Shown one piece after another: positions 1-64,000 of a stretch of DNA of 64,000 nucleotides. Position 1 is the first letter of the stretch; every line of letters begins with the position of its first letter. The stretch lies in the IMG/VR virus record IMGVR_UViG_3300043466_001354; one strand, given 5' to 3'. The stretch is from a virus (taxonomy: Duplodnaviria; Heunggongvirae; Uroviricota; Caudoviricetes). A model generated the notes under the pieces. That model made no database searches and had not been told where the DNA came from. It saw nothing but the letters and a program-made list of their open reading frames with translations. Made by a program: the position numbers and the translations under genes.

Positions 1-1
1 T

Positions 2-400
2 CAGCATTACTACATGGCTCTATCGCACCTACAATTTCTTCAGGAAATTCTCGTGGGTAAACCTCTTATAAGATATAACCGCCACATAAATCGTTTGTAT
101 CTCGATGTAAATAAGAACATCTTAAATCCTGGGTCGTTTATCATTATAGAAGGATACGACATTATTGATGGCAACACATATTCCGATGTATGGAGCGATC
201 GCTTTCTTCAGAACTATGCGTCTATCCTAATACGTGAGCAGTGGGGTGTAAACCTAACAAAGTTCACAAACATGCAGCTTATCGGTGGTGTTCAGTTCAA
301 CGGTGAACAGATCCTATCGGAAGCAAAGGCAGACCGCAAAGAGATGGAAGAAAACGCGAAGACTTCACTTCAACCACTCGTTTACAATTTCGTTGGATGA
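2..400 (+). CDS. Neck protein gp13-like, C-terminal fragment (5' end lies outside the window)
   Basis: Open frame runs to the window edge and lies immediately upstream of a gp14 homologue, as in T4. Confidence 0.4.
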   Translation, partial: QHYYMALSHLQFLQEILVGKPLIRYNRHINRLYLDVNKNILNPGSFIIIEGYDIIDGNTYSDVWSDRFLQNYASILIREQWGVNLTKFTNMQLIGGVQFNGEQILSEAKADRKEMEENAKTSLQPLVYNFVG

Positions 401-403
401 TAA

Positions 404-1150
404 ATGGCGACTAACGTCTTTTTTCAAAACTATGGATACTTCAATGAGCAACAACTCATTGACGACTTGGTCATTGAAGCAATTCAGATCTATGGCGTTG
501 ATACTTACTACTTAACTAGAAAGTTAGAAGCAACGGATCACATACTTAACGAAGACGATCTGTCTATCTTTAATGCTGCTTACTCGATGGAAGTTTATGT
601 AAAGAGTGTTGACGGGTTCCAAGGTGAAGGCGACTTTCTTAGTAAGTTTGGTCTTCAGATACGTGATCAAGTTACTTTCACAGTTGCTATGAGAACGTTT
701 GAAAGATATGCGACAAGACTGAACACTACATTAATACGTCCTAAAGAAGGCGACCTAGTCTACCTGCCGTTGAACGATAAGTTCTTTAAGATAATGTTTG
801 TTGAACACGAGAGTGTATTCTATCAGAGTGGATCACTGCAAGTTTTTGATCTTAAGTGTGAACTATTCGAATACTCGAACGAAATGTTCAATACCGGAAT
901 CCAAGAGATAGACACTTACTTCGATAGCATAAATACAGAAGATCCGCATGTATATTCTCTTGATAAACTTCTAAGCAAGGATCCGATAGCTAAGAACATA
1001 TTCTTTGAAGAAGAAGGTGAAGATATCATCGACTTTACAGAGATAGATCCGTTTAGTGAGATTATTACTAGACCAACGAATTATTCAATCACCGCCGACA
1101 GTAACAATATAACTGCTGACACTACTGAGATCACAGCAGACACCGTATAA
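404..1150 (+). CDS. 14: Neck protein gp14
   Basis: Shares blocks with T4 gp14 (EMYV..DGF.G.GD.LSK.G; EGDL...P.....F....VE.E..FYQ.G); N-terminal MAT. Confidence 0.8.
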   Translation: MATNVFFQNYGYFNEQQLIDDLVIEAIQIYGVDTYYLTRKLEATDHILNEDDLSIFNAAYSMEVYVKSVDGFQGEGDFLSKFGLQIRDQVTFTVAMRTFERYATRLNTTLIRPKEGDLVYLPLNDKFFKIMFVEHESVFYQSGSLQVFDLKCELFEYSNEMFNTGIQEIDTYFDSINTEDPHVYSLDKLLSKDPIAKNIFFEEEGEDIIDFTEIDPFSEIITRPTNYSITADSNNITADTTEITADTV

Positions 1151-1159
1151 GAGGAAGAC

Positions 1160-3562
1160 ATGGCAAAGCAAACCATCAATATCGGTACAACAGCGAACGA
1201 TAGAACCGGTGATCCGTTAAGAACGGCATTCACGAAGATTAACCAGAACTTTACTGAACTCTATAACGATGACGCTGCAGATTTTTCTGGAAACTATAAC
1301 GATCTGTCGAATAAGCCAAACTTAAACTTGTATCAGTTAGTAAGTACCGCTTTTTCTGGTGACTATGATGACTTGGATAACAAACCAACGATACCAACTG
1401 ACATTTCTGATCTTACAGATGCGAATAATTTAATTGTATCTGACGTGTCAGACTTGACGGATACTTCCAATATCATTGAAAGAAAATATAGTATCATAAA
1501 ACAGAACTATGTTATTAAAGATAAGGCAGCGACCGCAATTGAAAATGGTGAGCTTATACCACAAGACTTAAGCGAAAACTATATAGGTAACACTGAGGAC
1601 ACTCGTGTTCTAAACTTTAGCACAGAGTCTGAGGACGGCGCTTCTTTCTCTACTCTTTTTGAAAGCGCGGTATTTAATAAGCAAGCTTTTGAACTGTTCA
1701 TTACAGATCACCAAGGTAACGATGACGTATTCTTTACAAAGGCGGTGTCATATATACCAACCGACACAAACAACTATAGAGGGTTTAGCGCGTCGTTCTC
1801 TACAATATATAACACCGGTATACCAAGTATAAATCAAATCGTAATTACATCAGAAGCCGTAAACCCAAATACAAGTGTTACACAAACTGAGGACGACGAT
1901 TTCGCAGTTTCGAATATAAGTGGTTCCGCAACGGTTGCTGTTATATCAATCTTTAGAGGTTCTGAAGATCCGATCGGAAGAGGACAGCTGTGGGAATTCT
2001 TTAAAGAGTACGTTGATCTAGTTCTATACACAGGAGATACTCAGAATAGCACTGCGACTATAAAGACTAGGTTCTATCAACATATTGAGTCTCTTAAGTC
2101 AAAAGTTCCAGTTCTTTATCCAGATTTTTGGTTCTACGAAGGTAGCGAAATAACTGCCAATTCGAGCATAGTTACGGGCGGGTCTGGAACTGGCGCCGCA
2201 TTCGGTCTGCTTTTTGGTAGATATGAAGGCGAGTCTTGGAGAGACAATAGCTTACTTAATGGCGGGACTGGTTATGAAGTCGGCGACACTCTAACGATAT
2301 TGGGAACTAACTTAGGTGGAACTAGTAACAATAATGTAAGTATTCTAATCTCGGGTGCTGATGAAAACGGTGTTATTACCTCATACACAGTTTCAGGAAC
2401 GGCCGTGAATATATGGCCTGCTACTGAAATTTCAGGTGGTGGATCTGGCCAGTACGATACTTCCGGAAATATTATAAACACGAACCGATCAACGGGCATA
2501 GATTATAATGATGGCAACAGAGTACCATCTGCTGGAACTGCAGCCACACCGTTTGGATCGGCAAGTAGCTATGTAACTCTATATAAAGACTCTATCTTTT
2601 CTATGGTTGCAAAAGATGCAGACATAACGAGTGTATACTTCTCAGGTACACTTGGATCCGAAGGCGACATAGAAAAGACGCATGGAGAGCTTGAAGGAGT
2701 AATCGGTTATAAAGTAGAAGTTGGCGGCCTATCTGTAACAGGGAACTGGGTTGAAGATAGAGAGTACACCGTTTCTTACAGCTATGCAGGGTATGATTTC
2801 CCAAGAACTGCGGCTGGTTCTATAACCAGTACAAATGTGTCTAACTGGAACACAGCTTATTCTTGGGGTGATCATGCTCTAGCTGGGTATTTAACAGGAG
2901 CAGCTTCATTCACTGAGTTGGAAGACATAATCCCGGCAGAAGATCTAACTTACGACATCGGTTCTCTGTCAAACTATTGGAGCGACCTCTATGTAAATAC
3001 AATATTTATGAAAGGTGACGAGTTCAATGACACGTCTGGAAGTATAAGAACTGACTTTTCTTCGATTCTATTCACTGCTATTCCTGCAAACACGGTTTCA
3101 GTCGCTGCAAACACCGGACCTTTCTATGCTATAGGGCTGTTTCCGACAGTAGACTCAGGTTCTGAGGACCATTTTATAATCGTAGATGCAATAAGACCGA
3201 ATGATATTCGTATCCGTGCCGGCGGAATTGAAGATGACAGTGAGTCGAATTTAACAATAGGCGGAAATAACAGTTACTTTAGAGTTGAGTCCGGATTAAA
3301 TCCTGATTTACAAGTCGCTGCAAATAACAATGTTTGGACATTTGGTGCGAATGGATCTATAATTTTTCCAGACGAAACCTTACAGAATACTGCCTGGTCT
3401 GGCGGAAGGGTAGTGCCAGTTCCATCAAGTAGTATTGGGGCATTAGGAGATAAGACTGGCGACATATCCTTTAGTTCTTCTTACATATATTATTGCACTG
3501 CGAACTATAATGGTTCTACTAATATCTGGAAAAGAACTGCTTGGTCACTAGACACTTGGTAA
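1160..3562 (+). CDS. Large Gly/Ser/Thr-rich structural protein (fibre- or collar-like) between gp14 and gp15
   Basis: 800 aa with a low-complexity G/S/T/N-rich composition typical of fibres; sits inside the late module; no catalytic motifs. Confidence 0.5.
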   Translation: MAKQTINIGTTANDRTGDPLRTAFTKINQNFTELYNDDAADFSGNYNDLSNKPNLNLYQLVSTAFSGDYDDLDNKPTIPTDISDLTDANNLIVSDVSDLTDTSNIIERKYSIIKQNYVIKDKAATAIENGELIPQDLSENYIGNTEDTRVLNFSTESEDGASFSTLFESAVFNKQAFELFITDHQGNDDVFFTKAVSYIPTDTNNYRGFSASFSTIYNTGIPSINQIVITSEAVNPNTSVTQTEDDDFAVSNISGSATVAVISIFRGSEDPIGRGQLWEFFKEYVDLVLYTGDTQNSTATIKTRFYQHIESLKSKVPVLYPDFWFYEGSEITANSSIVTGGSGTGAAFGLLFGRYEGESWRDNSLLNGGTGYEVGDTLTILGTNLGGTSNNNVSILISGADENGVITSYTVSGTAVNIWPATEISGGGSGQYDTSGNIINTNRSTGIDYNDGNRVPSAGTAATPFGSASSYVTLYKDSIFSMVAKDADITSVYFSGTLGSEGDIEKTHGELEGVIGYKVEVGGLSVTGNWVEDREYTVSYSYAGYDFPRTAAGSITSTNVSNWNTAYSWGDHALAGYLTGAASFTELEDIIPAEDLTYDIGSLSNYWSDLYVNTIFMKGDEFNDTSGSIRTDFSSILFTAIPANTVSVAANTGPFYAIGLFPTVDSGSEDHFIIVDAIRPNDIRIRAGGIEDDSESNLTIGGNNSYFRVESGLNPDLQVAANNNVWTFGANGSIIFPDETLQNTAWSGGRVVPVPSSSIGALGDKTGDISFSSSYIYYCTANYNGSTNIWKRTAWSLDTW

Positions 3563-3571
3563 GGAAAATAC

Positions 3572-4387
3572 ATGGCCTTTGTAAATCACTTCTATAATGC
3601 GACTACGCGGAAGTATGTTGCGCTATTCGGTACTATCTTTAATAAGATCTCGATCACTCGAGACGGCTTAGATGGTGCTGAAGTGCAGCGTATGGTAGTT
3701 CCAATTGCATACGGCCCGTTTCAAAAGTTTCTTGCTCGTATCACGCAGGATCCAGATCTAACTCGTAAGACTGCTATCTCTCTTCCTCGTATGTCTTTTG
3801 AAATCACAAATATGACATACGATGGAGCGAGAAAGATACCATCGAAGCAAAAGATTCAAAAGAACCTAGGTGAGACAGATAGCCAAAAATCATATGTGTG
3901 GACGGCGACACCATATAACCTCGACTTTTCTCTTTATATAATGACTAAGTATTCGGAAGATGCAACAAAGATCGTAGAGCAGATCATACCATTCTTTAAA
4001 CCAGAGTGGACAGCTACGGTTAAGTTGATTAACGACCTTGATCCTATTGATATTCCTATCATTTTGAATGGAATTACGAACGAGGATCTATACGAAGGAG
4101 GCTTTGAAGAAAGAAGATCCGTCCTATGGACTCTTAACTTTACTATGAAGGGCTGGTACTTTGGTCCTGAAAGAGAAAAGAAGATCATTAAGTTCATAGA
4201 CACAGATATCTGGACATCTATGGACGCATCTTCGGATCCTTCTGAAGGTGTCAATGTATATCCAGGTCTAACCGCAAACAACGTGCCGACGACAGATCCT
4301 GACCTAACTATTCCATACGAAGAAATCCAGTTTGACGATGATTGGGGAATCATACGAGTCATAACAAGTAACCCAGAAGAAGAGTGA
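3572..4387 (+). CDS. 15: Tail completion / sheath stabiliser gp15
   Basis: N-terminus KYVALFGTIFNKISITR parallels T4 gp15 RYATLMGDLFSNIQIKR; 271 aa versus 272 aa in T4. Confidence 0.75.
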   Translation: MAFVNHFYNATTRKYVALFGTIFNKISITRDGLDGAEVQRMVVPIAYGPFQKFLARITQDPDLTRKTAISLPRMSFEITNMTYDGARKIPSKQKIQKNLGETDSQKSYVWTATPYNLDFSLYIMTKYSEDATKIVEQIIPFFKPEWTATVKLINDLDPIDIPIILNGITNEDLYEGGFEERRSVLWTLNFTMKGWYFGPEREKKIIKFIDTDIWTSMDASSDPSEGVNVYPGLTANNVPTTDPDLTIPYEEIQFDDDWGIIRVITSNPEEE

Positions 4388-4824
4388 AAATGAACAATGA
4401 TAAAATTTCAGAGGTTCTTGGTCTTAGACCTTTAGAAGAAGCAAAATCAGAAGAACTTGTGGTTGTATACGAAGAAAAGGAAGTCATCACTGCTGTTGCA
4501 ACAGTCGTAGAAGACGATGAAACAATTCGAGATATCGAACAGGTTCGCGGAAACATCAAGAACATTATAGAGCAAGGCGATGACGCATTAAAGGAAATGA
4601 TTAGTCTTGCAAAACAATCTGAGTCTCCACGTGCGTTTGAAGTTGCGTCAACTCTTATGAAGACTCTCCTCGATGCTAACAAAGATTTCGTTGAAATCTC
4701 TACGAAGAAGAAGTACGCAATTGAAGAAAAGAATGGTCCTAAGGAAGCTGCTCAGACGAACGTAACGAATAACAATCTCATACTCTCGACAGCAGATCTT
4801 CTTAAGATGTTAAAGGGTGAATAA
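4384..4824 (+). CDS. 16: Terminase small subunit gp16-like
   Basis: 146-aa acidic protein directly upstream of gp17 and translationally coupled to it (ATGA overlap). Confidence 0.55.
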   Translation: MKMNNDKISEVLGLRPLEEAKSEELVVVYEEKEVITAVATVVEDDETIRDIEQVRGNIKNIIEQGDDALKEMISLAKQSESPRAFEVASTLMKTLLDANKDFVEISTKKKYAIEEKNGPKEAAQTNVTNNNLILSTADLLKMLKGE

Positions 4825-6437
4825 TGGGTGACGGATATCTTGGTAATATACACTTAAAGAAAACTGGTGAACCAATCGAATGGACGCCGGAACTCATAAA
4901 GGAATACGTTAAGTGTTCTGAAGATCCAATATATTTCGCTAAGAAGTATATTAAGATCGTTCACGTTGATCACGGTCTCATTCCTCTCGACATGTATGAC
5001 TATCAGAAAGAGATAGTTGAAAAGATTACAAACAATCGTCGTCTTGCAGTTCTTACGGCTCGCCAGTCTGGTAAAACGACTACGGCCGTCGCAGTGATTC
5101 TACACTACATACTCTTTAACGAGTTTAAGACTGTCGCCATCCTTGCGAACAAGGGAGACGCAGCGAGGGAAGTTCTTGCTCGTATTAAACTTGCGTATGA
5201 AGCTCTACCTAAGTGGCTACAGCAGGGCATTGAAGAATGGAACAAAGGAAACATCGCTCTCGAGAACGGATGTAACGTTTTGGCCGGAACAACGTCTTCT
5301 TCGGCTATTCGTGGTAAGACGGTGTCGTTCCTCTATCTAGACGAGGTAGCCTTCATCGAGGGATACGATGAATTCTTTGCATCGGTATATCCAACCATTT
5401 CATCAGGCGAGTCTACAAAGCTTCTAATGACCTCTACACCAAACGGATTGAACCACTTTTGGAAAACATGTAAGGGAGCCGAAGAAGGCACTAACGGTTA
5501 CGAATACGTTAAAGTCATGTGGTATGACGTCCCTGGCCGTGATGAGAAATGGAGAAAAGAAACGATCGAGTCGCTCGATCACGACGAGGAAAAGTTCAAT
5601 CAGGAATACTGCTGTCAGTTCCTCGGATCTTCTGGTACTCTCATATCGGGTTCAAAGCTCAAAGAGCTGTCATACTCAACACCACTATACGCAAACGAAG
5701 GTCTTTCACAATATGAAAAGCCAGTCGGTAATCATGTGTATGCGATGACTGTTGACGTATCGAGAGGAAAGGGTCTAGACTATTCTACCTTTAGCGTGAT
5801 AGATATAACTTCTATGCCATATAAACAGGTATGTACATTTAGAGATAACTTTGTATCGCCGATTGATTTCGCTTCGATAATATATAGAGTAGGTACCGCA
5901 TATAATGGAGCCTTGATTCTAACTGAGATTAACGACATCGGAGCTCAAGTGTCTGATACTCTTATCATGGATTTTGGATATGAAAATATGCTTTACACTG
6001 AGAACGCTGGAAGAGAAGGAAAGCGTATTTCAAATGGTTTCGGAAAAATAACCGATACAGGAATAAGAACCACAAAATCTGTGAAGGCCGTTGGGTGTTC
6101 TATGCTTAAGCTATTAATCGAACAGAACCAGTTACTCATTAATGATTTTCAAACTATCCAAGAACTATCACGTTTTTCAAAAAAGGCGAACTCATACGAA
6201 GCAGAACCGGGATCTCACGACGATTTAGTTATGAACCTCGTATTATTTGCTTGGTTGACTAACCAGGCGTATTTCAAAGAGATTACTGACATTAATACGC
6301 TGCACAGATTAAGAGAGAAGACCGAAGAACAGATCGAAGATGATCTTCTTCCCTTTGGGTTTATTGATATAGGCGCCGACGACCTAAAACCTGGTTGGAA
6401 GCAGGCATCCGATAAATCAGACAACTGGATGATGTAA
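4824..6437 (+). CDS. 17: Terminase large subunit gp17
   Basis: Walker A RQSGKTT; blocks TSTPNGLNHF, TKAVGCS.LK.LIE, HDDLVM shared with T4 gp17. Confidence 0.95.
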   Translation: MGDGYLGNIHLKKTGEPIEWTPELIKEYVKCSEDPIYFAKKYIKIVHVDHGLIPLDMYDYQKEIVEKITNNRRLAVLTARQSGKTTTAVAVILHYILFNEFKTVAILANKGDAAREVLARIKLAYEALPKWLQQGIEEWNKGNIALENGCNVLAGTTSSSAIRGKTVSFLYLDEVAFIEGYDEFFASVYPTISSGESTKLLMTSTPNGLNHFWKTCKGAEEGTNGYEYVKVMWYDVPGRDEKWRKETIESLDHDEEKFNQEYCCQFLGSSGTLISGSKLKELSYSTPLYANEGLSQYEKPVGNHVYAMTVDVSRGKGLDYSTFSVIDITSMPYKQVCTFRDNFVSPIDFASIIYRVGTAYNGALILTEINDIGAQVSDTLIMDFGYENMLYTENAGREGKRISNGFGKITDTGIRTTKSVKAVGCSMLKLLIEQNQLLINDFQTIQELSRFSKKANSYEAEPGSHDDLVMNLVLFAWLTNQAYFKEITDINTLHRLREKTEEQIEDDLLPFGFIDIGADDLKPGWKQASDKSDNWMM

Positions 6438-6448
6438 AATCTCGTTAT

Positions 6449-6456
6449 TATAAATA
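6449..6456 (+). promoter_or_regulatory. T4-type late promoter TATAAATA upstream of gp18
   Basis: Exact TATAAATA about 55 nt upstream of the gp18 ATG, followed by AAGAAG...AAAGGAG. Confidence 0.6.
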
Positions 6457-6509
6457 AAGAAGAAAAGATTGAAACTTATCAAATAAATCTTACGAAAAAG
6501 GAGAAAAAT

Positions 6510-8369
6510 ATGGTTTTTTCTGTAAGCCCATCCGTCATTGTTAGAGAAGTGGACGCGACTGCCGTAATACCGGCCGTAGCTACACCTCCTGCTGCTGTTG
6601 CCGGTGTGTTTCGCTGGGGACCAACCAACGAACGCATTCTAATCACATCAGAAGATGAACTTGCTTCACGTTTTGGAAAGCCGTTTGCTAACACAACATG
6701 GCAGAATCATGAGACATTCTTTACCGCAGCTGACTTTCTGTCATACTCGAATGCTCTATATATAACTCGAGTAACGTCAGATTCTGCTGCATCTGCTAAC
6801 AGCACATACTTCGAAGCAAAGTATGAAGGTGCACTCGGTAACTCTCTCCAGGTTGCGGTAGTATCTTCCGCTTCGTTTTCTGATACACTTGCTGCGGTTG
6901 GAGACGCGACAGGTATCTTTAACTTTAACTCTAACACGGTAAACCTATCTCTTGAAGACGAGATCACAACTGCGCTTCAAGTAGATGATATAGTTCGTAT
7001 CGGCAATCCAACGATTGGTTATCAAGATTTAATCGTCACCGCTTTCACGGACAACGAAGCAAACACTACGCCGTTTACATACAGTGTTAGTTTTAAGAAC
7101 AGATACACTCTAACGGAAACGGATATGGCGTTTCTTAGCCTAGAAAGAAGATGGGGATACGGCGACCGCGTAGGTGCTGCTCCATCTAACAATACTCTAG
7201 TTCATATCTCTGTTATTGATAAACTAGGAACAATCAGCGGTATCGTAGGAAGCGTTCTTGAACTATACGAAAACGTATCAGTTTCATCGTCTGCAAAACT
7301 TCCAGATGGAACGACAAACTACTATGTTGACGTAATTGCAAACCGTTCCGCATACATTAAAGCGATCGGGACTGACGCTGCGCTAGGCGATAACACGCCA
7401 TCCGCTGCACTCACAGGAACGTTTACATCCCCGATCTATGGAGCTCTAAGCGGTGGTTCTGACGGTGACGGTGAAGCTGCAATCTCTCTTGGAAAAGTTG
7501 CTCTTGGATACGATCTCTATAAGGATCCTAACGAGGTTGACATCTCTGCGCTTCTAACCGGCAAGTCATCAAGTTCTAACCTTGCTAACTATCTAACACA
7601 GAACATAGCAGAGTCACGTAAAGACTGCGTTGTGTATGCGTCTCCGACGTATGCTAACGTTGTAACACCAGCAAATCCAACCGATAAGATGAACAACGCG
7701 ATTGCATTTAGAAATAGCTGTACATCGTCATCCTATCTTGTGATTGACACTGGATACAAGTATCGTTACGATAAGTATAACGATGCATATCGTTGGGTTC
7801 CACTTAACGGTGACATTGCAGGTCTATCAGCTCGCATCGAGTCATGGGAGTCTCCGGCTGGATACAAGCGTGGTGTTATCAAGAACGTCGTAAAGCTTGC
7901 ATTCAATCCAAACAAAGCACAGCGAGATCAACTTTACGGCAGCGACATTAACCCAGTCATCGCGCAGGTTGGGCAAGGTGTTCTTCTGTTCGGTGATAAG
8001 ACTGCTCTTGGAACTGCGACAGGAAGCGCGTTCACTCGCATCAATGTTCGCAGACTCTTCATCACTGTTGAGAAAGCAATCGCCACTGTGGCTGCTTCGT
8101 TCCTCTTTGACTTCAACGACGAGTTCACTCAGACACAGTTCAAGAACTTGGTCGAACCGTTCCTTCGTGACATTCAAGGAAGAAGAGGTATCATAGACTT
8201 TAGAGTCGTCTCTGATGCTACAGTAAATACACCAGACGTAATCGACCGTAACATCTTTAGAGGCAACATCTTCATTAAGCCAGCGCGTTCAATCAACGTG
8301 ATCGAGCTTACATTCGTTGCGACTAGAACCGGTGTAGAATTCGATGAAATCGTTGGTCAGCCACTCTAA
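6510..8369 (+). CDS. 18: Tail sheath protein gp18
   Basis: YRYDKYNDAYRWVPLNGDIAGL.AR...W.SPAGY.RG matches the conserved T4 gp18 block. Confidence 0.9.
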   Translation: MVFSVSPSVIVREVDATAVIPAVATPPAAVAGVFRWGPTNERILITSEDELASRFGKPFANTTWQNHETFFTAADFLSYSNALYITRVTSDSAASANSTYFEAKYEGALGNSLQVAVVSSASFSDTLAAVGDATGIFNFNSNTVNLSLEDEITTALQVDDIVRIGNPTIGYQDLIVTAFTDNEANTTPFTYSVSFKNRYTLTETDMAFLSLERRWGYGDRVGAAPSNNTLVHISVIDKLGTISGIVGSVLELYENVSVSSSAKLPDGTTNYYVDVIANRSAYIKAIGTDAALGDNTPSAALTGTFTSPIYGALSGGSDGDGEAAISLGKVALGYDLYKDPNEVDISALLTGKSSSSNLANYLTQNIAESRKDCVVYASPTYANVVTPANPTDKMNNAIAFRNSCTSSSYLVIDTGYKYRYDKYNDAYRWVPLNGDIAGLSARIESWESPAGYKRGVIKNVVKLAFNPNKAQRDQLYGSDINPVIAQVGQGVLLFGDKTALGTATGSAFTRINVRRLFITVEKAIATVAASFLFDFNDEFTQTQFKNLVEPFLRDIQGRRGIIDFRVVSDATVNTPDVIDRNIFRGNIFIKPARSINVIELTFVATRTGVEFDEIVGQPL

Positions 8370-8376
8370 TAAATAA
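8368..8376 (+). promoter_or_regulatory. Late-promoter variant TAATAAATA upstream of gp19
   Basis: Near-consensus late box followed by AAAGGAG; a similar AATAAATA lies at about 60469-60480 (-) upstream of the acidic-protein gene. Confidence 0.35.
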
Positions 8377-8394
8377 AGAAAAAGGAGTATAAAC

Positions 8395-8928
8395 ATGGCC
8401 TTCAATATAAACGAATTCAAATCACAACTAGTAGGAGGAGGAGCGAGACCATCGCTCTTCCAAGTCCAAATTACAAACCCAATCAATGCTATCGCCGACT
8501 TTAAAGTTCCTTTCATGGTAAGAGCAGCTGCTCTTCCTGAGTCAACTACAGGATCATATCAGATACCATACTTTGGACGTTTCATAAAGTATGCTGGAGA
8601 TAGAACGTTTGCCGACTGGACAGCTACAATCATCAACGACGAGGACTTCCTTGTTCGTAACGCGATGGAAGCTTGGTCAAACGCAATTAACTCTCACGAC
8701 TCAAATACGAGAGCTCTACCACAGACTTATAAGTCGAACGCAATCATAACTCAGTACAGCAAAGATGGTAGACCTCTTCGCACGTATGTATTCGAAGGAA
8801 TTTATCCTATCAGTATCGGTGCGATACCGGTTGCTTGGGAAAACACAGATCAAATTGAAAACTTTGATGTCACATTCCAATACGATATGTGGAGAGTTGA
8901 AGGCTCGACTGGCATTTCCACTACTTAA
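8395..8928 (+). CDS. 19: Tail tube protein gp19
   Basis: RP.LFQV.I and AGDRTF.DWT.T..NDE blocks shared with T4 gp19. Confidence 0.9.
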   Translation: MAFNINEFKSQLVGGGARPSLFQVQITNPINAIADFKVPFMVRAAALPESTTGSYQIPYFGRFIKYAGDRTFADWTATIINDEDFLVRNAMEAWSNAINSHDSNTRALPQTYKSNAIITQYSKDGRPLRTYVFEGIYPISIGAIPVAWENTDQIENFDVTFQYDMWRVEGSTGISTT

Positions 8929-9000
8929 TAGTTGATAAAGGAATTGCTAATTGGACTGTTTTGTAATACCGTTTGGTAAATCACAGAACGATATATTTCA

Positions 9001-9019
9001 CGGCGGGATCAAATCCCGC
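9001..9019. terminator. GC-rich hairpin GGCGGGAT-CAA-ATCCCGCC between gp19 and gp20, with no U-tract
   Basis: 8-bp perfect stem; may be a processing or attenuator hairpin rather than an intrinsic terminator. Confidence 0.35.
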
Positions 9020-9120
9020 CACATGATAGATATTATGAAAGACGCTGCGACCTCTTTAGGCACTGCTGATTGTTTTATCAATAAGATACTAAAGAATGGC
9101 GAAGCAAGGAGATTGAAATA

Positions 9121-10788
9121 ATGCGTGTATTTGGATTTGAAATCAAAAGAGAAATCGGCGGAGCCGAAGAAGAAAGAGCTGTCTCTTTTGTAGAACCTAA
9201 CAACGACGAAGGCGCAATCACCATAGGAAACTCTCTAGGAGGATCCTATGGTATCGCTATTAATATGGAAGGCGACGCCAAGACTGAAGGCGAGCTTATC
9301 ACCAAGTATCGTGGAATGGTAATGCAGCCTGAGATTGCACAGGCCGTAGACGAAATTGTAAACGAAGCAATTAACGTCGATAGTCATGAGAATGTTGTAG
9401 AGATTATTCTTGACGATACAGAATTACCAGACAAAGTAAAAGATCGTATCGTCGAAGAGTTTGAAGAAGTGCTACGTCTTCTCGACTTTTCCAACTACGG
9501 CTATGATATTTTTCAGAAGTTCTATGTAGATGGAAGATTGAATTATCATATCATTATTGATAACGAAGATCTGAAAGCTGGCATCAAAGAGCTACGCTAC
9601 ATTGACCCACGTAAGCTTCGTCTCGTCAAAGAGATGGACGAGAAGTCAAAGGATCCGCACTCCGGTATACCTCTTAAGAAGATCAAGAAGGAGTACTATC
9701 TATACTCCGATTCTGGTTTTGGTTCAAAGTCAACAACGAGCAATGTTAACTCTGGTCAGACGGTTCAGGGATACCGCATCGCAAAAGATTCCGTTGCTCG
9801 TGTAACGTCTGGTCTCATGAATGAGACGAATTCGCTTGTACTATCGCACCTGCATCCTGGTATTAAACCTCTAAACCAACTGCGTATGCTTGAAGATGCG
9901 ACTGTTATCTATACGATTACCCGTGCTCCGGAAAGAAGAATTTTCTATATCGACGTCGGTCAGTTACCAAAGGCTAAGGCTGAGCAGTATCTACACGATA
10001 TGATGACTCGCCATAAGAACAAACTACAGTACGACTCCGACAGCGGTGACATTACAGACGGTCGTAAGTTTATGACAATGACTGAAGACTTCTGGTTCCC
10101 TCGTCGTGGCGGCGAGCGTTCCACAGAAGTTGACATTCTTGCTGGTGGATCCGCGCCCGCTCTAAGCGGTGACGAAAACCTTCAGTACTTCCAAAGAAAG
10201 CTTTATAAGTCCCTTAAAGTTCCGATATCACGTTTAGAACCAGAGACTATGTATAGCTTCGGCAGAGTGTCCGAGATATCAAGAGACGAACTCAAATTTA
10301 GTAAGTTCATTCGCCGTCAAAGACTACGTTTCTCTGGTATATTTGATCTCTTCTTAGAAAAGCAACTCATTCTTAAAGGTATTCTCGATCCTGAGGAATG
10401 GGCTGACATAAAGAATAAGATACGATATGACTTCATGAAAGATAACTACTTCGAAGAACTCAAGCAGACGGAAATACTTCGTGAAAAAGTAACGATGCTT
10501 AGAGATATCGAGGAACAGATCGGTAAGTACTACTCAAGAGAATGGGTTATCAAAAACGTTCTATTCATGTCAGATGAAGACATACGTGAAATGAAAAAGC
10601 AGATCAAGAAAGAAACTGACGAAGGCTTGTACGACGTTGGTATGCCTGATGATGAACAACCTCCAGCACCAGCAGATCAGCCGCCAGAAAATCAGCAACA
10701 GCCTCCTCAGAATGATCAAGAGGCCGAAGAATCATTAAAAGTTATAAATAATAAAGTAAAACCATTCAAAAGAGGGCTTAAAAGATGA
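9121..10788 (+). CDS. 20: Portal protein gp20
   Basis: YTITRAPERRIFYIDVG, MTMTEDFWFPRR.G...TEVD.L.G, SRDELKFSKFIRR match T4 gp20. Confidence 0.95.
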   Translation: MRVFGFEIKREIGGAEEERAVSFVEPNNDEGAITIGNSLGGSYGIAINMEGDAKTEGELITKYRGMVMQPEIAQAVDEIVNEAINVDSHENVVEIILDDTELPDKVKDRIVEEFEEVLRLLDFSNYGYDIFQKFYVDGRLNYHIIIDNEDLKAGIKELRYIDPRKLRLVKEMDEKSKDPHSGIPLKKIKKEYYLYSDSGFGSKSTTSNVNSGQTVQGYRIAKDSVARVTSGLMNETNSLVLSHLHPGIKPLNQLRMLEDATVIYTITRAPERRIFYIDVGQLPKAKAEQYLHDMMTRHKNKLQYDSDSGDITDGRKFMTMTEDFWFPRRGGERSTEVDILAGGSAPALSGDENLQYFQRKLYKSLKVPISRLEPETMYSFGRVSEISRDELKFSKFIRRQRLRFSGIFDLFLEKQLILKGILDPEEWADIKNKIRYDFMKDNYFEELKQTEILREKVTMLRDIEEQIGKYYSREWVIKNVLFMSDEDIREMKKQIKKETDEGLYDVGMPDDEQPPAPADQPPENQQQPPQNDQEAEESLKVINNKVKPFKRGLKR

Positions 10789-11918
10789 AGACTCTACGTC
10801 AAATAATATCAGAGGTCTCTCAGCCAAAAGCAGACGACGAAAAAGATTTCAAAGATAAGCATATCGTAACAAAGGTTCAGCATCCTGTAGCTACAGATCA
10901 TACTTTCACTGGAAAGCTCGGAAAGGCTCCTAAGCGTCGTGCGGATTATAACAAGGGCGAGGACGAAGCTGTCTATGAAAATAGCTTTAAATCGCCAACT
11001 GCAGCTGGCGGAGAATACGACTCAGAAGATAGTCACCAGAAGTATAAAAAAAGTAACAAGTCTTCTAAGACAATGAAAGAAGCAAAGAAGATGGACCCGG
11101 TCGGCAAGGAAGATGACGACATTGATAACGACGGCGACACGGACAAGTCTGATAAGTACCTTCACGCTCGTCGTAAAGCGATTGGTAAGGCCATGTCTGA
11201 AAGAGTAAGAGAACCATACGCGATTGGTATGGCTGCTGCTATGAAGGCAACCGGAGATAAGCCACCTCTAAAGAAAAGCACAATCACTAAGGCTCATAAG
11301 ATTGCAAAGTCAATCGCAAAGAATGAGCAAGCCGACCTAGTTGCCGAAGACGCGATGGAAGAAATTCCAATGATGATGAATCAGCTATATTACATCGCAT
11401 ACGGTGCTGAAGAAATCATGGGATATCTCGAGGGTATGGATTTTGATCCAGAAGAGTGGTTCCAAAATAAACTTTCTGCCGTACATAAAGAAATGATGAG
11501 CCTACACGCTTACATGGAAGGTGACAGACGTATGATGTCAGCCATGGATTACGAAGATATGTATGGCGAAGAAACAAACCTCGGTGAAGTAACTCGTTCT
11601 GCAATAAAGAAAACAGTATCCTATACAGGTGCAGACGGAAAGTCTCATACTCGAAATGTTCCTATTCGTAAAGTGGAACGCGACGACGATGGTGAAGAAA
11701 AGATCCGTGAATCTGCAGAACTAACTGAAGTTTTTAGCCAGGGTATTGTTAAGCTCAAGGACGGTGGTTCAGTTATTCTTAAGAAAGAAGACGCCGATCT
11801 TCTAAACCAGATGCTTAAAGATCTTTCTTCTGCAAATCGTAAAAAGATGGAAGAAGTAGCACTCAAAGATAAAGTTGGCTTTAATGAGATCCTAGGATTT
11901 GCGAGGGAAGCACTATGA
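10785..11918 (+). CDS. Hypothetical charged protein (prohead core or internal protein candidate)
   Basis: Highly charged K/E/D-rich 377-aa ORF between portal and protease, where T4 places gp67/gp68 and internal proteins. Confidence 0.4.
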   Translation: MKTLRQIISEVSQPKADDEKDFKDKHIVTKVQHPVATDHTFTGKLGKAPKRRADYNKGEDEAVYENSFKSPTAAGGEYDSEDSHQKYKKSNKSSKTMKEAKKMDPVGKEDDDIDNDGDTDKSDKYLHARRKAIGKAMSERVREPYAIGMAAAMKATGDKPPLKKSTITKAHKIAKSIAKNEQADLVAEDAMEEIPMMMNQLYYIAYGAEEIMGYLEGMDFDPEEWFQNKLSAVHKEMMSLHAYMEGDRRMMSAMDYEDMYGEETNLGEVTRSAIKKTVSYTGADGKSHTRNVPIRKVERDDDGEEKIRESAELTEVFSQGIVKLKDGGSVILKKEDADLLNQMLKDLSSANRKKMEEVALKDKVGFNEILGFAREAL

Positions 11919-12157
11919 TGATAATCAAACCTACTGATGTAGAAATTTCATTCACGACTGCAAACACAGTATACGATGCAAAACTCGTTCGTATCTATGC
12001 CGCAGCAAATTCTGTAGTTACTATTGTAACTGAAGCACACGCAAATACTACGTTTACGATGCATCAGGGAACTGTTGAAATTGTGGAAAAGCTGCCAACC
12101 GAAACAATCGCTGGCACCACTACTCTTCGTTGCACTCCAGTTTCATATAAGTACTAA
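11915..12157 (+). CDS. Hypothetical small protein in the head module
   Basis: 80-aa ORF overlapping the previous stop; no motif. Confidence 0.3.
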   Translation: MMIIKPTDVEISFTTANTVYDAKLVRIYAAANSVVTIVTEAHANTTFTMHQGTVEIVEKLPTETIAGTTTLRCTPVSYKY

Positions 12158-12160
12158 AAG

Positions 12161-12168
12161 TATAAATA
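12161..12168 (+). promoter_or_regulatory. Late promoter TATAAATA upstream of gp21
   Basis: Exact box, then AAGAACAAAGGAG RBS and the ATG at 12189. Confidence 0.6.
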
Positions 12169-12188
12169 AAGAACAAAGGAGAAATCAT

Positions 12189-12863
12189 ATGAAACTGATC
12201 ACGGAAACAATTGAAGAAGTTAGAGTTCTAACTGAAACAAGCGAACACGAGCCAAAGCAGTATTTCATCGAAGGTATCTTCATGCAAGGAGATATCAAGA
12301 ACCGTAATGGAAGAATATATCCATCGACGATTCTAGAAAAAGAAATGATGAGATACGGCGAGCAGTTCATTAAGACTAAAAGAGCTCTTGGAGAACTTGG
12401 GCACCCAGATGGTCCTCAGATCAACGGTGATCGCGTATCTCACCTTATTACTGAGATGAAGCGCGACGGTTCAAACTTCGTTGGTAAGGCAAAGATCCTA
12501 GGTACTCCAATGGGTAACATTGTAAAGACGTTCATTGACGAGGGTGTCAAGGTTGGTGTTTCTACTCGCGGCCTTGGATCTGTAAAGGCAACGAAAGAAG
12601 GCATCATGGAAGTTCAAAACGACTTTCATCTTGCGACTGTCGATATCGTCACAGATCCATCGGGTCCAAACTGCTTTGTGAACGGTATTATGGAAAACAC
12701 GGACTACTATTACGATATAGTATCTGGAACTTGGAGAGCTCAGCAGATGATTGAGCAGGCCGTTCAAGAAGTGAAAAAAGAGTATAAGAGAACTGTAAGA
12801 AAGGTAGACGAAGCATATGCTGCGCGTCTATTCGAAAACTTCATTCGTTCTCTGAAGAACTAA
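12189..12863 (+). CDS. 21: Prohead core protease gp21
   Basis: IEGIFMQ...NRN.R.YP..ILEK and ALGEL.HP, STRGLGS shared with T4 gp21; start chosen after the AAGGAG RBS. Confidence 0.85.
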   Translation: MKLITETIEEVRVLTETSEHEPKQYFIEGIFMQGDIKNRNGRIYPSTILEKEMMRYGEQFIKTKRALGELGHPDGPQINGDRVSHLITEMKRDGSNFVGKAKILGTPMGNIVKTFIDEGVKVGVSTRGLGSVKATKEGIMEVQNDFHLATVDIVTDPSGPNCFVNGIMENTDYYYDIVSGTWRAQQMIEQAVQEVKKEYKRTVRKVDEAYAARLFENFIRSLKN

Positions 12864-12867
12864 GTTT

Positions 12868-12875
12868 TATAAATA
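12868..12875 (+). promoter_or_regulatory. Late promoter TATAAATA upstream of gp22
   Basis: Exact box; it overlaps the first in-frame ATG of the track ORF, so translation more likely starts at 12914. Confidence 0.55.
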
Positions 12876-12913
12876 TGGATATGAAACACGAATCCAATAA
12901 AAGGAGAGTAAAT

Positions 12914-13861
12914 ATGTCAGGGTTAGACGAACAAAATTTTGTAAGTGACGACGGAATATCTACCGTTCCTGGTCCAGTCACACCAGTAGGTGGAGAGATC
13001 AAGAAGCGTAAGGCAGATGTAAGCAAAGTCGTTGACGCAAAGGCAGGAACAGTGGCAAAGCCACCAATGTCCGAAGCTGAAGAAGCTTCAGACGAAGAAG
13101 TAATCGAAGAAGAGGTAATCTCTGTCGAAGAATCGATTAAGAACATGTTCGAAGGAATGGATCTTTCAGAAGAGTTCAGATCAAAGGTAACACTTGTATT
13201 TGAAGCAGCTGTAAACGAAGCTGTTACTCTTCGTCTAGAAGAAGCTACCGCTTCTCTTGAAGAGCAGTTCGAAAATGATCTTAATGAGTCGCTCAATGAA
13301 GCGATGGCAGAAGTTGTAGAGAACCTCGATTCATATCTTGACTACGTAGTCGAAGAGTGGATGACTGAGAATAAAGTTGCTATTGAAGCTGGTATCAAAG
13401 TAGAAATGGCAGAGTCCCTAATGGATGGACTTAGAGAACTATTCACTGAGCACAACATTGAAATCGATGATGAGACAATCGATGTTGTAGCAAGTCTAGA
13501 AGAAGATAACGCTTCTATCACAGAACAAGCTAACGAAATAATCAACGAAAACATCGAACTTAAGAAAGAGGTTGCTGCACTAAAAGCTGAAATCGCTTTC
13601 GAAGAAGTTTCAGAAGGTCTTACCGTTTCTCAAAAAGAGAGACTTAAGGTTCTTTCAGAAAAGCTCGATGTAGATGAAATCGATGGTTATAAGTCAGATC
13701 TTGCAACTCTTAAGGAGTCATTCTTTAAGACTAAAAAAGCTCAGGTGATTAACGAAGAAGCAGAAGAAGTTGTTCAGGAAGACACCGCCAAAAAGCCAGT
13801 ATCTTCTTACTCAACCGTTAATGCTATCGTTGAAGCTCTAAATAACAAAACTATTAAGTGA
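12914..13861 (+). CDS. 22: Prohead scaffold protein gp22-like
   Basis: Very acidic, coiled-coil-like (EEASDEEVIEEE...) protein between protease and major capsid; AAGGAGAG RBS. Confidence 0.65.
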   Translation: MSGLDEQNFVSDDGISTVPGPVTPVGGEIKKRKADVSKVVDAKAGTVAKPPMSEAEEASDEEVIEEEVISVEESIKNMFEGMDLSEEFRSKVTLVFEAAVNEAVTLRLEEATASLEEQFENDLNESLNEAMAEVVENLDSYLDYVVEEWMTENKVAIEAGIKVEMAESLMDGLRELFTEHNIEIDDETIDVVASLEEDNASITEQANEIINENIELKKEVAALKAEIAFEEVSEGLTVSQKERLKVLSEKLDVDEIDGYKSDLATLKESFFKTKKAQVINEEAEEVVQEDTAKKPVSSYSTVNAIVEALNNKTIK

Positions 13862-13873
13862 AAACAACAAAAT

Positions 13874-13881
13874 TATAAATA
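13874..13881 (+). promoter_or_regulatory. Late promoter TATAAATA upstream of gp23
   Basis: Exact box about 37 nt before the ATG; AAAGGAGAG RBS. Confidence 0.6.
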
Positions 13882-13917
13882 CAACCAGACAATAACAACA
13901 GCCAAAGGAGAGACAAA

Positions 13918-15228
13918 ATGAGTCAATCTAATAAAACTTTAGTCGAAAAGTGGGGTCCTCTTCTTGAGCACTCTTCCTTCTCGCCAATCACAGACAACCA
14001 CAGAAAAGCAGTAACTGCTACTCTTCTAGAGAACACAGAGAAAGCACTTCTTGAGACCAGCGACGCGTCAATCAACATGACTTCGCTTCTTCAGGAAACA
14101 CCAACCAACTTCGCTGGAACCGGCGGTTTTGGTGCTGGTGCTAGCACACCACAAGCTGGTTACGATCCAATCCTTATCAGCCTAGTTCGTCGTGCTATGC
14201 CAAACCTAATGGCATACGACATCGCTGGTGTTCAGCCAATGACTGGCCCAACTGGTCTTATCTTCGCAATGCGTTCTAACTACAACGCAATGTCAGGTAA
14301 CACCGCAGTTGAAGCATTCTACAACGAAGCTGACACTGACTTCTCCGGTACTGGCTCTATGACTGGCGTTACTGGTTCTGCTGCAACAGCACCAACCGGT
14401 ACTGGTCTAACAACCGCTGCTGCTGAAGCGCTTGGCGACGGAAACGGAACAAACTTCGCAGAGATGGCTCTTGCTATCGAAAAAGTTACTGTGTCTGCAA
14501 AGAGCCGCGCTCTTAAAGCAGAATATACCAGTGAACTTGCACAGGATCTCCGCGCTGTTCACGGTCTTGACGCTGAAACAGAACTTGCAAACATTCTACA
14601 GTCTGAAATCCTTGCAGAAATCAACCGTGAAGTTGTTCGTACTGTTTACACCTCAGCCGTAACCGGTGGTGCAAACACTGCTGTAACTGGTATCTTCGAT
14701 CTTGACGTTGACTCAAACGGCCGTTGGTCAGTTGAGAAGTTCAAGGGTCTTATGTTCCAGATCGAACTCGAAGCCAACGCGATTGCAAAAGCAACTCGTA
14801 GAGGCAAGGGTAACATCGTTATCTGTTCTTCTGACGTAGCTTCTGCTCTTCAGATGGCAGGTGTTCTCGATTACACCCCAGCTCTTAACAGCAACGCTCT
14901 AAACGTTGACGACACCGGAAACACCTTCGCTGGTGTTCTAAACGGTCGTTACAGAGTTTACATCGACCCATACGCTGGTGCAAACTACCTCGTAGTTGGC
15001 TATAAGGGATCCTCCGCATTCGACGCAGGTCTCTTCTACTGCCCATACGTTCCACTACAGATGTACCGCGCAGTTGGTGAAAACAGCTTCCAGCCAAAGA
15101 TCGGCTTCAAAACCCGTTACGGTATGGTTGCTAACCCATTCGCTTTCGGCCCAACCCGTAGCGAAGGTGCTCTTACCGCTAACAGCAACGTCTACTACCG
15201 TAGAGTTCGCGTTTCGAACCTATTCTAA
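13918..15228 (+). CDS. 23: Major capsid protein gp23
   Basis: 436-aa A/G/T-rich protein at the gp23 position with its own late promoter and a strong terminator downstream. Confidence 0.8.
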   Translation: MSQSNKTLVEKWGPLLEHSSFSPITDNHRKAVTATLLENTEKALLETSDASINMTSLLQETPTNFAGTGGFGAGASTPQAGYDPILISLVRRAMPNLMAYDIAGVQPMTGPTGLIFAMRSNYNAMSGNTAVEAFYNEADTDFSGTGSMTGVTGSAATAPTGTGLTTAAAEALGDGNGTNFAEMALAIEKVTVSAKSRALKAEYTSELAQDLRAVHGLDAETELANILQSEILAEINREVVRTVYTSAVTGGANTAVTGIFDLDVDSNGRWSVEKFKGLMFQIELEANAIAKATRRGKGNIVICSSDVASALQMAGVLDYTPALNSNALNVDDTGNTFAGVLNGRYRVYIDPYAGANYLVVGYKGSSAFDAGLFYCPYVPLQMYRAVGENSFQPKIGFKTRYGMVANPFAFGPTRSEGALTANSNVYYRRVRVSNLF

Positions 15229-15232
15229 TAAT

Positions 15233-15262
15233 AAAAGAGGCCGGAAACAACCGGCCCCTTCT
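15233..15262. terminator. Hairpin GAGGCCGG-AAACAA-CCGGCCCC; with its TTTTATTATT tail it terminates the minus-strand unit, and it is the first of two hairpins downstream of gp23
   Basis: GC stem flanked by A-run and T-run between the convergent gp23 and methyltransferase genes. Confidence 0.7.
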
Positions 15263-15268
15263 AATAAC

Positions 15269-15300
15269 TCGGCGGGTCTTCGGATCCGCCTTTTATTTAA
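15269..15300. terminator. Hairpin GGCGGGTC-TTCG-GATCCGCC followed by TTTTATTT (plus-strand terminator)
   Basis: Stem-loop with a U-tract; it overlaps the stop codon of the minus-strand methyltransferase gene. Confidence 0.65.
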
Positions 15301-15928
15301 TAGACGTCCGCTTAAAGATGATAGCGCCGTCAATCCATCGTTGTTCTTCGAACCCAATCTCTTTAAGAGCATCAGGAACGAGAGAAACATCTCCCCAGTT
15401 AATATCGTCCGCAATACAGTAACCACCAAGTTTTACTTGGCGCGCATACTTATTTACATCACGAATTGCTTGGATTGTATGCTGACCATCAATATAAAGA
15501 AAATCAATATCGAAGATAACAGGCGCATCGTCGCTTGGCTTTCGAATGATCTCTACGTACTTTCCACAGTCGTTTTCTTCCAAGACTGTAGTAAAGACAT
15601 TATAGATCCAAGGCATGTTGACGTTGGTCCAAAACTTGTAGTTGTCGCCGTCATAGCCCTTGGTTGCCTCTACGTTATCCCATGGATCAATCGCATAGAA
15701 CTTGCCAGAGTTCATTCTCTTAAGTTCTAGAACTGCAGGAATGACACTCTTTCCACCATAGACGCCAATCTCTACGCATACCGGATCTTTCACGTGAGTA
15801 AAGATATCATCAATACAGTCAATAATACACCCAGCTTTGTTTAGAGAACACCAGCCCCACTCGCCAAAACGATTATCGAAGTCAGGATATATCTTTTCAA
15901 TAAGGCGTTTACTTTCTTCCTTACTCAT
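15293..15928 (-). CDS. Class I SAM-dependent methyltransferase-like
   Basis: VEIGVYGGKS glycine-rich motif resembling SAM-binding motif I, followed by an acidic loop; TylF/CmcI-like architecture. Confidence 0.5.
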   Translation of the reverse strand: MSKEESKRLIEKIYPDFDNRFGEWGWCSLNKAGCIIDCIDDIFTHVKDPVCVEIGVYGGKSVIPAVLELKRMNSGKFYAIDPWDNVEATKGYDGDNYKFWTNVNMPWIYNVFTTVLEENDCGKYVEIIRKPSDDAPVIFDIDFLYIDGQHTIQAIRDVNKYARQVKLGGYCIADDINWGDVSLVPDALKEIGFEEQRWIDGAIIFKRTSIK

Positions 15929-16173
15929 TAGATCATACCCAATGCAGCTTTGTACATCTCAAGAACTGCTTCTTCTTCGGCGATTGCATCTGCTTTACGT
16001 TTACGAATGGCGATGATCTTCTTCATGACTTTCGTGTCGTATCCACGACCCTTAGCTTCTGCCATCAATTCCTTTTGAGAATTTGTGACGTCTTTCTTTT
16101 CTGACTCAAGCTGTTCGTAGCGTTCGATGAACTGACGAAGTTCATCGGCGGTTACGTTATATGCATCGTTCAT
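15928..16173 (-). CDS. gapR: GapR-like DNA-binding protein (DUF2312)
   Basis: LRQFIERYEQLESEKKD...AEAKGRGYDTKVMKKIIAIRKRK...LEMYKAALG aligns along its length with Caulobacter GapR. Confidence 0.7.
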   Translation of the reverse strand: MNDAYNVTADELRQFIERYEQLESEKKDVTNSQKELMAEAKGRGYDTKVMKKIIAIRKRKADAIAEEEAVLEMYKAALGMI

Positions 16174-16355
16174 ATCTCTTCTCCTTTTGTTAATTCATTC
16201 AATCGAATGGTTGCAGTAACTGCGGCATCCAATTCTTCTCTTGTTTGGGACAGTGATACACAATCCCAAAGTTGTTCAAAGGAAACTCCACTGAAAAACG
16301 CATTTCCAATCGAGCTTCCAATATAGTCATAGTCTGAGATCTTAAAGTCAGACAT
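16170..16355 (-). CDS. Hypothetical protein
   Basis: 61-aa ORF coupled to its neighbours; no motif. Confidence 0.3.
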   Translation of the reverse strand: MSDFKISDYDYIGSSIGNAFFSGVSFEQLWDCVSLSQTREELDAAVTATIRLNELTKGEEI

Positions 16356-16767
16356 TCTTTACCTGTAGAACTCCCTCTTTTACGATAAGTGTTGCATATC
16401 GAGATTCATCAACCAAGCTAACTCTTGTATAGGATCGACCGCCGTCAATGAAAACAGAACCATCGGATGAGGATCGATAGTCGTGTCGAAACCTACTATA
16501 TACAATCTCGCCGTCATCAGCGATCACGGCAGAGATCTCTTGATCTTCAACGAATCCGCCGTTAGTAATATAGAGTTGATTATCTAGACTGCTAAAGTAT
16601 AGGCCAAAGTATCGTCCGCCAGCAACATGCGCATCCTCTGAGTAGAATATCTCGATAGTCTTATCGTCTCTTTCGGTTGCGCATACATATCTTGCTCGCT
16701 TCAGATCTTCGATCTTTGCGATCTGTTCTCGGTTAAATAGAACCGGTTCGTTAAGGATCTTATTCAT
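16348..16767 (-). CDS. Hypothetical protein
   Basis: 139-aa ORF with coding-like composition. Confidence 0.4.
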   Translation of the reverse strand: MNKILNEPVLFNREQIAKIEDLKRARYVCATERDDKTIEIFYSEDAHVAGGRYFGLYFSSLDNQLYITNGGFVEDQEISAVIADDGEIVYSRFRHDYRSSSDGSVFIDGGRSYTRVSLVDESRYATLIVKEGVLQVKNV

Positions 16768-16797
16768 AGTACTCTTTCTAAAGTAAAGAGAGGCTGC

Positions 16798-17754
16798 TCA
16801 CGCAGCCTCTGCCATTTCTACTGCCAGGTTTAGAGCGTCAACCTTGCGCTTTGCGTTGGCACCGAACCAAGCCGACGAAAGACGAGTGTCGTTCGAACGG
16901 CCGAGTTCATGGTCAGTCAGGTAGGTAACTGCGTTGAACATCTGCCAGAACGAACCCTTCTTGAACTCTGCGCCGGGCTGAGTCTCGACGACTTCGAGGG
17001 CACGTTCAGCGGTCGGCGACAGAAGCTTACCTTCCTTCGTCGACTCACCGAAGATCTTACCGAAGTACTTTTCCAGATCTTTCTGACCGTACTGCTTCGA
17101 ACCAAGCAGTTCAGCAGCCGATTTGAAGGTTTCGACCTTACGGTGCGAGATGCCGAGCAGTTCTTTCACGCGCTCAGCGTCGAAGACCGAACGGTGGTTG
17201 ACACGAACAGCAGCCTGACCGCTCTCAGCCAGAGCAACAGTCAGAGTGTTGTTGCAGACAACGCGCTCAAGTACGAAACGAACGTCGATCGACTTACCGT
17301 ACTGGTGCGGGTTGGAGAAGAGCAAGTAACCCTTCACTTCATCGCCACCGAACAGAGTGAAACCGTCACGAACATCTGCAAGAGCCCAGACGATACGACC
17401 GTCGCGGAGCGAACCAGCGGTGTCCATCACCATGTCGCCTTTGGAAACAAAGTCGGTGAAGAAGTTAAAGGCTTCTTCGTTCTGAACCGGATTCCAACCA
17501 GGACCGACCTGAGTCAGGATCTTACCGTCAGTTTCGCGAATGAGCGACTGCTGACCGGTCGGAATGCGCTTGCCGTTGAATTCGACGAAGGAGTCAACCT
17601 TCTGAACATTCCAATCAAGGCCAGCGGCCTTCATCATTTCGGCAGGAGTCATATCGTCGCCAACCGGAGTACCAAGGCCATGCCAAGGTTTGCCTTTCGA
17701 CGAGCGGTAAGCCATCTGGGCAACGCCGTCGATCATTTCAATCATGTGAGCCAT
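16798..17754 (-). CDS. DUF932-family phage/plasmid-like protein
   Basis: 318-aa protein with the conserved layout of the TIGR03299/DUF932 family; first gene after an early-promoter cassette. Confidence 0.5.
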   Translation of the reverse strand: MAHMIEMIDGVAQMAYRSSKGKPWHGLGTPVGDDMTPAEMMKAAGLDWNVQKVDSFVEFNGKRIPTGQQSLIRETDGKILTQVGPGWNPVQNEEAFNFFTDFVSKGDMVMDTAGSLRDGRIVWALADVRDGFTLFGGDEVKGYLLFSNPHQYGKSIDVRFVLERVVCNNTLTVALAESGQAAVRVNHRSVFDAERVKELLGISHRKVETFKSAAELLGSKQYGQKDLEKYFGKIFGESTKEGKLLSPTAERALEVVETQPGAEFKKGSFWQMFNAVTYLTDHELGRSNDTRLSSAWFGANAKRKVDALNLAVEMAEAA

Positions 17755-17790
17755 TCTGTAGACCTTTCAGTTTGTGTTCCTTACATTATT

Positions 17791-17819
17791 AGAATACACT
17801 GATTCTAAACGAATGTCAA
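17791..17819 (-). promoter_or_regulatory. Early sigma70-like promoter cassette (-35 TTGACA, 17-bp spacer, -10 TATTCT)
   Basis: Copy of the about 50-bp repeat tccttacattattagaatacactgattctaaacgaatgtcaacc, immediately upstream of 16798..17754. Confidence 0.6.
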
Positions 17820-17835
17820 CCATTAAATGAAAAAA

Positions 17836-18135
17836 TTAGTGCATAGTTGTAGAAGTCATAGGAATGAAATCAATCATCTTATGAGTATACTTTCCATAAC
17901 CATTCTTCACTAGGTATACGACACTAACGTATTCGTCTTTCGTGTCGACCGGAATTACTTTCCAGACTCCACGATCTCGTCCGAGAAAATCGTCGATGTA
18001 TAGATTCGCTTCATCCTCGGTATCAAATGCGATTGCCTTTGAGAGACCTATGACATCATTCTTAGCAAAGATTCCATACTTCTGGAACGCGCCCAGAAAG
18101 AAACCTAGATCTTCTTCTGCAATCGCGTATCTCAT
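17836..18135 (-). CDS. Hypothetical protein
   Basis: 99-aa ORF. Confidence 0.35.
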   Translation of the reverse strand: MRYAIAEEDLGFFLGAFQKYGIFAKNDVIGLSKAIAFDTEDEANLYIDDFLGRDRGVWKVIPVDTKDEYVSVVYLVKNGYGKYTHKMIDFIPMTSTTMH

Positions 18136-18692
18136 TAAGCTGCTACTTTAAACCACTCAGGGATATCACGTTTAGTCCACACCATTTTGAACCTTGCTTG
18201 TTTCGTCTGATAGAACTCTCGATAAGAACGAACAGGATCGTTAGGGAACATGCACTCAGGATTAGCTTTCATTGCGAGCGGCTGCTGAGTTAGATATCCG
18301 ATAGGAATGTTTCGTGGTAGTTCCTTCAGCTTTTCGCGAAGAAGTTTGTCAGTCGAATGAACCTTGCCATAACGATAGGTGTACTCGTCGCAGAGAGCAG
18401 CGAAGTGAACCCAGTGCCAAGTGTAGTTGTTATTCGACTGAGTAGTCCATACGGTACAAGGGTGCGCCATGTGAACTGCTTTGTATAGAATATGTTCGCG
18501 CTCATCAGGAAGAGTCCAATGCTTTGACATCGTCTTACCCGACTTCGATGGCGCACGTTTAAGAACACCATCAAGCATACGATGCGCAGTCGACAACATC
18601 TGTGCCGACTCCACGATCATTTTGACTACGTGCTTATCACACTGCAGTTGCGCTGCGACAACTGGGTCTTTATCCAAAATAAAAAGATTCAT
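18135..18692 (-). CDS. Hypothetical protein
   Basis: 185-aa ORF rich in W/H/C; no recognised motif. Confidence 0.4.
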   Translation of the reverse strand: MNLFILDKDPVVAAQLQCDKHVVKMIVESAQMLSTAHRMLDGVLKRAPSKSGKTMSKHWTLPDEREHILYKAVHMAHPCTVWTTQSNNNYTWHWVHFAALCDEYTYRYGKVHSTDKLLREKLKELPRNIPIGYLTQQPLAMKANPECMFPNDPVRSYREFYQTKQARFKMVWTKRDIPEWFKVAA

Positions 18693-18905
18693 GATGATTT
18701 ATCCAAAAAGATGCATTCCTGACAAGAACCAGGCAATGAGAATGAACCCCATCCGCCCAGTGAAATAATGCTTACGTATTTTCATTCTACGCTGAAAGTC
18801 ACTTACTGTAAACTGAAAAATGCTGTCCAATAGCGCAATGAAGATAAAAAAGATCCAACAACAAATGCGATCCATGCAACAATAGTCGTGAACATAGGAT
18901 TTCCT

Positions 18906-19109
18906 CTATAGTTTATACTTAATCTGATTTACACCTAGAATGCCAAGTTCTACGCTCTTTACGTGATTGCACTTTGCAAAGTGGCGCTTCTTGCAGTTAC
19001 AAGAAAAGCCATTCGCATGCATCTCTACTTGGCATCCACGAAACTTCCAGACATATCCAATGAACTGGTGTCCATTCGTATTGATTGACTTAGACTGAAA
19101 CAGCGTCAT
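18906..19109 (-). CDS. Hypothetical Cys/His-rich small protein
   Basis: C..C..........C.H pattern (CNCKKRHFAKCNH) suggests a zinc-binding fold. Confidence 0.3.
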   Translation of the reverse strand: MTLFQSKSINTNGHQFIGYVWKFRGCQVEMHANGFSCNCKKRHFAKCNHVKSVELGILGVNQIKYKL

Positions 19110-19306
19110 TCGAATTCACAGACGAGTTCTTCGTGATAGTAGCAGTCGTCTACATATTCAGGATCGTAATCCTTTTCATGAGCTTGCTGAGTATGATACT
19201 GATGGCGAGCAAAGTCAGCTTCGGCTTCAAGATGAGCTTTCAGCTCGGGGTCCATCGAAGAGCAAGCCGACATAGTCAAAGCAAAGAGAACGATTGCGTA
19301 TTTCAT
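19106..19306 (-). CDS. Putative small secreted protein or lipoprotein
   Basis: N-terminal hydrophobic signal ending in ..MSAC (lipobox-like); acidic mature part. Confidence 0.35.
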   Translation of the reverse strand: MKYAIVLFALTMSACSSMDPELKAHLEAEADFARHQYHTQQAHEKDYDPEYVDDCYYHEELVCEFE

Positions 19307-19320
19307 GATGTTTCTTTCGA

Positions 19321-19680
19321 TTAAGCTGCGAAGCGGATCTTAGTCATCATTTCGGTGCACTTATAGAGCTTACCGTCTGCAGCGTTACGATAGACGAACG
19401 GCATCTTCGGGGCGCGAGTGTTATAGTCAACGAGCTCGTCACCTGCTTTATTCTTCAGCTTGATGCCGAGAGCAGCTACACGAGACTCAAGGATCACATT
19501 GGTGAGAGTCTTTGCACCTTTGACCTTCGCTTTGACTTTAATCTCAACTTCGTTCGCGCTGAACTTCATATTGCCGACTTCAAACTCAAGGTTCGAGTCA
19601 ACGCCGTACTTATTCAGAAGAACGGCCATCTCGGCACGAAGAGCATTCAGATTGGTACGGTCAAACTTGGAGAATTTCAT
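19321..19680 (-). CDS. Hypothetical early protein
   Basis: 119-aa ORF directly downstream of a promoter cassette, with an AGGAGG RBS. Confidence 0.5.
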   Translation of the reverse strand: MKFSKFDRTNLNALRAEMAVLLNKYGVDSNLEFEVGNMKFSANEVEIKVKAKVKGAKTLTNVILESRVAALGIKLKNKAGDELVDYNTRAPKMPFVYRNAADGKLYKCTEMMTKIRFAA

Positions 19681-19709
19681 AGGAGGTTCCTTTCGTTCCT
19701 TACATTATT

Positions 19710-19738
19710 AGAATACACTGATTCTAAACGAATGTCAA
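19710..19738 (-). promoter_or_regulatory. Early promoter cassette copy (TTGACA-17-TATTCT)
   Basis: Near-identical repeat (19688-19739). Confidence 0.6.
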
Positions 19739-19745
19739 CTACTTT

Positions 19746-19976
19746 TTAGATTTCTCGGATTGCGTCGAGGATATGTTGATAGTCGATGTCACCTAGTACT
19801 TGAGAGACGAGTTCCTCGAGGCAGTCTTGACTGTTAGACGAGAACTGATAGAGAGGGTTACCGCCGGCAGGGCCGTATTCCATGATAAGAAGAGCGGTGC
19901 AGCCGTGTTCGGTTGCGAACTGATGAATGGATTCTTGCGAGGCTTCGGCGGAGATGTCGAGTTCGGCGACGTACAT
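19746..19976 (-). CDS. Hypothetical early protein
   Basis: 76-aa ORF directly downstream of a promoter cassette. Confidence 0.45.
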   Translation of the reverse strand: MYVAELDISAEASQESIHQFATEHGCTALLIMEYGPAGGNPLYQFSSNSQDCLEELVSQVLGDIDYQHILDAIREI

Positions 19977-20003
19977 GGTGTATCCTTTCGTTTGATATAG
20001 AAC

Positions 20004-20032
20004 AGTCTATACTGATTCTGAACGAATGTCAA
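20004..20032 (-). promoter_or_regulatory. Early promoter cassette, diverged copy (TTGACA-17-TAGACT)
   Basis: Same gattctgaacgaatgtcaacc core. Confidence 0.5.
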
Positions 20033-20700
20033 CCGTTTTCATGAAGAAGTTTGTACTTTTTTCGAACCTTTAAGAACTCTGGCAAGTAATCGTATGTGTT
20101 GACTTTAAAGACTTGTGGCTCTGAGTCGTCAACCATTATGACTATGGCAGCTTGCTTGATAGGTATGCCAGTCATCTCGTAGAAAGCAGCCGCATAGAAC
20201 GCAGCCTGAATGAAATACCCAAGGATCCATTCCTTCTTCTTTTCTTTTCTTGATGTTTTGAAATCTATGATAGAGAGTTCGCCGTCGAACTCGGCTATAC
20301 AGTCAGTCTGACCTGCGCACTTTAGGCTATCGCTGTATAGAAAGGTTTCTTGGAACCATACATTGTTTACTCTTTCATCAAGTATCTTTTTGATCTGATT
20401 GAACGAGAATAGGTTCCCCGGCATATGATCTTTTTGCCATTCTGGTTCGTTATTGAGATAGTCCTCGGCTAGCTTGTGTACTGCGGTACCTCGCCCTGCG
20501 GCTTGTTTAGAGATACGGTTCGCTTCTTCTTCGCCGACTCTCTTACGCCATTCGATTAGGCCATCTTTGTCCATAACAGACAAAACCGTCGTGATTGACG
20601 GATACGCATTGCCTTCTGGCGTATAATACTTTCTTCCACTTTCGGTAGTCTTCCTAGTGATAACAGGAAGCACCAACCCATGATCTACGTGTTGAAACAT
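20029..20700 (-). CDS. PD-(D/E)xK-type nuclease-like protein
   Basis: D...E...IIDFKTS-like arrangement reminiscent of the RecB/Cas4-like nuclease core; weak. Confidence 0.35.
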   Translation of the reverse strand: MFQHVDHGLVLPVITRKTTESGRKYYTPEGNAYPSITTVLSVMDKDGLIEWRKRVGEEEANRISKQAAGRGTAVHKLAEDYLNNEPEWQKDHMPGNLFSFNQIKKILDERVNNVWFQETFLYSDSLKCAGQTDCIAEFDGELSIIDFKTSRKEKKKEWILGYFIQAAFYAAAFYEMTGIPIKQAAIVIMVDDSEPQVFKVNTYDYLPEFLKVRKKYKLLHENG

Positions 20701-21006
20701 TCACCCTCCGCATGATACTTTACCTGACCCAGTTGCCACAGACCCAGCGTCGGCCGAGTCTCCTACACGCGCAACCGGTATTCCTGCTATCGTTACTTTT
20801 GAAGAACCCGCATTGATAACAGAAGAATGCGGGACACAAACTGGTCCCGCATTAATAGTATGAGGTGCAATTGCATCACCTTGCACAGCGACTCTCTTTC
20901 CACCTATCGTAACCTTTGTCTGAAGAGAACCTTGTATGAGAGCGGTGCCGTCACAACCGTGACCGGTGGTGATCGTATCAACAGTACAGACGGCAACCGC
21001 TGGCAT
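20701..21006 (-). CDS. PAAR-repeat spike-tip protein (gp5.4-like)
   Basis: 101 aa, Gly/Val-rich with GD...G...PVARVGD (PAAR-like motif). Confidence 0.5.
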   Translation of the reverse strand: MPAVAVCTVDTITTGHGCDGTALIQGSLQTKVTIGGKRVAVQGDAIAPHTINAGPVCVPHSSVINAGSSKVTIAGIPVARVGDSADAGSVATGSGKVSCGG

Positions 21007-21021
21007 ACGTAATTCTCCTCT

Positions 21022-21771
21022 TTACGCGTAGTCTAAAACTTTTTCTTCTGCGAGGATAAACGACTTCACGAGACCAGATCTTACGATGTCATCGACTGTG
21101 AATTCTATCGTTTTAAACTCTCTTATCTCTTTCAACACATTGATAAAGCTCGATAGTCCAGAGCGATCCAATCGGTTCTTAGAATTTCGAAGGTCGTCCT
21201 GCTTCGTATCACCACAGAAAATAATCTTAGAAGACTCGCCAACACGAGTCATAATTGATCTTATTTCTTCGTATGTCATGTTCTGGCATTCGTCAACTAC
21301 GATGACTGAGTTATCGAAAGTAAGACCACGAACAAACGAAGAGCTCATGAATTCGATGCATCCTTGCTGTTTCATAATGCTATAGCCATCAGATCTTCCA
21401 AACAAATCGTTTACTATATCTATATATGGCGTCTCATAGTATGCTATTTTTTCCTTAAGACTACCTGGCATAAATCCTTGATCGCGAGTCTGAACCGCAG
21501 ATCGAATGACTATGACCTTTTCGTAGTTCTTTGTCTCCATCACGTCGTTCAACGCGAGATAGAGAGCACACATTGTTTTACCTGTTCCTGCTGTTCCGAT
21601 GGCCGCTATGTTGTATCCTTGTTTATAATCGTCGAATAGCATCTCTTGAGTTGAAGTAATTGGTTGTATCTTTTTCATTGTGAACTTCTGATTAACTACG
21701 TTCACTATATTATCTAGATTTCTTTCATGTCTTCTTTTTTCTTTTCGAGATAGACGACGTGATACTACCAT
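21022..21771 (-). CDS. phoH: PhoH-like ATPase
   Basis: Walker A GTAGTGKT and DExQ-like VDECQN; typical PhoH length. Confidence 0.9.
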   Translation of the reverse strand: MVVSRRLSRKEKRRHERNLDNIVNVVNQKFTMKKIQPITSTQEMLFDDYKQGYNIAAIGTAGTGKTMCALYLALNDVMETKNYEKVIVIRSAVQTRDQGFMPGSLKEKIAYYETPYIDIVNDLFGRSDGYSIMKQQGCIEFMSSSFVRGLTFDNSVIVVDECQNMTYEEIRSIMTRVGESSKIIFCGDTKQDDLRNSKNRLDRSGLSSFINVLKEIREFKTIEFTVDDIVRSGLVKSFILAEEKVLDYA

Positions 21772-21787
21772 GCGGCCTCCTTATGAC

Positions 21788-22021
21788 TTAAAAGTCATTG
21801 ATTGTGTTATGTTTATGAACCTTTGCTTTTTTCAACACATCACGAAAATTATCATCGGGCTTGCGAATGCCGATGCGTACCGAGTCAACTGTCCCCGGGA
21901 ATCGAGTAAATATTTGTACTATGTGGGAGTTGTTTTTTAGATACTCATCAAGCTCAGAGTATCGCATTGTAGCTTCGTATTCTTCTTTAGTTTCAGTATC
22001 TCTAAAGCTATATACCGGCAT
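21788..22021 (-). CDS. Hypothetical protein
   Basis: 77-aa ORF with RBS AACAGGAGACT. Confidence 0.4.
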   Translation of the reverse strand: MPVYSFRDTETKEEYEATMRYSELDEYLKNNSHIVQIFTRFPGTVDSVRIGIRKPDDNFRDVLKKAKVHKHNTINDF

Positions 22022-22039
22022 TTAGTCTCCTGTTAATAA

Positions 22040-22068
22040 CAAAGGGCGATCCCGCAAGATCGCCACAT
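22040..22068 (-). terminator. Rho-independent terminator GGCGATC-TTGCGG-GATCGCC plus CTTTGTTATT
   Basis: Perfect 7-bp GC stem with a U-rich tail downstream of the HAD gene on the minus strand. Confidence 0.6.
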
Positions 22069-22105
22069 CATGATATAGATCTGCTTAATTGTATTTATTC
22101 CTGTA

Positions 22106-22738
22106 CTACTCTGAGTCTACGACGATATCGTAGATTTGTTTCCAATTATTTACTCTTAGGTACTGAGGTTCATCAAATGGATGTTCAATGTAATTTAGGT
22201 TGTATGAATGATTGATGAGAATTGATCGCAGGCCAAGTTCGTGCCCCATGATAGCATTCGATACTTTATCCTCTACCCAGTAGAGTCTAGAGTCTTTGTA
22301 CTCTTCAAGGATTGGTCTCTTTGCCCTACTTGACTCTGTACATACAAGCCGTTTAATCACATTAGAACCAAAGAGATCGTTAAGATTCTTGAGGCGAAGA
22401 TCATGTACGCGATGATGAGTACCACAGGCAGTGATGCAATGGAATACATATCCGTGCTCTTCGTGTAGCTTTCGAATGTACTTAATCGCATCTTTCAGAG
22501 GAGGTAGATGGCCTAGGTGGATACTCTCGTTAAACATATCGACCATAAAGTCAGCTTGCTGTTTACTGATACCATAGAGATCTTCAATCTCATATACGTC
22601 GTCGCGATACAACCACGGATGAATATTATTATCTCTTTCGACAACGTTTTCGAAACCGTGTCTCTCCATGAAATTGTTGAATTCGTTTTTCCAAACAACC
22701 ATACAACCATCGACGTCAGATAGTATCACCTTAGACAT
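22106..22738 (-). CDS. HAD-superfamily hydrolase (nucleotidase or phosphatase-like)
   Basis: N-terminal motif I ILSDVDGCMV (DxDG). Confidence 0.5.
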   Translation of the reverse strand: MSKVILSDVDGCMVVWKNEFNNFMERHGFENVVERDNNIHPWLYRDDVYEIEDLYGISKQQADFMVDMFNESIHLGHLPPLKDAIKYIRKLHEEHGYVFHCITACGTHHRVHDLRLKNLNDLFGSNVIKRLVCTESSRAKRPILEEYKDSRLYWVEDKVSNAIMGHELGLRSILINHSYNLNYIEHPFDEPQYLRVNNWKQIYDIVVDSE

Positions 22739-22893
22739 TAATCATCAGCCTTTTCATCAAATCGAGAAAATTTCTCAGCGGTCTTTTTTCGACGCTGATC
22801 GCGACGTTTCTGAAGTTCACGATCCTTGTCATCAGAATCGTCATTCCAATCATCATCCCACTGCTCGCGGAATTTCTTAAACGACTTTGCCAT
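22738..22893 (-). CDS. Small highly charged protein (51 aa; below the ORF-track cutoff)
   Basis: ATG..TAATG stop-start overlap with the HAD gene; E/D/K/R-rich. Confidence 0.3.
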   Translation of the reverse strand: MAKSFKKFREQWDDDWNDDSDDKDRELQKRRDQRRKKTAEKFSRFDEKADD

Positions 22894-23323
22894 CTTGTTC
22901 CTCTTTTACTCCTTCGATTAATCCTGGGAACGATTGTACTATAACACTTCGAGGCAGACCTGTCAATGGTTTTTGTGCAATCATCTTACACAAAAGTTCT
23001 GCATCACCATTATCAATATCTTCTAAAAGACTGATGAAAAGGTTTTCGCGTTTGACTTGATTAAGAGTATCGTAGCCGCCACCCTTCACAAAGATACGAA
23101 GACGTCTTGCTTCTTTCAAAAGCATACCTTCAACGCCGATGTAGCTGTTCTTCTTCCAAGGCGGAGGAGTGTTTGGAATAAGGAATTCCACACTCTTATC
23201 ATAGGTGTTCTTAAGTATTGTTCGAAGTGGAACAGAATCATTCTTACGAAGCCATTCGATCTTTTCTTGATTCGTCTTTAGTTCTGCCGCTTTATTTACA
23301 ATTTCCGATAGGGAGAGTAACAT
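22877..23323 (-). CDS. Hypothetical protein
   Basis: 148-aa ORF. Confidence 0.4.
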   Translation of the reverse strand: MLLSLSEIVNKAAELKTNQEKIEWLRKNDSVPLRTILKNTYDKSVEFLIPNTPPPWKKNSYIGVEGMLLKEARRLRIFVKGGGYDTLNQVKRENLFISLLEDIDNGDAELLCKMIAQKPLTGLPRSVIVQSFPGLIEGVKEEQDGKVV

Positions 23324-24184
23324 TCAAAAGTCCTGTATATCAGTGATTAAATTTTTAAGTTTGTTCTTCATAAAGTAATCAAATAGTTGAGATCTCCCAA
23401 CTTCTTTATCCACGCTGTAGTCTTCAAGGATTTTCTTTTTATAAGCATCTGGAATCTCAGTCAGATCAATCATCATCTTATTACGATGATAGTTTCTAAC
23501 TGTATTTTCATCCATGTGATCAGGGCCTTTCAAAAAATTGGCCAGGCGATTCGCAGTCATCATTTTTTGGCGTTCACCAATCGCAAGACAGTTGTCTGGA
23601 GATAGAATGTTCGGTACACCGTCACCGCTGTCGCCTTTAATGATATGTTCCATGAGGTATTTATCGGGATCTGAATTCTGAACCCATTTCTTGCGAACCG
23701 GATCGTACTGCTTTACGTTTGCATACTTATGCAATTGGATGTAGTCTTTATCACCCGAAAGGATAAGGAACTGCTCAGCGCCGATGTTTAGTTCTGTTCC
23801 ATGCTCATGGACGACAGCACCGATGATGTCGTCTGCTTCACAGTGGTCGATATGAATGACCTTATAAGGGAAGTGATCTTTAAGCTCAGAACGAATGGTA
23901 TTGATCATTCGAAACAGTTCGTTCCAATCGAGCTCAGACTCTTCACGAGACTTTCTGCGGTTTGCTTTGTAGTAAGGAAAGGTTTCTCGCCGCCAAGAGT
24001 TCTTACCGTCGGCGCAGATAACGATCTCACCGAACTCTTTATGAAACTTTTTTCGGTTTGAACGGATTGAGTTTAGAAACATATGACGAAGAAGATTTTC
24101 ATCCAAGTCAATGTTGTGGTGATTGCCGATACCGACAAATAGTGATGCTAGGATCACTTGGTTGAAGTCAATGAGTATTGCCAT
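23324..24184 (-). CDS. rnh: RNase H / 5'-3' flap exonuclease (T4 rnh-like)
   Basis: IDFNQ, WRR..FPYYKANR, REES.WDW, IDHCEADDIIG, SGDKDY.QLHKY.NVKQ match T4 RNase H. Confidence 0.85.
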   Translation of the reverse strand: MAILIDFNQVILASLFVGIGNHHNIDLDENLLRHMFLNSIRSNRKKFHKEFGEIVICADGKNSWRRETFPYYKANRRKSREESELDWNELFRMINTIRSELKDHFPYKVIHIDHCEADDIIGAVVHEHGTELNIGAEQFLILSGDKDYIQLHKYANVKQYDPVRKKWVQNSDPDKYLMEHIIKGDSGDGVPNILSPDNCLAIGERQKMMTANRLANFLKGPDHMDENTVRNYHRNKMMIDLTEIPDAYKKKILEDYSVDKEVGRSQLFDYFMKNKLKNLITDIQDF

Positions 24185-24226
24185 GTTGTATGTGTTTCTC
24201 TTATATTTGGATCTTATGAGTCTATA

Positions 24227-24568
24227 CTACTCTAGTAATTCACCAATGTCAATCATTTCTTTGTCGATTTCTTCATTTTCTATAAATTCATCTGCAAAGT
24301 CTTGCAGAGGATGATATATGTCGCTTGCCATTAAATGAAGCGAGCGAATTGATTCGAGAAGAAGAATGATGGACGGGTAGTACCTTTCGGTGTCTTGTTC
24401 GAACCTGCACCCAGACCTTACCATCTCGATAAGAACAAGGTTCCAAAGACTTTCTGCGACGTCGTTCGAAAAACTCGTTCTGTATTCCGTAAGTTTTTCG
24501 GATAACTCTTCGAGTGATTGTGGTGGTGAGTCGAGTTTCATTCGAGGGAATTTTATGATTTCAGCCAT
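24227..24568 (-). CDS. Hypothetical protein
   Basis: 113-aa acidic ORF. Confidence 0.4.
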   Translation of the reverse strand: MAEIIKFPRMKLDSPPQSLEELSEKLTEYRTSFSNDVAESLWNLVLIEMVRSGCRFEQDTERYYPSIILLLESIRSLHLMASDIYHPLQDFADEFIENEEIDKEMIDIGELLE

Positions 24569-25514
24569 TACTTAAACGCCTCAACAAGTTAATCCAAGAG
24601 TTCTTAAAGGTATTTATGCTATTCCGTGGAAGGTTACATGCGTCCGAATTCGTTATCTTATTAATGAAGTTTTCGTCGATACGCTGGGCATCAAGTATGT
24701 TCTTTACTGCAGAAAAAGAACGGTTCGCATGCTCGTTTCTATCCTCAGTATATTCATACATTAGAGTAGCGTTAGAAGACGTTTCTGGCAGAGCTGCATA
24801 ATTAGGATGGATCACCAATACACCAGAACGTATCGCTTCTATCATCGCGATACAAGACGTTTCCTGCCATATTGAAGGGAAAAGGAAGATATGAGATTCC
24901 TTCAGAGCTTCGAGAACTTCTTCGTTACTCTTTGATCCATGATATGTAATTCGTGGATGAGCTTTGAGTTTTTCGAACAAGTTTTCATATGGCTTATCAC
25001 GTTGTTCCCAACCATAAATCTTAAAGGATGAGTATACATCCAGATGAATGTTGTCGTATTGTTTGCTGAGAGCATCAAAGATCGGATAGACGAGTTCCAA
25101 TCCACGATGCGGAGTCGTGTGATAGATGAAACGAATTTGATCGGTTCTCTTTTGATGCGGGTGATACTCCAACTCAATCGCATTGTGTATTACGCTACAC
25201 TTCGAGTATGGAATCTGATAGATGAGCATGTATTGATCACGCTGCCAATACGAAACGAAAACAAAGTGATCGAACTTTTGCCAACCGCCGTCACGAAGAA
25301 CAGCATTCTCTGGATCAAAAACTAAATCATGGCAGTAGAAAATGTTTTTCACATCTTTGTGCATCTCACGAGGCCTCGAGAAGTGAACTGCAAAATTCTG
25401 TAGAAGTTCCGGCGGAACATTATTAAGCAGCCTCTCTCGCATCATCTCAGTGCCTCCACGAGCATTGCGAGAGAGGTTTGTATCTACAATGTTTCCCTTG
25501 TAAATACAGCTCAT
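24561..25514 (-). CDS. Glycosyltransferase (GT-B fold, GT4-like C-terminal domain)
   Basis: C-terminal IFLFPSIWQETSCIAMIEAIRSGVLVI resembles the GT4 E-x7-E donor-binding region. Confidence 0.5.
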   Translation of the reverse strand: MSCIYKGNIVDTNLSRNARGGTEMMRERLLNNVPPELLQNFAVHFSRPREMHKDVKNIFYCHDLVFDPENAVLRDGGWQKFDHFVFVSYWQRDQYMLIYQIPYSKCSVIHNAIELEYHPHQKRTDQIRFIYHTTPHRGLELVYPIFDALSKQYDNIHLDVYSSFKIYGWEQRDKPYENLFEKLKAHPRITYHGSKSNEEVLEALKESHIFLFPSIWQETSCIAMIEAIRSGVLVIHPNYAALPETSSNATLMYEYTEDRNEHANRSFSAVKNILDAQRIDENFINKITNSDACNLPRNSINTFKNSWINLLRRLSNG

Positions 25515-25774
25515 TATTTGTCTACTGTGCTGAACTCTTTAAGAGAGTCCCAACGGAAAGAACGCCATCCGTTTGCTTCAACATCCCAGACCGCAAGCAC
25601 AGTGTGGTTTGGAATCTTCTTTTGAATTGCTTCTTCAAGATCTACTTGAGCTGGCAGAAACTCATTTGATAGAGTGCAGTGCATCACTCGAGTCTCACCG
25701 TTTGCTTTTGTGAAAACGACCTTGCAGATCGTTTCGTTTAGCTTTTTAATGATATCGTCTTTATCATAATTCAT
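25514..25774 (-). CDS. Hypothetical protein
   Basis: 86-aa ORF coupled to the GT gene. Confidence 0.4.
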   Translation of the reverse strand: MNYDKDDIIKKLNETICKVVFTKANGETRVMHCTLSNEFLPAQVDLEEAIQKKIPNHTVLAVWDVEANGWRSFRWDSLKEFSTVDK

Positions 25775-25784
25775 AACTGTTTCC

Positions 25785-26063
25785 TTAGGTCATAGCAAAG
25801 ATTTTTTTGGAGCGCTCTTTTGCGGGTCCACCGTTCAGATCGTTCATTCGAACACGAATGAAACGCTTATTCGTCTGTTCTTTGTTTGGATTCTCGATGG
25901 TCAGCCATGGGTTCGATCCATTCACCCATGCACGCTGCTTATTGAGCATGTCATCGGCGCCAGTTCTTTCGGCGCGAATGCTATTCAAAAGCTTGGAGTT
26001 AACGTTTTTGTTTTCGCCCTTAGAAACATAATTTTTACCGGACGAGCTCTTTCCCTTTGCCAT
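25785..26063 (-). CDS. Hypothetical basic protein
   Basis: 92-aa K/N-rich ORF. Confidence 0.4.
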   Translation of the reverse strand: MAKGKSSSGKNYVSKGENKNVNSKLLNSIRAERTGADDMLNKQRAWVNGSNPWLTIENPNKEQTNKRFIRVRMNDLNGGPAKERSKKIFAMT

Positions 26064-26077
26064 AATATAGTATCTCC

Positions 26078-26368
26078 TTAGTTGGTCATTTCAAGTGTTA
26101 CGAGGTTAAGATCTTTAAGTATCTTGAAGTTAAGAGTTGTTAGATCGACTTCTGGGTCTAATCTCAATAGAGAGATGAGTCTATCGACGAATATAAGTTC
26201 CTTATCATGTTCTGACGCAATTGATAACGATTCGAATAATGTCTCTAAGTCGTATGGATTTTCATAGAAAACCCTAGGTTTTGTTTTCTGTTTTTGCATC
26301 ACGTTCCTTATCGTAAATATCTTGGAGAACATCATGGAACTCCTCAAGAGAACCATTGTTATGTACAC
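26078..26368 (-). CDS. Hypothetical protein
   Basis: 96-aa ORF; the start is uncertain because it overlaps the next gene. Confidence 0.3.
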   Translation of the reverse strand: MYITMVLLRSSMMFSKIFTIRNVMQKQKTKPRVFYENPYDLETLFESLSIASEHDKELIFVDRLISLLRLDPEVDLTTLNFKILKDLNLVTLEMTN

Positions 26369-26909
26369 GATAGGTACGGATTGGAAATTTGTGAGAGAGC
26401 ACGTGTTCGCTATCGATCTCTGTCGTCTCGCGAATAACGTATTCTTTTTCTAATCTTCCATTGAAATATCGGCGTGAGTCTGAAGAGTAGTCGCACCCAT
26501 TGCGTGTAAGCTGAACCAATAGTATATTTTCAGCTCTAACTCTATTTATTAATGGAACTAATTCCTCTTCGAAGCCGCCGTCTGAGATCGCGTAGTCAAC
26601 GCCATCTTCGATCTTCGATGCCACTGCGACACCAAATACGTCCTTACCGAAGGCAGGTTTCGTGATCACTTCTGATACATAGATCATAGCTTCTCGTCTC
26701 GACATGTCTTCGAGAAGTTCTTCTTTTCTCTCTTTGACGGATCTATCGTTATAGCCATCCATGAACCATTCTTTGTCAACGCCAAAGAAAGAGATGGTCT
26801 CTTCGAATAGAACATCCTTAAAACTTAAATGAGTAAATCCGCGGCGAGCGAAATACGCCGCAGATTCATCTTTACCAGATCCAGGAGGACCATTAAAAAT
26901 TACGATCAA
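26274..26909 (-). CDS. dNMP kinase (T4 gp1-like P-loop kinase)
   Basis: FNGPPGSGKDESA P-loop and YAISDGGFEEE parallel T4 gp1 SGVKRSGKDT and YIVPDTRQDHE. Confidence 0.5.
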   Translation of the reverse strand: MIVIFNGPPGSGKDESAAYFARRGFTHLSFKDVLFEETISFFGVDKEWFMDGYNDRSVKERKEELLEDMSRREAMIYVSEVITKPAFGKDVFGVAVASKIEDGVDYAISDGGFEEELVPLINRVRAENILLVQLTRNGCDYSSDSRRYFNGRLEKEYVIRETTEIDSEHVLSHKFPIRTYRVHNNGSLEEFHDVLQDIYDKERDAKTENKT

Positions 26910-27127
26910 AACCTATGCTCCTCCGTCGATGCTTCTGCAAATGCTTCATCCCACTCCTTGGCAGTGATACCGGAAAGAATGAACTCGCGGTCGGTATCGT
27001 TAAGATACGGCATCAGCTCCTGAATGTTGCCTAGGCCAGTTTCCCAAGCAGCCATGTCGTCAGGGTTAACCGGAATGTTGCGAGTACGCTCAACACCAGT
27101 CAGAATGCTCTTACGCTTGATCCACAT
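26906..27127 (-). CDS. Hypothetical protein
   Basis: 73-aa ORF. Confidence 0.4.
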   Translation of the reverse strand: MWIKRKSILTGVERTRNIPVNPDDMAAWETGLGNIQELMPYLNDTDREFILSGITAKEWDEAFAEASTEEHRF

Positions 27128-27677
27128 TTTCTTTTTCCTTTATGAAGCCTAGCTTTGCGATATAGTAGGAATCAACAATGTCCGAAACCGGATTCCATTG
27201 ATTCTTATTTAATATATCCAATTCTACGCGAATGTCAACCATTGTTTCTTCAAAAAAGCTTTCATACATCTTTTCTTTGTTTGCGTTTCCCTTCGTGGTA
27301 GCAAACTTTTTGATCTCGGGTGGCGCAAACACTTGAAAGGGAATCTTGTCTTTCCAAAGACGATACTTTAGTTGGCCGGTGTTCTCTGCTATCTGAAAGA
27401 CTCGGCCGACAGCATTGAAGGCGTATCCTTCAATGAAGCACTTAGTTACGTTGTTTGATGTGAGAGTCTTGAGTGACCACTTTGAGAGGTTATCGTATCG
27501 ATGCGCGTCGCAAAGATACTCTTGATACATCTCTCCATAGAACTGCCCAGAGACAACGACTGATTTCTCTCGATGTACGACATAGTAGAAACGGCAGTTT
27601 TTCACGTTCCATTCATCGCCCTCGTGAACGCATATAGCGGGGCTCGTCAAACTATAATCAATACCAGCAACTATCAT
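27111..27677 (-). CDS. Hypothetical protein
   Basis: 188-aa ORF; contains an internal promoter-like TTGACA-16-TATATT at 27211-27238. Confidence 0.45.
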   Translation of the reverse strand: MIVAGIDYSLTSPAICVHEGDEWNVKNCRFYYVVHREKSVVVSGQFYGEMYQEYLCDAHRYDNLSKWSLKTLTSNNVTKCFIEGYAFNAVGRVFQIAENTGQLKYRLWKDKIPFQVFAPPEIKKFATTKGNANKEKMYESFFEETMVDIRVELDILNKNQWNPVSDIVDSYYIAKLGFIKEKENVDQA

Positions 27678-27680
27678 AAA

Positions 27681-27707
27681 ATATCTCCATCTTGTAGAGA
27701 TATTTAT
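27681..27707 (-). terminator. Hairpin AAATATCTC-N9-GAGATATTT just after the epimerase stop codon
   Basis: Perfect 9-bp AT-rich inverted repeat followed by TTTT; possibly an attenuator. Confidence 0.35.
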
Positions 27708-27713
27708 CTTAGA

Positions 27714-28649
27714 CTACTTATGATATGAAGTGTACCAATCAACGAATGAAGCAACACCTTCTTCGATATTGACTGAAGGTTGATAACCATACTTTACAAG
27801 TTTTGATACGTCAGACTGAGTCTCAAGACAATCGCCTGCTTGGTGTTCGATATACTCAATATCAGCTTTCTTTCCAGTCGCCGTTTCGATTGCTTCTACG
27901 AAACGTTTAAGAGTGACTTGCTGAGTGTTACCTATGTTAAAGATCTCGTTCGAAGGAATACTGTCGTTTTCCATCACTATCTGAACACCTTTCACGATAT
28001 CATCAATGTACGTGAAATCGCGCTTCATGTTTCCATAGTTATACAGCTTTATCTTTTCACGATTGAGAATGTTCTTTGTGAAGTCATAGAGAGCCATGTC
28101 GGGTCTACCCCAAGGTCCATATACTGTGAAGAAACGAAGACCGATGTCGTTCAGGCCAGACATCTTAAACTGGCATTCATTAACAAACTTAGTGTATCCA
28201 TACGGACTTATCTGATGAAGAACCGGTTCGTCTTCTCTCCATGGAAGTTGTTCGATTCCAGCGCAGACGCTAGAAGTAGATGCATAGACGACTTTTTCTA
28301 TGCCGTTTTCTTTGCACGCATCAATAACGTTTTGAGTTCCGTCTATGTTTACCTTATGGTAGATACCAGGGTTCTTCATAGAATATCTTACACCCGCCAT
28401 CGCTGCTAGGTGTACAACAATGTCTGGCTTCGCACTCTTAATAAAGCGAGATAGAGCTTCTTTATGAATGATATCTACTAGGTGTACTGGAGGCAAGCGA
28501 AAATGCTTAACTCTATCCACCTTAAGTGTAGCTGGATAGTAATCACAATAGTTGTCAATACCAATTATCTCGTAACCGCAATCGCGAAGACGAGCGGATA
28601 GTGAAGCTCCAATAAATCCTGCTGCACCAGTTACAAGAACTCTTTTCAT
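27714..28649 (-). CDS. NAD-dependent sugar-nucleotide epimerase/dehydratase (UDP-glucuronate or UDP-glucose 4-epimerase-like SDR)
   Basis: GAAGFIG Rossmann motif, catalytic YGYTK (YxxxK) and extended-SDR length. Confidence 0.8.
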   Translation of the reverse strand: MKRVLVTGAAGFIGASLSARLRDCGYEIIGIDNYCDYYPATLKVDRVKHFRLPPVHLVDIIHKEALSRFIKSAKPDIVVHLAAMAGVRYSMKNPGIYHKVNIDGTQNVIDACKENGIEKVVYASTSSVCAGIEQLPWREDEPVLHQISPYGYTKFVNECQFKMSGLNDIGLRFFTVYGPWGRPDMALYDFTKNILNREKIKLYNYGNMKRDFTYIDDIVKGVQIVMENDSIPSNEIFNIGNTQQVTLKRFVEAIETATGKKADIEYIEHQAGDCLETQSDVSKLVKYGYQPSVNIEEGVASFVDWYTSYHK

Positions 28650-29473
28650 TTAAAAAATAAACCTTCTTCGAAGTCTTTATAAATTAGTTTTTTAGATGCG
28701 CCTTCATAATGAATAAAGCTTGGAGACACCTCAATCATTTCCGATCCACTTCTAAAGAATGGCTTTTCGCTAAATTTTCTGCGATAGTTATACTTTCTTC
28801 CGATATGGAATGGAAGTAGAGTATATAAGTTCACAATGTAGTGAAAGAAATTTTCATCTGAAGCTGTTTTGTTCTTTAGATAAATTACGTTTTCAGAATG
28901 CTTTTCTTCCCAATGCTCCCACCATTTGCCCTTTGAAAATTTCTCAAGTATATGAGTTTCAGATGGAGTTCCTCTGCATGGATAGTTACCAGAAAATATA
29001 TCCATGTTATATAGTTTTCCATGTCCGTTCTTTAAATTTCTATTTGTGTTATTAAACAGTATGACACCAGAATTTATCTTTCCGAGCGAGCTGCTATCCC
29101 TATGAATATATCTATCAGCGACATTATCAAAGTAACCGACGAGTCCGCTATGCATAAATTCTTCAAAGATGTTATCGGCATTTTGGTGTATGATCACGTC
29201 GGTGTCTACGTATAGAACCTGATCGTAATCCTTTAGATGTTGAACTGCTCTATACTTATCAAAGGTCTCAACGCCAAATGCCCAAGGTTTATATTCCTCT
29301 TCACTTAGGAACTCAAACTTATAGTCGATACCATATCTCTCACAGTATGCTTTTGCAAAAGTTGTGCTATGTTTCCAGTATTCTCCAACCGAAACTCGAT
29401 CAAAGCTTTCGCCGAAAACATTCTTACTTCTATCTTTAAAGTCGACGTGAAACTGGTACAGTAATCTCTTCAA
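28646..29473 (-). CDS. Glycosyltransferase family 8-like
   Basis: DTD (DxD) and NSGVILFN resemble GT8 LgtC/glycogenin motifs. Confidence 0.45.
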   Translation of the reverse strand: MKRLLYQFHVDFKDRSKNVFGESFDRVSVGEYWKHSTTFAKAYCERYGIDYKFEFLSEEEYKPWAFGVETFDKYRAVQHLKDYDQVLYVDTDVIIHQNADNIFEEFMHSGLVGYFDNVADRYIHRDSSSLGKINSGVILFNNTNRNLKNGHGKLYNMDIFSGNYPCRGTPSETHILEKFSKGKWWEHWEEKHSENVIYLKNKTASDENFFHYIVNLYTLLPFHIGRKYNYRRKFSEKPFFRSGSEMIEVSPSFIHYEGASKKLIYKDFEEGLFFK

Positions 29474-29476
29474 TAT

Positions 29477-29821
29477 CTATCTTCTCATACTCGCTGCATC
29501 AACCGCAGCCTGTTTATTGTCTTTACGAATAGGAACCATGTTGGACTTGTGCGTGGTCGCAATGCCGAGGATCTCATTGCCTGTGTACTTAACGCTAGCT
29601 TTCTTTGCGCCGTTGGCGGCAACAACATCGCTTGTGACTCGAGGGCCAGTGTTGTAGTCCGGAATCTCGTAACGGTAGTCCTTTGAGTTTCCTTTATAGC
29701 CAGCACGAGCAAGAAACCGAGCGTGTTCCGCTTCGGCTTCGATCATACGCTTCGTTTTGGTCTTTGGCTTTCTCTTACGAGTGTTGAGGGAAGTCATCCC
29801 TCGAATCAAATGCATAGTCAT
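29477..29821 (-). CDS. Hypothetical basic protein
   Basis: 114-aa ORF. Confidence 0.4.
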   Translation of the reverse strand: MTMHLIRGMTSLNTRKRKPKTKTKRMIEAEAEHARFLARAGYKGNSKDYRYEIPDYNTGPRVTSDVVAANGAKKASVKYTGNEILGIATTHKSNMVPIRKDNKQAAVDAASMRR

Positions 29822-30075
29822 TATTGGATCTTCTTCAGTTCAATATCCAGCTCTTGGCCGGTCCATACCATCATGTAGTACATGACCTTTTCAAGGTCAA
29901 CAAGTTTTTCTTCAAGAAATTCGCACGGATCAAAGACGTTTGATATATCGATGCATTCTGCTTCAAAGTCAAAGCTGAGTGCTTCCGATAGAGTTAGATG
30001 ATAGTCCCTCATAAGAGTAACAAGATGAATCTCATAGTCAGAAGCTTCTGTCTTGGTAGCCATGTCTATCTCCAT
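29821..30075 (-). CDS. Hypothetical early protein
   Basis: 84-aa ORF directly downstream of a promoter cassette. Confidence 0.45.
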   Translation of the reverse strand: MEIDMATKTEASDYEIHLVTLMRDYHLTLSEALSFDFEAECIDISNVFDPCEFLEEKLVDLEKVMYYMMVWTGQELDIELKKIQ

Positions 30076-30087
30076 ATGATATTTACT

Positions 30088-30116
30088 AGAGTATACTGAT
30101 TCTATCAGAATGTCAA
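30088..30116 (-). promoter_or_regulatory. Early promoter cassette, diverged copy (TTGACA-17-TACTCT)
   Basis: tactgattctatcagaatgtcaact core. Confidence 0.5.
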
Positions 30117-30117
30117 C

Positions 30118-30369
30118 TCAAAAAGCTGACTGGCCGTAATTTCCTAGTGTATCTTCGATCTCTTTTACGAATTCCGAGTATCCTCCGATGTGTCTCTCAT
30201 CCCACCAGATCTGCGGAACCGTCTTTACTTCTGGATAACGTTCAAACATTTCATCGCGGTTATCTGTAAACCCGGTATTCTTGTATTCGTACTTTAAGTC
30301 GTATTGCTCGGCGATCTTTTTTGCTTCTTGGCACCAGTGGCAGTTGTCCTTACCGTATATTGTAATCAT
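30118..30369 (-). CDS. nrdC: Glutaredoxin (NrdC-like)
   Basis: 83 aa with CHWC active site and thioredoxin-fold hallmarks (TVPQIW..GG). Confidence 0.8.
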   Translation of the reverse strand: MITIYGKDNCHWCQEAKKIAEQYDLKYEYKNTGFTDNRDEMFERYPEVKTVPQIWWDERHIGGYSEFVKEIEDTLGNYGQSAF

Positions 30370-30406
30370 TTATGCTCCAATCCTATTGAAATACCTAACT
30401 TATTTA

Positions 30407-30580
30407 TCAGTCCGACCAGTTAAAAAATCCTTCGACGAATGCCCATAGTACAAAGAGAGGAAGGATTAAAAAGAATAGCGCTAGCGCTAACCAAAAATTT
30501 TTTGAAAACACGATGATCGCGCCACGAATGAATGTAGCTACGAGCAATAACACAATGCCTAGAACAACAAATTCATTCAT
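30407..30580 (-). CDS. Small membrane protein (57 aa; below the ORF-track cutoff)
   Basis: MNEFVVLGIVLLLVATFIRG..., two predicted TM helices. Confidence 0.35.
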   Translation of the reverse strand: MNEFVVLGIVLLLVATFIRGAIIVFSKNFWLALALFFLILPLFVLWAFVEGFFNWSD

Positions 30581-30782
30581 ATTTTTCTCGTATCTCTTTT
30601 AGTTTTTCATTATCAATCCGATAGTCGGATACTTGCTTTACGATAGTAAGCAACCAAAGAATATCATTCAGCATCTCTGCTTCAGTTATCTTCGTCTTCA
30701 TCATATACCCATTCTTGAGCTTCGTCAATAAAACCATCATCGTGCATTGCTTCAAAGATATCATCCACCATGAAATCCTCAC
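30573..30782 (-). CDS. Hypothetical protein
   Basis: 69-aa ORF. Confidence 0.3.
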   Translation of the reverse strand: MRISWWMISLKQCTMMVLLTKLKNGYMMKTKITEAEMLNDILWLLTIVKQVSDYRIDNEKLKEIREKYE

Positions 30783-31029
30783 CCTCGATTAGCATCATAC
30801 ACCATTTTGCATATTCTTGCTTCGTTGCCATATCGCCCTCTTATTCTAAAGTTACTTTCTTACAACCTTGCGCTCTTCGTGAAATTTCACGAAGAGCTTT
30901 TTGCAGATTTACTTAGTTGTTCTAAAACTCTCGTCAGGATCTCTCTGTCGTGATGAGAGCCAGTTCTTCTTATGAGATCTTCTAGTTCCTGTACCAAAGA
31001 CATGCAATCACTCCCATCCTATTAAAGAA

Positions 31030-31263
31030 CTATTTATTTTGTTTCCAATAGGGATGTTCAAGAATATATTCGGCACATAGCATAAAGATGATGTCTTCTT
31101 CTACGTCTTCTTTTGAAGACAGATGAAACACCACGCTTCGGTCCATGCTTTGTGGTTTTTCAATACCTACAACGAGCTTATCCTTAAAGGATGGATTGAT
31201 GCTGCGAAGGAACTTTGTAACTGAAACAAGGTCGCTAATTGCTACATCTACAAATTCGACCAT
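31030..31263 (-). CDS. Hypothetical protein
   Basis: 77-aa ORF. Confidence 0.4.
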   Translation of the reverse strand: MVEFVDVAISDLVSVTKFLRSINPSFKDKLVVGIEKPQSMDRSVVFHLSSKEDVEEDIIFMLCAEYILEHPYWKQNK

Positions 31264-31266
31264 CTT

Positions 31267-31509
31267 TCAATTCTCTTTAGCGTATTTTTCATCGATGCCG
31301 AGCTCTTCCATCTCGCAGCTCACGGCGAATTCATTCGTCGGAAACATGAACAAAGTTTGCGGATCGATATTTTCCGGTTCCGCATAACTCTGCTCAAGGT
31401 CTAACGTCATCGTTCGCGTGAGTGACAAACACTCGTCGGCAGTTTGACCTTCATAGCCAAGCTGCATCACGACCGCACCAGAGTACCATAGTGTAGCCCA
31501 ATAAGTCAT
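31267..31509 (-). CDS. Hypothetical protein
   Basis: 80-aa ORF with TAATG-type coupling to the RNA ligase gene. Confidence 0.4.
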   Translation of the reverse strand: MTYWATLWYSGAVVMQLGYEGQTADECLSLTRTMTLDLEQSYAEPENIDPQTLFMFPTNEFAVSCEMEELGIDEKYAKEN

Positions 31510-32652
31510 TTACTTCATTCCCATCCAAGTTGCGCATTCATCCCACTTGACGTTAGACGACAATTGCTTTTCGATATGATCAAGGATCATCTCGCGACCG
31601 TCACGGCCAGCGAAACGCCCAAACACATAGTTAGGAGCGAATGAGTCGTTGTCCTTGATGGACGGCATCCACTCCAAAGCGTAACGCTTGCGGTCGAGAC
31701 CGCTTGCGACCACGGTGTTCCAGTAGCGATCGTAGATTTCTACGACAGCATGAAGCCGCTCTGCAAAACGAACCTCAAAGTTACGAACACGGTTTGCCTG
31801 AATGACAGGTAGCATCGGCATCACGTCGTCCATTTCCTCGTTGAGGATAAGAGCAACGATGTTACGGTCGAACACGATACGATCCACAGTCTTGTGGATA
31901 CGCACATACCAATCATTCTTGACCTTAACCATATGGCCATCAGCAAAACGAATGATGTCACCCTCACGACCTTCTGCACCGCGCTGACGGCTAATGTAGT
32001 CAGCAAGGTTGCCTTCTACACTACCATAACGAGGAACAGTGGAGAACGGACAAGACTTATCCATTACATACGCACCGGTTGCGTTGTCACGAGTACCAAG
32101 ATACACGAGGTCTGCTTCTTCGTATGCCAACACGATCTGGTTGAACGGGCTTACCCACTCAAAGATCGGAGTCACCGAGTCGTGTACACACTGACGAAGC
32201 CATTCGTTCAACGAAGGGTCCTGAGCAGCAAGCCAGGTCTCAGCCTGCATAGCCACTTCAGTCACGCCCATCTTGGTAGCAAGACGAAGGTAACCATCGA
32301 CCAAGATAGGACGGATCATCGAACCATCGAGCTTTTCCATGATCACGTGATCAAACAAAACACTGAGATCCAACCGATGTGCTTGAGTCTCTTCACGTTC
32401 GTTCACGTTGAAGAACTTGTGAAACGGGCGGCTCATCAGGTTACCATCAGCATCAAAGATAAGACCACGGCATTCACGGCGGATCGCGCCACCAAGGTCA
32501 TCGGGGCCAGTCATATCAAAGGTGTCAGCCATCGCCACCACATAGTTGACGATGGTATACCCTTCACGTTCTGCCACAACGAACTCAGGACGACCTTCGA
32601 TGTGAGGAAGGACGTCTTCGATGGTGCGTATGATAGGAAAGGCGTAGTGCAT
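31510..32652 (-). CDS. rnlA: RNA ligase 1 (T4 RnlA-like)
   Basis: Nucleotidyltransferase motif I EKLDGSMI (KxDG); 380 aa versus 374 aa for T4 Rnl1. Confidence 0.65.
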   Translation of the reverse strand: MHYAFPIIRTIEDVLPHIEGRPEFVVAEREGYTIVNYVVAMADTFDMTGPDDLGGAIRRECRGLIFDADGNLMSRPFHKFFNVNEREETQAHRLDLSVLFDHVIMEKLDGSMIRPILVDGYLRLATKMGVTEVAMQAETWLAAQDPSLNEWLRQCVHDSVTPIFEWVSPFNQIVLAYEEADLVYLGTRDNATGAYVMDKSCPFSTVPRYGSVEGNLADYISRQRGAEGREGDIIRFADGHMVKVKNDWYVRIHKTVDRIVFDRNIVALILNEEMDDVMPMLPVIQANRVRNFEVRFAERLHAVVEIYDRYWNTVVASGLDRKRYALEWMPSIKDNDSFAPNYVFGRFAGRDGREMILDHIEKQLSSNVKWDECATWMGMK

Positions 32653-32954
32653 TAGGTGTTCCTTTTTCGACTCGATAGATACTCTGTCATCTCAAGAGTG
32701 AGTTCACGAATTCGTGGCTTTACCGAAGCGTCATTATCTTGAACGAGTTTCTTCATAAGCTTCTCTCGTTCGCGGCGGAGGTCTCCAAATTTAGAACCAA
32801 TCCAGAGACCATTCGCCACTTCGTATTGTTTTTCGTCAGTCATTTTTAATCTTTGCTTTGCGCCATACACGATACCGATAGACAAACAAACCCAACACGA
32901 TGGCACCATCTGCATAGCTGTAACCATCAGTGACTTCTTCAAAATCTTCGGCAC
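32652..32954 (-). CDS. Hypothetical protein
   Basis: 100-aa ORF. Confidence 0.4.
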   Translation of the reverse strand: MPKILKKSLMVTAMQMVPSCWVCLSIGIVYGAKQRLKMTDEKQYEVANGLWIGSKFGDLRREREKLMKKLVQDNDASVKPRIRELTLEMTEYLSSRKRNT

Positions 32955-33165
32955 GATACCAATGAAAACCGGACCACTTAATCCGAAGGAAGCCTACTCT
33001 TTCAATACTACTTCGGCTTGGGCAGGCACGACCCTGGTTGCAGTCACTGTTACACGAAGAACAAGTCATTCTGCTTTTCCTAGCACAAGATCTTCGATTG
33101 CACCGTACACAACGAGTACGATAAGAAAGACGACGGGGATCATTACAGCGGTCATTAGAAGTCAC
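32836..33165 (-). CDS. Hypothetical Cys-rich protein (start uncertain)
   Basis: Multiple CxxC pairs; overlaps its upstream neighbour extensively. Confidence 0.25.
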   Translation of the reverse strand: MTSNDRCNDPRRLSYRTRCVRCNRRSCARKSRMTCSSCNSDCNQGRACPSRSSIERVGFLRIKWSGFHWYRAEDFEEVTDGYSYADGAIVLGLFVYRYRVWRKAKIKND

Positions 33166-33360
33166 TCCAGTTCATTGCCATACCGACATTCGTTTCGGCG
33201 TTACGCTTAGCAGCTTCGAAGTCCACGAAAGGACCGGCTGAGGTGAAGTTGTCGAGCAGACGACCCTCGGGGGTAAAGACCATGTAACCTTTGAAAGTCT
33301 TATGGATCATAACCGGCTTGATGGAGTTGGTAGCTTCGTTGTGTTCGTTGAAGGTCATCA
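33155..33360 (-). CDS. Hypothetical early protein (ORF-track start trimmed to the first ATG after the promoter)
   Basis: The promoter cassette at 33369-33425 lies inside the longer track ORF; ATGATG start at 33360. Confidence 0.45.
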
Positions 33361-33391
33361 TGGTCAGTTTCCTTTCGTTCCTTACATTATT

Positions 33392-33420
33392 AGAATACAC
33401 TGATTCTAAACGAATGTAAA
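33392..33420 (-). promoter_or_regulatory. Early promoter cassette (TTTACA-17-TATTCT) with an upstream GGAAAGTGCACT extension
   Basis: About 68 bp that is 97% identical to the copy at 35779-35847. Confidence 0.6.
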
Positions 33421-33446
33421 TAGGAAAGTGCACTGACCACGATTTT

Positions 33447-33758
33447 TTAGGAAATATTTTTCCAATTGCGAACGTATTCGACCTTCTTCTCACGAGTCCA
33501 ATCTTTAAGATAGTCGTTGTCAGCGTCGAACTTCTCGAGCATCTGTTCTTCGGTGAGAATCTCCGAGTCGATGATAGTCTCGCCAACGTGCTTCTGAGAA
33601 AACTCTACTACCTCGTCACAGGTAACACAGTCTTCAGCCCATTCGATCTCACGTCCTTCGACAGGAACTTCAACGTTCAATTCCTGCAGTTCATCTACAG
33701 GAATACAATACCGCATACGGTAAGACGAGATAGCAGTTACGATTACATATTTGGTCAT
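33447..33758 (-). CDS. Hypothetical protein
   Basis: 103-aa acidic ORF. Confidence 0.45.
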   Translation of the reverse strand: MTKYVIVTAISSYRMRYCIPVDELQELNVEVPVEGREIEWAEDCVTCDEVVEFSQKHVGETIIDSEILTEEQMLEKFDADNDYLKDWTREKKVEYVRNWKNIS

Positions 33759-34120
33759 TTAATTAAATTACTCCAAGTTTTAAGTTTATTTCGCTTTACA
33801 TCTACTCTATCATCTAATTCATCATTAGTCAAGACGCCGTGTTCTACCATTAGTTTAATCATACAAAGCACATCACCTGCTTCTTCAACTAGTTGATACC
33901 TATATTTGTCTTTAGACATATCTTCCATGTTATCATACTTACGCATAATTTTCATGCAGACTTGAGTTAATTCGCCCGATTCTTCTGCTGTAATTGCCAT
34001 TAACTGTTGGAAGGCATTAATTGGAGATTTTAGTTCTTCGTTACTTACCATGTCTTCTTTCCCGCAATCTCGCCCAGCGTGGTGCGGGCCATATCTCTTG
34101 CATACGTGTCTTCTCCCCAA
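33755..34120 (-). CDS. mazG: MazG-like nucleotide pyrophosphohydrolase
   Basis: All-alpha NTP-PPase motifs EESGEL ... EEAGDVL; the true start is probably an internal Met. Confidence 0.55.
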   Translation of the reverse strand: MGRRHVCKRYGPHHAGRDCGKEDMVSNEELKSPINAFQQLMAITAEESGELTQVCMKIMRKYDNMEDMSKDKYRYQLVEEAGDVLCMIKLMVEHGVLTNDELDDRVDVKRNKLKTWSNLIK

Positions 34121-34314
34121 ACATAGATTGCATTAAGACCCCCGACGGCCTTCGCCAGATTGTCCTCTAGTTCTTCGATGCGGTCGGCGGCTTCGAGAGC
34201 ATCTTCATCTTTCCACTCAATCCGCTTGTACCCGTCAATAGACTCAAACTCTTGCCGCTTCCGCAGCCGCTTCACCAGTTCTTCGTCAGTCATTTTACTT
34301 CCTTTGCAATACAA
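34045..34314 (-). CDS. Hypothetical protein
   Basis: 89-aa ORF overlapping the mazG 5' region. Confidence 0.3.
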   Translation of the reverse strand: MYCKGSKMTDEELVKRLRKRQEFESIDGYKRIEWKDEDALEAADRIEELEDNLAKAVGGLNAIYVWGEDTYARDMARTTLGEIAGKKTW

Positions 34315-34617
34315 TATCCTTCCAAGGCGCGCACCGGCTCAAGCTGTGTAATAGCAGATTTGCAAGAATCATAATTAGGGAATTCCAGTGTTGTAATAGC
34401 AGCTCCGTTATAAGAGCTGATTAGAATAAGAATATATGCGCCTGCTGTGTCAATCATTTGCTCACCTTTGTAACTGCCTTACGCAGCTCTCCACCTTCAA
34501 AGTTATCCATTGCCAGATAGTGTTTCAGTTTAGCATTATCTGGATCCACTCGATGCAACTCCTGTGCAAGAGTTTCGATTAGATCGTAGTCCAGTTGAGT
34601 TTTGATATGTTTACCCA

Positions 34618-35064
34618 TTAGAAGTCCTCCTCACCTTGATAGACGTTAAACACAAAGATACCAGCATCACGCCACATGCGAACCACGCGAGGACGATCGT
34701 CAAACACCATGTCTGGCTTCTTACCAAAGTCAGAGATGATTTGATCCAGCATTTCACGCTTTACAATATCATCACCACGGAAGTCATCTGCGGGACGCAT
34801 GTAGAGCTTGTCCCACGTATGCAGGTTGTTCTTAGTCAACCATGCGACTGTGGCTTCACGACTGCGCTCGTTGCGACCGCTCGCTAGGACAATGGTGTTC
34901 CTAGCAGCACTTAGAGAGTGAAAGGCTTCCGCAACAAATCGGTTCACTTTATCATTCGGAATGCCAGCATCAAATGCAGCCCAGTTCTTAGGCTTGCTAC
35001 GAACATAGTCCAAACGATGCTCGATGTTAGCGAGTGTTCCGTCCAAGTCAAATACGATTAGCAT
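34618..35064 (-). CDS. Polynucleotide 3'-phosphatase (HAD domain of T4 Pnk/PseT-like)
   Basis: IVFDLDGTLA (DxDGT), VLASGR, DDR, VVRMWR parallel the T4 Pnk phosphatase domain. Confidence 0.7.
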   Translation of the reverse strand: MLIVFDLDGTLANIEHRLDYVRSKPKNWAAFDAGIPNDKVNRFVAEAFHSLSAARNTIVLASGRNERSREATVAWLTKNNLHTWDKLYMRPADDFRGDDIVKREMLDQIISDFGKKPDMVFDDRPRVVRMWRDAGIFVFNVYQGEEDF

Positions 35065-35413
35065 TTATAATCCTCAGATAGTTGTTCAGCAAGCCTTCGA
35101 TGTTTGCTTTGCCGATAGGGTTTTGTGAGTGGACGTAGAAGTCAAAGTTGTCTGGAAGCGGGTAGCGCTTATCATTCATATCCCAATACATAATACGTTT
35201 AGCGACATCGTGACCGGTGGGTTCATCTTGACCAAGATCGTGATCAAATGAAATATATGATGGCATTCCTCTCGTCCTAACAGCTATAACAACTTCATAA
35301 AAATTGCGGCAGATCACCCACTCTTCGTTACGATACTTCTCGCGAACCTGCCAAGGTGCCCAAGTGGCATCCTCGAGGTTACGTTCGTCATCAAGAAACA
35401 GGTTCCAAGTCAT
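35048..35413 (-). CDS. Hypothetical protein
   Basis: 121-aa ORF. Confidence 0.4.
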   Translation of the reverse strand: MTWNLFLDDERNLEDATWAPWQVREKYRNEEWVICRNFYEVVIAVRTRGMPSYISFDHDLGQDEPTGHDVAKRIMYWDMNDKRYPLPDNFDFYVHSQNPIGKANIEGLLNNYLRIINANRI

Positions 35414-35414
35414 C

Positions 35415-35576
35415 TTAGATCACCTTTGCGATTTCAATAAAAACATAGTACTCTTTGTCGAGACCTTCAACGATCTTTTCGACCTCTTCTTTTGTGTCTG
35501 CTCTAAACATGTCGTAAGACTCGAGTCGATCGCCGTAACGATCGAACTCTTCGTAGTGTGCGTAGACCTTGTACAT
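35415..35576 (-). CDS. Hypothetical small protein (start moved to an internal Met)
   Basis: The track ORF 35415..35708 overlaps 35587..35772; only the MYKVYAHY... segment is non-overlapping. Confidence 0.3.
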   Translation of the reverse strand: MYKVYAHYEEFDRYGDRLESYDMFRADTKEEVEKIVEGLDKEYYVFIEIAKVI

Positions 35577-35586
35577 CTGATTCTCC

Positions 35587-35772
35587 TTAGAAGCGATATT
35601 CTGCAGGTGCATCAACTGCGACTTCACGAACAACGAACTGCTCATAAGATGGCAGATCACGTTCAGCATCAACCAGATACTGTTGCGAAGCAGCTTCTGC
35701 GAGTTCACGAGACGAGTATACGCCTAGAAGGGTTTCACCTTCGTAGTCAGCAGCAAGAGTGAGTACAAACAT
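35587..35772 (-). CDS. Hypothetical early protein
   Basis: 61-aa ORF directly downstream of a promoter cassette. Confidence 0.45.
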   Translation of the reverse strand: MFVLTLAADYEGETLLGVYSSRELAEAASQQYLVDAERDLPSYEQFVVREVAVDAPAEYRF

Positions 35773-35801
35773 CGGATGTTCCTTTCGTTCCTTACATTAT
35801 T

Positions 35802-35830
35802 AGAATATACTGATTCTAAATGAATGTAAA
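35802..35830 (-). promoter_or_regulatory. Early promoter cassette (TTTACA-17-TATTCT)
   Basis: Near-identical to the 33369-33437 copy. Confidence 0.6.
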
Positions 35831-35853
35831 TAGGAAAGTGCACTCTTTTTCAT

Positions 35854-36978
35854 TTAATCTTCTCTTTTTCCAAAGCCCCAATCGATTACGACTGGAAACC
35901 GAGGAACGCCATCCGGAGTCGGAGTGAAGTAGCGAAGAGTAACCCAATCGGGTTTCTTGCCTGCATCCCAGAGAGCACGTAGAGTGTCCATGTCACCACG
36001 AACACCAGCTTGGAAGTCACGAGTATCATTCAGTTTCAAAACAAAATGTTTAGTGCATCCCTGCCAGTTTCCAATACCAGACATCATTTCCTTGACTTCG
36101 AACTCGTCGGTCAAGAACTCTTTACGCTTCAGCAAGTTTTTCGTACGCTTGTTCTCGTAACGACCATCGATGCGGATCATCTGACCTTCGTATCCATGTT
36201 CGAGATAACCCTCATACAGAGTATCGATCGACTGCGGATCGTTGACCTGCATGGTCGGAACCATCTTTACGAATTCGTTCGAAGCTTCGTAGCGCAACAG
36301 CTCACGCTTACGGAACGGCAGATCCGGACTATCAGTCACATAGACGTCATAGACGTGATACTGCACGAGTTCCTTCGATTTCATGATGTCTTCGGGCTTC
36401 GGTTTTGTCTTACGAACCATCGAGGTGATGGTGTTGAAGTCATCCTTCAGCTCGTGATTATAGAGTTCGCCGTCAAGAATTAAGTTTGGATTCTTTTCAA
36501 AATAAGACTGCAGCGACTCCCAGACGTGAGGAACAGCGACGATTTCTTTTCCTGCGCGAGTCCATAGACCATCCTTACGAGCGATGCAACGAATGCCATC
36601 GAGCTTCGGTTGACTATAGATGTATCCCTTTGACCAGTTAACCGGAACCTCTTCATACTTCTCAGCCAACATCGGCTTGAACTTATCAAAGGTATGGATC
36701 ATATCGATGTTAGAGAAATAGCCAGTATCTTCTTTCTTCTGCATTTCAGATACCATCTCAGCGTTTGCTTGCGCTTCGAGAGACGTCTCGTTTGAGCGTC
36801 CGACGTTCTTTTGTTCAACGAAGGTCCATTCAGAAGTAATCTGTTTTCCGTCCTGAAGCCCTGAGATCGTCCGTAGACCCCATCGAGTTCCATCAGTGCC
36901 GGTCTCTGCTCGCCAGACTCGCGTCTTACCTTTTGTATCTACCTTATACAGGTTCTCAGTGCTTGTTTTAACTTCCAT
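35854..36978 (-). CDS. ATP-dependent DNA ligase
   Basis: Motif I PKLDGIRC (KxDGxR); size fits the adenylation plus OB domains. Confidence 0.7.
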   Translation of the reverse strand: MEVKTSTENLYKVDTKGKTRVWRAETGTDGTRWGLRTISGLQDGKQITSEWTFVEQKNVGRSNETSLEAQANAEMVSEMQKKEDTGYFSNIDMIHTFDKFKPMLAEKYEEVPVNWSKGYIYSQPKLDGIRCIARKDGLWTRAGKEIVAVPHVWESLQSYFEKNPNLILDGELYNHELKDDFNTITSMVRKTKPKPEDIMKSKELVQYHVYDVYVTDSPDLPFRKRELLRYEASNEFVKMVPTMQVNDPQSIDTLYEGYLEHGYEGQMIRIDGRYENKRTKNLLKRKEFLTDEFEVKEMMSGIGNWQGCTKHFVLKLNDTRDFQAGVRGDMDTLRALWDAGKKPDWVTLRYFTPTPDGVPRFPVVIDWGFGKRED

Positions 36979-37009
36979 AACGATTCTCCGAATTGGTTCA
37001 TACTTGTTC

Positions 37010-37038
37010 TGTATAAACTAGTTTTATGAGATTGTAAA
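37010..37038 (-). promoter_or_regulatory. Early promoter TTTACA-17-TATACA upstream of the DNA ligase
   Basis: Lies immediately downstream of the 37040-37068 terminator; GGAGAA RBS follows. Confidence 0.5.
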
Positions 37039-37039
37039 C

Positions 37040-37068
37040 AAAAAAGAGCGCCGAAGCGCTCTTTTTCT
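37040..37068. terminator. Bidirectional rho-independent terminator AAAAAGAGCGC-CGAA-GCGCTCTTTTT
   Basis: Perfect 7-bp GC stem with a GNRA-like loop, flanked by A-run and T-run. Confidence 0.8.
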
Positions 37069-37081
37069 TCATATTTTTATC

Positions 37082-38038
37082 TTACTGGGCTGGCTTAGCA
37101 ACAACGTCCATGAATGGAACAGTCGAGTCTGGGATCATAGTGGTAGGAAGAGCACCGTTCCACTTTTCAGCTTGAACTAGAGCAATCAAACCTGCGTTAT
37201 CCTTCAGAGCTTCTGCTTTCGCCTTAATCGCGCTTGCTTCTGCTTCACCTTGAATACGAGTTGCTTCTGCGGCCGCAACTGCTTGAGCTAGTTGAGCGTC
37301 GGCTTGTGCCTGTGCCTGAGTCACGACGATCTCAGCCTGAACCTTTTCACGTTCTGCGTTCTGCCGAACCTTTTGCACTTCGACTTCTGCAAGCATACGA
37401 GCTTCAATCGATTGTTCATAAGCATCAGAGAAGTCGATGTTCTCAATTTGAACCGACTCAACGATGATAGGACCAATTACAGCTTTCTGGATTGCCATCT
37501 GAACTTCTGCAGCAAGACGTTCACGTTCCTGAATAGCGGTTGCTGCGTTGAACTTACCAAAGACGTTCTTGACTTCTTCAAGAACCTGACGATCAAGCAA
37601 GCGAGAGATCACGCCAGCTTCGCCACCATATTCACGATAGATCGTCTCAACTTGATCTGCAGGGAAGCGATAGTTAACAGACAGGTTTAGACCCGCAGTC
37701 TGTTGATCACGAGAGTAAGCAAGGATGTTCTCGTACAACTGAGCCTGTGATTGAACAGAAATATCAACCACCTTTTCGATCAAAGGGATTTTAAATCCAA
37801 GACCTGGTTCTGCAGTACCAACCACGGCACCGTTACGAAGAGTTACACCACGGTAACCTTCATCAACAGTATACCACGATCCGCCAATTACAGTCAGTGC
37901 AGTAAGACCGACGACAGTAGCGATAGTTCCACCAACGATAGCATTCATTTTCATTTTCCTTTTACGTTCATTATATTGATTTAGTGCTGCTTCATACTCA
38001 GCTTTAGTGTTAAAGTCATAGCGATCAGGTTTAAACAT
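37082..38038 (-). CDS. SPFH/band-7 (prohibitin/HflC-like) membrane protein
   Basis: N-terminal TM, an SPFH-domain-like region, then an A/Q/E-rich coiled coil. Confidence 0.75.
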   Translation of the reverse strand: MFKPDRYDFNTKAEYEAALNQYNERKRKMKMNAIVGGTIATVVGLTALTVIGGSWYTVDEGYRGVTLRNGAVVGTAEPGLGFKIPLIEKVVDISVQSQAQLYENILAYSRDQQTAGLNLSVNYRFPADQVETIYREYGGEAGVISRLLDRQVLEEVKNVFGKFNAATAIQERERLAAEVQMAIQKAVIGPIIVESVQIENIDFSDAYEQSIEARMLAEVEVQKVRQNAEREKVQAEIVVTQAQAQADAQLAQAVAAAEATRIQGEAEASAIKAKAEALKDNAGLIALVQAEKWNGALPTTMIPDSTVPFMDVVAKPAQ

Positions 38039-38216
38039 CAGGTTTATCTTTCGTTGTTACAGTGTTATCACGGACGTATTCATTACCATCTTCATCTTTG
38101 GTATACGTGAAGCGTTCAGGCTGGCGTTTAAACGTGATATTTGACACCACCCAATACGCACCAACACCAATCACAGCCGCAACGACAATGAAGCCAATCA
38201 TAGTATAAAAAGCCAT
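38031..38216 (-). CDS. Small membrane protein coupled to the SPFH gene
   Basis: Single N-terminal TM (IGFIVVAAVIGVGAYWVV); overlaps the SPFH start. Confidence 0.4.
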   Translation of the reverse strand: MAFYTMIGFIVVAAVIGVGAYWVVSNITFKRQPERFTYTKDEDGNEYVRDNTVTTKDKPDV

Positions 38217-38256
38217 CTATTCCTCCAATTTCCAATTAATAACTAAGTACGCAATA

Positions 38257-38781
38257 TCATGCATTTTTCTTCTCCATAATTACATTGCAAAAGATGTCGA
38301 CAATGGTGATCTTATCGAAGCCTTCATCGAGTTCAGGTTCAACATAGGAATCAGCCATAGCTTCAATGATGTGATGAGGGATAGTCTTCCCAGGACGAGA
38401 ATCAAGGCGACGATCGAGTTCAGCCCACTCTTCAGCAGTCTGAGGAACACGAACGCACCAACATTCCTTGTGATAGTTCTTAGGGAACTTCGACAAGATG
38501 CTCTTACGCTTCTTCGAAGACATATTAGTCTGATCCCAGTACACATCAATCCCTGCGCTGATAGCAATTGCAAGCACATTATTCATATGCTTAGTTGCTT
38601 CGTTGATGTGATCACCGAACACGTCGTCGTAAGACTTACCAGCTTCTTTGGCTCGAGCTTCGATATATGCATCAGTGCTATACACAAAGACGTCTCCACC
38701 AAACTCCGGATCGTCAACAAACGACAATCGAGTCGACTTACCTGAACCAGGCAGACCTACGAGAACTTCAACCTTAGGCAT
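38257..38781 (-). CDS. Polynucleotide 5'-kinase (P-loop kinase domain of T4 Pnk-like, stand-alone)
   Basis: VGLPGSGKST P-loop and WDQTN...R..W parallel the T4 Pnk kinase domain; start set at MPKVEV with a GAGG RBS. Confidence 0.55.
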   Translation of the reverse strand: MPKVEVLVGLPGSGKSTRLSFVDDPEFGGDVFVYSTDAYIEARAKEAGKSYDDVFGDHINEATKHMNNVLAIAISAGIDVYWDQTNMSSKKRKSILSKFPKNYHKECWCVRVPQTAEEWAELDRRLDSRPGKTIPHHIIEAMADSYVEPELDEGFDKITIVDIFCNVIMEKKNA

Positions 38782-39052
38782 CTTCGCCAACCTCTGCATC
38801 TTCAAAAATCTTGTTAAAGGTAATCTCGTTGTATTCGCCACGGCCGGTCATGCCGAGTTCATAAAGTCGGGCCATCATCTTTGCATCGTGTTCAGTCTTG
38901 ATATACATCGATGTGTCGAGATCGCCGTGCAACATACCTACTTCAGTTCTAAAGAAGTCAACTACATACATAGTTTTGGTATAGGAACCGTCAAAGTTGC
39001 CGTAGCAGACGTCGACTTCAACTTCTTCGGGGGTCACGATTGCGATAGCCAT
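38774..39052 (-). CDS. Hypothetical protein
   Basis: 92-aa ORF downstream of a promoter-like element. Confidence 0.4.
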   Translation of the reverse strand: MAIAIVTPEEVEVDVCYGNFDGSYTKTMYVVDFFRTEVGMLHGDLDTSMYIKTEHDAKMMARLYELGMTGRGEYNEITFNKIFEDAEVGEDA

Positions 39053-39078
39053 AGTTGTTCTCCATTGCTTACAATATA

Positions 39079-39107
39079 GATATAATCAATGTAGAAGCAA
39101 ATGTCAA
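39079..39107 (-). promoter_or_regulatory. Early promoter TTGACA-17-TATATC
   Basis: Exact -35 hexamer with a 17-bp spacer upstream of 38774..39052. Confidence 0.45.
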
Positions 39108-39115
39108 TGGCTTTC

Positions 39116-39874
39116 TTAAACTTTTTTTCGAACAGACTCATTATATTTTACGGCAGCTTCTAGCGTCTGTAGCTCGACGCCTGAGTTCTTTGCCGTCTGC
39201 AGAATCGCCGCGGTATCCTTTGGAAAACACGCTCCGCCCCAGCCTCTATCGTTCTCATTTACAAAAGTATGGCTCTCACCGATACGAGAGTCTAACGTGA
39301 CACCAGAGCGAACCGACTCGTAATCCAATCCGAGCGTTTCACAGAAATCGTAGATCTCGTTGAAGAAGCTACACTTTGCCGCAAGAAACGAGTTTCGAAA
39401 ATACTTGATGGCAATTGCGTGCTTTGGCTTACATACAGTTATGCTGATGTCTGGATACACCGTCGTGTAAAAATCTAACCAGTATTGAACGTTACCGCCA
39501 GCCAAGAACGCATGAGTGAGGTTCTTAAGGTCGTCGTCTGCGCTTGCAGCTCGAAGAAATTCTGGACTAAATGTGATGGAGTGTTCAGGAAAGTTTCTTT
39601 CGAGAGTTTCCCATCCCTCCATCGATATCGTGCTCTTAATGAGAATTGGAGCTTCTTTTGGAATGTCTTGAATTACATTATAGATTATGCTCATATCACA
39701 GCTTCCATCTTCAGATGATGGAGTCGAAACACAGACGATAGCACCACTAATGTTTTCTATGTCTTTGATACGAATATTGCTGAAGGCCGGATCTACGATA
39801 GACATTTCGTGATGAGGGCTAAACGCTTTATAGTGAGCTTTACCAACGAAGCCGTATCCTAATAGTACAATCAT
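39116..39874 (-). CDS. ugd: UDP-glucose/GDP-mannose 6-dehydrogenase family protein (short; lacks the C-terminal domain)
   Basis: N-terminal GYGFVG NAD motif and catalytic GWGGACFPKD; only 252 aa versus about 390-450. Confidence 0.55.
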   Translation of the reverse strand: MIVLLGYGFVGKAHYKAFSPHHEMSIVDPAFSNIRIKDIENISGAIVCVSTPSSEDGSCDMSIIYNVIQDIPKEAPILIKSTISMEGWETLERNFPEHSITFSPEFLRAASADDDLKNLTHAFLAGGNVQYWLDFYTTVYPDISITVCKPKHAIAIKYFRNSFLAAKCSFFNEIYDFCETLGLDYESVRSGVTLDSRIGESHTFVNENDRGWGGACFPKDTAAILQTAKNSGVELQTLEAAVKYNESVRKKV

Positions 39875-39884
39875 GGTTTATCCT

Positions 39885-40892
39885 CTAGTTAGTTTTACAG
39901 TTTATAAGATTGTCTCGAAAAATGTTCCAAGCGTTTCCCCAATCCCATTTCATGCTGAATTTGTATACTGATTCTCTATCGAGGTCAAGAGATTTTTTAA
40001 TAGCGATAGTGATATCCTCATCCATATAACCAGTTACATCTTGATCTATTACGTCTAATGGTCCTTGCACAGGATAAGCAGCGACCGGAGTACCGCATGC
40101 CATTGCCTCAATCATCACCAATCCAAATGTATCCCAACGACTAGGAAACACAAAAACATCAGCCTGTTGATAATAATGCGCGAGTTCAGCACCACGTTTG
40201 GCACCTACAAAGTTCACGTAAGGATATTGCTTCTTGTATGTTTCTAACATAGGACCATCGCCTACGATAGTTTTAACTGCATTGGGGTAGTTTATCTCAA
40301 GAAAAGCTTCCAGATTTTTTTCTTTGCTTACTCGACTCACGCAAACGAGGTTAATGTGCGAGCATGGTTCTTTCACTGCCGGTTTGAATATATCCCTATC
40401 AACTCCTCGAGTCCAATGAATAACATTGTTATTAAATCCATGCGCATGAAGTTCATCGACCATTGATTTTGTCGTAGTGAGTACCTTATTGCTATTCTTA
40501 TGGAACCAGCGCACAACTGCCCAAGTAATTCCTTCAGGAATTCCTAGTAACGTCCTTACACCTTCAGGAAACTTAGTATGGTAAGCAGTATTGTACTTAA
40601 TCCCACGTATTGCAAGATACCTTCTAGCAGACATACCCATAGGACCTTCTGTGGCGATGTGTATATAATCCGGATCAATCTTCTTGATCTCTTTCCCAAC
40701 AACCCAAGGAGGTGCCCAGGCAAGCTTAACTTCATTGTACTTTGGGCAATCAATATGGCCGTACATCCCGGGATGAATATAATCAACAGTATAACCGTCG
40801 CGAATCGCATACGTCTCAATATTTTTGTAGGTCGTAACCACACCATTAATCTGATTCGGTAAGTTGTCTGTAACTATTAAGATCTTCGGCAT
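39885..40892 (-). CDS. GT4-family glycosyltransferase (Agt/SqdX-like glycolipid synthase candidate)
   Basis: GT-B architecture with a GT4 C-terminal E-x7-E region (FPSRWDTFGLVMIEAMACGTPV). Confidence 0.65.
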   Translation of the reverse strand: MPKILIVTDNLPNQINGVVTTYKNIETYAIRDGYTVDYIHPGMYGHIDCPKYNEVKLAWAPPWVVGKEIKKIDPDYIHIATEGPMGMSARRYLAIRGIKYNTAYHTKFPEGVRTLLGIPEGITWAVVRWFHKNSNKVLTTTKSMVDELHAHGFNNNVIHWTRGVDRDIFKPAVKEPCSHINLVCVSRVSKEKNLEAFLEINYPNAVKTIVGDGPMLETYKKQYPYVNFVGAKRGAELAHYYQQADVFVFPSRWDTFGLVMIEAMACGTPVAAYPVQGPLDVIDQDVTGYMDEDITIAIKKSLDLDRESVYKFSMKWDWGNAWNIFRDNLINCKTN

Positions 40893-41616
40893 AATGCACT
40901 ATCTCCCATCTTCCATCAAAGTGTTCTACCAGAGCGGTGGCACTCTCGACCCAGTCGCCATCGTTCATGTATATAACACCATTTATTTCTTTTATTTCAG
41001 CATGATGAATGTGACCACAAATTATTCCGTCATATCCATGTTGCTTACAATAGGCAGCTAGATGTTCTTCGTAACGATTGATAAAGTTTAACGCGTGTTT
41101 AGTATTCTGTTTTAGATATTTACTTAAACTCCAATAGTCCATACCAAACAAACTTCTTACTCGATTAAACTGAACATTGGCATATATCATAGCGTCATAC
41201 AAAGTATCTCCAATGTGCATCAACCATTTTTTATCATGCATCAATACGTCAAAGAAGTCACCATGAATAACCAGATAACGTTTGCCGTCTAAACCTATGT
41301 AGTCTTGTCTGTTAGTTACTTTAATATTACCGAAGCTGATATCAAAGTTTAAAAACTTACGGCCTGCTTCATCGTGATTACCTAATATGTATTCTACTCT
41401 AGTGCCACGCTTAGCTGCCGTGAGTATTCTGCGTATCACATTGGCATGACTCTGTGGAAAGTACCAACGTTTCTTTAAGCGCCAACCATCCAGCATATCA
41501 CCAACTAGGAATAGGTTTTCGCTTGTGTTGTTTTTTAAGAAAACACAGAGGGCGTCTGCTTGACACCCTCTGGTTCCTAAATGCACATCACTTATGAAGA
41601 TGCTTTTATATTTCAT
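40846..41616 (-). CDS. Calcineurin-like metallophosphoesterase (PlcP/LpxH-like)
   Basis: Metallophosphoesterase motifs DVHLG, GDMLDGW, GNHD, HGD, GHIHH; 256 aa; overlaps the GT4 start by 47 nt. Confidence 0.65.
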   Translation of the reverse strand: MKYKSIFISDVHLGTRGCQADALCVFLKNNTSENLFLVGDMLDGWRLKKRWYFPQSHANVIRRILTAAKRGTRVEYILGNHDEAGRKFLNFDISFGNIKVTNRQDYIGLDGKRYLVIHGDFFDVLMHDKKWLMHIGDTLYDAMIYANVQFNRVRSLFGMDYWSLSKYLKQNTKHALNFINRYEEHLAAYCKQHGYDGIICGHIHHAEIKEINGVIYMNDGDWVESATALVEHFDGRWEIVHYAEDLNSYRQLTESD

Positions 41617-41618
41617 TC

Positions 41619-42584
41619 TTATTTAAGAGCAGAAACTTCAGCCTGAGTAGCTGCAAGTTCTGGATCTGGAACCAATCCATACTGTGCAAGAGCGCCATCA
41701 GGACCTGCCATCTCATCACTCACGAAGAACTCGATGTATTCCTTCAGACCAGGAATGACGCTGAGGTGAGCGTTCTTCACGTAGAAGTAAAGTGGACGGC
41801 TGATTGGATAGTCACCGCTTGAGATGGTTTCTACGCTTGGTGCCACGCCACTTACCGTGGCAACTTCTAGTTTATCAGTGTTGTTCTGATAGAAGCTAAG
41901 ACCAAACACACCTAGCGATGTTTTATTAGCATCAAGACGAGCAAGTGTTTCTGTGTAGTCGCCATCGATGTCAACTGCTGCACCGTCAGTTCTTACTTTC
42001 ACACAAGCTTTCTTTTGATCGTCATCGAGTTTCTCAACACCGAGAGCTGCTTTACAACCTTCTTCCATCACCTTTACATCGAACACTTCACGAGTGCCGT
42101 GTTTGGTACCTGGAATGTATGCAAGGATTGCTACTTCTGGAAGAGTCGAGTCGACTTCACTCCAGAGTTTTGCAGTGCTCGACTCGTGTAGAGCGCTATA
42201 GAGTTGTTCGACTGTTAGATTATCGATATTAAGTTGATCGATGTTCGATGCAAACACGATACCGTCATAACCAATACGAACCTCAGTCACTTCACCAATT
42301 GCTTCTTCACACTTGGCTCTTTCTTCATCCTTCATCTTTGAAGAACTATTTGCGATGTCAACAGTGTTTTCACCAACACCTTCGCAGAGCTTCTTACGGC
42401 CTGCACCCGAACCACCACCTTCAACTACTGGCGACGGAAAATCAAAATTTTCACCAAATGCCTCTGCGACAATGGTTGCATATGGTAGTACTGTAGACGA
42501 TCCTGTTACTTGAACGTTATCTCTTGCAAACGCAGTCGTGGACGCCAAAGCAATAATTGCCGCCGCTGATAGTAAAGCTTTCAT
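41619..42584 (-). CDS. pstS: Phosphate ABC transporter substrate-binding protein PstS
   Basis: Signal peptide plus TGSSTVLP, GGGSGAG, FGLSFY, YPISRPLYFYV PstS hallmarks. Confidence 0.9.
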   Translation of the reverse strand: MKALLSAAAIIALASTTAFARDNVQVTGSSTVLPYATIVAEAFGENFDFPSPVVEGGGSGAGRKKLCEGVGENTVDIANSSSKMKDEERAKCEEAIGEVTEVRIGYDGIVFASNIDQLNIDNLTVEQLYSALHESSTAKLWSEVDSTLPEVAILAYIPGTKHGTREVFDVKVMEEGCKAALGVEKLDDDQKKACVKVRTDGAAVDIDGDYTETLARLDANKTSLGVFGLSFYQNNTDKLEVATVSGVAPSVETISSGDYPISRPLYFYVKNAHLSVIPGLKEYIEFFVSDEMAGPDGALAQYGLVPDPELAATQAEVSALK

Positions 42585-42643
42585 ATAATTCTCCTTTGTT
42601 TAAATATCCCTATTCATTGGGGATATTACTATATTATATTGAA

Positions 42644-42664
42644 GATGTAACAATCGTATAACAG
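42644..42664 (-). promoter_or_regulatory. Pho-box-like direct repeat CTGTTAT-N4-TTGTTAC upstream of pstS
   Basis: Two 7-bp repeats at 11-bp periodicity, with a TATAAT-like -10 about 10 bp downstream and a 5'-UTR hairpin at 42604-42628. Confidence 0.45.
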
Positions 42665-42685
42665 TTGGAATAAATTTTTGTAAAA

Positions 42686-43345
42686 TTAATCCCAAAGTGA
42701 AAAATAATACTTTCCAAAAAGTCGGTGGCCGTTCTTGATGCGATCGTAGTGAGCTTTCTTACCTTCTTCGTCTACCTTGAACGTATGGTTCGGGCCATAT
42801 TCCATTCTAGAGTATTTGTCGTCTTCTTTTACAAACTTCCAATCAACCTCACCAGAGTAGAATTGATCGTCACCAGTGTCGTCCTTTGCGCATTGCTCGA
42901 ATGCCCAGATCATCTCGTCGAGAACCCAGTCCCAACGTGCTTCGTGGTTATCATCAATGTCCCATTCATCCCTTTTTGGTGGTGCAGCAGTGCTACGAAG
43001 ATGCTCAGGAACATCCTCATCATCAACATAAGGTGCACCGTGCTTGTTCTCTTTCAGCTTCAACAGCAAAGGATGAACAAGCATTGCGATCGTATGATCC
43101 GCACCCCAAACATCGTATCCGTCAACGTGGATCTTAACCTTGCGTTGAGCTTTGTCAAGATACTTATTGATAGTTTTGTTATAGAGAGTTTGAAGGGCAC
43201 TCTCGAGTTTGTAAGTAAACTTGTCCATCCAAGTATACTTGTCTTCATCCATATCCCACCATGTCTCGGCGTACTTTCTATCCATCCAACGATCATGGAC
43301 TTTAGAAATCCAACGGTAGCGATAAGGTCCTATGTATACACGCAT
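42686..43345 (-). CDS. Hypothetical Trp-rich protein
   Basis: 219-aa ORF. Confidence 0.45.
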   Translation of the reverse strand: MRVYIGPYRYRWISKVHDRWMDRKYAETWWDMDEDKYTWMDKFTYKLESALQTLYNKTINKYLDKAQRKVKIHVDGYDVWGADHTIAMLVHPLLLKLKENKHGAPYVDDEDVPEHLRSTAAPPKRDEWDIDDNHEARWDWVLDEMIWAFEQCAKDDTGDDQFYSGEVDWKFVKEDDKYSRMEYGPNHTFKVDEEGKKAHYDRIKNGHRLFGKYYFSLWD

Positions 43346-43347
43346 CT

Positions 43348-43530
43348 TTATCCCTCGTATTTTTCTTTTAGTCGAGCAAGTTCGGCTCGTTCTTTACGTT
43401 CTTTGTCTTTACGCAGCCATCTGATATAGATATCTTGGTCGTATGTACAATCCTTATTGCAGCATTCCCAACCGATAGGACCACAATCGGTGAGTGGCTG
43501 TTTACACCCTTCACATACTAACTCAGTCAT
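43348..43530 (-). CDS. Zinc-ribbon small protein
   Basis: CxxC...CC..C cysteine pattern. Confidence 0.4.
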   Translation of the reverse strand: MTELVCEGCKQPLTDCGPIGWECCNKDCTYDQDIYIRWLRKDKERKERAELARLKEKYEG

Positions 43531-44051
43531 TCGATTACCTCGTTTGGAAACTGTTCTGTTGGTACAAAAACATACTCAGGCTTTTCTGGTTGTGTCCACG
43601 GAAACTCAATAAACACTCGGCTTTCACGACCCGTATAGTAGCTCTTATATGGTTTACCTTCGTCAATATCTGGCGATGAATACCATTCCCAAAACACTCG
43701 ACCATCCATCCAGTATGGTCGCCCATCTTCATCCTTAAAGACAGAACTGTTACGTTTGTTCTGCCACATATCTGCGCTGACTTCCGTCCACTCGTCAGAT
43801 TCGCCAGTCAAAGGAGCAATAGGTTTCCATGATGCGAGCTTCTCAAACAAAGCTACTGCATACGGTGCCGACATACCGCTGTGTCCTTGTTCTGAGAACA
43901 CTTTGAGAAGCTCAAGCGTTCCTTCTGCAAGCCAACGGTTTGGTCCATCTTCTGGATCATTAATATCATATCCAGCCAGTTTAAGTTCGGCTTCCGCCCA
44001 TTTCAACATGTTGCTCATTTGCTTTCCTCTATTAGATTTTTCAAGCGCCAC
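43527..44051 (-). CDS. Hypothetical protein
   Basis: 174-aa ORF. Confidence 0.45.
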   Translation of the reverse strand: MALEKSNRGKQMSNMLKWAEAELKLAGYDINDPEDGPNRWLAEGTLELLKVFSEQGHSGMSAPYAVALFEKLASWKPIAPLTGESDEWTEVSADMWQNKRNSSVFKDEDGRPYWMDGRVFWEWYSSPDIDEGKPYKSYYTGRESRVFIEFPWTQPEKPEYVFVPTEQFPNEVIE

Positions 44052-44203
44052 ATAACGAAGTCATAGTCGCCATCTTCATTTTTATACATTTGGTCATAAG
44101 CAGTTTGAAGCCCTGCGATGTATGCTTTCTTCATAAGGTCAAGCGAGTCTTCACCTGTATCAATATCCATACTGTGATAACCAAGCCATTCATACCAGTT
44201 CAT
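44015..44203 (-). CDS. Hypothetical protein
   Basis: 62-aa ORF. Confidence 0.3.
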   Translation of the reverse strand: MNWYEWLGYHSMDIDTGEDSLDLMKKAYIAGLQTAYDQMYKNEDGDYDFVMWRLKNLIEESK

Positions 44204-44523
44204 TCTTTAGGCTTCTCATTATATGATTGCCAGGGAGTGTACCCTGTGGTGACAATTTTCGTGCCGTAATACGGTCTCATAAACGTAGGACAGTGAATAT
44301 CAGCACAGACATATCCCATTACTCCTCTAAACTCCATTCCACACTTTGAACATTTCACTGGAGGAGTTGGAATACCGTCACGAGGATATGGAACATGAGG
44401 AGGAATTGGATTAGGTTCATCTTTCTTAAGGAGGTGCTGAATGATCAAAGCAACATCATGCTTGATATCTTCAACATCAGACTGAATCTTCTCGATTGCC
44501 TTATTGCGTTCTTCTTTATTCAT
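44200..44523 (-). CDS. Hypothetical protein with a C-terminal zinc-ribbon-like region
   Basis: CSKCG...C...HC pattern. Confidence 0.4.
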   Translation of the reverse strand: MNKEERNKAIEKIQSDVEDIKHDVALIIQHLLKKDEPNPIPPHVPYPRDGIPTPPVKCSKCGMEFRGVMGYVCADIHCPTFMRPYYGTKIVTTGYTPWQSYNEKPKE

Positions 44524-44885
44524 TAGTTAATATCCTCATCTTCCCATTCTTTGGTGTATATCACATTTGAAGGTCGGTTGTACTTTTCAATCAGTGGCTT
44601 GATCTGGTCACGACGATAGCCAGCAAGACCACAACCAATAGGAGTCAGTAGAAACTCATCATCAGGATTAGCATATGCATACTTGATAAAGTCAGCGATG
44701 TGTTGCTCAATTGCTTCAAGAGTAAGAGTCTTAAGACTAAAGTCTTTGGTGGGAATGGCATATGAACAGCCAGTCCGACCAACACCTACACCATACTCTG
44801 CGCCGTAGCGCTCGTGTGCATACTTAGCTGCCCCGGCACCGTGGCGACCAGCAAGGTTAGAACCAAAGACAAAGATCTTAGTCAT
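44523..44885 (-). CDS. Hypothetical Gly-rich nucleotide-binding-like protein
   Basis: FVFGSNLAGRHGAGAA ... PIGCGLAGY, resembling SLOG/macro-like Gly motifs; family not identified. Confidence 0.35.
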   Translation of the reverse strand: MTKIFVFGSNLAGRHGAGAAKYAHERYGAEYGVGVGRTGCSYAIPTKDFSLKTLTLEAIEQHIADFIKYAYANPDDEFLLTPIGCGLAGYRRDQIKPLIEKYNRPSNVIYTKEWEDEDIN

Positions 44886-45030
44886 TTGCGTTCCTCCGCA
44901 ATTCGAATTAACTCAGCCAATAGCAACAGACCAGCAGTTACTTCGGCAACCAGAAACCCTGCAGCCAATCCACCAAATGCGATGACTCGAAGCACGCTCT
45001 TGGCGTATGATAGATACAGAGTAGGTATTT

Positions 45031-45288
45031 TCATTTCTGCACCGCGGTAAATCGTTTCATCCAGTCCGAATGAATTGACTTTTGACCCAAACCAGAAACT
45101 CTGAAGTGTGTTACTCTCATAGATTTTTGATTGGTGTATTGTTCTATGTAAATTTCGCCGTTTTCATCTTCAACAAGTTCTATGGTTCTTTCTTCAATAC
45201 CATCTACGAGTGCTGGATATACTAGATTAAATGTTGGGTGTGGCCAATCCCTAGTGTCTCCGGGTTTTTCTATTAGATAGAGTTTCAT
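45031..45288 (-). CDS. Hypothetical protein
   Basis: 85-aa ORF. Confidence 0.4.
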   Translation of the reverse strand: MKLYLIEKPGDTRDWPHPTFNLVYPALVDGIEERTIELVEDENGEIYIEQYTNQKSMRVTHFRVSGLGQKSIHSDWMKRFTAVQK

Positions 45289-45713
45289 TTATCATACTCC
45301 ACCATTGGGCAGACCTTAGACTTGTACGACTTATACTTTGCAACGAACAGAGAGTCTGGAACTTCTTTGTTTTGGTATTTACGCTTTTCAAAATACTCGC
45401 TGAGGAACATTCCACATACAATTATCGTACCAAACGCAAAAATTACACCAACTACGCTACCTACAACCTTAAAAGTATCCCAAGGATTTTGATAGGCAAC
45501 TACACCAATAACGAAAAGGAACGATAGAATACCGGCCGTGCCGGCCGCTGCGGCCACTAAACGAAACATAGTCACTCGCCAGTATGCGCAGAAGTTATTG
45601 TGCTTTTGCTCCCAAGTGTCTCGCATATACCATTCGTTATCACCACGTTCGTTAAAGAAGTGTTGATTCAGTTTATAGTGCCAAGAGTCACGATTTACTT
45701 TAAATGGTTTCAT
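45285..45713 (-). CDS. Membrane protein
   Basis: Two long hydrophobic helices in the central region. Confidence 0.45.
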   Translation of the reverse strand: MKPFKVNRDSWHYKLNQHFFNERGDNEWYMRDTWEQKHNNFCAYWRVTMFRLVAAAAGTAGILSFLFVIGVVAYQNPWDTFKVVGSVVGVIFAFGTIIVCGMFLSEYFEKRKYQNKEVPDSLFVAKYKSYKSKVCPMVEYDK

Positions 45714-45877
45714 TTCACACAGCTCCCACTAATATATTGCATGCCACTTTCAATGCATTGCTTCTTGAACTCTCTTGTTTGTTCTTCAGTAGTCAGAATC
45801 ATATACCCAACTCCCCACAAGAAGAAGATTGCAACAATTGCAACAAGAATCTCTACCGTATAATCAAGTAGTTTCAT
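45710..45877 (-). CDS. Small membrane protein (55 aa; below the ORF-track cutoff; coordinates approximate)
   Basis: ATGA overlaps at both ends; one TM helix. Confidence 0.3.
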   Translation of the reverse strand: MKLLDYTVEILVAIVAIFFLWGVGYMILTTEEQTREFKKQCIESGMQYISGSCVK

Positions 45878-46350
45878 AGCGAAATTTTCTCCATAATCTT
45901 TTCAAGTTTTTTCAAAGAAGGACTATTATAGTAATTCATCTCATTACGCATTTCCATCCGCAAATCAAATAGATCTCTACGCAGTTCGCCATACACATGT
46001 TCAATGATTGCGTGTTTCATATTCTCGACTGCATGCGTGATCACTTCACCATCTGATGCTCGAATTAGATCTTCTGCAATCCATTCATTAGTACCAATAG
46101 TGACAATGATTGCATATTCTCTAGCAAATCTGGAGCGGTGGTCAATTGGGTCTTTGTCAAAAGTTAGCTTAATCGAATGAAGAGGTTCGAAGATATGCCG
46201 ACGATTGCCGGTTTCTACAGCCTTGAGATTTTCAATTAGTTTCATTCGGTTTCCTTTACGACTTTGTCCACGGAGTAGACCAATAAAAACAGAAGAAGTA
46301 TAAGTCAAGTTGAGCATGTGGTCCATCATGCCAAAACCGATTAATACCAA
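45874..46350 (-). CDS. Hypothetical protein (start uncertain)
   Basis: 158-aa ORF. Confidence 0.4.
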   Translation of the reverse strand: MVLIGFGMMDHMLNLTYTSSVFIGLLRGQSRKGNRMKLIENLKAVETGNRRHIFEPLHSIKLTFDKDPIDHRSRFAREYAIIVTIGTNEWIAEDLIRASDGEVITHAVENMKHAIIEHVYGELRRDLFDLRMEMRNEMNYYNSPSLKKLEKIMEKISL

Positions 46351-46506
46351 AGATCTTCCACTTTAACTTTTTTCGTGCCTCTCTTCCAGTCTTACTAATC
46401 CAATCCCACTTAAAATAATAGAAGTAATGGTCAGTACCAAGAGTTACATCACTCTGCCACCACTCAATACCATCCCGTTCTAGTTTGAACTTCCAAGGAT
46501 ACTGTT

Positions 46507-46836
46507 TCATTTTTCGATGATCCAATCCATATTCATCCAGTCCGTATCTTCTGGCATCATTTCAACTTCGCCTCCATATTCATCTTGTAGCCGCGACCAG
46601 ATATGAGCATTGTTCATACGAAGGCAATACGAAGTCTTGCGGCACTGGTAGCAAGAACCAGTGGAACCATAGAAGTTGAAGCAGTGTTTGTCCTCGGTGA
46701 CTCGAACAATACCACTGTTCATACGCCAAGAGTCACCAGTGGTGTAACCGCCGGACCAACCAGCAAGAACACGATAGTGAGGATCATCACCTTTGAATTT
46801 GATCACGACCCAGTTATCAGGAAAATAGTTTCTCAT
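46507..46836 (-). CDS. Hypothetical protein
   Basis: 109-aa ORF. Confidence 0.4.
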   Translation of the reverse strand: MRNYFPDNWVVIKFKGDDPHYRVLAGWSGGYTTGDSWRMNSGIVRVTEDKHCFNFYGSTGSCYQCRKTSYCLRMNNAHIWSRLQDEYGGEVEMMPEDTDWMNMDWIIEK

Positions 46837-47123
46837 TAATAGTTCCTTGGCAACTCGATGTTACGAATCATATCCAGCATCTTGTCTTTCGCCTTGCGGA
46901 ACGTGTCTTGAGCCCAGTGAATCGTGTTTTCCCAGTCAGTCACTTCTTCAATCATTTTATCAAGGATTTCTTTCGTCTCAAAACCATCAGTACCAACTTC
47001 TCTGATGCGGTTGAGAGCATTTTCCTTGATCTTTTTAATCTCATTCTGAGCCTTCGTGTAGTCACGGGCAGCTTGTTCGAGTTCAAACGTAAGACGTTCA
47101 AAATTACGATTGTCGATCATCAT
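46836..47123 (-). CDS. Hypothetical coiled-coil protein
   Basis: 95-aa ORF. Confidence 0.4.
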   Translation of the reverse strand: MMIDNRNFERLTFELEQAARDYTKAQNEIKKIKENALNRIREVGTDGFETKEILDKMIEEVTDWENTIHWAQDTFRKAKDKMLDMIRNIELPRNY

Positions 47124-47280
47124 TTAGCATCCTTTACTTTAATATTGCCGCAGTGATCGCACTGCAACGTATAGCGATCACACGACCCTTTTGAAAAGTC
47201 GGTTTCATAATCAACTCTAAGTTTATCAATGATCTTCCACTTATGGATATGACCAAAGAAGAGTAGTTGAATTAGACGAA

Positions 47281-47673
47281 TCATTCCTTCACCTCATATA
47301 CTGGAATTCCAGCTTTCTTTCCTTGTCGAATCATATCAGCGGTACCTTTACCACCTCTAAAAGCTATTATAACATGCGGTTGCCCAGATGTCAACATTAA
47401 TTTATTGCGAATTGGTCCTGCAGATCTTCCATGATTTGCCCAGTCTGCAGGAAATGATAGAACCTTAAGCGATCTCTCTCTTGCGTATTGATCTGCGAGA
47501 AGATCCGCCCCTCGTGCGTTTCCATGAATGATGACCAGAACTTTTTCTGCATTCCGGACTCCTTCATGTACTGCGTCAAGTACTCTTCTAAGTCGAACGG
47601 AGTCTGAATAGTCTCTGCCTCCGCAGACGAGGACTCGGAACTCATCACCATCCATCCTTGAAATTGACTCCAC
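47281..47673 (-). CDS. DUF2493 / SLOG-family Rossmann-fold protein
   Basis: VCGGRDY, IIHGNARGAD, GPIRN, AFRGGKGT motifs. Confidence 0.5.
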   Translation of the reverse strand: MESISRMDGDEFRVLVCGGRDYSDSVRLRRVLDAVHEGVRNAEKVLVIIHGNARGADLLADQYARERSLKVLSFPADWANHGRSAGPIRNKLMLTSGQPHVIIAFRGGKGTADMIRQGKKAGIPVYEVKE

Positions 47674-47890
47674 GAATGAGTATTTCGATTAGTTTATCAA
47701 TCTTATTGTTCACGTCGTCAACGTCGGTCACTCGCGTAAAACGAATATCATTCAATTCGTCAAGCAGATTTGATACTTGTGCGTTATGTCTTGCGACCAT
47801 CATAGGAACTTCTTTATCGGTTCCTTGCTTACGCCATTGCTTAACCTGTTCTACAGTGACAGGAGTATGTCCAATAATACTATACATCAT
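47645..47890 (-). CDS. Hypothetical protein
   Basis: 81-aa ORF. Confidence 0.4.
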   Translation of the reverse strand: MMYSIIGHTPVTVEQVKQWRKQGTDKEVPMMVARHNAQVSNLLDELNDIRFTRVTDVDDVNNKIDKLIEILIRGVNFKDGW

Positions 47891-47891
47891 C

Positions 47892-48095
47892 TCAGTACCC
47901 TTGCTTGATCAAGAAGTTCTTCATAGCTGTAGCTTCTTCTGCAGTCATAGTAAAGCTGGCTCGTTGACTATCCCAACCGTTGTCTTCATTCGTAGTGATC
48001 ATAATATCACCACCCGCAAACACATAGGCTTCTACGCTGCGGCCACCACCAGAGACTTCAAAACTACGATCATCTTCAAAAACACGATCAGTCAT
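47892..48095 (-). CDS. Hypothetical early protein
   Basis: 67-aa ORF downstream of a promoter cassette. Confidence 0.45.
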   Translation of the reverse strand: MTDRVFEDDRSFEVSGGGRSVEAYVFAGGDIMITTNEDNGWDSQRASFTMTAEEATAMKNFLIKQGY

Positions 48096-48124
48096 GATAG
48101 GTTCCTCTCGTTCCTTATAGAATC

Positions 48125-48153
48125 AGTATAAACCATTTCGCAACGAATGTAAA
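48125..48153 (-). promoter_or_regulatory. Early promoter cassette, diverged copy (TTTACA-17-TATACT)
   Basis: Shares the acgaatgtaaa and ttcctt leader core. Confidence 0.5.
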
Positions 48154-48160
48154 CAACTTT

Positions 48161-48811
48161 TTAGAGTTCAACGTCCACGTGATCGTATATTCCTATACAA
48201 TGAAACAGGGTTCTTCCAGATTTATATTGCATCGTATTGTGCCAATGACCAAAATACCAACTTTCCGGTTGATGAAGCTCGAATAGTTTCTGCAAGAAGT
48301 CGCCAGTTCGAGTGTTGTATCGAGGTCCTTTTAGAAATCCGGTGTTCCAGAACATTTCAGTGGCGATGTTATGCGGGCAGTCGTGAGTAATCATAATCCG
48401 AGGCTTGACTGCCAGATATGTATCTAACATCAAGTCAAACTGTTCATCCGAACACTCTTCGTCTTCCCACCAGTCAAGATCCTTAGTACGTTTGTACCAG
48501 CCAGGAGGAGCATCAGGGTTATCAATGCTCCATGCACCACCGATGAACATCACATCGTTCTCTACAGTGCCGTCCTTGATCCAGCCAACCATCTCTTTGC
48601 ACTTAGCAGGGTTGTCGTGGTTGCCACGGATGAAGCGGTGAGTGCCATCAGAATGAAAGCTATTGATACTCTCGTGCCAATAGTCCGACTGACCAAAGCC
48701 TACGCCAAAGTCACCGATCTGAATCGTAGGACCTTCGAAATTATTAATGCCATATACTTTGTATTCAGCCATCTGGCCGTGGATATCGCCAATCAGTCGT
48801 GTAAGTGTCAT
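48161..48811 (-). CDS. Ser/Thr protein phosphatase-family metallophosphoesterase
   Basis: GDIHG, GDFG, GNHD, GHWH motifs. Confidence 0.7.
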   Translation of the reverse strand: MTLTRLIGDIHGQMAEYKVYGINNFEGPTIQIGDFGVGFGQSDYWHESINSFHSDGTHRFIRGNHDNPAKCKEMVGWIKDGTVENDVMFIGGAWSIDNPDAPPGWYKRTKDLDWWEDEECSDEQFDLMLDTYLAVKPRIMITHDCPHNIATEMFWNTGFLKGPRYNTRTGDFLQKLFELHQPESWYFGHWHNTMQYKSGRTLFHCIGIYDHVDVEL

Positions 48812-49023
48812 CGTTTCCTCATCTTCTCATAAATGTGGTAGCCCATCGTTCCAGGCGCATGGGTTGAAAACGTTGCTAGGATAAAGTCAACCTCTTCTGG
48901 AATCAAATCACCAGGAACAAACTCATCATCTTCAACGACTCGATACCCACGATCTTCGATTTCATCGATCAAGTCATCGTCATCGAATTCTCTTAGGCTT
49001 ATGTCAATTGTTGCGTATGCCAT
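48808..49023 (-). CDS. Hypothetical acidic protein
   Basis: 71-aa ORF. Confidence 0.4.
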   Translation of the reverse strand: MAYATIDISLREFDDDDLIDEIEDRGYRVVEDDEFVPGDLIPEEVDFILATFSTHAPGTMGYHIYEKMRKR

Positions 49024-49024
49024 C

Positions 49025-49198
49025 TTACACCTTTATCTGGTTAATCTTTTCTTCGATAACATCGAGACGACGCAACACGTCTTCGAACAACTCAGCAATC
49101 GTCGGCTCTTGTTCATGGATTGCCATAGGTTCGTACTGCTGAGTGTTCATATTATCACCTTCAACCCACATGATGTCTTTCAGTTTTTTGATATACAT
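49025..49198 (-). CDS. Small protein (57 aa; below the ORF-track cutoff)
   Basis: TAAGATG stop-start coupling with 48808..49023. Confidence 0.3.
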   Translation of the reverse strand: MYIKKLKDIMWVEGDNMNTQQYEPMAIHEQEPTIAELFEDVLRRLDVIEEKINQIKV

Positions 49199-49209
49199 GT
49201 CTCTTCTCC

Positions 49210-50310
49210 TTACGATTTGACTAGAGTAATTTTTTCAGAAGCTCGAGTGATTGCAGTATACAACCACCTTTGCCAGTCGTCTCGGAAACACCAAGACTCG
49301 TCATATATGAGAACATTTTCCCACTGCGAACCCTGCGACTTATGACACGTGATCGCGTATCCAAAGTCGAACTCTTGACTTCCTTTTAAGAACTTCCAAT
49401 CTGGAACTGCAACTTCTGAACTAAAGAAGCTCTTATGAACCTTTACCATCACAGGAAGACTCGTGTCGTCGTCTTCTGGATTGAGACTCATATTCAGAAA
49501 GCTAGTCTTATACTTTGACTCAAAGACACGATCCACATTAAACATACCGCCGTTAAAGATTGCTCGATCGCGATCGTTACGAAGGCAGATGAGTTTTTCT
49601 CCTTTGATTGGATACTCATCATAGATCTTTAGAAGTTTGCGAACCTTTAAGTTCATCGTGTCACGAGTCGCATTCCTTCCTACGAGGATCTGGCTCGCCT
49701 CGAGTGCATCAGTCGAGGACACCTTCGAAACGATACGAGAATCTCCGTAGTCACCAATGTCTGGTTGAATTCCTTGGCGAACCTGAGACGCAAGATAGAC
49801 GATTGGATTGTCTTGTGCTTGACGATGGATCTCAGTCAACATAACGTCAGGCTTTGCTTCTGTGAAGAAACCAGCTCCTGAGACTGGAGGCAGCTGAGCC
49901 GGATCTCCTAGAACCAAGACAGGAACTCCAAACGAAAGAAGATCCTTCGCCAGTTCTTCGTCAACCATCGAACACTCGTCAATGATCAAAAGAGATGCTT
50001 CCTTGAGCATGCTCTCTTTATTCAGACGCCACCAAACCTCGCCCGTCTTTTTGTCCGGTTCGGCGATATAGATTAGACTGTGGATGGTTCTTGCACCTTC
50101 GCAACCACGCTTTCTCATTACGAGCGCAGCTTTACCGGTGAATGCCGCAAACAAGACGAGACCGTCAATGTTTTGAGCGAAGTGTGTGGCCAGTGTAGTT
50201 TTTCCCGTGCCAGCATAACCAAAGATGCGAAAGACCTGCTTCTTTTTTGATTCCGTATAGAACCATCTATCGACCGCTTTAAGTGCGGTCTCTTGTTGTG
50301 GTGACCACAT
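49210..50310 (-). CDS. dda: Dda-like SF1 DNA helicase
   Basis: Walker A GYAGTGKTT, DExx IIDECSMV, LGDPAQLPPV and QGSQW motifs. Confidence 0.85.
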   Translation of the reverse strand: MWSPQQETALKAVDRWFYTESKKKQVFRIFGYAGTGKTTLATHFAQNIDGLVLFAAFTGKAALVMRKRGCEGARTIHSLIYIAEPDKKTGEVWWRLNKESMLKEASLLIIDECSMVDEELAKDLLSFGVPVLVLGDPAQLPPVSGAGFFTEAKPDVMLTEIHRQAQDNPIVYLASQVRQGIQPDIGDYGDSRIVSKVSSTDALEASQILVGRNATRDTMNLKVRKLLKIYDEYPIKGEKLICLRNDRDRAIFNGGMFNVDRVFESKYKTSFLNMSLNPEDDDTSLPVMVKVHKSFFSSEVAVPDWKFLKGSQEFDFGYAITCHKSQGSQWENVLIYDESWCFRDDWQRWLYTAITRASEKITLVKS

Positions 50311-50339
50311 AACTGCCCCTTATCTTACCATACAAAACC

Positions 50340-50369
50340 ATAATATCACACAACTAAAGGGTTGTAAAT
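50340..50369 (-). promoter_or_regulatory. Early promoter TTTACA-18-TATTAT upstream of dda
   Basis: Shares the CTATTTACA -35 context with the cassette family. Confidence 0.45.
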
Positions 50370-50385
50370 AGATAAATACTAGCAG

Positions 50386-50607
50386 TTACAAATCTGCACC
50401 CGCAGCATCCCAGTGATAACACGAATATTTCTTTGGCTCATAGCCAACGTACGCCGTCTGAAAATATTCGTTGCTGACGAAAGACGCAATCGCATCTTCG
50501 CATTCTCTTTCAGACTCTAAAATATTTTGATTTGATAGTATGATACAGTTACTTGAGCTTATAGGATTGTCGATAAGACATATCATGATCATTGCTGTAA
50601 ACATCAA
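50386..50607 (-). CDS. Hypothetical protein
   Basis: 73-aa ORF. Confidence 0.35.
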   Translation of the reverse strand: MMFTAMIMICLIDNPISSSNCIILSNQNILESERECEDAIASFVSNEYFQTAYVGYEPKKYSCYHWDAAGADL

Positions 50608-50621
50608 GGGAATCCTTTCAT

Positions 50622-51173
50622 ATGAAAATAACCATGATTTTATTTATATTAACATTCTTAACTGCTTGCACGAATCCTGAATATCTTGCTAAACGTGAAG
50701 AAAAGCTTGCAAAAGAAAATAGTGAAAAGGTGGTTTACTATGCTAGTAACTACGTAGGCATGCATGAGGTAACAGACAGAAAGCAACTAAAGAGTCTAAT
50801 GGGTATGGATCCATCACGTTTCGAGTGGTGCGCCGCCTTCGTAAATTCAATTCTATCCACAAAGGGTATACCAGGATCCGAGTCAGTCAGTAATCATCCT
50901 CTCGTGGCAAAAAGCTTTTTAAAGTGGGGTGAAGAAGTTACTGAGAGTCCTCGACCTGGAGATGTAGTCGTGTTTCCGAGAGGAAGGCAACAGTGGCAAG
51001 GACACGTCGGATTCTTTGTTACTTCCTATGTCGACGAAGGAAAGATGTACTATGTTATTCTTGGTGGAAATCAAGGAAACGAAGTAAGCTACAAGGTATA
51101 TGAAGCAAGAAAGGCCATCTCCGTTAGAAGATGGCCTACAGATGTGAACACAACAGTTATGACTATGAACTAG
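50622..51173 (+). CDS. Secreted lipoprotein with an NlpC/P60-CHAP-like (TIGR02594-type) peptidoglycan hydrolase domain
   Basis: Lipobox LTAC; conserved Cys (EWCAAFVN) and His (GHVGFF) plus GDVVVF; the only plus-strand gene inside the minus-strand block. Confidence 0.55.
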   Translation: MKITMILFILTFLTACTNPEYLAKREEKLAKENSEKVVYYASNYVGMHEVTDRKQLKSLMGMDPSRFEWCAAFVNSILSTKGIPGSESVSNHPLVAKSFLKWGEEVTESPRPGDVVVFPRGRQQWQGHVGFFVTSYVDEGKMYYVILGGNQGNEVSYKVYEARKAISVRRWPTDVNTTVMTMN

Positions 51174-51520
51174 GTCAGCTGCGGATATTTGCCAACAGCG
51201 ACGAAGCCAAAGGTATCGCAGACGAAGCAATCACCGCTATCGTCGATGAAGATATCACCGACAGAACTGGAATAAGCACGGCCGATGCGCTTACCCTTGT
51301 AACGATCACCAATCCCATTCGAAACTTCGAACGCTTCGTCCAGGTCGGTAGTATCGATTTCCCAACCTTTGACGTAGTGCTTCAGATAAGCTTCAGAGAA
51401 CTTAGACTTATCAAAGCCGAACTGCATTCGGTTGCGAACCGTAAAAGCTTCAACCTCACGACCTGCGTTGATAGCGATGATCTGATCGTCGGTCAGTTGG
51501 ATCTGGTAGATGGTAATCAT
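51170..51520 (-). CDS. Hypothetical early protein
   Basis: 116-aa ORF downstream of a promoter cassette, with an AAGGAGG RBS. Confidence 0.5.
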   Translation of the reverse strand: MITIYQIQLTDDQIIAINAGREVEAFTVRNRMQFGFDKSKFSEAYLKHYVKGWEIDTTDLDEAFEVSNGIGDRYKGKRIGRAYSSSVGDIFIDDSGDCFVCDTFGFVAVGKYPQLT

Positions 51521-51549
51521 GGTGGCCTCCTTGCCATTCCTTATATTAT

Positions 51550-51578
51550 CAATCTACACTGATTCTAAACGAATGTAA
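51550..51578 (-). promoter_or_regulatory. Early promoter cassette (TTTACA-17-TAGATT)
   Basis: cactgattctaaacgaatgtaaatag core. Confidence 0.55.
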
Positions 51579-51589
51579 ATAGAAAAGTG

Positions 51590-51775
51590 TTATGATAAAG
51601 ACTTTTTTAGAGTCTCCATAACGTTTTCTGGAAGTTCGCCTGCCTTGAGCGAGTCCTTCATATAGTCATTCTCTGGTTCGTACCCAGGATTATCCACGAT
51701 CATTTGAGCTCTCTTTTGCTCGTATTCTTTCCACTCTTCTGGAGTGATGGTCGGTACAAATTCTATTTCAGCCAT
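51590..51775 (-). CDS. Hypothetical protein
   Basis: 61-aa ORF. Confidence 0.4.
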   Translation of the reverse strand: MAEIEFVPTITPEEWKEYEQKRAQMIVDNPGYEPENDYMKDSLKAGELPENVMETLKKSLS

Positions 51776-52191
51776 GCTATCTTCTTACCCTCTTTAACTC
51801 TTTGATCGTGTTCTTCTACACTTCCTGGATATCTCCATCCCCACACTGCTACGAAGAACATAAACAATGCAGACCACATAACGGCGTTGATGTTCTGAGT
51901 AGCGATCCACAACATAAGAAGTGATACCGACATCGTTCCTATCATAAGGTACTTTGCTTTCGTAGGAAAGACTTTCTTTTCATTCCAATTGGTCAGAAAA
52001 GGACCGAACACACGATGGTTATAGATCCAAGCGTGCATTCGGTTGCTTGACTTTGCAAAACAGATAGCAGCAAGAACTGCTGGCGTACTCCATGGAATAC
52101 CAGGAAGTATGATACCTAGGTATGCAATGCCTAACAGCACGATACCTAGGATCAACCAGAACAATTTCTTTACTTCTGAATACTTACTCAC
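51763..52191 (-). CDS. DUF454 (YbaN-like) inner-membrane protein
   Basis: GIILPGIPWSTPAVLAAICFAKSS...HAW pattern typical of DUF454; multiple TM helices. Confidence 0.5.
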   Translation of the reverse strand: MSKYSEVKKLFWLILGIVLLGIAYLGIILPGIPWSTPAVLAAICFAKSSNRMHAWIYNHRVFGPFLTNWNEKKVFPTKAKYLMIGTMSVSLLMLWIATQNINAVMWSALFMFFVAVWGWRYPGSVEEHDQRVKEGKKIAWLK

Positions 52192-52375
52192 GTTTTTCTT
52201 CCATACGCAGCCTTACCTGACAATATATATTAGTCCAAAGATCCCAGATAAGAGCAAAAAGTAAACTTATGCCTATCTGCAGCCAAAAAGTCTCTGCTAT
52301 CGCAGCATTTATAATCAATCCTGTTAAAAGATCGGCAACCAGAAAGGCCATCGCATAGTCATACCATCGAATCAT
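52184..52375 (-). CDS. Small membrane protein
   Basis: Two hydrophobic helices. Confidence 0.4.
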   Translation of the reverse strand: MIRWYDYAMAFLVADLLTGLIINAAIAETFWLQIGISLLFALIWDLWTNIYCQVRLRMEEKRE

Positions 52376-52866
52376 AGTTTACTTCCAACACGATAAAAGA
52401 CATGACCACCATAGTATCCTACTTTTGTATAGTGTTTAGCCCAATGAGGCTTTACACGTTTTGTGTGATAGTGTGTGGCGTTAGTACCAATTAGGTCTGC
52501 GGTACCATCAACTAGACCAGTCGCAATCTCTACTGATTCAGACCACAACTCTCGATCACGAGGCATATCAGATCTACCATCGCAGTACCAAGAGAACTGA
52601 CATTTTCCACGAAGTGGATTACCGTTAGAATCGGTTTTCGCCTGATAGACTACATCGCATATGGTACTTGGAAAGAGGTTATTTCCTGCTCGATTAAGTG
52701 TTACTTCACCGACCATCTGCATTGCATCGCTTCCTTCACCTCTTGCCTCGTGATACATGTTGAGTGCCAGAGCATGAATTTTATCCTCTGTGTCACAAGC
52801 CGAAGCATATGCCAAAGAAGAACTTAAAAGCATGGTTAACGTAAATGTTAGTGTTGATAAACGCAT
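52372..52866 (-). CDS. SleB-like cell-wall hydrolase (Hydrolase_2 family) with a signal peptide
   Basis: LALNMYHEARGE ... VGEVTLNR ... FPSTICDVVYQ signature of the SleB/CwlJ family. Confidence 0.7.
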   Translation of the reverse strand: MRLSTLTFTLTMLLSSSLAYASACDTEDKIHALALNMYHEARGEGSDAMQMVGEVTLNRAGNNLFPSTICDVVYQAKTDSNGNPLRGKCQFSWYCDGRSDMPRDRELWSESVEIATGLVDGTADLIGTNATHYHTKRVKPHWAKHYTKVGYYGGHVFYRVGSKL

Positions 52867-52890
52867 TAGATTTCCTGTTCGTTGTTTCGA

Positions 52891-53085
52891 TTACGAAGCT
52901 TCAACCCAATCGTTTTGCATTTGAATAATCATCTGCAGTTCAACACGTTCAGCAACTTCTTCGTAGTTCTGAGCGACATCAATAATGGCTTCTAGGATTT
53001 GTTGGCGACTATAACCAAAGGAGTCTGCCCGACGAGCCAAACTACGCATTTTACGGGCAAACTCAATCGCGGATTGAAGTTCCAT
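52891..53085 (-). CDS. Hypothetical early protein
   Basis: 64-aa ORF downstream of a promoter-like element. Confidence 0.4.
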   Translation of the reverse strand: MELQSAIEFARKMRSLARRADSFGYSRQQILEAIIDVAQNYEEVAERVELQMIIQMQNDWVEAS

Positions 53086-53117
53086 TGTATTTATCCCTTA
53101 TCGGTTTCTGTAATACT

Positions 53118-53146
53118 ACAGTATACCGATTCGGGGACAATGTAAA
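53118..53146 (-). promoter_or_regulatory. Early promoter, diverged (TTTACA-17-TACTGT)
   Basis: Shares the CTATTTACATT -35 context. Confidence 0.4.
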
Positions 53147-53153
53147 TAGAAAA

Positions 53154-54809
53154 TTAGGCTTCGCAGGCTGCGCAGCTGCTTGCCATCACTCTTTTTCTAG
53201 TCAACGACTGCGCAGCAGACATCGAGTAGCTGTAGTAGAGACTCTTAACACCCATTTCATGCGCATATAGGTATAGTTGGTTTATTTCCTTCACGGACAT
53301 GTGAGGATCCAACATGAGGTTAAGGCTTTGCCCCTGATCTATATATTCTTGACGGACAGCCGCATGATCGATGATCGTGTATGGATTGATTTCTGCGAAC
53401 GTCTTGAATACATCCTTCTCTTCCTGAGACAAGAAGCTTAGGTGTTGAACGGAACCGTCTGCTATCTTAATGGAGTCCCAAACTTCTTCCGTGTCCATAC
53501 CTTTTTCCTGAAGCAGCTGAAGAAGATAAGGGTTCTTAATCGTAACCTTCATCTTTGCGAGATCCTTCACGTAGCAGTTAGAGAACTCTGGCTCGATGGA
53601 TTGACTTACTTGACCAAGGATGAACGAGCTGCTCTTTGTTGGAGCGATAGCCATCGTAGTCGTATTGCGCATTCCGTAACCAACAAGAAGAGGAGCCTCG
53701 CCAAACATTTCTGCGAGAACTTTAGAAGCTCTATGGCTCTGTTCACGAAGGACCTTTGCGATCTCAAGATTCTTTTGAGCGGCTTCTTTTGACTCAAATG
53801 CAATCATCTTTGACTGAAGATATGAATGCCATCCAAGTATTCCTACACCAAGTGCTCTGTGATTGATTGCGAACTGACGAGCTCTCTTGAGATATTCTTG
53901 GCCTTCAGTCTTACGAATGAACTCCTCGCATACTGTGTCGAGGAAATAAGTCATGACTTCGATCGCATCGGTCTTAATGATCTCATCCCAATGAAGAACG
54001 TTGATTGACGATAGAACGCAAGTAAAGGTTTCTTCTACGGAAGAAGGAAGCGCGATCTCAATACACATGTTCGATGCATGGATCTTGAGGTCTTTATCCT
54101 TATATACTTGAGGCTTGTTATTGTTAACATTATCTCCGAAGAGAACATATGGATAACCAATCTCAGAACGACGCTGAAGAACCTTTGCCCAAAGACGACG
54201 TTTTTCTGCGTCTCCATCCTTCATTGCCTGAATGAATTCGTTTGAAACAACAACACCGGTCGTTAGTCCCTGAATTGGATTTCCTTCCGTTCCGATGTCA
54301 AGAAACTCGTCTGCGTCTGGGTGATCGATGTCGTGATATGCAGCAAAGAAGCCACGACGAACAGAACCCTGAGATACGACTGAAGCCAACGAATCATATA
54401 GCTGCATAAAGTGCACAGAACCCGAAGACTCGCCCGAGTCACGAATAGGAGCACCACGATGACGTACTGCACCGAAGTAACCGGAAGTACCTCCGCCGTT
54501 CTTCATAAGCATTCCGTTCTCGGCGACACCGTATAGAATGGATTCCATGTTATCGTCGATGTAAGAACCAAAGCAGGATACTGGAAGTCCTCTTTCCTTA
54601 CCATAGTTTGCCCAGACTGGCGACGACAGAGAGTAGAAACCACGAGCCATGTAGTCATAGAACTTGTCAGCATATCCTGGCATGGTCAAATACTTTTCTG
54701 CAGTATCAGCAATCGCACGAATGCGTTCCTCAGGAGTTTCACCTTCGCTTAGATATCCGCGAGACAAAAACTTTCTTGAGTCATCGTTGAGCCAATAGAA
54801 TTTTTCCAT
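53154..54809 (-). CDS. nrdA: Ribonucleotide reductase large subunit NrdA (class I, no ATP-cone)
   Basis: Catalytic NxCxE motif SNMCIEI; Gly-rich effector regions; 551 aa with the N-terminal cone absent. Confidence 0.8.
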   Translation of the reverse strand: MEKFYWLNDDSRKFLSRGYLSEGETPEERIRAIADTAEKYLTMPGYADKFYDYMARGFYSLSSPVWANYGKERGLPVSCFGSYIDDNMESILYGVAENGMLMKNGGGTSGYFGAVRHRGAPIRDSGESSGSVHFMQLYDSLASVVSQGSVRRGFFAAYHDIDHPDADEFLDIGTEGNPIQGLTTGVVVSNEFIQAMKDGDAEKRRLWAKVLQRRSEIGYPYVLFGDNVNNNKPQVYKDKDLKIHASNMCIEIALPSSVEETFTCVLSSINVLHWDEIIKTDAIEVMTYFLDTVCEEFIRKTEGQEYLKRARQFAINHRALGVGILGWHSYLQSKMIAFESKEAAQKNLEIAKVLREQSHRASKVLAEMFGEAPLLVGYGMRNTTTMAIAPTKSSSFILGQVSQSIEPEFSNCYVKDLAKMKVTIKNPYLLQLLQEKGMDTEEVWDSIKIADGSVQHLSFLSQEEKDVFKTFAEINPYTIIDHAAVRQEYIDQGQSLNLMLDPHMSVKEINQLYLYAHEMGVKSLYYSYSMSAAQSLTRKRVMASSCAACEA

Positions 54810-54812
54810 TTA

Positions 54813-55016
54813 TTATTCCTTAAAATATGTATTAATAATTTCGAGTTGATCGTGGTACTTTGCCATCTCCTCGAGTTCCTTTTCTATTGTGTCCATGATA
54901 TCTGAATGCTCACCAACTCCGACTGGATTATTCAAATAGATTTCAACGTTTACCTTATGCTTATTGATATGCGCAATCGCGTGGTCTCGAAGCGCAATTA
55001 AGATTTCTTTTCTCAT
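54813..55016 (-). CDS. Hypothetical small protein between nrdB and nrdA
   Basis: 67-aa ORF. Confidence 0.4.
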   Translation of the reverse strand: MRKEILIALRDHAIAHINKHKVNVEIYLNNPVGVGEHSDIMDTIEKELEEMAKYHDQLEIINTYFKE

Positions 55017-55028
55017 TATATGTTCTCC

Positions 55029-56309
55029 TTAGAATAGATCTGATTCTGTGAATGACTTTGTCTTCTTTGAGTATGCAGTGCTACGCTTGACGAAGAAGTC
55101 AACGTTCTTTGTGCTGAGGATTTCTTCAACAAACCAGTTCGTGCTCTTCACTACATTGACATCGGTTTCATAGATAGGTTTAAGGTCGATTGCCTGAAGC
55201 GACTGATTGAAACGGTGCTTGAGGAATTCTTTTACGGTTTCTTTCGGAAGAAAGTCAAGATCCGAATCACCATAGATCCAATCAACGATCATAGCTTCTG
55301 CCTTATATGCTTCTTTGCAGAGACGGTTGACTTCGGATATGGTATCCTTGTTCCACCAGTCTGGGTTCTCTGCTTTAATGATATTCACGAGTTCGAAACC
55401 AAAACGAGCGTGAATGTCTTCTTCTTTTGAGGTAGCTTCAACAGCGTTAGAGATACCCTTAAGGACGTTCTTATGTTTATTGAATGCCATCATAATAAGG
55501 AACTGAGAGAATAGCGATACATTTTCAACGAACATAGAAAAGAGAATGATCTTATGGAAGTAGTCCTTATCATCAACTGGAGTCTGAAGCGACTGCTCGA
55601 GATATGCGATACGCTTCTTAATCGCTGGTACTTCAACTAGGTTCTCAAACTCAGAGTTAAGACCCATTATCTCAAGAAGGTTTGAATACGCATCAGCATG
55701 ACGAACTTCAGACTCACCAAAGGTAACACCAACGGCTTGTACTTCTGGCTTTGGCATCTTATCGCCAACCTTCGCCCAGAACGTTTTGACTTGAACTTCG
55801 ATCTGAGAGATAGCAAGCATTGCCTTCTTTACAATATCTGCTTCCTGAGGAGTCATACGAACCTTCATATCCTGAATGTCGGATGAATAGTTAAACTCTG
55901 TATGAACCCAATAGGAATGGCGGATTGCTTCAAGGTACTCGATGAGTTGTGGATATTCGTAAGGTTTAAGATTTGTTCTCTTACGAAAGATACTTGGCAT
56001 ATTGTTATAACGATAGAGGATGTATTCTCGAGCGAGATCGTGCAGACCCATATCCATGATTACGTTTTCAACTGTTCTATGAATTGCGTCGACGCTTACG
56101 ATAACATCATTGAGAGCATCGCTGTTAAGTTTATCGGCCACTTCCAATGAAACTTCTTCTGGTATAGTTTTACTTTTAATTCCAACTGATCTCATAGCTT
56201 TTGAAACTGCGGTAACAATTTTATTTCTATCGAAGTTTTCAGTTGAACCGTCTCTTTTCGAAACATAGCTCACTGTCTTTCTTATTTCGTTATTCGAAAC
56301 GTCCAGCAT
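55029..56309 (-). CDS. nrdB: Ribonucleotide reductase small subunit NrdB with an N-terminal ATP-cone
   Basis: N-terminal about 90 aa match the ATP-cone (VSKRDGSTENFDRNKIVTAVSKA...LAREYILYR); the R2 ferritin-like E..H motif follows (SEVRHADAYS). Confidence 0.8.
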   Translation of the reverse strand: MLDVSNNEIRKTVSYVSKRDGSTENFDRNKIVTAVSKAMRSVGIKSKTIPEEVSLEVADKLNSDALNDVIVSVDAIHRTVENVIMDMGLHDLAREYILYRYNNMPSIFRKRTNLKPYEYPQLIEYLEAIRHSYWVHTEFNYSSDIQDMKVRMTPQEADIVKKAMLAISQIEVQVKTFWAKVGDKMPKPEVQAVGVTFGESEVRHADAYSNLLEIMGLNSEFENLVEVPAIKKRIAYLEQSLQTPVDDKDYFHKIILFSMFVENVSLFSQFLIMMAFNKHKNVLKGISNAVEATSKEEDIHARFGFELVNIIKAENPDWWNKDTISEVNRLCKEAYKAEAMIVDWIYGDSDLDFLPKETVKEFLKHRFNQSLQAIDLKPIYETDVNVVKSTNWFVEEILSTKNVDFFVKRSTAYSKKTKSFTESDLF

Positions 56310-56466
56310 GCGTAAGTACCTCTTATCGTTATTAGTGAAAATGAATCAACACCCTACGAATAGGGTTTATCAAATACATATATTGTGGATTTTAGTCTGT
56401 TTTAGTCAACATGTAGTATTTATTCTTATCTCAAGAGCTTTTTGAAGTTATATACAATATTTTACT

Positions 56467-57357
56467 TCACACTGCCATGTCCATTTTGATAGTTGAATGA
56501 TGAAAATAGTTTATAAGTTGAAACTTATTTACGTCGTCGAGTCTAAATCCGTTCTTAAGTCTATCCATGAGATCAAAGTCGGTGTCTATGTGTAGAGTAG
56601 GAAGAGGAAACTCTTCGCGAGTCAATTGTTCTCTTACTTGTTCGATATGGTTCGTATAGATATGTGCGTCTCCGATAGTATGAACAAAATCGCCAACGCC
56701 TAGATTACATTCTTTTGCTATGATATGAGTTAATAGAGAGTATGAAGCAATGTTAAATGGAATTCCGAGACCGGCGTCGCCGCTTCTCTGATACATCTGG
56801 CAACTCAACTTACCGTTAACGACCCGAAACTGCGTGAGTACGTGACAGGGCGGTAGGGCCATTTCGGAGGTCTGTAGAGGGTTCCATGCTGAAAGGATAA
56901 TTCTTCTTGAGTCAGGGTTGGTTTGTATCTGTCGGATAACATCCACGATCTGGTCGACTCCCCAGTCTCCACCCTTGATGTTGTTGAAGTTGCGCCACTG
57001 AGCTCCATAGACTGGGCCAAGCTCTTTGGTGAATTCATTGTTGATGTATCCAAGAGCCTTCCCTTGAGTGTCGGCATTGGCGGTCCAAATTGTAGATCTT
57101 CCGATAAGGTCGACGCGATGTTTGTTAAAAGTGAGTTCCGCCAAACGCCGTTCGTCTGTTCCACCTTCGAGGAACCAGAGTAGTTCTCCAACGACTGCTT
57201 TCCATGCGAGCTTTTTTGTCGTAACTGCAGGGAATCCGTCTTGTAAATTAAATCGCATTTGGTAACCGAATATGGATCTTGTCCCTGTTCCTGTCCTGTC
57301 ATTTACGTCCTCTCCGTACTCTAGGATATCTTCGAGTAATTTATGATACTGTTTCAT
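56467..57357 (-). CDS. td: Thymidylate synthase ThyA (T4 td-like)
   Basis: Classic ThyA blocks DRTGTGT.S.FG.Q.RF and LPPCH..F.F; 296 aa. Confidence 0.9.
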   Translation of the reverse strand: MKQYHKLLEDILEYGEDVNDRTGTGTRSIFGYQMRFNLQDGFPAVTTKKLAWKAVVGELLWFLEGGTDERRLAELTFNKHRVDLIGRSTIWTANADTQGKALGYINNEFTKELGPVYGAQWRNFNNIKGGDWGVDQIVDVIRQIQTNPDSRRIILSAWNPLQTSEMALPPCHVLTQFRVVNGKLSCQMYQRSGDAGLGIPFNIASYSLLTHIIAKECNLGVGDFVHTIGDAHIYTNHIEQVREQLTREEFPLPTLHIDTDFDLMDRLKNGFRLDDVNKFQLINYFHHSTIKMDMAV

Positions 57358-57863
57358 CTTTTAACCCACTTTGTAATAATTCCAAAACTTAAAACTTCTA
57401 CGCTACCCATATGAAACTGTTCCGTGATCTTTTGTTTAGGAAGGAATGTATCGCAATCATAAACACCGCCGACATCGTTTAACCAGAGTTCATCAATGAT
57501 TTCAAGACAACTCTCAACGAGCTGCGCACCACCGATGATCCAGATTTTAGAATGATCCGAGTATCGTTTCACAATCTTATCTTTAATTACTTCTACAATA
57601 TCATTGCCGCCATACGTACCATGATAGCCACGCGAAATATTATTCGAAGACGAGATAACGTAGTTGAGTCTATTAGGTAATGGCTTGACGTGTAGACTCT
57701 CCCAAGTCTTTCTACCCATCACAACGACACCACCGAGCGTCTTTTCTTTAAACCATTTAAGATCATCGCTATTCTTTGGCCAAGGAAGATCACCGTCCTT
57801 TCCAATTCCCCAAAAAGCATCGTGAGCTAAAATAGCATTTACATTCTTCATACTTTTCTCCAT
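57354..57863 (-). CDS. frd: Dihydrofolate reductase
   Basis: IGKDGDLPW, VVMGRKT..S and WIIGG motifs. Confidence 0.85.
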   Translation of the reverse strand: MEKSMKNVNAILAHDAFWGIGKDGDLPWPKNSDDLKWFKEKTLGGVVVMGRKTWESLHVKPLPNRLNYVISSSNNISRGYHGTYGGNDIVEVIKDKIVKRYSDHSKIWIIGGAQLVESCLEIIDELWLNDVGGVYDCDTFLPKQKITEQFHMGSVEVLSFGIITKWVKR

Positions 57864-58855
57864 GATGCTAACTTAAGTGTCGCTTGAAGACCCTTATAAG
57901 TGTTTTCTCGAATGACTTCTTCAACGTTTGATATACCGTTTAGAACCATTTCATTTATATCCTTGCCAGGCACGCTAGAGGGCCATACGCACACTCGATA
58001 ACCGGCGTTGATGAGCCTCTCAATCCTTTTATGGATCTCTTTATTCCGAGGCTCAGCATCGAATACAAAGATCGCGTTGTCAGCTCTTTTCAGACCACTT
58101 ACGTTTCCGTCAGCACCTGCCATTGCAACAGCGTTTGAAAGAAACATACAGTCGAGAGCACCTTCAACTACGAAGTATGTCTGTTCAAAATTTACAGTGT
58201 CGAGGCCAAAGATCTTAGAACGTTCTTCAAACATAATGGTAATGTATCTTACGCCGTTCGGATCAAAACCACGAGCCGACACACCAAACATCTTTCCGTT
58301 CTCATCAAAGAATGGAATTACGAGACGAGGTTCGTCTTTGCCTACGTTCTCAAACTTATTTGGAATAATGCTATTGATCCAAGTTTTAAACTTTGGGGCA
58401 AAATACATTCGATAGTGGTGCTGTGGTGGAATTCCTCTTTTCATTACGTACTTTTTAAGAGGATGATCCGTGGATAGTTGACTCACCTTCTTAAGTTGTT
58501 TAAGAGGGTCAACATTGAACACAGGCTTTTCAAATTTTGTTTTTTCTAAGATGGACGCATCGGACTTCTTCGCGTCCTTCACAAACTTTTCTGCGATGTA
58601 ATCATTATATGCCATACCGTCAATACTCTTGAGAAAGTACGAGAACGATTGGCTTGCGCCGCAGTTATGGCAGTAGAAGTGGAAGCTGTTATCTTTTTCG
58701 AGCAGCCAGCCTCGTGCCTTCGTCTTTGACGTCTGAGAGTCGCCGCAGACAGGGCACCTGAAGTTTATCTTATACGGATTCGTCGACCGAACTTTAAACC
58801 GATCCAATCGGCTCGAAAGCATAGTCGCGTATTGGAGATCTACAAAATCTACCAC
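57848..58855 (-). CDS. 61: DNA primase (T4 gp61-like; zinc-binding plus TOPRIM domains)
   Basis: N-terminal CPVCGD...H..C..C zinc ribbon; TOPRIM region EGALD ... FDAEPRN; GTG start with a GAGG RBS. Confidence 0.7.
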   Translation of the reverse strand: MVDFVDLQYATMLSSRLDRFKVRSTNPYKINFRCPVCGDSQTSKTKARGWLLEKDNSFHFYCHNCGASQSFSYFLKSIDGMAYNDYIAEKFVKDAKKSDASILEKTKFEKPVFNVDPLKQLKKVSQLSTDHPLKKYVMKRGIPPQHHYRMYFAPKFKTWINSIIPNKFENVGKDEPRLVIPFFDENGKMFGVSARGFDPNGVRYITIMFEERSKIFGLDTVNFEQTYFVVEGALDCMFLSNAVAMAGADGNVSGLKRADNAIFVFDAEPRNKEIHKRIERLINAGYRVCVWPSSVPGKDINEMVLNGISNVEEVIRENTYKGLQATLKLASWRKV

Positions 58856-58889
58856 GTTGCCTCACATTAGTTGCATGATATTGAATTAC

Positions 58890-58917
58890 AATATATTCCA
58901 TATATCCCAAATGTCAA
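58890..58917 (-). promoter_or_regulatory. Early promoter TTGACA-16-TATATT upstream of primase
   Basis: aaatgtcaacc core shared with the cassette family. Confidence 0.4.
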
Positions 58918-59381
58918 CCAAAAAGTGACATCAGGGATTCATATCTGTCAAAGAGGAAGATCAAGACCGCGGCTGCACCGAGGATCCACCATCTCCAGTT
59001 TTCAAGGGCTTGTATTCTTGCATCCTGAGTCTCAAGTTTTGCAGTTATGACCGTATGCATATTCTGTATTGACTCTAATACTTCTTTGTGACGACGTTCT
59101 CTTTGTATCTGAGCGTCCTCTCTCATGTCGGCGATTACTTTGCTGAGTTCTTTACGATGCTCAGCCTCATCATCGGCATGTTTAATAAAGGTATCTTCTA
59201 GGTTTTCAATTCTTCTTTCAGCGTTCTCAAGAATCTTCTCTTGAACCGCAGCTATCTTATGTAGCTCGGCCATGTCACCAACTGCGTGGTCGACTTTATT
59301 AAATACTCTCTCTATCTGTTTAATGTCTTTTTTGATAAGAGCGACATCTGTCTTTAGAACGTTTACTTCGGTGTCAGTCAT
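58914..59381 (-). CDS. Coiled-coil protein with a C-terminal TM anchor (possible lysis regulator or holin-like)
   Basis: Long heptad-repeat region then WRWWILGAAAVLIFLF; preceded by TATAAATA plus a hairpin. Confidence 0.35.
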   Translation of the reverse strand: MTDTEVNVLKTDVALIKKDIKQIERVFNKVDHAVGDMAELHKIAAVQEKILENAERRIENLEDTFIKHADDEAEHRKELSKVIADMREDAQIQRERRHKEVLESIQNMHTVITAKLETQDARIQALENWRWWILGAAAVLIFLFDRYESLMSLFG

Positions 59382-59452
59382 TTTGTTTCCTGAAAGAAAT
59401 CACATTCTATAAAGAACAATGGCCCCTGAAGGGCCATCTAAAACCAATCGAG

Positions 59453-59460
59453 ACTATTTA
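59453..59460 (-). promoter_or_regulatory. T4-type late promoter TATAAATA on the minus strand
   Basis: Exact late box between the spanin genes and 58914..59381; hairpin ATGGCCC-CTGAA-GGGCCAT at 59417-59437. Confidence 0.4.
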
Positions 59461-59464
59461 TATT

Positions 59465-59821
59465 TTAGTCCCACTGCTTTTCATATATCACAATGATTTC
59501 TTTTTGCTGCTGTATGTATGCTCGAATGTCACTTAAGTTGAGAGAAATGTTCTCATAGTCCTTCGCTGTGAGAGCAAAGAGAACTTTGTCTCCCTTTACC
59601 TTTGAGAAAATTTCTTCTGCGTTTTCGGGTGTAATGACCGCGAATTTTACTTCTCTTAGATTCAATTCGTCAGGGGTTGGAACCGACGGTTTCGGAGGTT
59701 TCACTATTTGTGTCTCCGTTATTATCTTCGGTGGTGGTTCCACTGGCGCTGGGCGTGAGCATGCCGCTAGCGACAAGACGATCATAAATCCAAGGACACT
59801 CGCTGTTAAACGCTCTTGCAT
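59465..59821 (-). CDS. o-spanin-like outer-membrane lipoprotein
   Basis: Signal peptide with lipobox LAAC; Pro-rich mature N-terminus; overlaps the i-spanin in a different frame. Confidence 0.5.
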   Translation of the reverse strand: MQERLTASVLGFMIVLSLAACSRPAPVEPPPKIITETQIVKPPKPSVPTPDELNLREVKFAVITPENAEEIFSKVKGDKVLFALTAKDYENISLNLSDIRAYIQQQKEIIVIYEKQWD

Positions 59822-60245
59822 TCTTTGCTTCCTTTTCTTTGTCTGTTAGAACCGATCCAGACTCAAGTTCAAAACATCTCATTGCTTTTTCAGCTGCGCT
59901 GTTTAGTATCTTTTCAACCAAACCCGGTTTTGCAGCTGCGAGGACATCCAACTCGTGCTTTCCGAGTCTGTCTCTCAATTCGTTATTCTGACGACGTATT
60001 TCCGTAAAGTTATTCTGAAGCGCAGCAAAGTTCTCCTGTGCCTGCTGATAACCAGCCTGAAGATTATTAATCGTAGCGATGTTCTGTTTGTTCACTTGTT
60101 CCATCTGTTCAACATTCGCCATAAGAGTGGCGTTATATTGAGTAAGCTGCTCTATCTTGGCTTGCGTGGAGGTGTAATAATAGTATACGCCTCCACTTAC
60201 CATAGAAGCCGCCATAAACATTGCTATGATGATATAGATCTTCAT
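59670..60245 (-). CDS. i-spanin-like protein (N-terminal TM plus periplasmic coiled coil)
   Basis: N-terminal TM helix then a Q/N/A-rich coiled coil; 152-nt out-of-frame overlap with the lipoprotein gene. Confidence 0.5.
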   Translation of the reverse strand: MKIYIIIAMFMAASMVSGGVYYYYTSTQAKIEQLTQYNATLMANVEQMEQVNKQNIATINNLQAGYQQAQENFAALQNNFTEIRRQNNELRDRLGKHELDVLAAAKPGLVEKILNSAAEKAMRCFELESGSVLTDKEKEAKNARAFNSECPWIYDRLVASGMLTPSASGTTTEDNNGDTNSETSETVGSNP

Positions 60246-60452
60246 TTATTTTTTGGCTTCGTCTTCGTCCTCATCTTCTTCGTCTTCGTCTTCGTCTTCA
60301 TCTTCCTCTTCTTCATCTTCGTCTTCTTCGTCATCAGACATCTTTGCTTCGAGAGCAAGACGAATACGTGCTGCAAGCTCTGCTTCTAGAGCTTCCTTCA
60401 TCGCTAGAGGATTTTTATCAACTGAATGCTTTATAATATCAGTAACAGACAT
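60246..60452 (-). CDS. Small protein with a poly-Asp/Glu C-terminal tail (DNA-mimic or acidic-tail candidate)
   Basis: MSDDEEDEDEEEEDEDEDEDEEDEDEDEAKK encoded by GAA/GAC/GAG triplet repeats. Confidence 0.5.
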   Translation of the reverse strand: MSVTDIIKHSVDKNPLAMKEALEAELAARIRLALEAKMSDDEEDEDEEEEDEDEDEDEEDEDEDEAKK

Positions 60453-60492
60453 TTTTGTCTCCTTTTCTATTAGGTTTCTAACCTACTATTTA

Positions 60493-61386
60493 TTATTTGA
60501 GTAGCTTTGCTAGAGTCGCTGGCCCAGCGACACCGTCGGCTTCTAATCCATTCTCTCGCTGCCACTTCTTGAGTGCGCCGGCAGTTCCAAAACCAAAGTC
60601 ACCGTCTGCGGCAATTCCGAGAGCTTGCTGCATTCTTTTAACATCGTCGCCCTTCATCCCTCTCGTGAGAGTTCTCTGGGCAGCCTTAGGAGCAGCGGCC
60701 GCTGGTTTTGCTGCCGACGCTGGTTTTGCTTGCTCAGTAACAGGAGGTGCAGAAACCTTACCGCCAAGTAGTGCTTTCGCTTTTGTATAACGAGTAGTAC
60801 GATCTTCAAGACCAATCGTTCCACCATTGATTTTCTTAGTCATTCCAACAATGTCGTCTGCATCTGCAAACTTAGCGATGTTGTTCGTTTTCCAGAACCA
60901 GCATGCGGACTCAAGAGCACCTTTCTTTGTGTCAAGATAAGCTGATGCCTGTTCTGCGGTCATGTTAACAGTCTTTGCGAATGCGGTGTAGTTATTACGT
61001 CCAGTTAACTGCTTAACTCCGCGACCACGGAATCTCCAACCATCTCCTGCTTGAGTATTTCCCATAGCACCCTGCTTACTTCTAAACTCGTCCATATAGA
61101 CGTAGTTCGCAATCTTCTCTGGGTTCTTTGCATACTCAGCTGCATTGCGCTTTCCAGCTCCGAAGTAGCGTGGGAATACCTTGAGAAGAGTTTCTTCACG
61201 ATAGTTAAGGTTCTCTTCAAGCATTGTAAAGTCAGCTGACTCGTGAGCACACTGTGCCATGAAAGCCGCAATGCGAAGTGGTGTTGTGATTTCATACTTT
61301 TCAAACATGTCGATAGCTACATCATACCATTCTTTAGCTTCTTTATTCTTCGGTATCATTGCGCTGAACTGTTCTAATGTAATCAT
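60493..61386 (-). CDS. Endolysin: GH19 chitinase-like lysozyme domain plus C-terminal peptidoglycan-binding domain
   Basis: AAFMAQCAHESADF GH19 catalytic region; C-terminal GDDVKRMQQALG...DGDFG...AL..WQ PG_binding_1 repeat. Confidence 0.75.
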   Translation of the reverse strand: MITLEQFSAMIPKNKEAKEWYDVAIDMFEKYEITTPLRIAAFMAQCAHESADFTMLEENLNYREETLLKVFPRYFGAGKRNAAEYAKNPEKIANYVYMDEFRSKQGAMGNTQAGDGWRFRGRGVKQLTGRNNYTAFAKTVNMTAEQASAYLDTKKGALESACWFWKTNNIAKFADADDIVGMTKKINGGTIGLEDRTTRYTKAKALLGGKVSAPPVTEQAKPASAAKPAAAAPKAAQRTLTRGMKGDDVKRMQQALGIAADGDFGFGTAGALKKWQRENGLEADGVAGPATLAKLLK

Positions 61387-61937
61387 GTGTTTGCTCCTAT
61401 TATATCTCTAAGTCTCTTAGGACCGGGGTTCTTCTTTTTATACTTCTTCATCTGCGAAGGTGTTAATCCAGGTTCGCCCTGCGGTCCAACACCGAGACCA
61501 GCTATGTTACCAGACCCGACATTTACTGTCGGTTCTTCTATCATTTTTTCCTTGACATCTTCTTCTATACCGATATAATAGCAATATCTGCTAAAAAATA
61601 AATCTAGAGATTCATCGAGTTGCTCATCGGTGATAGACTCAGTGAGTAAAGAATCCTCGGAAAAATGGTTCCACTCTTTTATGAGCCACAACGCAGCAGT
61701 GTATGAAGCAAGACGAGTGGAACCACCTGGGATCTTTGCAAGAAGCTTCTTAAGCTTTAGCACCATAAGATCGAATATACCAAAGGAATCTTTTTCACCT
61801 CTAGTGTTTCTTTCTTTTTTCTTCTTTAGAATATTTCCATCTTTATCGATTACGCCTTGTGCATACGCTTCCCATTTTTCAAATGGAGTTGTAAGTCTAC
61901 GAATAAAGCTATATACAAGGAAAAGATCTACGACCAT
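61383..61937 (-). CDS. Hypothetical protein
   Basis: 184-aa ORF coupled to the endolysin. Confidence 0.4.
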   Translation of the reverse strand: MVVDLFLVYSFIRRLTTPFEKWEAYAQGVIDKDGNILKKKKERNTRGEKDSFGIFDLMVLKLKKLLAKIPGGSTRLASYTAALWLIKEWNHFSEDSLLTESITDEQLDESLDLFFSRYCYYIGIEEDVKEKMIEEPTVNVGSGNIAGLGVGPQGEPGLTPSQMKKYKKKNPGPKRLRDIIGANT

Positions 61938-61939
61938 TG

Positions 61940-62314
61940 TTAGATGCCTTTAAGAGTTTCTTCAATTGTTCTATCGGATTCGATATGGTTGTTGTGTATC
62001 TTTTTATTTTCATACTCTATGAAAGCGGGCATGAAGTTTAAGTATTCAACAAACGGTTTTAAGTATTTATGATACTCTTCTAGCTTCATAAAGAGCATGT
62101 TCGTAGCATCTACACCAAAACAATTATACAGAATGATAAGATGATTGAGAATCAACCTTTCCTTAAGATCTCCTGTCTGCTTATATCTACTAAAAAGCTT
62201 TCGTAAGTACTGAAATCTTTTTAGGTCTTCCTCAAACTCTGCTATGTCTGAACAATGCGGATTATCATAGTGTTTTGCAGCGTAGAGAAGAAAGGTTGAT
62301 TCTCCTAGTTTCAT
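61940..62314 (-). CDS. Hypothetical protein
   Basis: 124-aa ORF. Confidence 0.4.
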   Translation of the reverse strand: MKLGESTFLLYAAKHYDNPHCSDIAEFEEDLKRFQYLRKLFSRYKQTGDLKERLILNHLIILYNCFGVDATNMLFMKLEEYHKYLKPFVEYLNFMPAFIEYENKKIHNNHIESDRTIEETLKGI

Positions 62315-62320
62315 TTCAAA

Positions 62321-62944
62321 TTATGATGCAGTTACCGTTAGTACTGCGGTAGAAGATGTTACAACAGTAGGTGTATTATTTGGTGCTGAAACAAGTACAC
62401 GATACTTATCGCCGTTAGTTGCGCCAGATCCTGGTGCCACTGCAGTTACACCTGTGGTATAGCTAGCGGCGTTCGTACCTACGTTAGTCCATGTAGTTCC
62501 AGATTCGTTAGATTGCTGAATCTGCCACTGGTAAGTAAGTGTTGCGGTAGGTGTCGCTGTTGCGGTAACAGTAAATGTTGCAGTGTTAGGTGCAACTCGT
62601 GAAACGCTAGCTGGTTGTACTGTAATCGCAATGATAGTGTCAGGTACAGTAGTATCTTCAATATTAGTGTTACCGCTAATACCTAGGTCGCCTGCGGCTG
62701 CAGCTGTTACCTTCATCACGATAAGCGGTTCAGCTTTGTGACGTGTATTTCCAGTTCCATCGACGTATGTATGATAAAGGTTCCAGCCAGGAGTACCTAG
62801 GCCTTTTGCTATGTTTGAAGCAACTGCTGCTTCTGTTAGGTCAACGAAGAATGCGTTGTCTAGGTCGTTGGACTTGTTTGGATCGTTAGCATTGAGCCAC
62901 TTAGGCACCGAAGCTAGCGTATCTGTTTTTCCCCATAAACTCAT
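62321..62944 (-). CDS. Ig-like domain protein (Hoc-like decoration protein candidate)
   Basis: T/A/V-rich beta-strand pattern (TATFTVTATATPTATLTYQWQ) typical of Ig-like/BIG domains. Confidence 0.4.
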   Translation of the reverse strand: MSLWGKTDTLASVPKWLNANDPNKSNDLDNAFFVDLTEAAVASNIAKGLGTPGWNLYHTYVDGTGNTRHKAEPLIVMKVTAAAAGDLGISGNTNIEDTTVPDTIIAITVQPASVSRVAPNTATFTVTATATPTATLTYQWQIQQSNESGTTWTNVGTNAASYTTGVTAVAPGSGATNGDKYRVLVSAPNNTPTVVTSSTAVLTVTAS

Positions 62945-63171
62945 TTTATTTTCTCCTTATTATTGAGTTTTGTTTTTTCATGATGTTTTTTATTTAACTC
63001 AATATCAGTCTGTTCTTTTATTCCGTATGGATCGAAGTTATTTATGACATCTTCGATCCATTTTCCGTTCAGTACTTCTATTACTCTACGAAACACCTGA
63101 CTATTCAACTTAATCTGTAGCACGAACCTTTGGTTCACCAGCGATCGAAGGGTATGCTTTCTTACCAGCAA
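62941..63171 (-). CDS. Hypothetical protein
   Basis: 76-aa ORF. Confidence 0.3.
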   Translation of the reverse strand: MLVRKHTLRSLVNQRFVLQIKLNSQVFRRVIEVLNGKWIEDVINNFDPYGIKEQTDIELNKKHHEKTKLNNKEKIK

Positions 63172-64000
63172 GATTTAGACCAGGTCTACGCTTCTCAACT
63201 TGCTTGACGGATAGTTCTCCGGTGTTCGTCTTATCAGCAATTTTACGGATGTAACGACGAGCTAGGTCGCGAGAGATCTCGTCAAGACCTTCAACTTCTT
63301 CCTTCATCTTCTTTTTTCTCATAAGATGAAAATCATGCGAGTCGATTTTACCGTTCTTGTTGTGATCCAACTTCTTTTGACCGCCAACCAGTTTTTCTTC
63401 GAGATCTGCTTCTTCTTTTGCGAGTTTATCAGTAGCTCTAGTAATACCCTTCATACGGTTAACTATACCACGCTTTATATCTGGCGAAGATTTTCCCATT
63501 GAGGATGAGGCTTGTGCAGCAGCAACAGCAGTTTTACCAGCCATACTACCAGCAGCCTTCTTCACATATGAACCGAGGGTTGATTTCTTGAGTTCATCAA
63601 GATTTTCAACTTCTTCTTTAGTTAGTTTATCAACTGCTTTAGCGATGCCCATATCTCTTTTATAGGATTTTTGGAGATTTGACGTGCTTGTATCTTTTTC
63701 GGCTCCACGCTTATATTCTCTTCCAGCTAGATTGCGTGAGGCTTTCTTAACATATGAACCAAGGGTCTTCTTTGAAAGTTCGTCGATCTGTTCGAATTCT
63801 TCTTTAGCTAGTTTATTTGAAGCGAGGGATACTCCCTTGCTACGCTTGTCCATAGTCTTTTTTTCTTTTGAAATGTCTACAGACTGAGAATCCTTACTGC
63901 CTAGCATTTTATCAATTGCTGAGTCTGATGCACGATCCATGGCTTTACTTGCCGCAGATTTATATCTTTGCAAAGTTGCGGTCGAAACTTCATCAAGTTC
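63110..64000 (-). CDS. Lys-rich tandem-repeat protein (5' end beyond the window)
   Basis: At least three about 40-aa repeats, KL(A/T)KEE.E..DEL.KK.TLGSYVKKA...AG; the frame is open to the window edge. Confidence 0.4.
   Translation of the reverse strand, partial: ELDEVSTATLQRYKSAASKAMDRASDSAIDKMLGSKDSQSVDISKEKKTMDKRSKGVSLASNKLAKEEFEQIDELSKKTLGSYVKKASRNLAGREYKRGAEKDTSTSNLQKSYKRDMGIAKAVDKLTKEEVENLDELKKSTLGSYVKKAAGSMAGKTAVAAAQASSSMGKSSPDIKRGIVNRMKGITRATDKLAKEEADLEEKLVGGQKKLDHNKNGKIDSHDFHLMRKKKMKEEVEGLDEISRDLARRYIRKIADKTNTGELSVKQVEKRRPGLNLAGKKAYPSIAGEPKVRATD

Follow-up and report, generated by a model that had tools for sequence, protein, structure and literature searches.

Background

T4 early promoters are strong promoters for the host polymerase, present in dozens per genome; they share sequence beyond the hexamers and all lie on the early-gene strand. 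Promoter-early stem-loop (PeSL) cassettes have been described from the T4-type phage pairs RB49/phi1, T4/PST, and KVP40/nt-1 (Arbiol et al. 2010, PMC2839356; Comeau et al. 2014, PMC4122927); their stem-loop may sit between or over the promoter boxes, and recombination patches of <50 bp have been discussed for T4-type phages (PMC2839356). A further comparison is offered by alphaproteobacterial sigma70 promoters that depend on GcrA/CcrM (Haakonsen et al. 2015, PMC4647560): Caulobacter GcrA stimulates open-complex formation and prefers TGATTCG, more broadly YGAKTCK (Y=C/T, K=G/T), and at its direct targets the site is "narrowly centered around -20" or lies at +2 to +30 (PMC4647560).

Here, we analyse a repeated promoter-like cassette in a 64-kb stretch of viral DNA (the whole stretch analysed, hereafter the window). 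Its source, an uncultured freshwater myovirus, is classed as T4-like by the matches of its terminase, sheath, portal, capsid, NrdAB, Dda, ligase, RnlA, and primase proteins. The closest cultured orthologue of its DUF932 protein (54%) is found in Sinorhizobium phages, the nearest PstS homologue from a cultured phage is that of a Pelagibacter phage, the capsid protein (64-68%) is about equally close to Sinorhizobium, Synechococcus, Stenotrophomonas, and Methylophilales phages, and an epimerase search for a host clue gave no taxonomic signal. The genes behind the cassettes are for the most part small and lacking in known relatives, and lie in the early minus-strand region.

Results

A cassette family in the window

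Family members were called with a profile built from the copies (nhmmer), which found nine strong members in the window, all on the minus strand (E from 2e-16 to 3e-10; -35 starts at 17819, 19738, 20032, 30116, 33420, 35830, 48153, 51579, and 53146), and two decayed copies:

17755-17828, minus, cassette 1: TTGACA 17819-17814, spacer block AGAATCAGT, TATTCT 17796-17791, leader, DUF932 ATG 17754; E=8e-14
19681-19743, minus, cassette 2 (casA): TTGACA 19738, TATTCT, leader TAAGGAACGAAAGGAAC, ATG 19680; E=1e-15
19977-20037, minus, cassette 3 (casB): TTGACA 20032, TAGACT, ATG 19976; E=1e-10
30076-30123, minus, cassette 4: TTGACA 30116, TACTCT, ATG 30075; E=3e-10
33362-33437, minus, cassette 5: upstream block AGTGCACTTTCCTA, TTTACA 33420, TATTCT, ATG 33361; E=2e-16
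35773-35847, minus, cassette 6, near-twin of cassette 5: TTTACA 35830, ATG 35772; E=3e-15
48096-48160, minus, cassette 7: TTTACA 48153, spacer without the block, which is inverted (TATACTGATTCT) over and after the -10 box, ATG 48095; E=7e-12
51521-51588, minus, cassette 8: TTTACA 51579, TAGATT, ATG 51520; E=3e-13
53086-53155, minus, cassette 9, the most diverged: TTTACA 53146, spacer ttgtccccGAATCGGT, TACTGT, ATG 53085; E=2e-10
39962-39992, minus, decayed copy: TTGACC-N8-AGAATCAGT, within the 3' end of glycosyltransferase gene 39885-40892 and ~90 nt upstream of gene 39116-39874; E=1.6
27211-27241, minus, decayed in-gene copy: TTGACATTCGCGTAGAATTGGA-TATATT, GAATT for GAATC, 16-nt spacer; E=0.009

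The unit runs from TTGACA or TTTACA through a 17-nt spacer and a TAnnnT box to a ~25-nt leader with a strong ribosome-binding site and the ATG, with a purine start predicted 7 nt past the -10 box, and all nine copies lie on the gene strand directly upstream of start codons. The shared core comprises the -35 box and the spacer (~23-26 nt), while the -10 box and leader go with the downstream gene.

The original prediction, of at least 12 near-identical early-promoter cassettes, was partly confirmed, as the repeat is real and its description overstated. The quoted 45-mer is exact at 17777-17821 on the minus strand and recurs with one mismatch at 19696-19740 and three at 33378-33422, where shuffles expect none; the 17-nt spacer is invariant in 9/9 strong members, the sigma70-type geometry, leading into a ribosome-binding site and ATG, is apparent in all nine, and a cassette precedes each of the nine genes listed (one start, given as 33360, is 33361). 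Near-identity extends to four copies (17819, 19738, 33420, and 35830), nine being clear members in all. The -10 box, described as TATTCT-like, takes that form in some members and in others is TAGACT, TACTCT, TATACT, TAGATT, or TACTGT. The twins at 33420 and 35830 share a stretch from AGTGCACTTTCC to AAAGGAA at an identity of ~64/66 rather than 66/68, and the in-gene copy placed at 27211-27238 exists in the decayed form listed above. Diverged copies had also been placed before ligase, dda, primase, and the gene at 39052; these we rejected as members, their similarity to the family being limited to sigma70-like hexamers:

36997-37066, minus, pre-ligase site: terminator hairpin 37041-37066, then directly GTTTACA-N17-TATACA; non-member
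50340-50368, minus, pre-dda site: TTTACA-N17-TATTAT, generic sigma70-like, without the spacer block
58890-58917, minus, pre-primase site: TTGACA-N16-TATATT, generic promoter-like, without the spacer block
39079-39107, minus, site before gene 38774-39052: TTGACA-N17-TATATC, generic promoter-like

The pre-ligase site is the region's only terminator plus promoter, i.e., the classical PeSL layout. Gene 38774-39052 has a family cassette in front of it in relatives and the generic site here.

Spread among relatives and module shuffling

The core pattern occurs at 60 IMG/VR loci of related freshwater T4-like phages (136 instances, 75-80 unique sequences). At some of these the cassette is the only nucleotide-level similarity to the window, and the cassette-only loci sampled come from elsewhere in T4-like genomes (DNA polymerase, gp46/47-like nuclease, helicase, and topoisomerase). 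Its presence at 60 loci, including directly upstream of a topoisomerase gene in a relative, suggests that the cassette is the clade's early-promoter consensus, and thus would be a general early promoter rather than a dedicated shuffling element.

Modules were found permuted, replaced, and relocated, in keeping with the PeSL model. The window has the order C, casB, B, casA, A, and the cassette 2 and 3 modules change places in relatives (C, casA, A, casB, B), with the homology switch of this A/B swap falling within the 26-nt core; in other relatives these two cores flank another gene, and the module of cassette 9 with its gene (start 53085) lies before nrdA in the window and before the DUF932 gene in two relatives (L022 and L039). 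Non-colinear junctions comprised 17/23 of those with a cassette versus 40/88 of those without (Fisher p=0.019, odds ratio 3.4); a second measure, HSP ends per junction, differed about 2-fold (1.22 versus 0.60) with a permutation p of 0.10. The enrichment is therefore modest, with ~2/3 of breakpoints at ordinary junctions without a cassette, and it is the A/B swap and the replaced-gene cases alone that place a break inside the core; gene-borne promoters would also adjoin variable content without recombination inside the cassette. The cassette thus appears to mark some points of small-gene swapping between relatives. In addition, the window's DUF932 leader equals its paralogues over -10 to +15, where a 95%-identical orthologue differs at four sites, an apparent gene-conversion tract.

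An invariant block in the spacer

The 3' half of the spacer holds an invariant 9-bp block, AGAATCAGT, at -22 to -14. The main set of instances was gathered by a pattern that contains the block, so its near-invariance there is partly built in; we therefore give weight to a bias-free sample, small (n=34 unique), of promoters gathered via the DUF932 protein. GAATC occupies the same spacer position in 13/34 of these, and the first seven spacer bases of those 13 promoters diverge (tatcgtg, aatagac, ttccaat, and others). The position of AGAATCAGT is fixed among DUF932 orthologues as far apart as 68% protein identity, whose neighbouring spacer bases are fully diverged, and the block is also kept where paralogues differ in the rest of the spacer. 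Seventy-one unique copies have it at positions 13-24; four lack it in the spacer, and three of these four have it inverted as TATACTGATTCT just after the -10 box, at positions 23-34, with GATTC at -6 to -2. Its flanks vary little among 80 unique copies (position 13 A69/C8/T3; position 19 A72/G7/C1), and the -10 box is TATAAT in 0/75 family members versus ~7/21 block-free orthologous promoters. Taken together, the constancy of the block points to selection beyond shared descent alone, and it is most likely where a sequence-specific protein binds.

Discussion

The cassettes are PeSL-like in their repeated sigma70-like early promoters with N17, a partly A/T-rich upstream flank, ribosome-binding site, and start codon, in their clustering among small genes of unknown function in a variable early region, and in the insertions, replacements, and permutations between relatives whose ends fall within or at the element; members with TTTACA have the T4/PST form of the -35 box. 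They differ from PeSL in that they fail on the stem-loop, having neither a conserved one nor a terminator, in that their homology covers ~23-26 nt (-35 box and spacer, with a gene-specific -10 box and leader) rather than the ~100 bp conserved in PeSL, and in a -10 box that is never consensus; moreover, the clade is uncultured and distant from all published pairs. Unexpected relative to the published PeSL descriptions is the invariant 9-bp spacer block between the promoter boxes, which has no counterpart there. With the T4 early class they share sequence outside the hexamers and confinement to one gene strand, whereas the extra element is the 9-mer in the spacer's 3' half, not an A-tract farther upstream or an extended -10 of the TGn type; clades related to this one have extras of their own (aaataatttcaaattcc upstream of TTGAC in Sinorhizobium phage phiM19, TTGACttttgtt in Melnitz and marine relatives).

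Several other readings of the block deserve consideration. It may be one of two half-sites at which a dimeric phage regulator binds its operator, the regulator being probably an early shut-off repressor, which we consider unlikely but the most plausible of these; the 22-bp dyad, AGAATCAGT-N4-ACTGATTCT, would be centred on the first -10 bases. The block is indeed found facing both ways around a single fixed axis (71 versus 3 unique copies), and the right side matches the inverted half-site at 3.65/8 versus 2.31 +/- 0.54 when permuted (P=0.008) and 2.89 in block-free control promoters, with no other register as high; yet this second half-site is weak and owes part of its match to the -10 box and the A/T-rich start region, a distance of 15 bp between the GAATC and GATTC centres puts them on opposite helix faces, no regulator gene was identified, and covariation is absent from both dyad registers (values as observed were reached in 156/500 and 500/500 shuffle trials). 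The original prediction had instead suggested, as one possibility, an operator at the palindrome TTAGAAT-N6-ATTCTAA, which pairs at 73% versus 32-48% in slid registers, but is perfect in just four window copies, of the TATTCT subclass, and does not hold as a family feature; its operator is not supported, whereas a different, weak dyad may lie around the same block. Binding by a GcrA-type sigma70 cofactor from a host among the alphaproteobacteria, which would sense methylation at the block and help polymerase open weak -10 boxes, is possible but unsupported, and we rate it very improbable. GAATC is a GANTC adenine-methylation site (opposite strand TGATTCT), lies at -21 to -17 from the inferred start, near the -20 centre, and fits YGAKTCK (opposite-strand flanks give K in 77/80 and Y in 79/80 copies), the -10 boxes are never consensus and would gain from open-complex help, and the DUF932 and PstS affinities fit such a host. 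This match, however, emerged after looking for any known motif, no CcrM-like or GcrA-like gene turned up among the window's 46 larger proteins or across 467 kb of related loci, GANTC and YGAKTCK show no avoidance and also occur outside promoters, the 9-bp block exceeds the 7-bp motif, inverted copies place GATTC outside both GcrA windows, and phiM19, which is T4-like and whose host is known to be an alphaproteobacterium, lacks the feature in general (spacer GANTC in just 1/6 early-type promoters). Functionless similarity outside the hexamers, left from recent duplication and gene conversion, seems improbable as a full account: TTCGTTT, the first seven spacer bases, is uniform among paralogues in the window's subclade and variable in more distant phages, so part of the similarity is concerted evolution, in keeping with the apparent conversion tract in the DUF932 leader, but the block persists where neighbouring bases have diverged and where paralogous spacers otherwise differ.

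Two further readings concern the shuffling. Full PeSL cassettes, whose internal palindrome would form a stem-loop that terminates or attenuates read-through or serves as a structured recombination site, are scarcely probable. Although the published stem-loop may likewise sit between or over promoter boxes, and the whole units at 35830 (z=-3.3), 51579 (z=-3.7), and 53146 (z=-4.2) fold better than shuffles, the family shows no folding excess (mean z=-0.46 over 75 unique copies versus -0.94 in block-free control promoters), the stems are A/T-rich (-4 to -11 kcal/mol) and without a U-tract or compensatory change, a terminator scan found no terminator-like hairpin adjoining any cassette, and the hairpin, lying upstream of the inferred start, would be absent from the cassette's own transcript. 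Least probable is a dedicated site-specific recombinase that targets the core in integron-type gene cassettes bringing their own promoter; module boundaries that coincide sharply with the 23-26 nt core across several independent arrangements of a single locus, and core conservation beyond promoter needs, would suit it, but the window showed neither an integrase nor a recombinase, just a PD-(D/E)XK exonuclease of a type common among T4-like phages, an identity of 23-26 nt may suffice for the T4 recombination system, most breakpoints lie away from cassettes, and a cassette also stands in front of a stable core gene.

Conclusions

On the repeat anatomy, distribution among relatives, module shuffling, and block conservation observed here, we favor, at a rough probability of 0.75, the joint reading that the cassettes are the clade's early promoters, that their core acts as a recombination patch, and that the 9-bp block is a protein site under selection; the original interpretation is thereby partly upheld, in its promoter geometry and shuffling and not in its stem-loop or named operator. 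Sequence features are our basis for inferring promoter activity, timing, start site, and the kind of factor involved. Host RNA polymerase would fire the cassettes right after infection, driving accessory genes that are small for the most part and, in relatives, core replication genes too. Since copies of the core lie in direct orientation at intervals of a few hundred to a few thousand bases, the core would act as a homology patch, with which the phage recombination system may swap, replace, and move promoter-plus-gene modules, and which may also let sequence be copied from one cassette into another, much as PeSL cassettes have been described to behave. The putative protein at the block would act on all early promoters together, the candidates being an activator, supplied by the host or brought in with the virion, or a phage repressor that shuts the early promoters off; if it were a GcrA-type cofactor, early phage transcription would depend on how the injected DNA is methylated.

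Genome setting of the phage

The window comes from a T4-like myovirus, with the genes for terminase, tail sheath, portal, and major capsid protein on the plus strand at 1-15.2 kb; from ~15.3 kb on, the minus strand carries nearly all genes, including those for RNA ligase, DNA ligase, Dda, NrdA/NrdB, thymidylate synthase, DHFR, and primase. Its GC content is ~42%, and megablast with 20 kb of the window recovered no close deposited phage at the nucleotide level. The capsid protein is ~64-68% identical to those of T4-like phages of Sinorhizobium, Stenotrophomonas, Methylophilales, and Synechococcus, and an identical capsid protein occurs on the 217,861-bp JGI contig Ga0335052_0000004 and many further metagenome contigs, hence we regard the phage as abundant and uncultured. 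Membership in the pelagimyophage clade was set aside, as the published description concerns a different clade with 30-35% GC. The recently acquired epimerase gene was uninformative about the host, with 39-46% identity across many phyla in a scan of genome contigs. A PstS/SphX-type phosphate-binding protein (41619-42584, minus strand) has its best phage homologues in a metagenomic "Acinetobacter" phage (47%) and Pelagibacter phage Mosig (41%), with no cyanophage among the PstS matches; as host clues, these homologues are suggestive only. Rfam and tRNA scans of the window gave no matches. The minus-strand gene list was curated by hand, in place of crude automatic calls with spurious plus-strand ORFs.

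Among the other genes of the window, one in the variable early region (43527-44051, minus strand) is a candidate for anti-defence, as its product hits the Pfam family Tad3 (type I Thoeris inhibitor; E=7e-39). Inside the minus-strand early block, a CHAP-domain gene at 50622-51173, possibly for a lysin, runs on the plus strand. A terminator-like hairpin occupies 51112-51137, just downstream of gene 51170-51520. A second sugar island (39116-41616) holds UDP-glucose dehydrogenase-like and glycosyltransferase genes. Toward the right end, a TCTTCG/TCTTCA repeat run (60252-60338) gives an Asp/Glu-rich stretch in a 68-codon gene (60246-60452, minus strand), and direct repeats of ~186-201 nt with 66-76% identity (63409-63836) lie inside gene 63110-63973, whose protein therefore has internal repeats. 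Past that end, an NCBI contig of the same phage (L221, 1-5938) carries aminotransferase, epimerase, and glycosyltransferase family 8 genes, two family 29 (sialyltransferase-like) genes, and a gene for an 822-aa DUF5824 protein.

Nine early-promoter cassettes in the window

A 45-mer cited in the original prediction as the repeated promoter element is present exactly at 17777-17821 (minus strand) and recurs with one and with three mismatches, where 0 recurrences are expected by chance. A profile built from the copies identified nine strong members, all on the minus strand.

Starts of the -35 boxes of the nine cassettes (window positions, profile search)
17819, minus strand, -35 of cassette 1
19738, minus strand, -35 of cassette 2
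20032, minus strand, -35 of cassette 3
30116, minus strand, -35 of cassette 4
33420, minus strand, -35 of cassette 5
35830, minus strand, -35 of cassette 6
48153, minus strand, -35 of cassette 7
51579, minus strand, -35 of cassette 8
53146, minus strand, -35 of cassette 9

All nine read TT[GT]ACA-N17-TAnnnT and then run through a leader containing a ribosome-binding site to the ATG of the downstream gene; the gene starts listed in the original prediction do follow the cassettes, although one was off by 1 base (33361, not 33360). Near-identity through the leader is confined to four copies; the remaining five have other -10 boxes and leaders. Two more copies, both decayed, fall within genes (27211-27241 and 39962-39992). 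The promoter-like sites of ligase, dda, primase, and gene 39052, proposed as diverged copies, have only hexamers in common with the family. A count of at least 12 near-identical cassettes was therefore too generous. Eight of the nine downstream genes encode 61-119 aa, seven of these eight without a PHROG match, and the ninth encodes a 318-aa DUF932 protein. A non-family promoter-like site at 24218-24252 (minus strand) reads TTGACA-N17-TAGTAT with GACTC one base later, another GANTC right after a -10, as in cassette 7, which may be chance.

Distribution and anatomy of the cassette

Searching IMG/VR by the exact pattern of the -35-to-spacer core (23-26 nt, including a conserved 9-bp block) returned 60 loci, and the profile run on the window plus these loci yielded 136 instances, 75-80 of them unique. 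Identity to the window is 75-83% over several kb in many loci and 92-99% in a few, and several are detectably alike only in the ~50 nt of the cassette (88-96% identity). A sample of loci in which no nucleotide similarity to the window was detected beyond the cassette encodes DNA polymerase, a gp46/47-type nuclease, helicase, and topoisomerase II, and so represents other parts of T4-like genomes. In one related locus (L024), the cassette stands directly upstream of a topoisomerase gene. Because the cassette extends to this gene and to other parts of T4-like genomes, we take it as the clade's general early-type promoter, serving more than genes of unknown function. It was found in no cultured phage, and blastn of the cassette alone gave only chance matches in Staphylococcus phages.

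The part common to aligned copies is the -35 plus spacer, TTGACA TTCGTTT AGAATCAGT R, with the -35 being TTGACA in 96 and TTTACA in 40 of the 136 instances. The -10 box and leader track the downstream gene, such that orthologues in different phages keep their own and paralogous cassettes differ there. Not one of 75 unique copies has TATAAT as its -10, the boxes being TATTCT, TATATT, TAGATT, TATACT, and others. Aligned copies also conserve a T and then a purine 7 nt past the -10; this purine is likely the transcription start, in which case the spacer would not be transcribed from its own promoter. The upstream flank is A/T-biased at -9 to -5, with only a mild A excess farther up, and comes in two subtypes, aaaaagtnG before TTGACA and cTTTYCTA before TTTACA. 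Cassettes 5 and 6 have an extra upstream block in common, AGTGCACTTTCCTA (33421-33437 and 35831-35847), which contains a self-complementary 8-bp AGTGCACT.

A conserved spacer block

Since the main instance set was gathered with a block-containing pattern, a second sample was drawn via the DUF932 protein. Among 34 unique DUF932 upstream promoters with a recognisable TTGACA, 13 have GAATC at the same spacer position, nearly all reading AGAATC[AG]GT, and the first seven spacer bases of the block-bearing promoters are unrelated (tatcgtg, aatagac, tatcagg, ttccaat, ttagaat). On the DUF932 tree, most block-bearing promoters group in a single large clade; the others come from one small clade and an isolated locus. 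Additional cassettes of the same distant loci again vary in the 5' spacer and retain the block, thus the TTCGTTT uniformity of the window's subclade appears to reflect shared descent or homogenisation. Orthologous promoters that lack the block show a spacer pattern of their own (e.g., ttcgttcttaaacgata) and often the consensus TATAAT. The exact reverse complement of the block lies over and after the -10 (TATACTGATTCT) in three of the four unique copies that have no spacer block, including cassette 7. From these alignments, AGAATCAGT at -22 to -14 looks to be under selection. Known polymerase contacts do not explain an invariant 9-bp segment in the 3' half of the spacer; we read the block as a predicted protein recognition site.

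Comparisons of the block with familiar promoter signals were made by eye. An alternative -10 formed by TAGAAT in the spacer was rejected, its first T not being conserved in orthologues and its distance from the -35 being only 6 nt, as was an extended -10 or TRTG element, the block having GT, not TG, at -15/-14. MerR-type spacer binding was set aside for a spacer of the optimal 17 nt, and LexA and Fur boxes for loose resemblance only.

Palindrome and stem-loop

A perfect TTAGAAT-N6-ATTCTAA palindrome, described earlier as a property of the whole family, is present in just four copies. Across 74 unique copies, this inverted repeat is paired in 73% of cells versus 32-48% in slid registers; its two central pairs are broken in about half of the copies, and no covariation was detected in it, with shuffles of the 3' letters among sequences matching it in 156 of 500 cases. 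Hence the palindrome reflects the consensus, above all that of the TATTCT subclass, with no compensatory changes maintaining it. The best-stem statistic was 4.55 versus 3.9 for the null (8 of 500 reach it under the stricter common-permutation null), and folding of -35 to +10 gave a mean z of -0.46 over 75 unique copies versus -0.94 in block-free orthologous promoters, with a few window copies folding well (z -3 to -4); on these values, too weak for the purpose, a structural element was dropped. A terminator scan found no terminator-like hairpin adjoining any cassette, which together with the mean folding score and the lack of covariation speaks against a stem-loop as a feature of the cassette.

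The sole clear terminator-plus-promoter layout belongs to the non-family site before DNA ligase (36997-37066, minus strand), where a strong hairpin terminator, GAGCGC-TTCG-GCGCTC with a T-run (readable from either strand), is immediately followed by GTTTACA-N17-TATACA. In one related locus (L009), the ligase-site terminator directly borders a family cassette, and ~2 kb of unrelated sequence stands in place of the ligase.

Cassettes as junctions of gene exchange

Around cassettes 2 and 3, the window has the order C, cassette, B, cassette, A (genes labelled by letter), and one lineage of related loci (L003, L004, L006, L043) has C, cassette, A, cassette, B, with the flank upstream of A's cassette being that found before B's cassette in the window. 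The two nucleotide alignments spanning this A/B swap overlap in the 26-nt core only. Both cores are likewise kept in three loci with an unrelated gene in between (L018, L045, L048) and in one with a different downstream neighbour (L025). In the window and in L007, nrdA is preceded by cassette 9 with its 64-codon gene; in L022 and L039 this module sits between two cassettes, upstream of the DUF932 gene.

Counted as distinct gene adjacencies in related loci, events that are not independent, 17 of 23 cassette junctions are non-colinear with the window versus 40 of 88 others (odds ratio 3.4, p=0.019). Alignment ends within 25 nt of a cassette core number 1.22 per cassette; ordinary junctions have 0.60 each (permutation p=0.10). 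The region as a whole is highly plastic, and a cassette is absent from about two thirds of breakpoints. The association of the cassette with variable gene content is real but modest; the idea that PeSL-like (promoter-early stem-loop) cassette boundaries coincide with indel breakpoints is upheld by breaks in or at the core, but most breakpoints lie elsewhere.

The window's DUF932 leader equals that of three paralogues over -10 to +15, where a 95%-identical orthologue differs at four sites, and the rest of the leader is orthologous; this stretch is probably a gene-conversion tract. The otherwise colinear L009 is without two sugar-metabolism genes at 27714-29473 (an NAD-dependent epimerase/dehydratase gene and its downstream neighbour, 28646-29473), and its breakpoints are plain gene junctions with no cassettes.

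Candidate factors for the block

One candidate reading is that the block is a GANTC adenine-methylation site (opposite strand TGATTCT, centred at -19) read by a GcrA-type sigma70 cofactor. GcrA prefers YGAKTCK, has a target class "narrowly centered around -20", and aids open-complex formation (PMC4647560). The opposite strand of AGAATCA, TGATTCT, fits this preference, the flanking bases conform to Y and K in 77-79 of 80 unique copies, 71 of 75 unique copies have the site at -21 to -17 given the inferred start (purine 7 nt after the -10), and help with open-complex formation would suit the weak -10 boxes. However, the site falls at -6 to -2 in three inverted copies, outside the GcrA windows (-20 or +2 to +30), the block is longer than the GcrA motif, and epimerase, PstS, and capsid comparisons do not identify the host. 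Nor was a CcrM or GcrA gene found in a search covering the window, 64 kb of the ~218-kb genome, together with 467 kb of related loci: a GcrA N-terminal query and a DPPY/FxGxG motif scan had no match in the window or the 60 loci, and Pfam scans of 46 larger window proteins for GcrA- or CcrM-like genes found only a Methyltransf_24 domain (15293-15928). GANTC, found 253 times where Markov models predict 298-355, shows no strong avoidance and is not specific to promoters, and Sinorhizobium phage phiM19 has a spacer GANTC in just one of six early-type promoters, plus a different conserved upstream element. On balance, we consider a GcrA-type reader improbable; if it were true, this whole clade of abundant freshwater T4-like phages would drive its early genes via the host's epigenetic cell-cycle machinery, and early transcription would depend on the methylation state of the injected genome.

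A dimeric phage regulator acting on a weak dyad around the block is somewhat likelier, but we still hold it unlikely. The inverted block copies define a dyad axis at the first -10 bases, and the right side of ordinary copies matches the inverted half-site at 3.65 of 8 positions versus 2.31 when permuted (P=0.008; controls 2.89), but no covariation appears at the dyad register either.

The phiM19 promoters (L223, 151365-164315) have a long upstream element in common, aaataatttcaaattcc-TTGAC, to which the spacer is complementary in several promoters (AATTCCC...GGGAATT), a stem around the -35 being a PeSL-like layout.

Comparison with PeSLs and significance

The cassette resembles the PeSLs of T4-type phages (Arbiol et al. 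2010, PMC2839356; Comeau et al. 2014, PMC4122927) as a repeated early promoter doubling as portable homology. Four of six sequence-level PeSL features are present: sigma70-like boxes 17 nt apart (9/9 cassettes), a ribosome-binding site and start codon at the 3' end (leaders such as TAAGGAACGAAAGGAAC-N5-7-ATG), a hyperplastic location beside small unknown-function genes, yet with a topoisomerase gene also cassette-fronted in relatives, and insertion, deletion, or replacement ends at the element (the A/B swap, gene replacement, and relocated module). The A/T-rich upstream flank is partly there, and the stable stem-loop that terminates or attenuates transcription in PeSLs is missing. Two further marks of the published PeSLs are mini-circles formed when neighbouring elements recombine, and promoter and terminator activity in reporter fusions. 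The conserved spacer block and gene-specific -10 are the cassette's own, not described in the PeSL papers, and most of its interest is in the unexplained block.

Together, these results provide evidence, both independent and culture-free, that in T4-like phages repeated early promoters are junctions for exchange of promoter-plus-gene modules, in a clade far from the three phage pairs where PeSLs were described. They also narrow the PeSL model: the exchangeable homology is the -35 plus spacer only, a hairpin is not needed, and most rearrangements occur elsewhere. The block can be used for DNA-affinity capture of its factor, or as a pattern for annotating early genes in metagenomic phage contigs, and offers a handle on how T4-like phages without T4 AsiA/MotA coordinate or shut off early transcription.

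Follow-up and report, generated by a model that had tools for sequence, protein, structure and literature searches.

A putative RNA-repair gene set with separate Pnkp-type phosphatase and P-loop kinase genes in an uncultivated T4-like myovirus

Results and discussion

Organization of the locus

The window, that is, the whole 64-kb stretch of DNA analysed, represents part of a ~195-kb genome, and the remainder could encode additional healing enzymes or a Pnkp in fused form. The presence of gp20, gp23, gp17, and gp18 identifies its source as an uncultivated T4-like myovirus. The minus strand carries an Rnl1-type ligase, a Pnkp-type HAD phosphatase, and a P-loop kinase, each as its own gene, along with the following neighbours.

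31510..32652, minus strand: T4 Rnl1 (RnlA)-type ATP-dependent RNA ligase, 380 aa (Pfam RNA_lig_T4_1, 4.3e-25; phrog_562, 3e-72)
33377..33420, minus strand: promoter and leader cassette, TTTACA-N17-TATTCT followed by AATAATGTAAGGAAC...AAAGGAA-ATG, ahead of four small ORFs and then Rnl1
33755..34120, minus strand: MazG-like NTP pyrophosphohydrolase, at most 121 aa (phrog_4856, 4.8e-18)
34618..35064, minus strand: predicted stand-alone Pnkp-type HAD (DxDxT) polynucleotide 3'-phosphatase, 148 aa (Pfam HAD_PNKP, PF25109, 2.3e-29; phrog_415/505, ~1e-34)
35048..35413, minus strand: cREC (cyclic-phosphate-processing receiver-like) protein, 121 aa (Pfam cREC_REC, 1.8e-21)
35787..35830, minus strand: second cassette copy, ahead of a 61-aa ORF, a 53-aa ORF, cREC, and HAD
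35854-36978, minus strand: ATP-dependent DNA ligase (interleaved)
37041-37066, minus strand: terminator hairpin (interleaved)
37082-38038, minus strand: SPFH/Band_7 protein (interleaved)
38031-38216, minus strand: small membrane partner of the SPFH protein (interleaved)
38257..38781, minus strand: stand-alone P-loop kinase of the PNK/PSTK (AAA_33) clade, 174 aa (AAA_33, 7.7e-12; phrog_505, T4 Pnk, 8e-9)
38774..39052, minus strand: 92-aa ORF, overlapping the kinase gene at ATGCCTAA
39079..39107, minus strand: promoter-like TTGACA-N17-TATATC, read from the sequence, upstream of the 92-aa ORF and the kinase

The initial annotation had recognized the ligase, HAD, and kinase ORFs, and the motifs quoted for them are present at these minus-strand positions; the cREC and MazG-like genes had been overlooked. 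Its description of the HAD and kinase genes as lying 3.2 kb apart, with the genes for DNA ligase and the SPFH protein between them, is accurate (3193 nt). The repair genes are thus scattered over 7.3 kb, with unrelated genes in between, and are divided among three transcription units. Two of these, the cREC-HAD and Rnl1 operons, are headed by copies of one ~50-nt cassette, of which there are four near-identical copies in the window against a chance expectation of none. Rnl1 is the last, about the fifth, cistron of the operon beginning at the 33420 cassette. The suggestion that HAD and kinase each lie near an early promoter of their own stands in part: HAD is the fourth cistron behind its cassette, and a generic sigma-70 scan showed no enrichment (15 sites versus 13.3 expected), but the cassette does lie upstream, and the TTGACA-N17-TATATC site, missed by the consensus scan because its −10 hexamer ends in C, precedes the 92-aa ORF and the kinase.

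The 92-aa ORF is translationally coupled to the kinase. It has no match in Pfam or PHROG, and in relatives it is found directly upstream of the kinase, Rnl1, or the cREC operon; it is possibly an accessory or cassette leader gene. An accessory role is also possible for the MazG-like protein, which scores under the cutoff against Pfam MazG (0.003) and has homologues close to Rnl1 in three loci (L037-L039); published phage neighbourhoods list MazG together with Rnl, cREC, and kinase (PMC9503650). Behind the terminator, the DNA ligase gene is provided with a promoter-like site of its own, and we do not consider the DNA ligase, SPFH/Band_7, and small membrane partner genes (35854..38216) part of the RNA-repair set.

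RNA ligase, 3'-phosphatase, and cREC

Profile searches against T4 Pnk and Rnl1, proposed in the initial annotation as a check, returned matches for the ligase (6e-30, spanning T4 Rnl1 residues 52-368), HAD (8e-7), and the kinase (1.4e-4). The ligase contains the motif VIMEKLDGSMI, and its nucleotidyltransferase motifs are kept, with K107/D109/G110, E165, E230/G231, and K243/K245 invariant among 22 homologues. The ligase also has an all-helical, Rnl1-type C-terminal domain homologous to that of T4 Rnl1, the presence of which the initial annotation had raised as a question; a profile of the C-domain alone matches T4 Rnl1 257-364 (3.7e-4). Foldseek likewise ranks T4 Rnl1 first (2e-12), albeit with a model of poor quality, and at 150 bits the protein falls below the NCBIfam equivalog cutoff of 242 bits.

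The HAD protein displays the motifs FDLDGT, ASGRN, and FDDRPRVVRMWR. Apart from the T4 Pnk phosphatase, its only solved-structure match is Pnkp1 (1.4e-9). Residues D6, D8, S62, K102, and D122/D123 align with D165, D167, S211, K258, and D277/D278 of T4 Pnkp, the roles of which have been described (PMC3592404), so that every catalytic residue of the T4 Pnkp phosphatase is kept. By sequence, HAD is a bona fide PNKP-type phosphatase (PF25109), as opposed to the generic nucleotidase that the initial annotation had allowed for.

The final 17 nt of the cREC gene extend into the start of HAD, and the two genes are translationally coupled. The encoded protein is predicted to be a 2',3'-cyclic phosphodiesterase: D8, D9, D57-H58-D59, H95-S96, and N98 never vary among 12 homologues, and K102 hardly does. 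Of 11 related viral loci, 7 show the same adjacency, cREC followed by HAD. Such an activity is not strictly required, however, because T4 Pnkp itself removes the cyclic phosphate with no separate diesterase (PMC3592404).

Family and probable substrate of the kinase

The kinase, which carries the motifs GLPGSGKST and WDQTN, had been assigned a GTG start at 38841 (194 aa). This needs correction: translation almost certainly starts at ATG 38781, since the resulting 174 aa match the lengths of the homologues (161-192 aa among the 120 listed). At E ≤ 1e-3, the solved structures retrieved with the kinase profile are tRNA or polynucleotide kinases only, namely, PSTK (4e-6), RazKIN (2.5e-5), Pnkp1 (1e-4), and T4 Pnk (1.4e-4); mammalian PNKP is also matched, whereas guanylate kinase reaches just 0.4. 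A dNMP kinase identity, which would have undermined the initial annotation, was rejected given this preference for tRNA/RNA-end kinases and the retention of T4 Pnk residues. The top-ranking PSTK phosphorylates Ser-tRNA, not a 5'-OH, which counts against reading the protein as a 5'-OH kinase. RazKIN, by comparison, is a free-standing fungal protein proven to be an RNA 5'-OH kinase (PMC11571804).

Five of the six T4 Pnk kinase residues are kept. The invariant residues K15, S16, D37, D83, and R129 correspond in the alignment to T4 K15, S16, D35, D85, and R126, whereas T4 R38 is replaced by a near-invariant Ile40. Within the PNK clade, the protein belongs to a subfamily distinct from T4 Pnk: phrog_6931/2071 outscore phrog_505, the family of T4 Pnk, and R38 is lacking. 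Its AF2 model (pLDDT 91) superimposes on the kinase of Clostridium thermocellum Pnkp with a TM-score of 0.65 and on T4 Pnk with 0.60. Nevertheless, the fold leaves the substrate undefined, because zeta/PezT toxins rank top in Foldseek (2e-7) and gluconate kinase also ranks high (3e-5).

These structural matches, together with a Pfam Zeta_toxin score above cutoff (29.1 versus 22.3 bits) and the loss of R38, leave room for a small-molecule kinase, acting on dNMPs or other nucleotides to furnish the phage with DNA precursors or, like zeta toxins, on UDP-sugars, in which case it would have no connection with HAD and the ligase, which by themselves would form a partial repair set. We regard this as unlikely. 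The profile places PSTK, RazKIN, Pnkp1, T4 Pnk, and PNKP well ahead of guanylate kinase; the family never departs from the general-base Asp and lid Arg that typify PNKs; and the window holds no second such kinase, making this the sole 5'-kinase candidate alongside a ligase that requires a 5'-phosphate. We infer that the protein is an RNA 5'-OH kinase.

Linkage and fusion of the repair genes in other phages

Genomic neighbourhoods bear on the same question. In a set of 62 non-redundant viral loci, a kinase homologue has Rnl1 no more than 2.5 kb away in 16 and HAD nearby in 10; one or the other is found within 2.5 kb in 19, on the same strand throughout. RNA_lig_T4_1 is the commonest Pfam family among upstream neighbours of kinase homologues, and HAD_PNKP the fourth. 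The linkage extends across nearly all clades of the kinase family tree, and some family members are fused to PNKP-type HADs: in the fusion protein P0286, a kinase of the window type (31% identity, 7e-22) is linked to a HAD of the window type (44% identity). Both observations argue against a small-molecule kinase, in favour of which it can be said that a separate clade of homologues adjoins dCMP deaminase genes (six such neighbours) and that the clade of the window kinase itself (at least 52% identity) never directly adjoins Rnl1 or HAD, the closest Rnl1 being ~9 kb away. RNA-end healing remains the preferred role.

Rnl1 and kinase are neighbours in DSS3P8, Cr30, and Bacillus phages, and two loci (L092/L093) contain a compact cluster, cREC-HAD-kinase...orf92-Rnl1. 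The clustering exceeds chance, with linkage of these families recurring across many phage contigs that are unrelated; an RNA-repair function has been predicted for such neighbourhoods (PMC7824862, PMC9503650). Extremely improbable, accordingly, is the notion that the genes are independent cargo of a hyperplastic early region, with Rnl1, for instance, serving mainly as a tail-fibre attachment factor like T4 gp63. The 7.3-kb spread with interposed unrelated genes, the shuffled gene order among relatives, and the label under which PHROG lists the ligase ('RNA ligase and tail fiber protein attachment catalyst') would suit it, but the linkage recurs in distant phages, is contiguous in several and becomes fusion in some, and the catalytic residues are all preserved.

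The position of the DNA ligase gene between HAD and kinase raises the alternative of a DNA-repair module, in which the two enzymes would heal 3'-phosphate and 5'-OH nicks for this ligase. T4 Pnk acts on DNA ends too. So does MciKIN, which also complemented a yeast trl1 kinase defect (PMC11571804). Of the 62 loci, however, 1 has a DNA ligase gene at most 2.5 kb from the kinase homologue (6 at most 10 kb away), far below the figures for Rnl1 and HAD, and its promoter-like site differs from the cassette common to cREC-HAD and Rnl1. Moreover, cREC implies cyclic phosphates, which form only on RNA. We therefore deem the DNA-repair module highly unlikely.

Proposed RNA-repair pathway

The most plausible reading of the ligase, HAD, and kinase is an RNA heal-and-seal set in which the two Pnkp activities would reside on separate polypeptides. 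The initial annotation had already advanced this interpretation, and the family of HAD, the structure matches of the kinase profile, and the Rnl1-type C-terminal domain of the ligase support it. Anticodon nucleases and other metal-independent ribotoxins yield breaks that bear a 2',3'-cyclic phosphate on one side and a 5'-OH on the other. We estimate a probability of roughly three in four that the window encodes a multi-gene pathway mending such breaks. First, cREC and/or HAD itself would open the cyclic phosphate to a phosphomonoester, which HAD would then strip via an aspartyl-phosphate intermediate, leaving a 3'-OH. The kinase would move a phosphate from NTP onto the 5'-OH, and the ligase would adenylylate the 5'-phosphate and close the break, its C-terminal domain being homologous to the T4 Rnl1 tRNA-specificity domain. 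A tRNA target and a host nuclease are presumed, and the tRNA-targeting host defence suggested in the initial annotation is likewise hypothetical.

Comparison with known systems

Among the closest parallels, T4 Pnkp (pseT) with Rnl1 (gene 63) involves the chemistry and enzyme families proposed here, including the ligase C-terminal domain. However, T4 Pnkp is a single 301-aa protein, whereas here the kinase and phosphatase genes are separate, the kinase belongs to the distinct subfamily without R38, cREC is coupled to HAD, and the ligase is under the equivalog cutoff. In Capnocytophaga gingivalis Pnkp1-Rnl-Hen1 (PMC4411300; PDB 4xrp), the source of the best solved-structure match of HAD, kinase and HAD are likewise fused, the ligase is of another type, and a Hen1 methyltransferase, not seen here, is present. 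The Mucorales split tRNA-splicing apparatus offers a precedent, with ligase and ~170-aa KIN both free-standing, but that system comes from eukaryotes, is specific for GTP, and employs a 2H-type CPDase together with a Trl1-type ligase needing a 2'-phosphate (PMC11571804), and the likeness of KIN to the phage kinase is confined to fold and motifs.

Many environmental phages share the unfused layout, which has already been described. The neighbourhoods of Iyer, Burroughs, Aravind et al. combine cREC, T4-like ligase, P-loop kinase, MazG-like protein, and PNK-type HAD, with the same predicted division of labour, cREC opening the cyclic phosphate and HAD taking off the monoester (PMC7824862, PMC9503650). 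Sirtuin, KptA, 2H, and RlaP, known from those neighbourhoods, were not found in the examined part of the window, and here, in place of a single tight operon, the genes are scattered, with those for DNA ligase and SPFH in between. Cultured phages with the split arrangement have also been annotated: in Ochrobactrum phage vB_OspM_OC, p110-p107 are a contiguous HAD-cREC-Rnl1-kinase array, as opposed to three transcription units here. The homologues in this phage and in Roseobacter phage DSS3P8 (gp099, gp105, gp106) already bear the names polynucleotide kinase and RNA ligase and share 33-40% (HAD), 41% (cREC), 38-39% (Rnl1), and 29-44% (kinase) identity with the window proteins.

The initial annotation had raised the possibility that the split preserves an ancestral, unfused form of Pnk. 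Among the 150 cluster representatives nearest to HAD, stand-alone proteins outnumber fusions 128 to 19, and HAD-kinase fusions occur with either domain order, which fits the fusions being derived forms. Where HAD and kinase genes are adjacent, however, HAD precedes the kinase, an order that runs counter to that of the domains in T4 Pnkp.

A probable RNA-repair gene set with separate kinase and phosphatase genes

The window comes from a T4-like myovirus, with genes for the gp20 portal, gp23 capsid protein, gp17 terminase, gp18 sheath and T4 RNase H, accompanied by genes for PhoH, PstS, ribonucleotide reductase, ThyA and DHFR. Database searches suggest that it is without a close cultured relative: when the 8.5-kb region was compared by megablast with 50,697 phage records, no match was returned, and the best match of the major capsid protein, at 66%, is to Sinorhizobium phages phiM12/phiN3. 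Related metagenomic contigs are ~195 kb long. There are no tRNA genes in the window. Scans with Pfam, PHROG and NCBIfam profiles revealed a run of genes between 31.5 and 38.9 kb, all on the minus strand.

Principal genes of the locus
31510-32652, minus strand: T4 RNA-ligase-1 family protein (Rnl1), 380 aa; RNA_lig_T4_1, 4e-25; phrog_562, 3e-72
33755-34120, minus strand: MazG-like gene, between HAD and Rnl1
34618-35064, minus strand: HAD_PNKP (PF25109) phosphatase (HAD), 148 aa; 2e-29
35048-35413, minus strand: cyclic-phosphate-processing receiver-like protein (cREC; PF20274), 121 aa; 1.8e-21
35854-36978, minus strand: ATP-dependent DNA ligase
37082-38038, minus strand: SPFH/Band_7 protein
38257-38841 as first called, minus strand: AAA_33 P-loop kinase; AAA_33, 8e-12; phrog_505 (T4 Pnk family), 8e-9

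The kinase gene lies 3.2 kb from HAD and 5.6 kb from Rnl1, and no informative Pfam or PHROG match was obtained for ten small ORFs of the locus. The initial annotation had described an Rnl1-like ligase together with a stand-alone phosphatase and a stand-alone kinase; all three genes and the motifs quoted for them are indeed present, but the cREC gene had been overlooked. The core of that reading, an RNA-repair set with a split Pnk, is supported by family matches, catalytic residues, genomic linkage and the existence of fusion proteins. Such a system is already known and described, and the locus is nothing new in kind; the useful additions are the coupled cREC gene, a corrected kinase start, a promoter cassette common to two operons, and what linkage and fusions say about the kinase.

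A stand-alone Pnkp-type phosphatase

HAD matches PF25109 with 102.8 bits (cutoff 27.6) over profile positions 4-142 of 143. Its residues D6, D8, T10, S62, K102 and D122-D123 make up the catalytic set (DxDxT, motif II Ser, motif III Lys and motif IV DD), and D6, D8, S62, K102 and D122/D123 align with D165, D167, S211, K258 and D277/D278 of T4 Pnkp, where D165 is the nucleophile, D167 is the acid-base and the other residues likewise have assigned roles in the phosphatase (PMC3592404). Its only relatives of solved structure are Pnkp1 of the Pnkp1-Rnl-Hen1 complex (1.4e-9) and the T4 Pnk phosphatase domain (8e-7). HAD is by these sequence criteria a genuine Pnkp-type phosphatase rather than a generic nucleotidase. 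As had been proposed, it is encoded separately, in a 148-aa ORF without the fused 5′-kinase domain of T4 Pnkp.

Thousands of HAD homologues exist: an exhaustive search recovered 9019 cluster representatives at E ≤ 1e-3, of which 3480 remained at the stricter E ≤ 1e-10. The 150 nearest comprise 128 stand-alone proteins, 9 fusions with the kinase in front of HAD, as in T4, and 10 with the reverse order, so that the split form is the norm among the relatives of this phosphatase. Fusions in both domain orders sit among its close relatives (proteins P0266-P0386), which suggests that fusion occurred more than once; the C-terminal kinases of the HAD-then-kinase proteins have SSD..R and DATN motifs and are of another kinase subfamily. 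When the two genes are neighbours, HAD precedes the kinase, the opposite of the T4 Pnkp order. The earlier suggestion that the unfused arrangement is ancestral would be compatible with repeated fusion, which is no proof of it.

A cREC gene translationally coupled to the phosphatase

The cREC and HAD genes overlap by 17 nt, at the stop of the former and the start codon of the latter. The protein covers the full PF20274 profile (77 bits, cutoff 27) and has a receiver-like acidic site in which D8-D9, D57 and S96 are invariant and K102 is nearly so. Among 11 related viral loci, 7 likewise have cREC directly followed by HAD, and two contigs carry a compact cluster of cREC-HAD-kinase, three small ORFs, orf92 (a 92-aa ORF discussed below) and then Rnl1. 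Comparative genomics has led to the prediction that cREC opens 2′,3′-cyclic phosphates ahead of HAD phosphatases, and published phage neighbourhoods combine a T4-like ligase, cREC, a nucleotide kinase and MazG (PMC7824862, PMC9503650). For the family, hydrolysis of 2′,3′-cyclic phosphate or of cyclic ADP-ribose phosphate is predicted; cREC is stated to be experimentally uncharacterised (PMC9503650). An ORF labelled ‘YahA’ upstream of the phiN3 kinase homologue was considered as a further candidate and rejected, as it is not a cREC.

An Rnl1-type ligase with a probable Rnl1-type C-terminal domain

The ligase aligns with residues 52-368 of T4 Rnl1 (E 6e-30) and matches Pfam RNA_lig_T4_1 with 89.3 bits (cutoff 28.3). 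Its K107-L-D-G, E230-G and K243-V-K245 correspond to KEDG, EGY and KIK of T4 Rnl1 (motifs I, IV and V), all three motifs being invariant in 22 homologues. With 150 bits against a cutoff of 242, it falls below the NCBIfam equivalog TIGR02308 and is therefore a divergent family member that does not qualify as a T4 orthologue on this criterion.

The domain specific to Rnl1, all-helical and comprising T4 residues ~255-374, has been implicated in tRNA specificity. A profile of 14 diverse homologues, restricted to their last 113-147 residues, had a single significant PDB match, to T4 Rnl1 257-364 (E 3.7e-4); the isolated domain of the window protein, searched as a single sequence with phmmer, found no match in PDB, and Pfam T4_Rnl1_C remained sub-threshold (21.9 bits, cutoff 27). 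The AlphaFold2 model of the ligase is poor (pLDDT 60, at which TM-scores are not meaningful), yet it is all-helical over 247-376, and Foldseek placed T4 Rnl1 first (2e-12). The question of whether the ligase carries an Rnl1-type C-terminal domain thus has a positive, though not a strong, answer from the C-domain profile. The protein is a member of the T4 Rnl1 family, with a predicted role in sealing breaks in tRNA anticodon loops.

A polynucleotide kinase-like protein supported by its genomic context

The weakest link of the proposed repair set is the kinase. Its ORF is present with the motifs originally quoted, but the start at 38841 is almost certainly wrong: the homologues among 120 matches listed have lengths of 161-192 aa, and their alignment begins at an internal ATG at 38781, so the gene is 38257-38781 and encodes 174 aa. 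Searched as a single sequence against PDB, the protein gave an uninformative best E of 0.11. A profile of 25 sequences ranked archaeal PSTK first (4e-6), followed by RazKIN (2.5e-5), Pnkp1 (1e-4), the T4 Pnk kinase domain (1.4e-4) and mammalian PNKP (1e-3), against 0.4 for guanylate kinase. RazKIN is a biochemically proven stand-alone RNA 5′-OH kinase, and the general-base Asp that activates the 5′-OH (T4 D35, MciKIN D36) is required in a stand-alone kinase (PMC11571804). In the window protein, the P-loop G9-LPGSGKST17 and W82-D83-Q-T-N are invariant across the 25 sequences, as are K15, S16, D37, D83 and R129, which align with T4 Pnk K15, S16, D35, D85 and R126. T4 R38, the Arg contacting the phosphate of the terminal nucleotide, is replaced by Ile40, nearly invariant across the family. 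A search of the window for another Pnk-like kinase found none.

The confident AlphaFold2 model (pLDDT 91) superposes about equally well on the kinase of C. thermocellum Pnkp, with a TM-score of 0.65, and on T4 Pnk, with 0.60, and it also superposes on zeta toxins and gluconate kinase; Foldseek lists zeta toxins first (2e-7, with ~0.4 of the larger toxin covered), and polynucleotide kinases are mixed with gluconate kinase. Pfam Zeta_toxin also matches (29.1 bits, cutoff 22.3), and no antitoxin-like partner of the kinase was identified. The fold gives no verdict between a polynucleotide and a small molecule as substrate. The sequence profile favours a tRNA/polynucleotide kinase-like protein, for which activity on 5′-OH RNA is predicted.

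The strongest evidence on the kinase is its genomic context. Homologues abut RNA ligase genes in cultured phages (DSS3P8, Cr30, Bacillus phages and Rhizobium phage RHph_I1_18), and Ochrobactrum phage vB_OspM_OC carries a contiguous HAD-cREC-Rnl1-kinase array, all four members of which are homologous to window proteins. In a set of 62 non-redundant viral contigs, the distance between the kinase and an Rnl1 homologue is at most 0.5 kb in 8, at most 2.5 kb in 16 and at most 10 kb in 21; within 2.5 kb, HAD is found at 10 of the 62 loci, Rnl1 or HAD at 19 and DNA ligase at one. A Pfam census of two ORFs on each side of the kinase homologues gave RNA_lig_T4_1 (9), HAD_PNKP (5), an Rnl2-type ligase (3) and Thg1 (2) as some of the most frequent neighbours, as well as dCMP deaminase (6) and HNH (5). 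In a neighbour-joining tree of the kinase, linkage to Rnl1/HAD is scattered over almost all clades, and the homologues beside dCMP-deaminase genes form a separate cluster. The clade of the window kinase itself has kept Rnl1 only at ~9 kb; in the sister clade HAD, kinase and Rnl1 are contiguous. Furthermore, window-type kinase and window-type HAD are fused in the metagenomic proteins P0286 and P0379, the former with 31% identity to the kinase (E 7e-22) and 44% to HAD.

The dCMP-deaminase neighbours of one clade bear on the alternative of a small-molecule kinase, since part of the family may act in nucleotide metabolism; the context of the kinase relatives is mostly that of RNA repair, and a smaller number of them have dCMP deaminase genes next to them. 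The homologues with dCMP-deaminase-like neighbours in place of RNA-repair genes are those of viral loci L044, L047, L051, L054, L059 and L028.

Thg1-like genes adjoin the ligase/kinase region in relatives (locus L006, 12972-14887, and Rhizobium phage RHph_I1_18), as do NadM-like and NAMPT genes of NAD salvage in relatives; none of the three was found in the scanned part of the window. Thg1 is the tRNA-His guanylyltransferase, a 3′-5′ polymerase. In Sinorhizobium phage phiN3 (L098, KR052482.1, 203639-204229), a kinase homologue with 47% identity is labelled ‘putative polyA polymerase’, which is likely a misannotation; the product was considered as a possible fusion, and this was rejected, as it is a stand-alone 196-aa P-loop kinase. 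Nearby are genes for an SPFH protein and a metallophosphoesterase. Metallophosphoesterase genes flank the kinase in both vB_OspM_OC and phiN3, and the window metallophosphoesterase (40846-41616) was a candidate for an additional enzyme of end healing; it is LpxH-like and not homologous to those of the two phages, and was rejected.

Proposed course of repair

From the families and catalytic residues of the locus, we infer a pathway in which a host ribotoxin would cut RNA to leave a 2′,3′-cyclic phosphate and a 5′-OH. The cyclic phosphate would be opened by cREC and/or HAD, and the resulting monoester removed by HAD via an Asp6-phosphate intermediate; the kinase would phosphorylate the 5′-OH, and the Rnl1 homologue, whose C-terminal domain would favour tRNA, would close the break. 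Since T4 Pnkp removes cyclic ends without help (PMC3592404), a need for cREC is not a given. A more specific proposal is that 3′-end healing is itself divided, the coupled cREC opening the cyclic phosphate and HAD removing only the monoester, which with the free kinase would amount to a three-way split of Pnkp, and orf92 might be a further component; we hold this tentatively, at roughly one chance in three. If it is true, the locus and its abundant marine relatives would form an experimentally accessible system in which cREC could be defined biochemically for the first time; the conserved, translationally coupled cREC-HAD pair is in any case a place to probe the predicted activity.

The locus matters mainly as context. 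Repair of tRNA/RNA breaks of the T4 type is widespread in uncultivated T4-like phages, usually in the form of separate, shuffled genes rather than a fused Pnkp, and selection by RNA-cleaving defences in the hosts of these phages is implied. The proteins are also naturally occurring one-domain forms of enzymes that serve as laboratory reagents.

A shared promoter cassette and the surrounding early region

Each of the separated Pnk genes had been thought to lie near its own early promoter. A generic sigma-70 scan lends this no support, with 15 sites against 13.3 expected, but a promoter-like cassette heads the cREC-HAD and Rnl1 operons, and another site precedes the kinase. The cassette, a promoter with a 5′-leader of ~50 nt together, occurs in the window in four near-identical copies, none being expected by chance.

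Copies of the promoter and leader cassette
17776-17819, minus strand
19695-19738, minus strand
33377-33420, minus strand
35787-35830, minus strand

Its sequence, TT[TG]ACATTC[GA]TTTAGAATCAGT[GA]TATTCTAATAATGTAAGGAAC followed by a Shine-Dalgarno sequence, comprises TT[TG]ACA, a conserved 17-nt spacer, TATTCT, AATAATGTAAGGAAC and the Shine-Dalgarno. The copy at 35830-35787 heads an operon of a 61-aa ORF, a 53-aa ORF, cREC and HAD, and that at 33420-33377 heads four small ORFs and then Rnl1. The genes orf92 and kinase lie downstream of a different site, TTGACA-N17-TATATC, and DNA ligase is preceded by a terminator hairpin and by a TTTACA-N17-TATACA site of its own. The hairpin located 3′ of the SPFH gene is a strong bidirectional terminator (37041-37066, AAAAAGAGCGC-TTCG-GCGCTCTTTTT). 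Mobile early-promoter cassettes have been proposed to drive gene shuffling in T4-type phages; the window cassette resembles these, and the gene order around it differs between relatives.

The kinase ATG overlaps the stop codon of the upstream orf92 (ATGCCTAA). This ORF (38774-39052, minus strand) is conserved without a family match; directly upstream of the kinase in the window and its close relatives, it immediately precedes Rnl1 or the cREC-HAD operon in other relatives, as seen across L003-L008, L040/L041, L087/L088 and L092/L093. Its product could be another component of repair, or the ORF could be a leader gene of the cassette. In the window (38031-38216) and in relatives, a small membrane-protein ORF always lies upstream of the SPFH gene.

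Other genes of the region, all on the minus strand, are of separate interest. An ORF at 43527-44051 matches Tad3, the Pfam family of type I Thoeris inhibitors, at 6.7e-39 and is a predicted anti-defence gene in the same early region as the repair genes; a Tad2-like gene adjoins a kinase homologue in another contig. PstS-like phosphate-binding protein (41619-42584) and PhoH (21022-21771) are typical auxiliary gene products of marine T4-like phages. A sugar/lipid-related set (39116-41616, 27714-28649 and 24561-25514) includes a short (252-aa) UDP-glucose-dehydrogenase-like ORF, an NAD-dependent epimerase, a GT4 glycosyltransferase with a weak ‘GT4-conflict’ match, a second glycosyltransferase of the GT1 family and the LpxH-like metallophosphoesterase, and may serve the cell surface or DNA modification. 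The early region also encodes a DUF932 protein (16798-17754), a Methyltransf_24 methyltransferase (15293-15928) and a PD-(D/E)XK nuclease (20029-20700).
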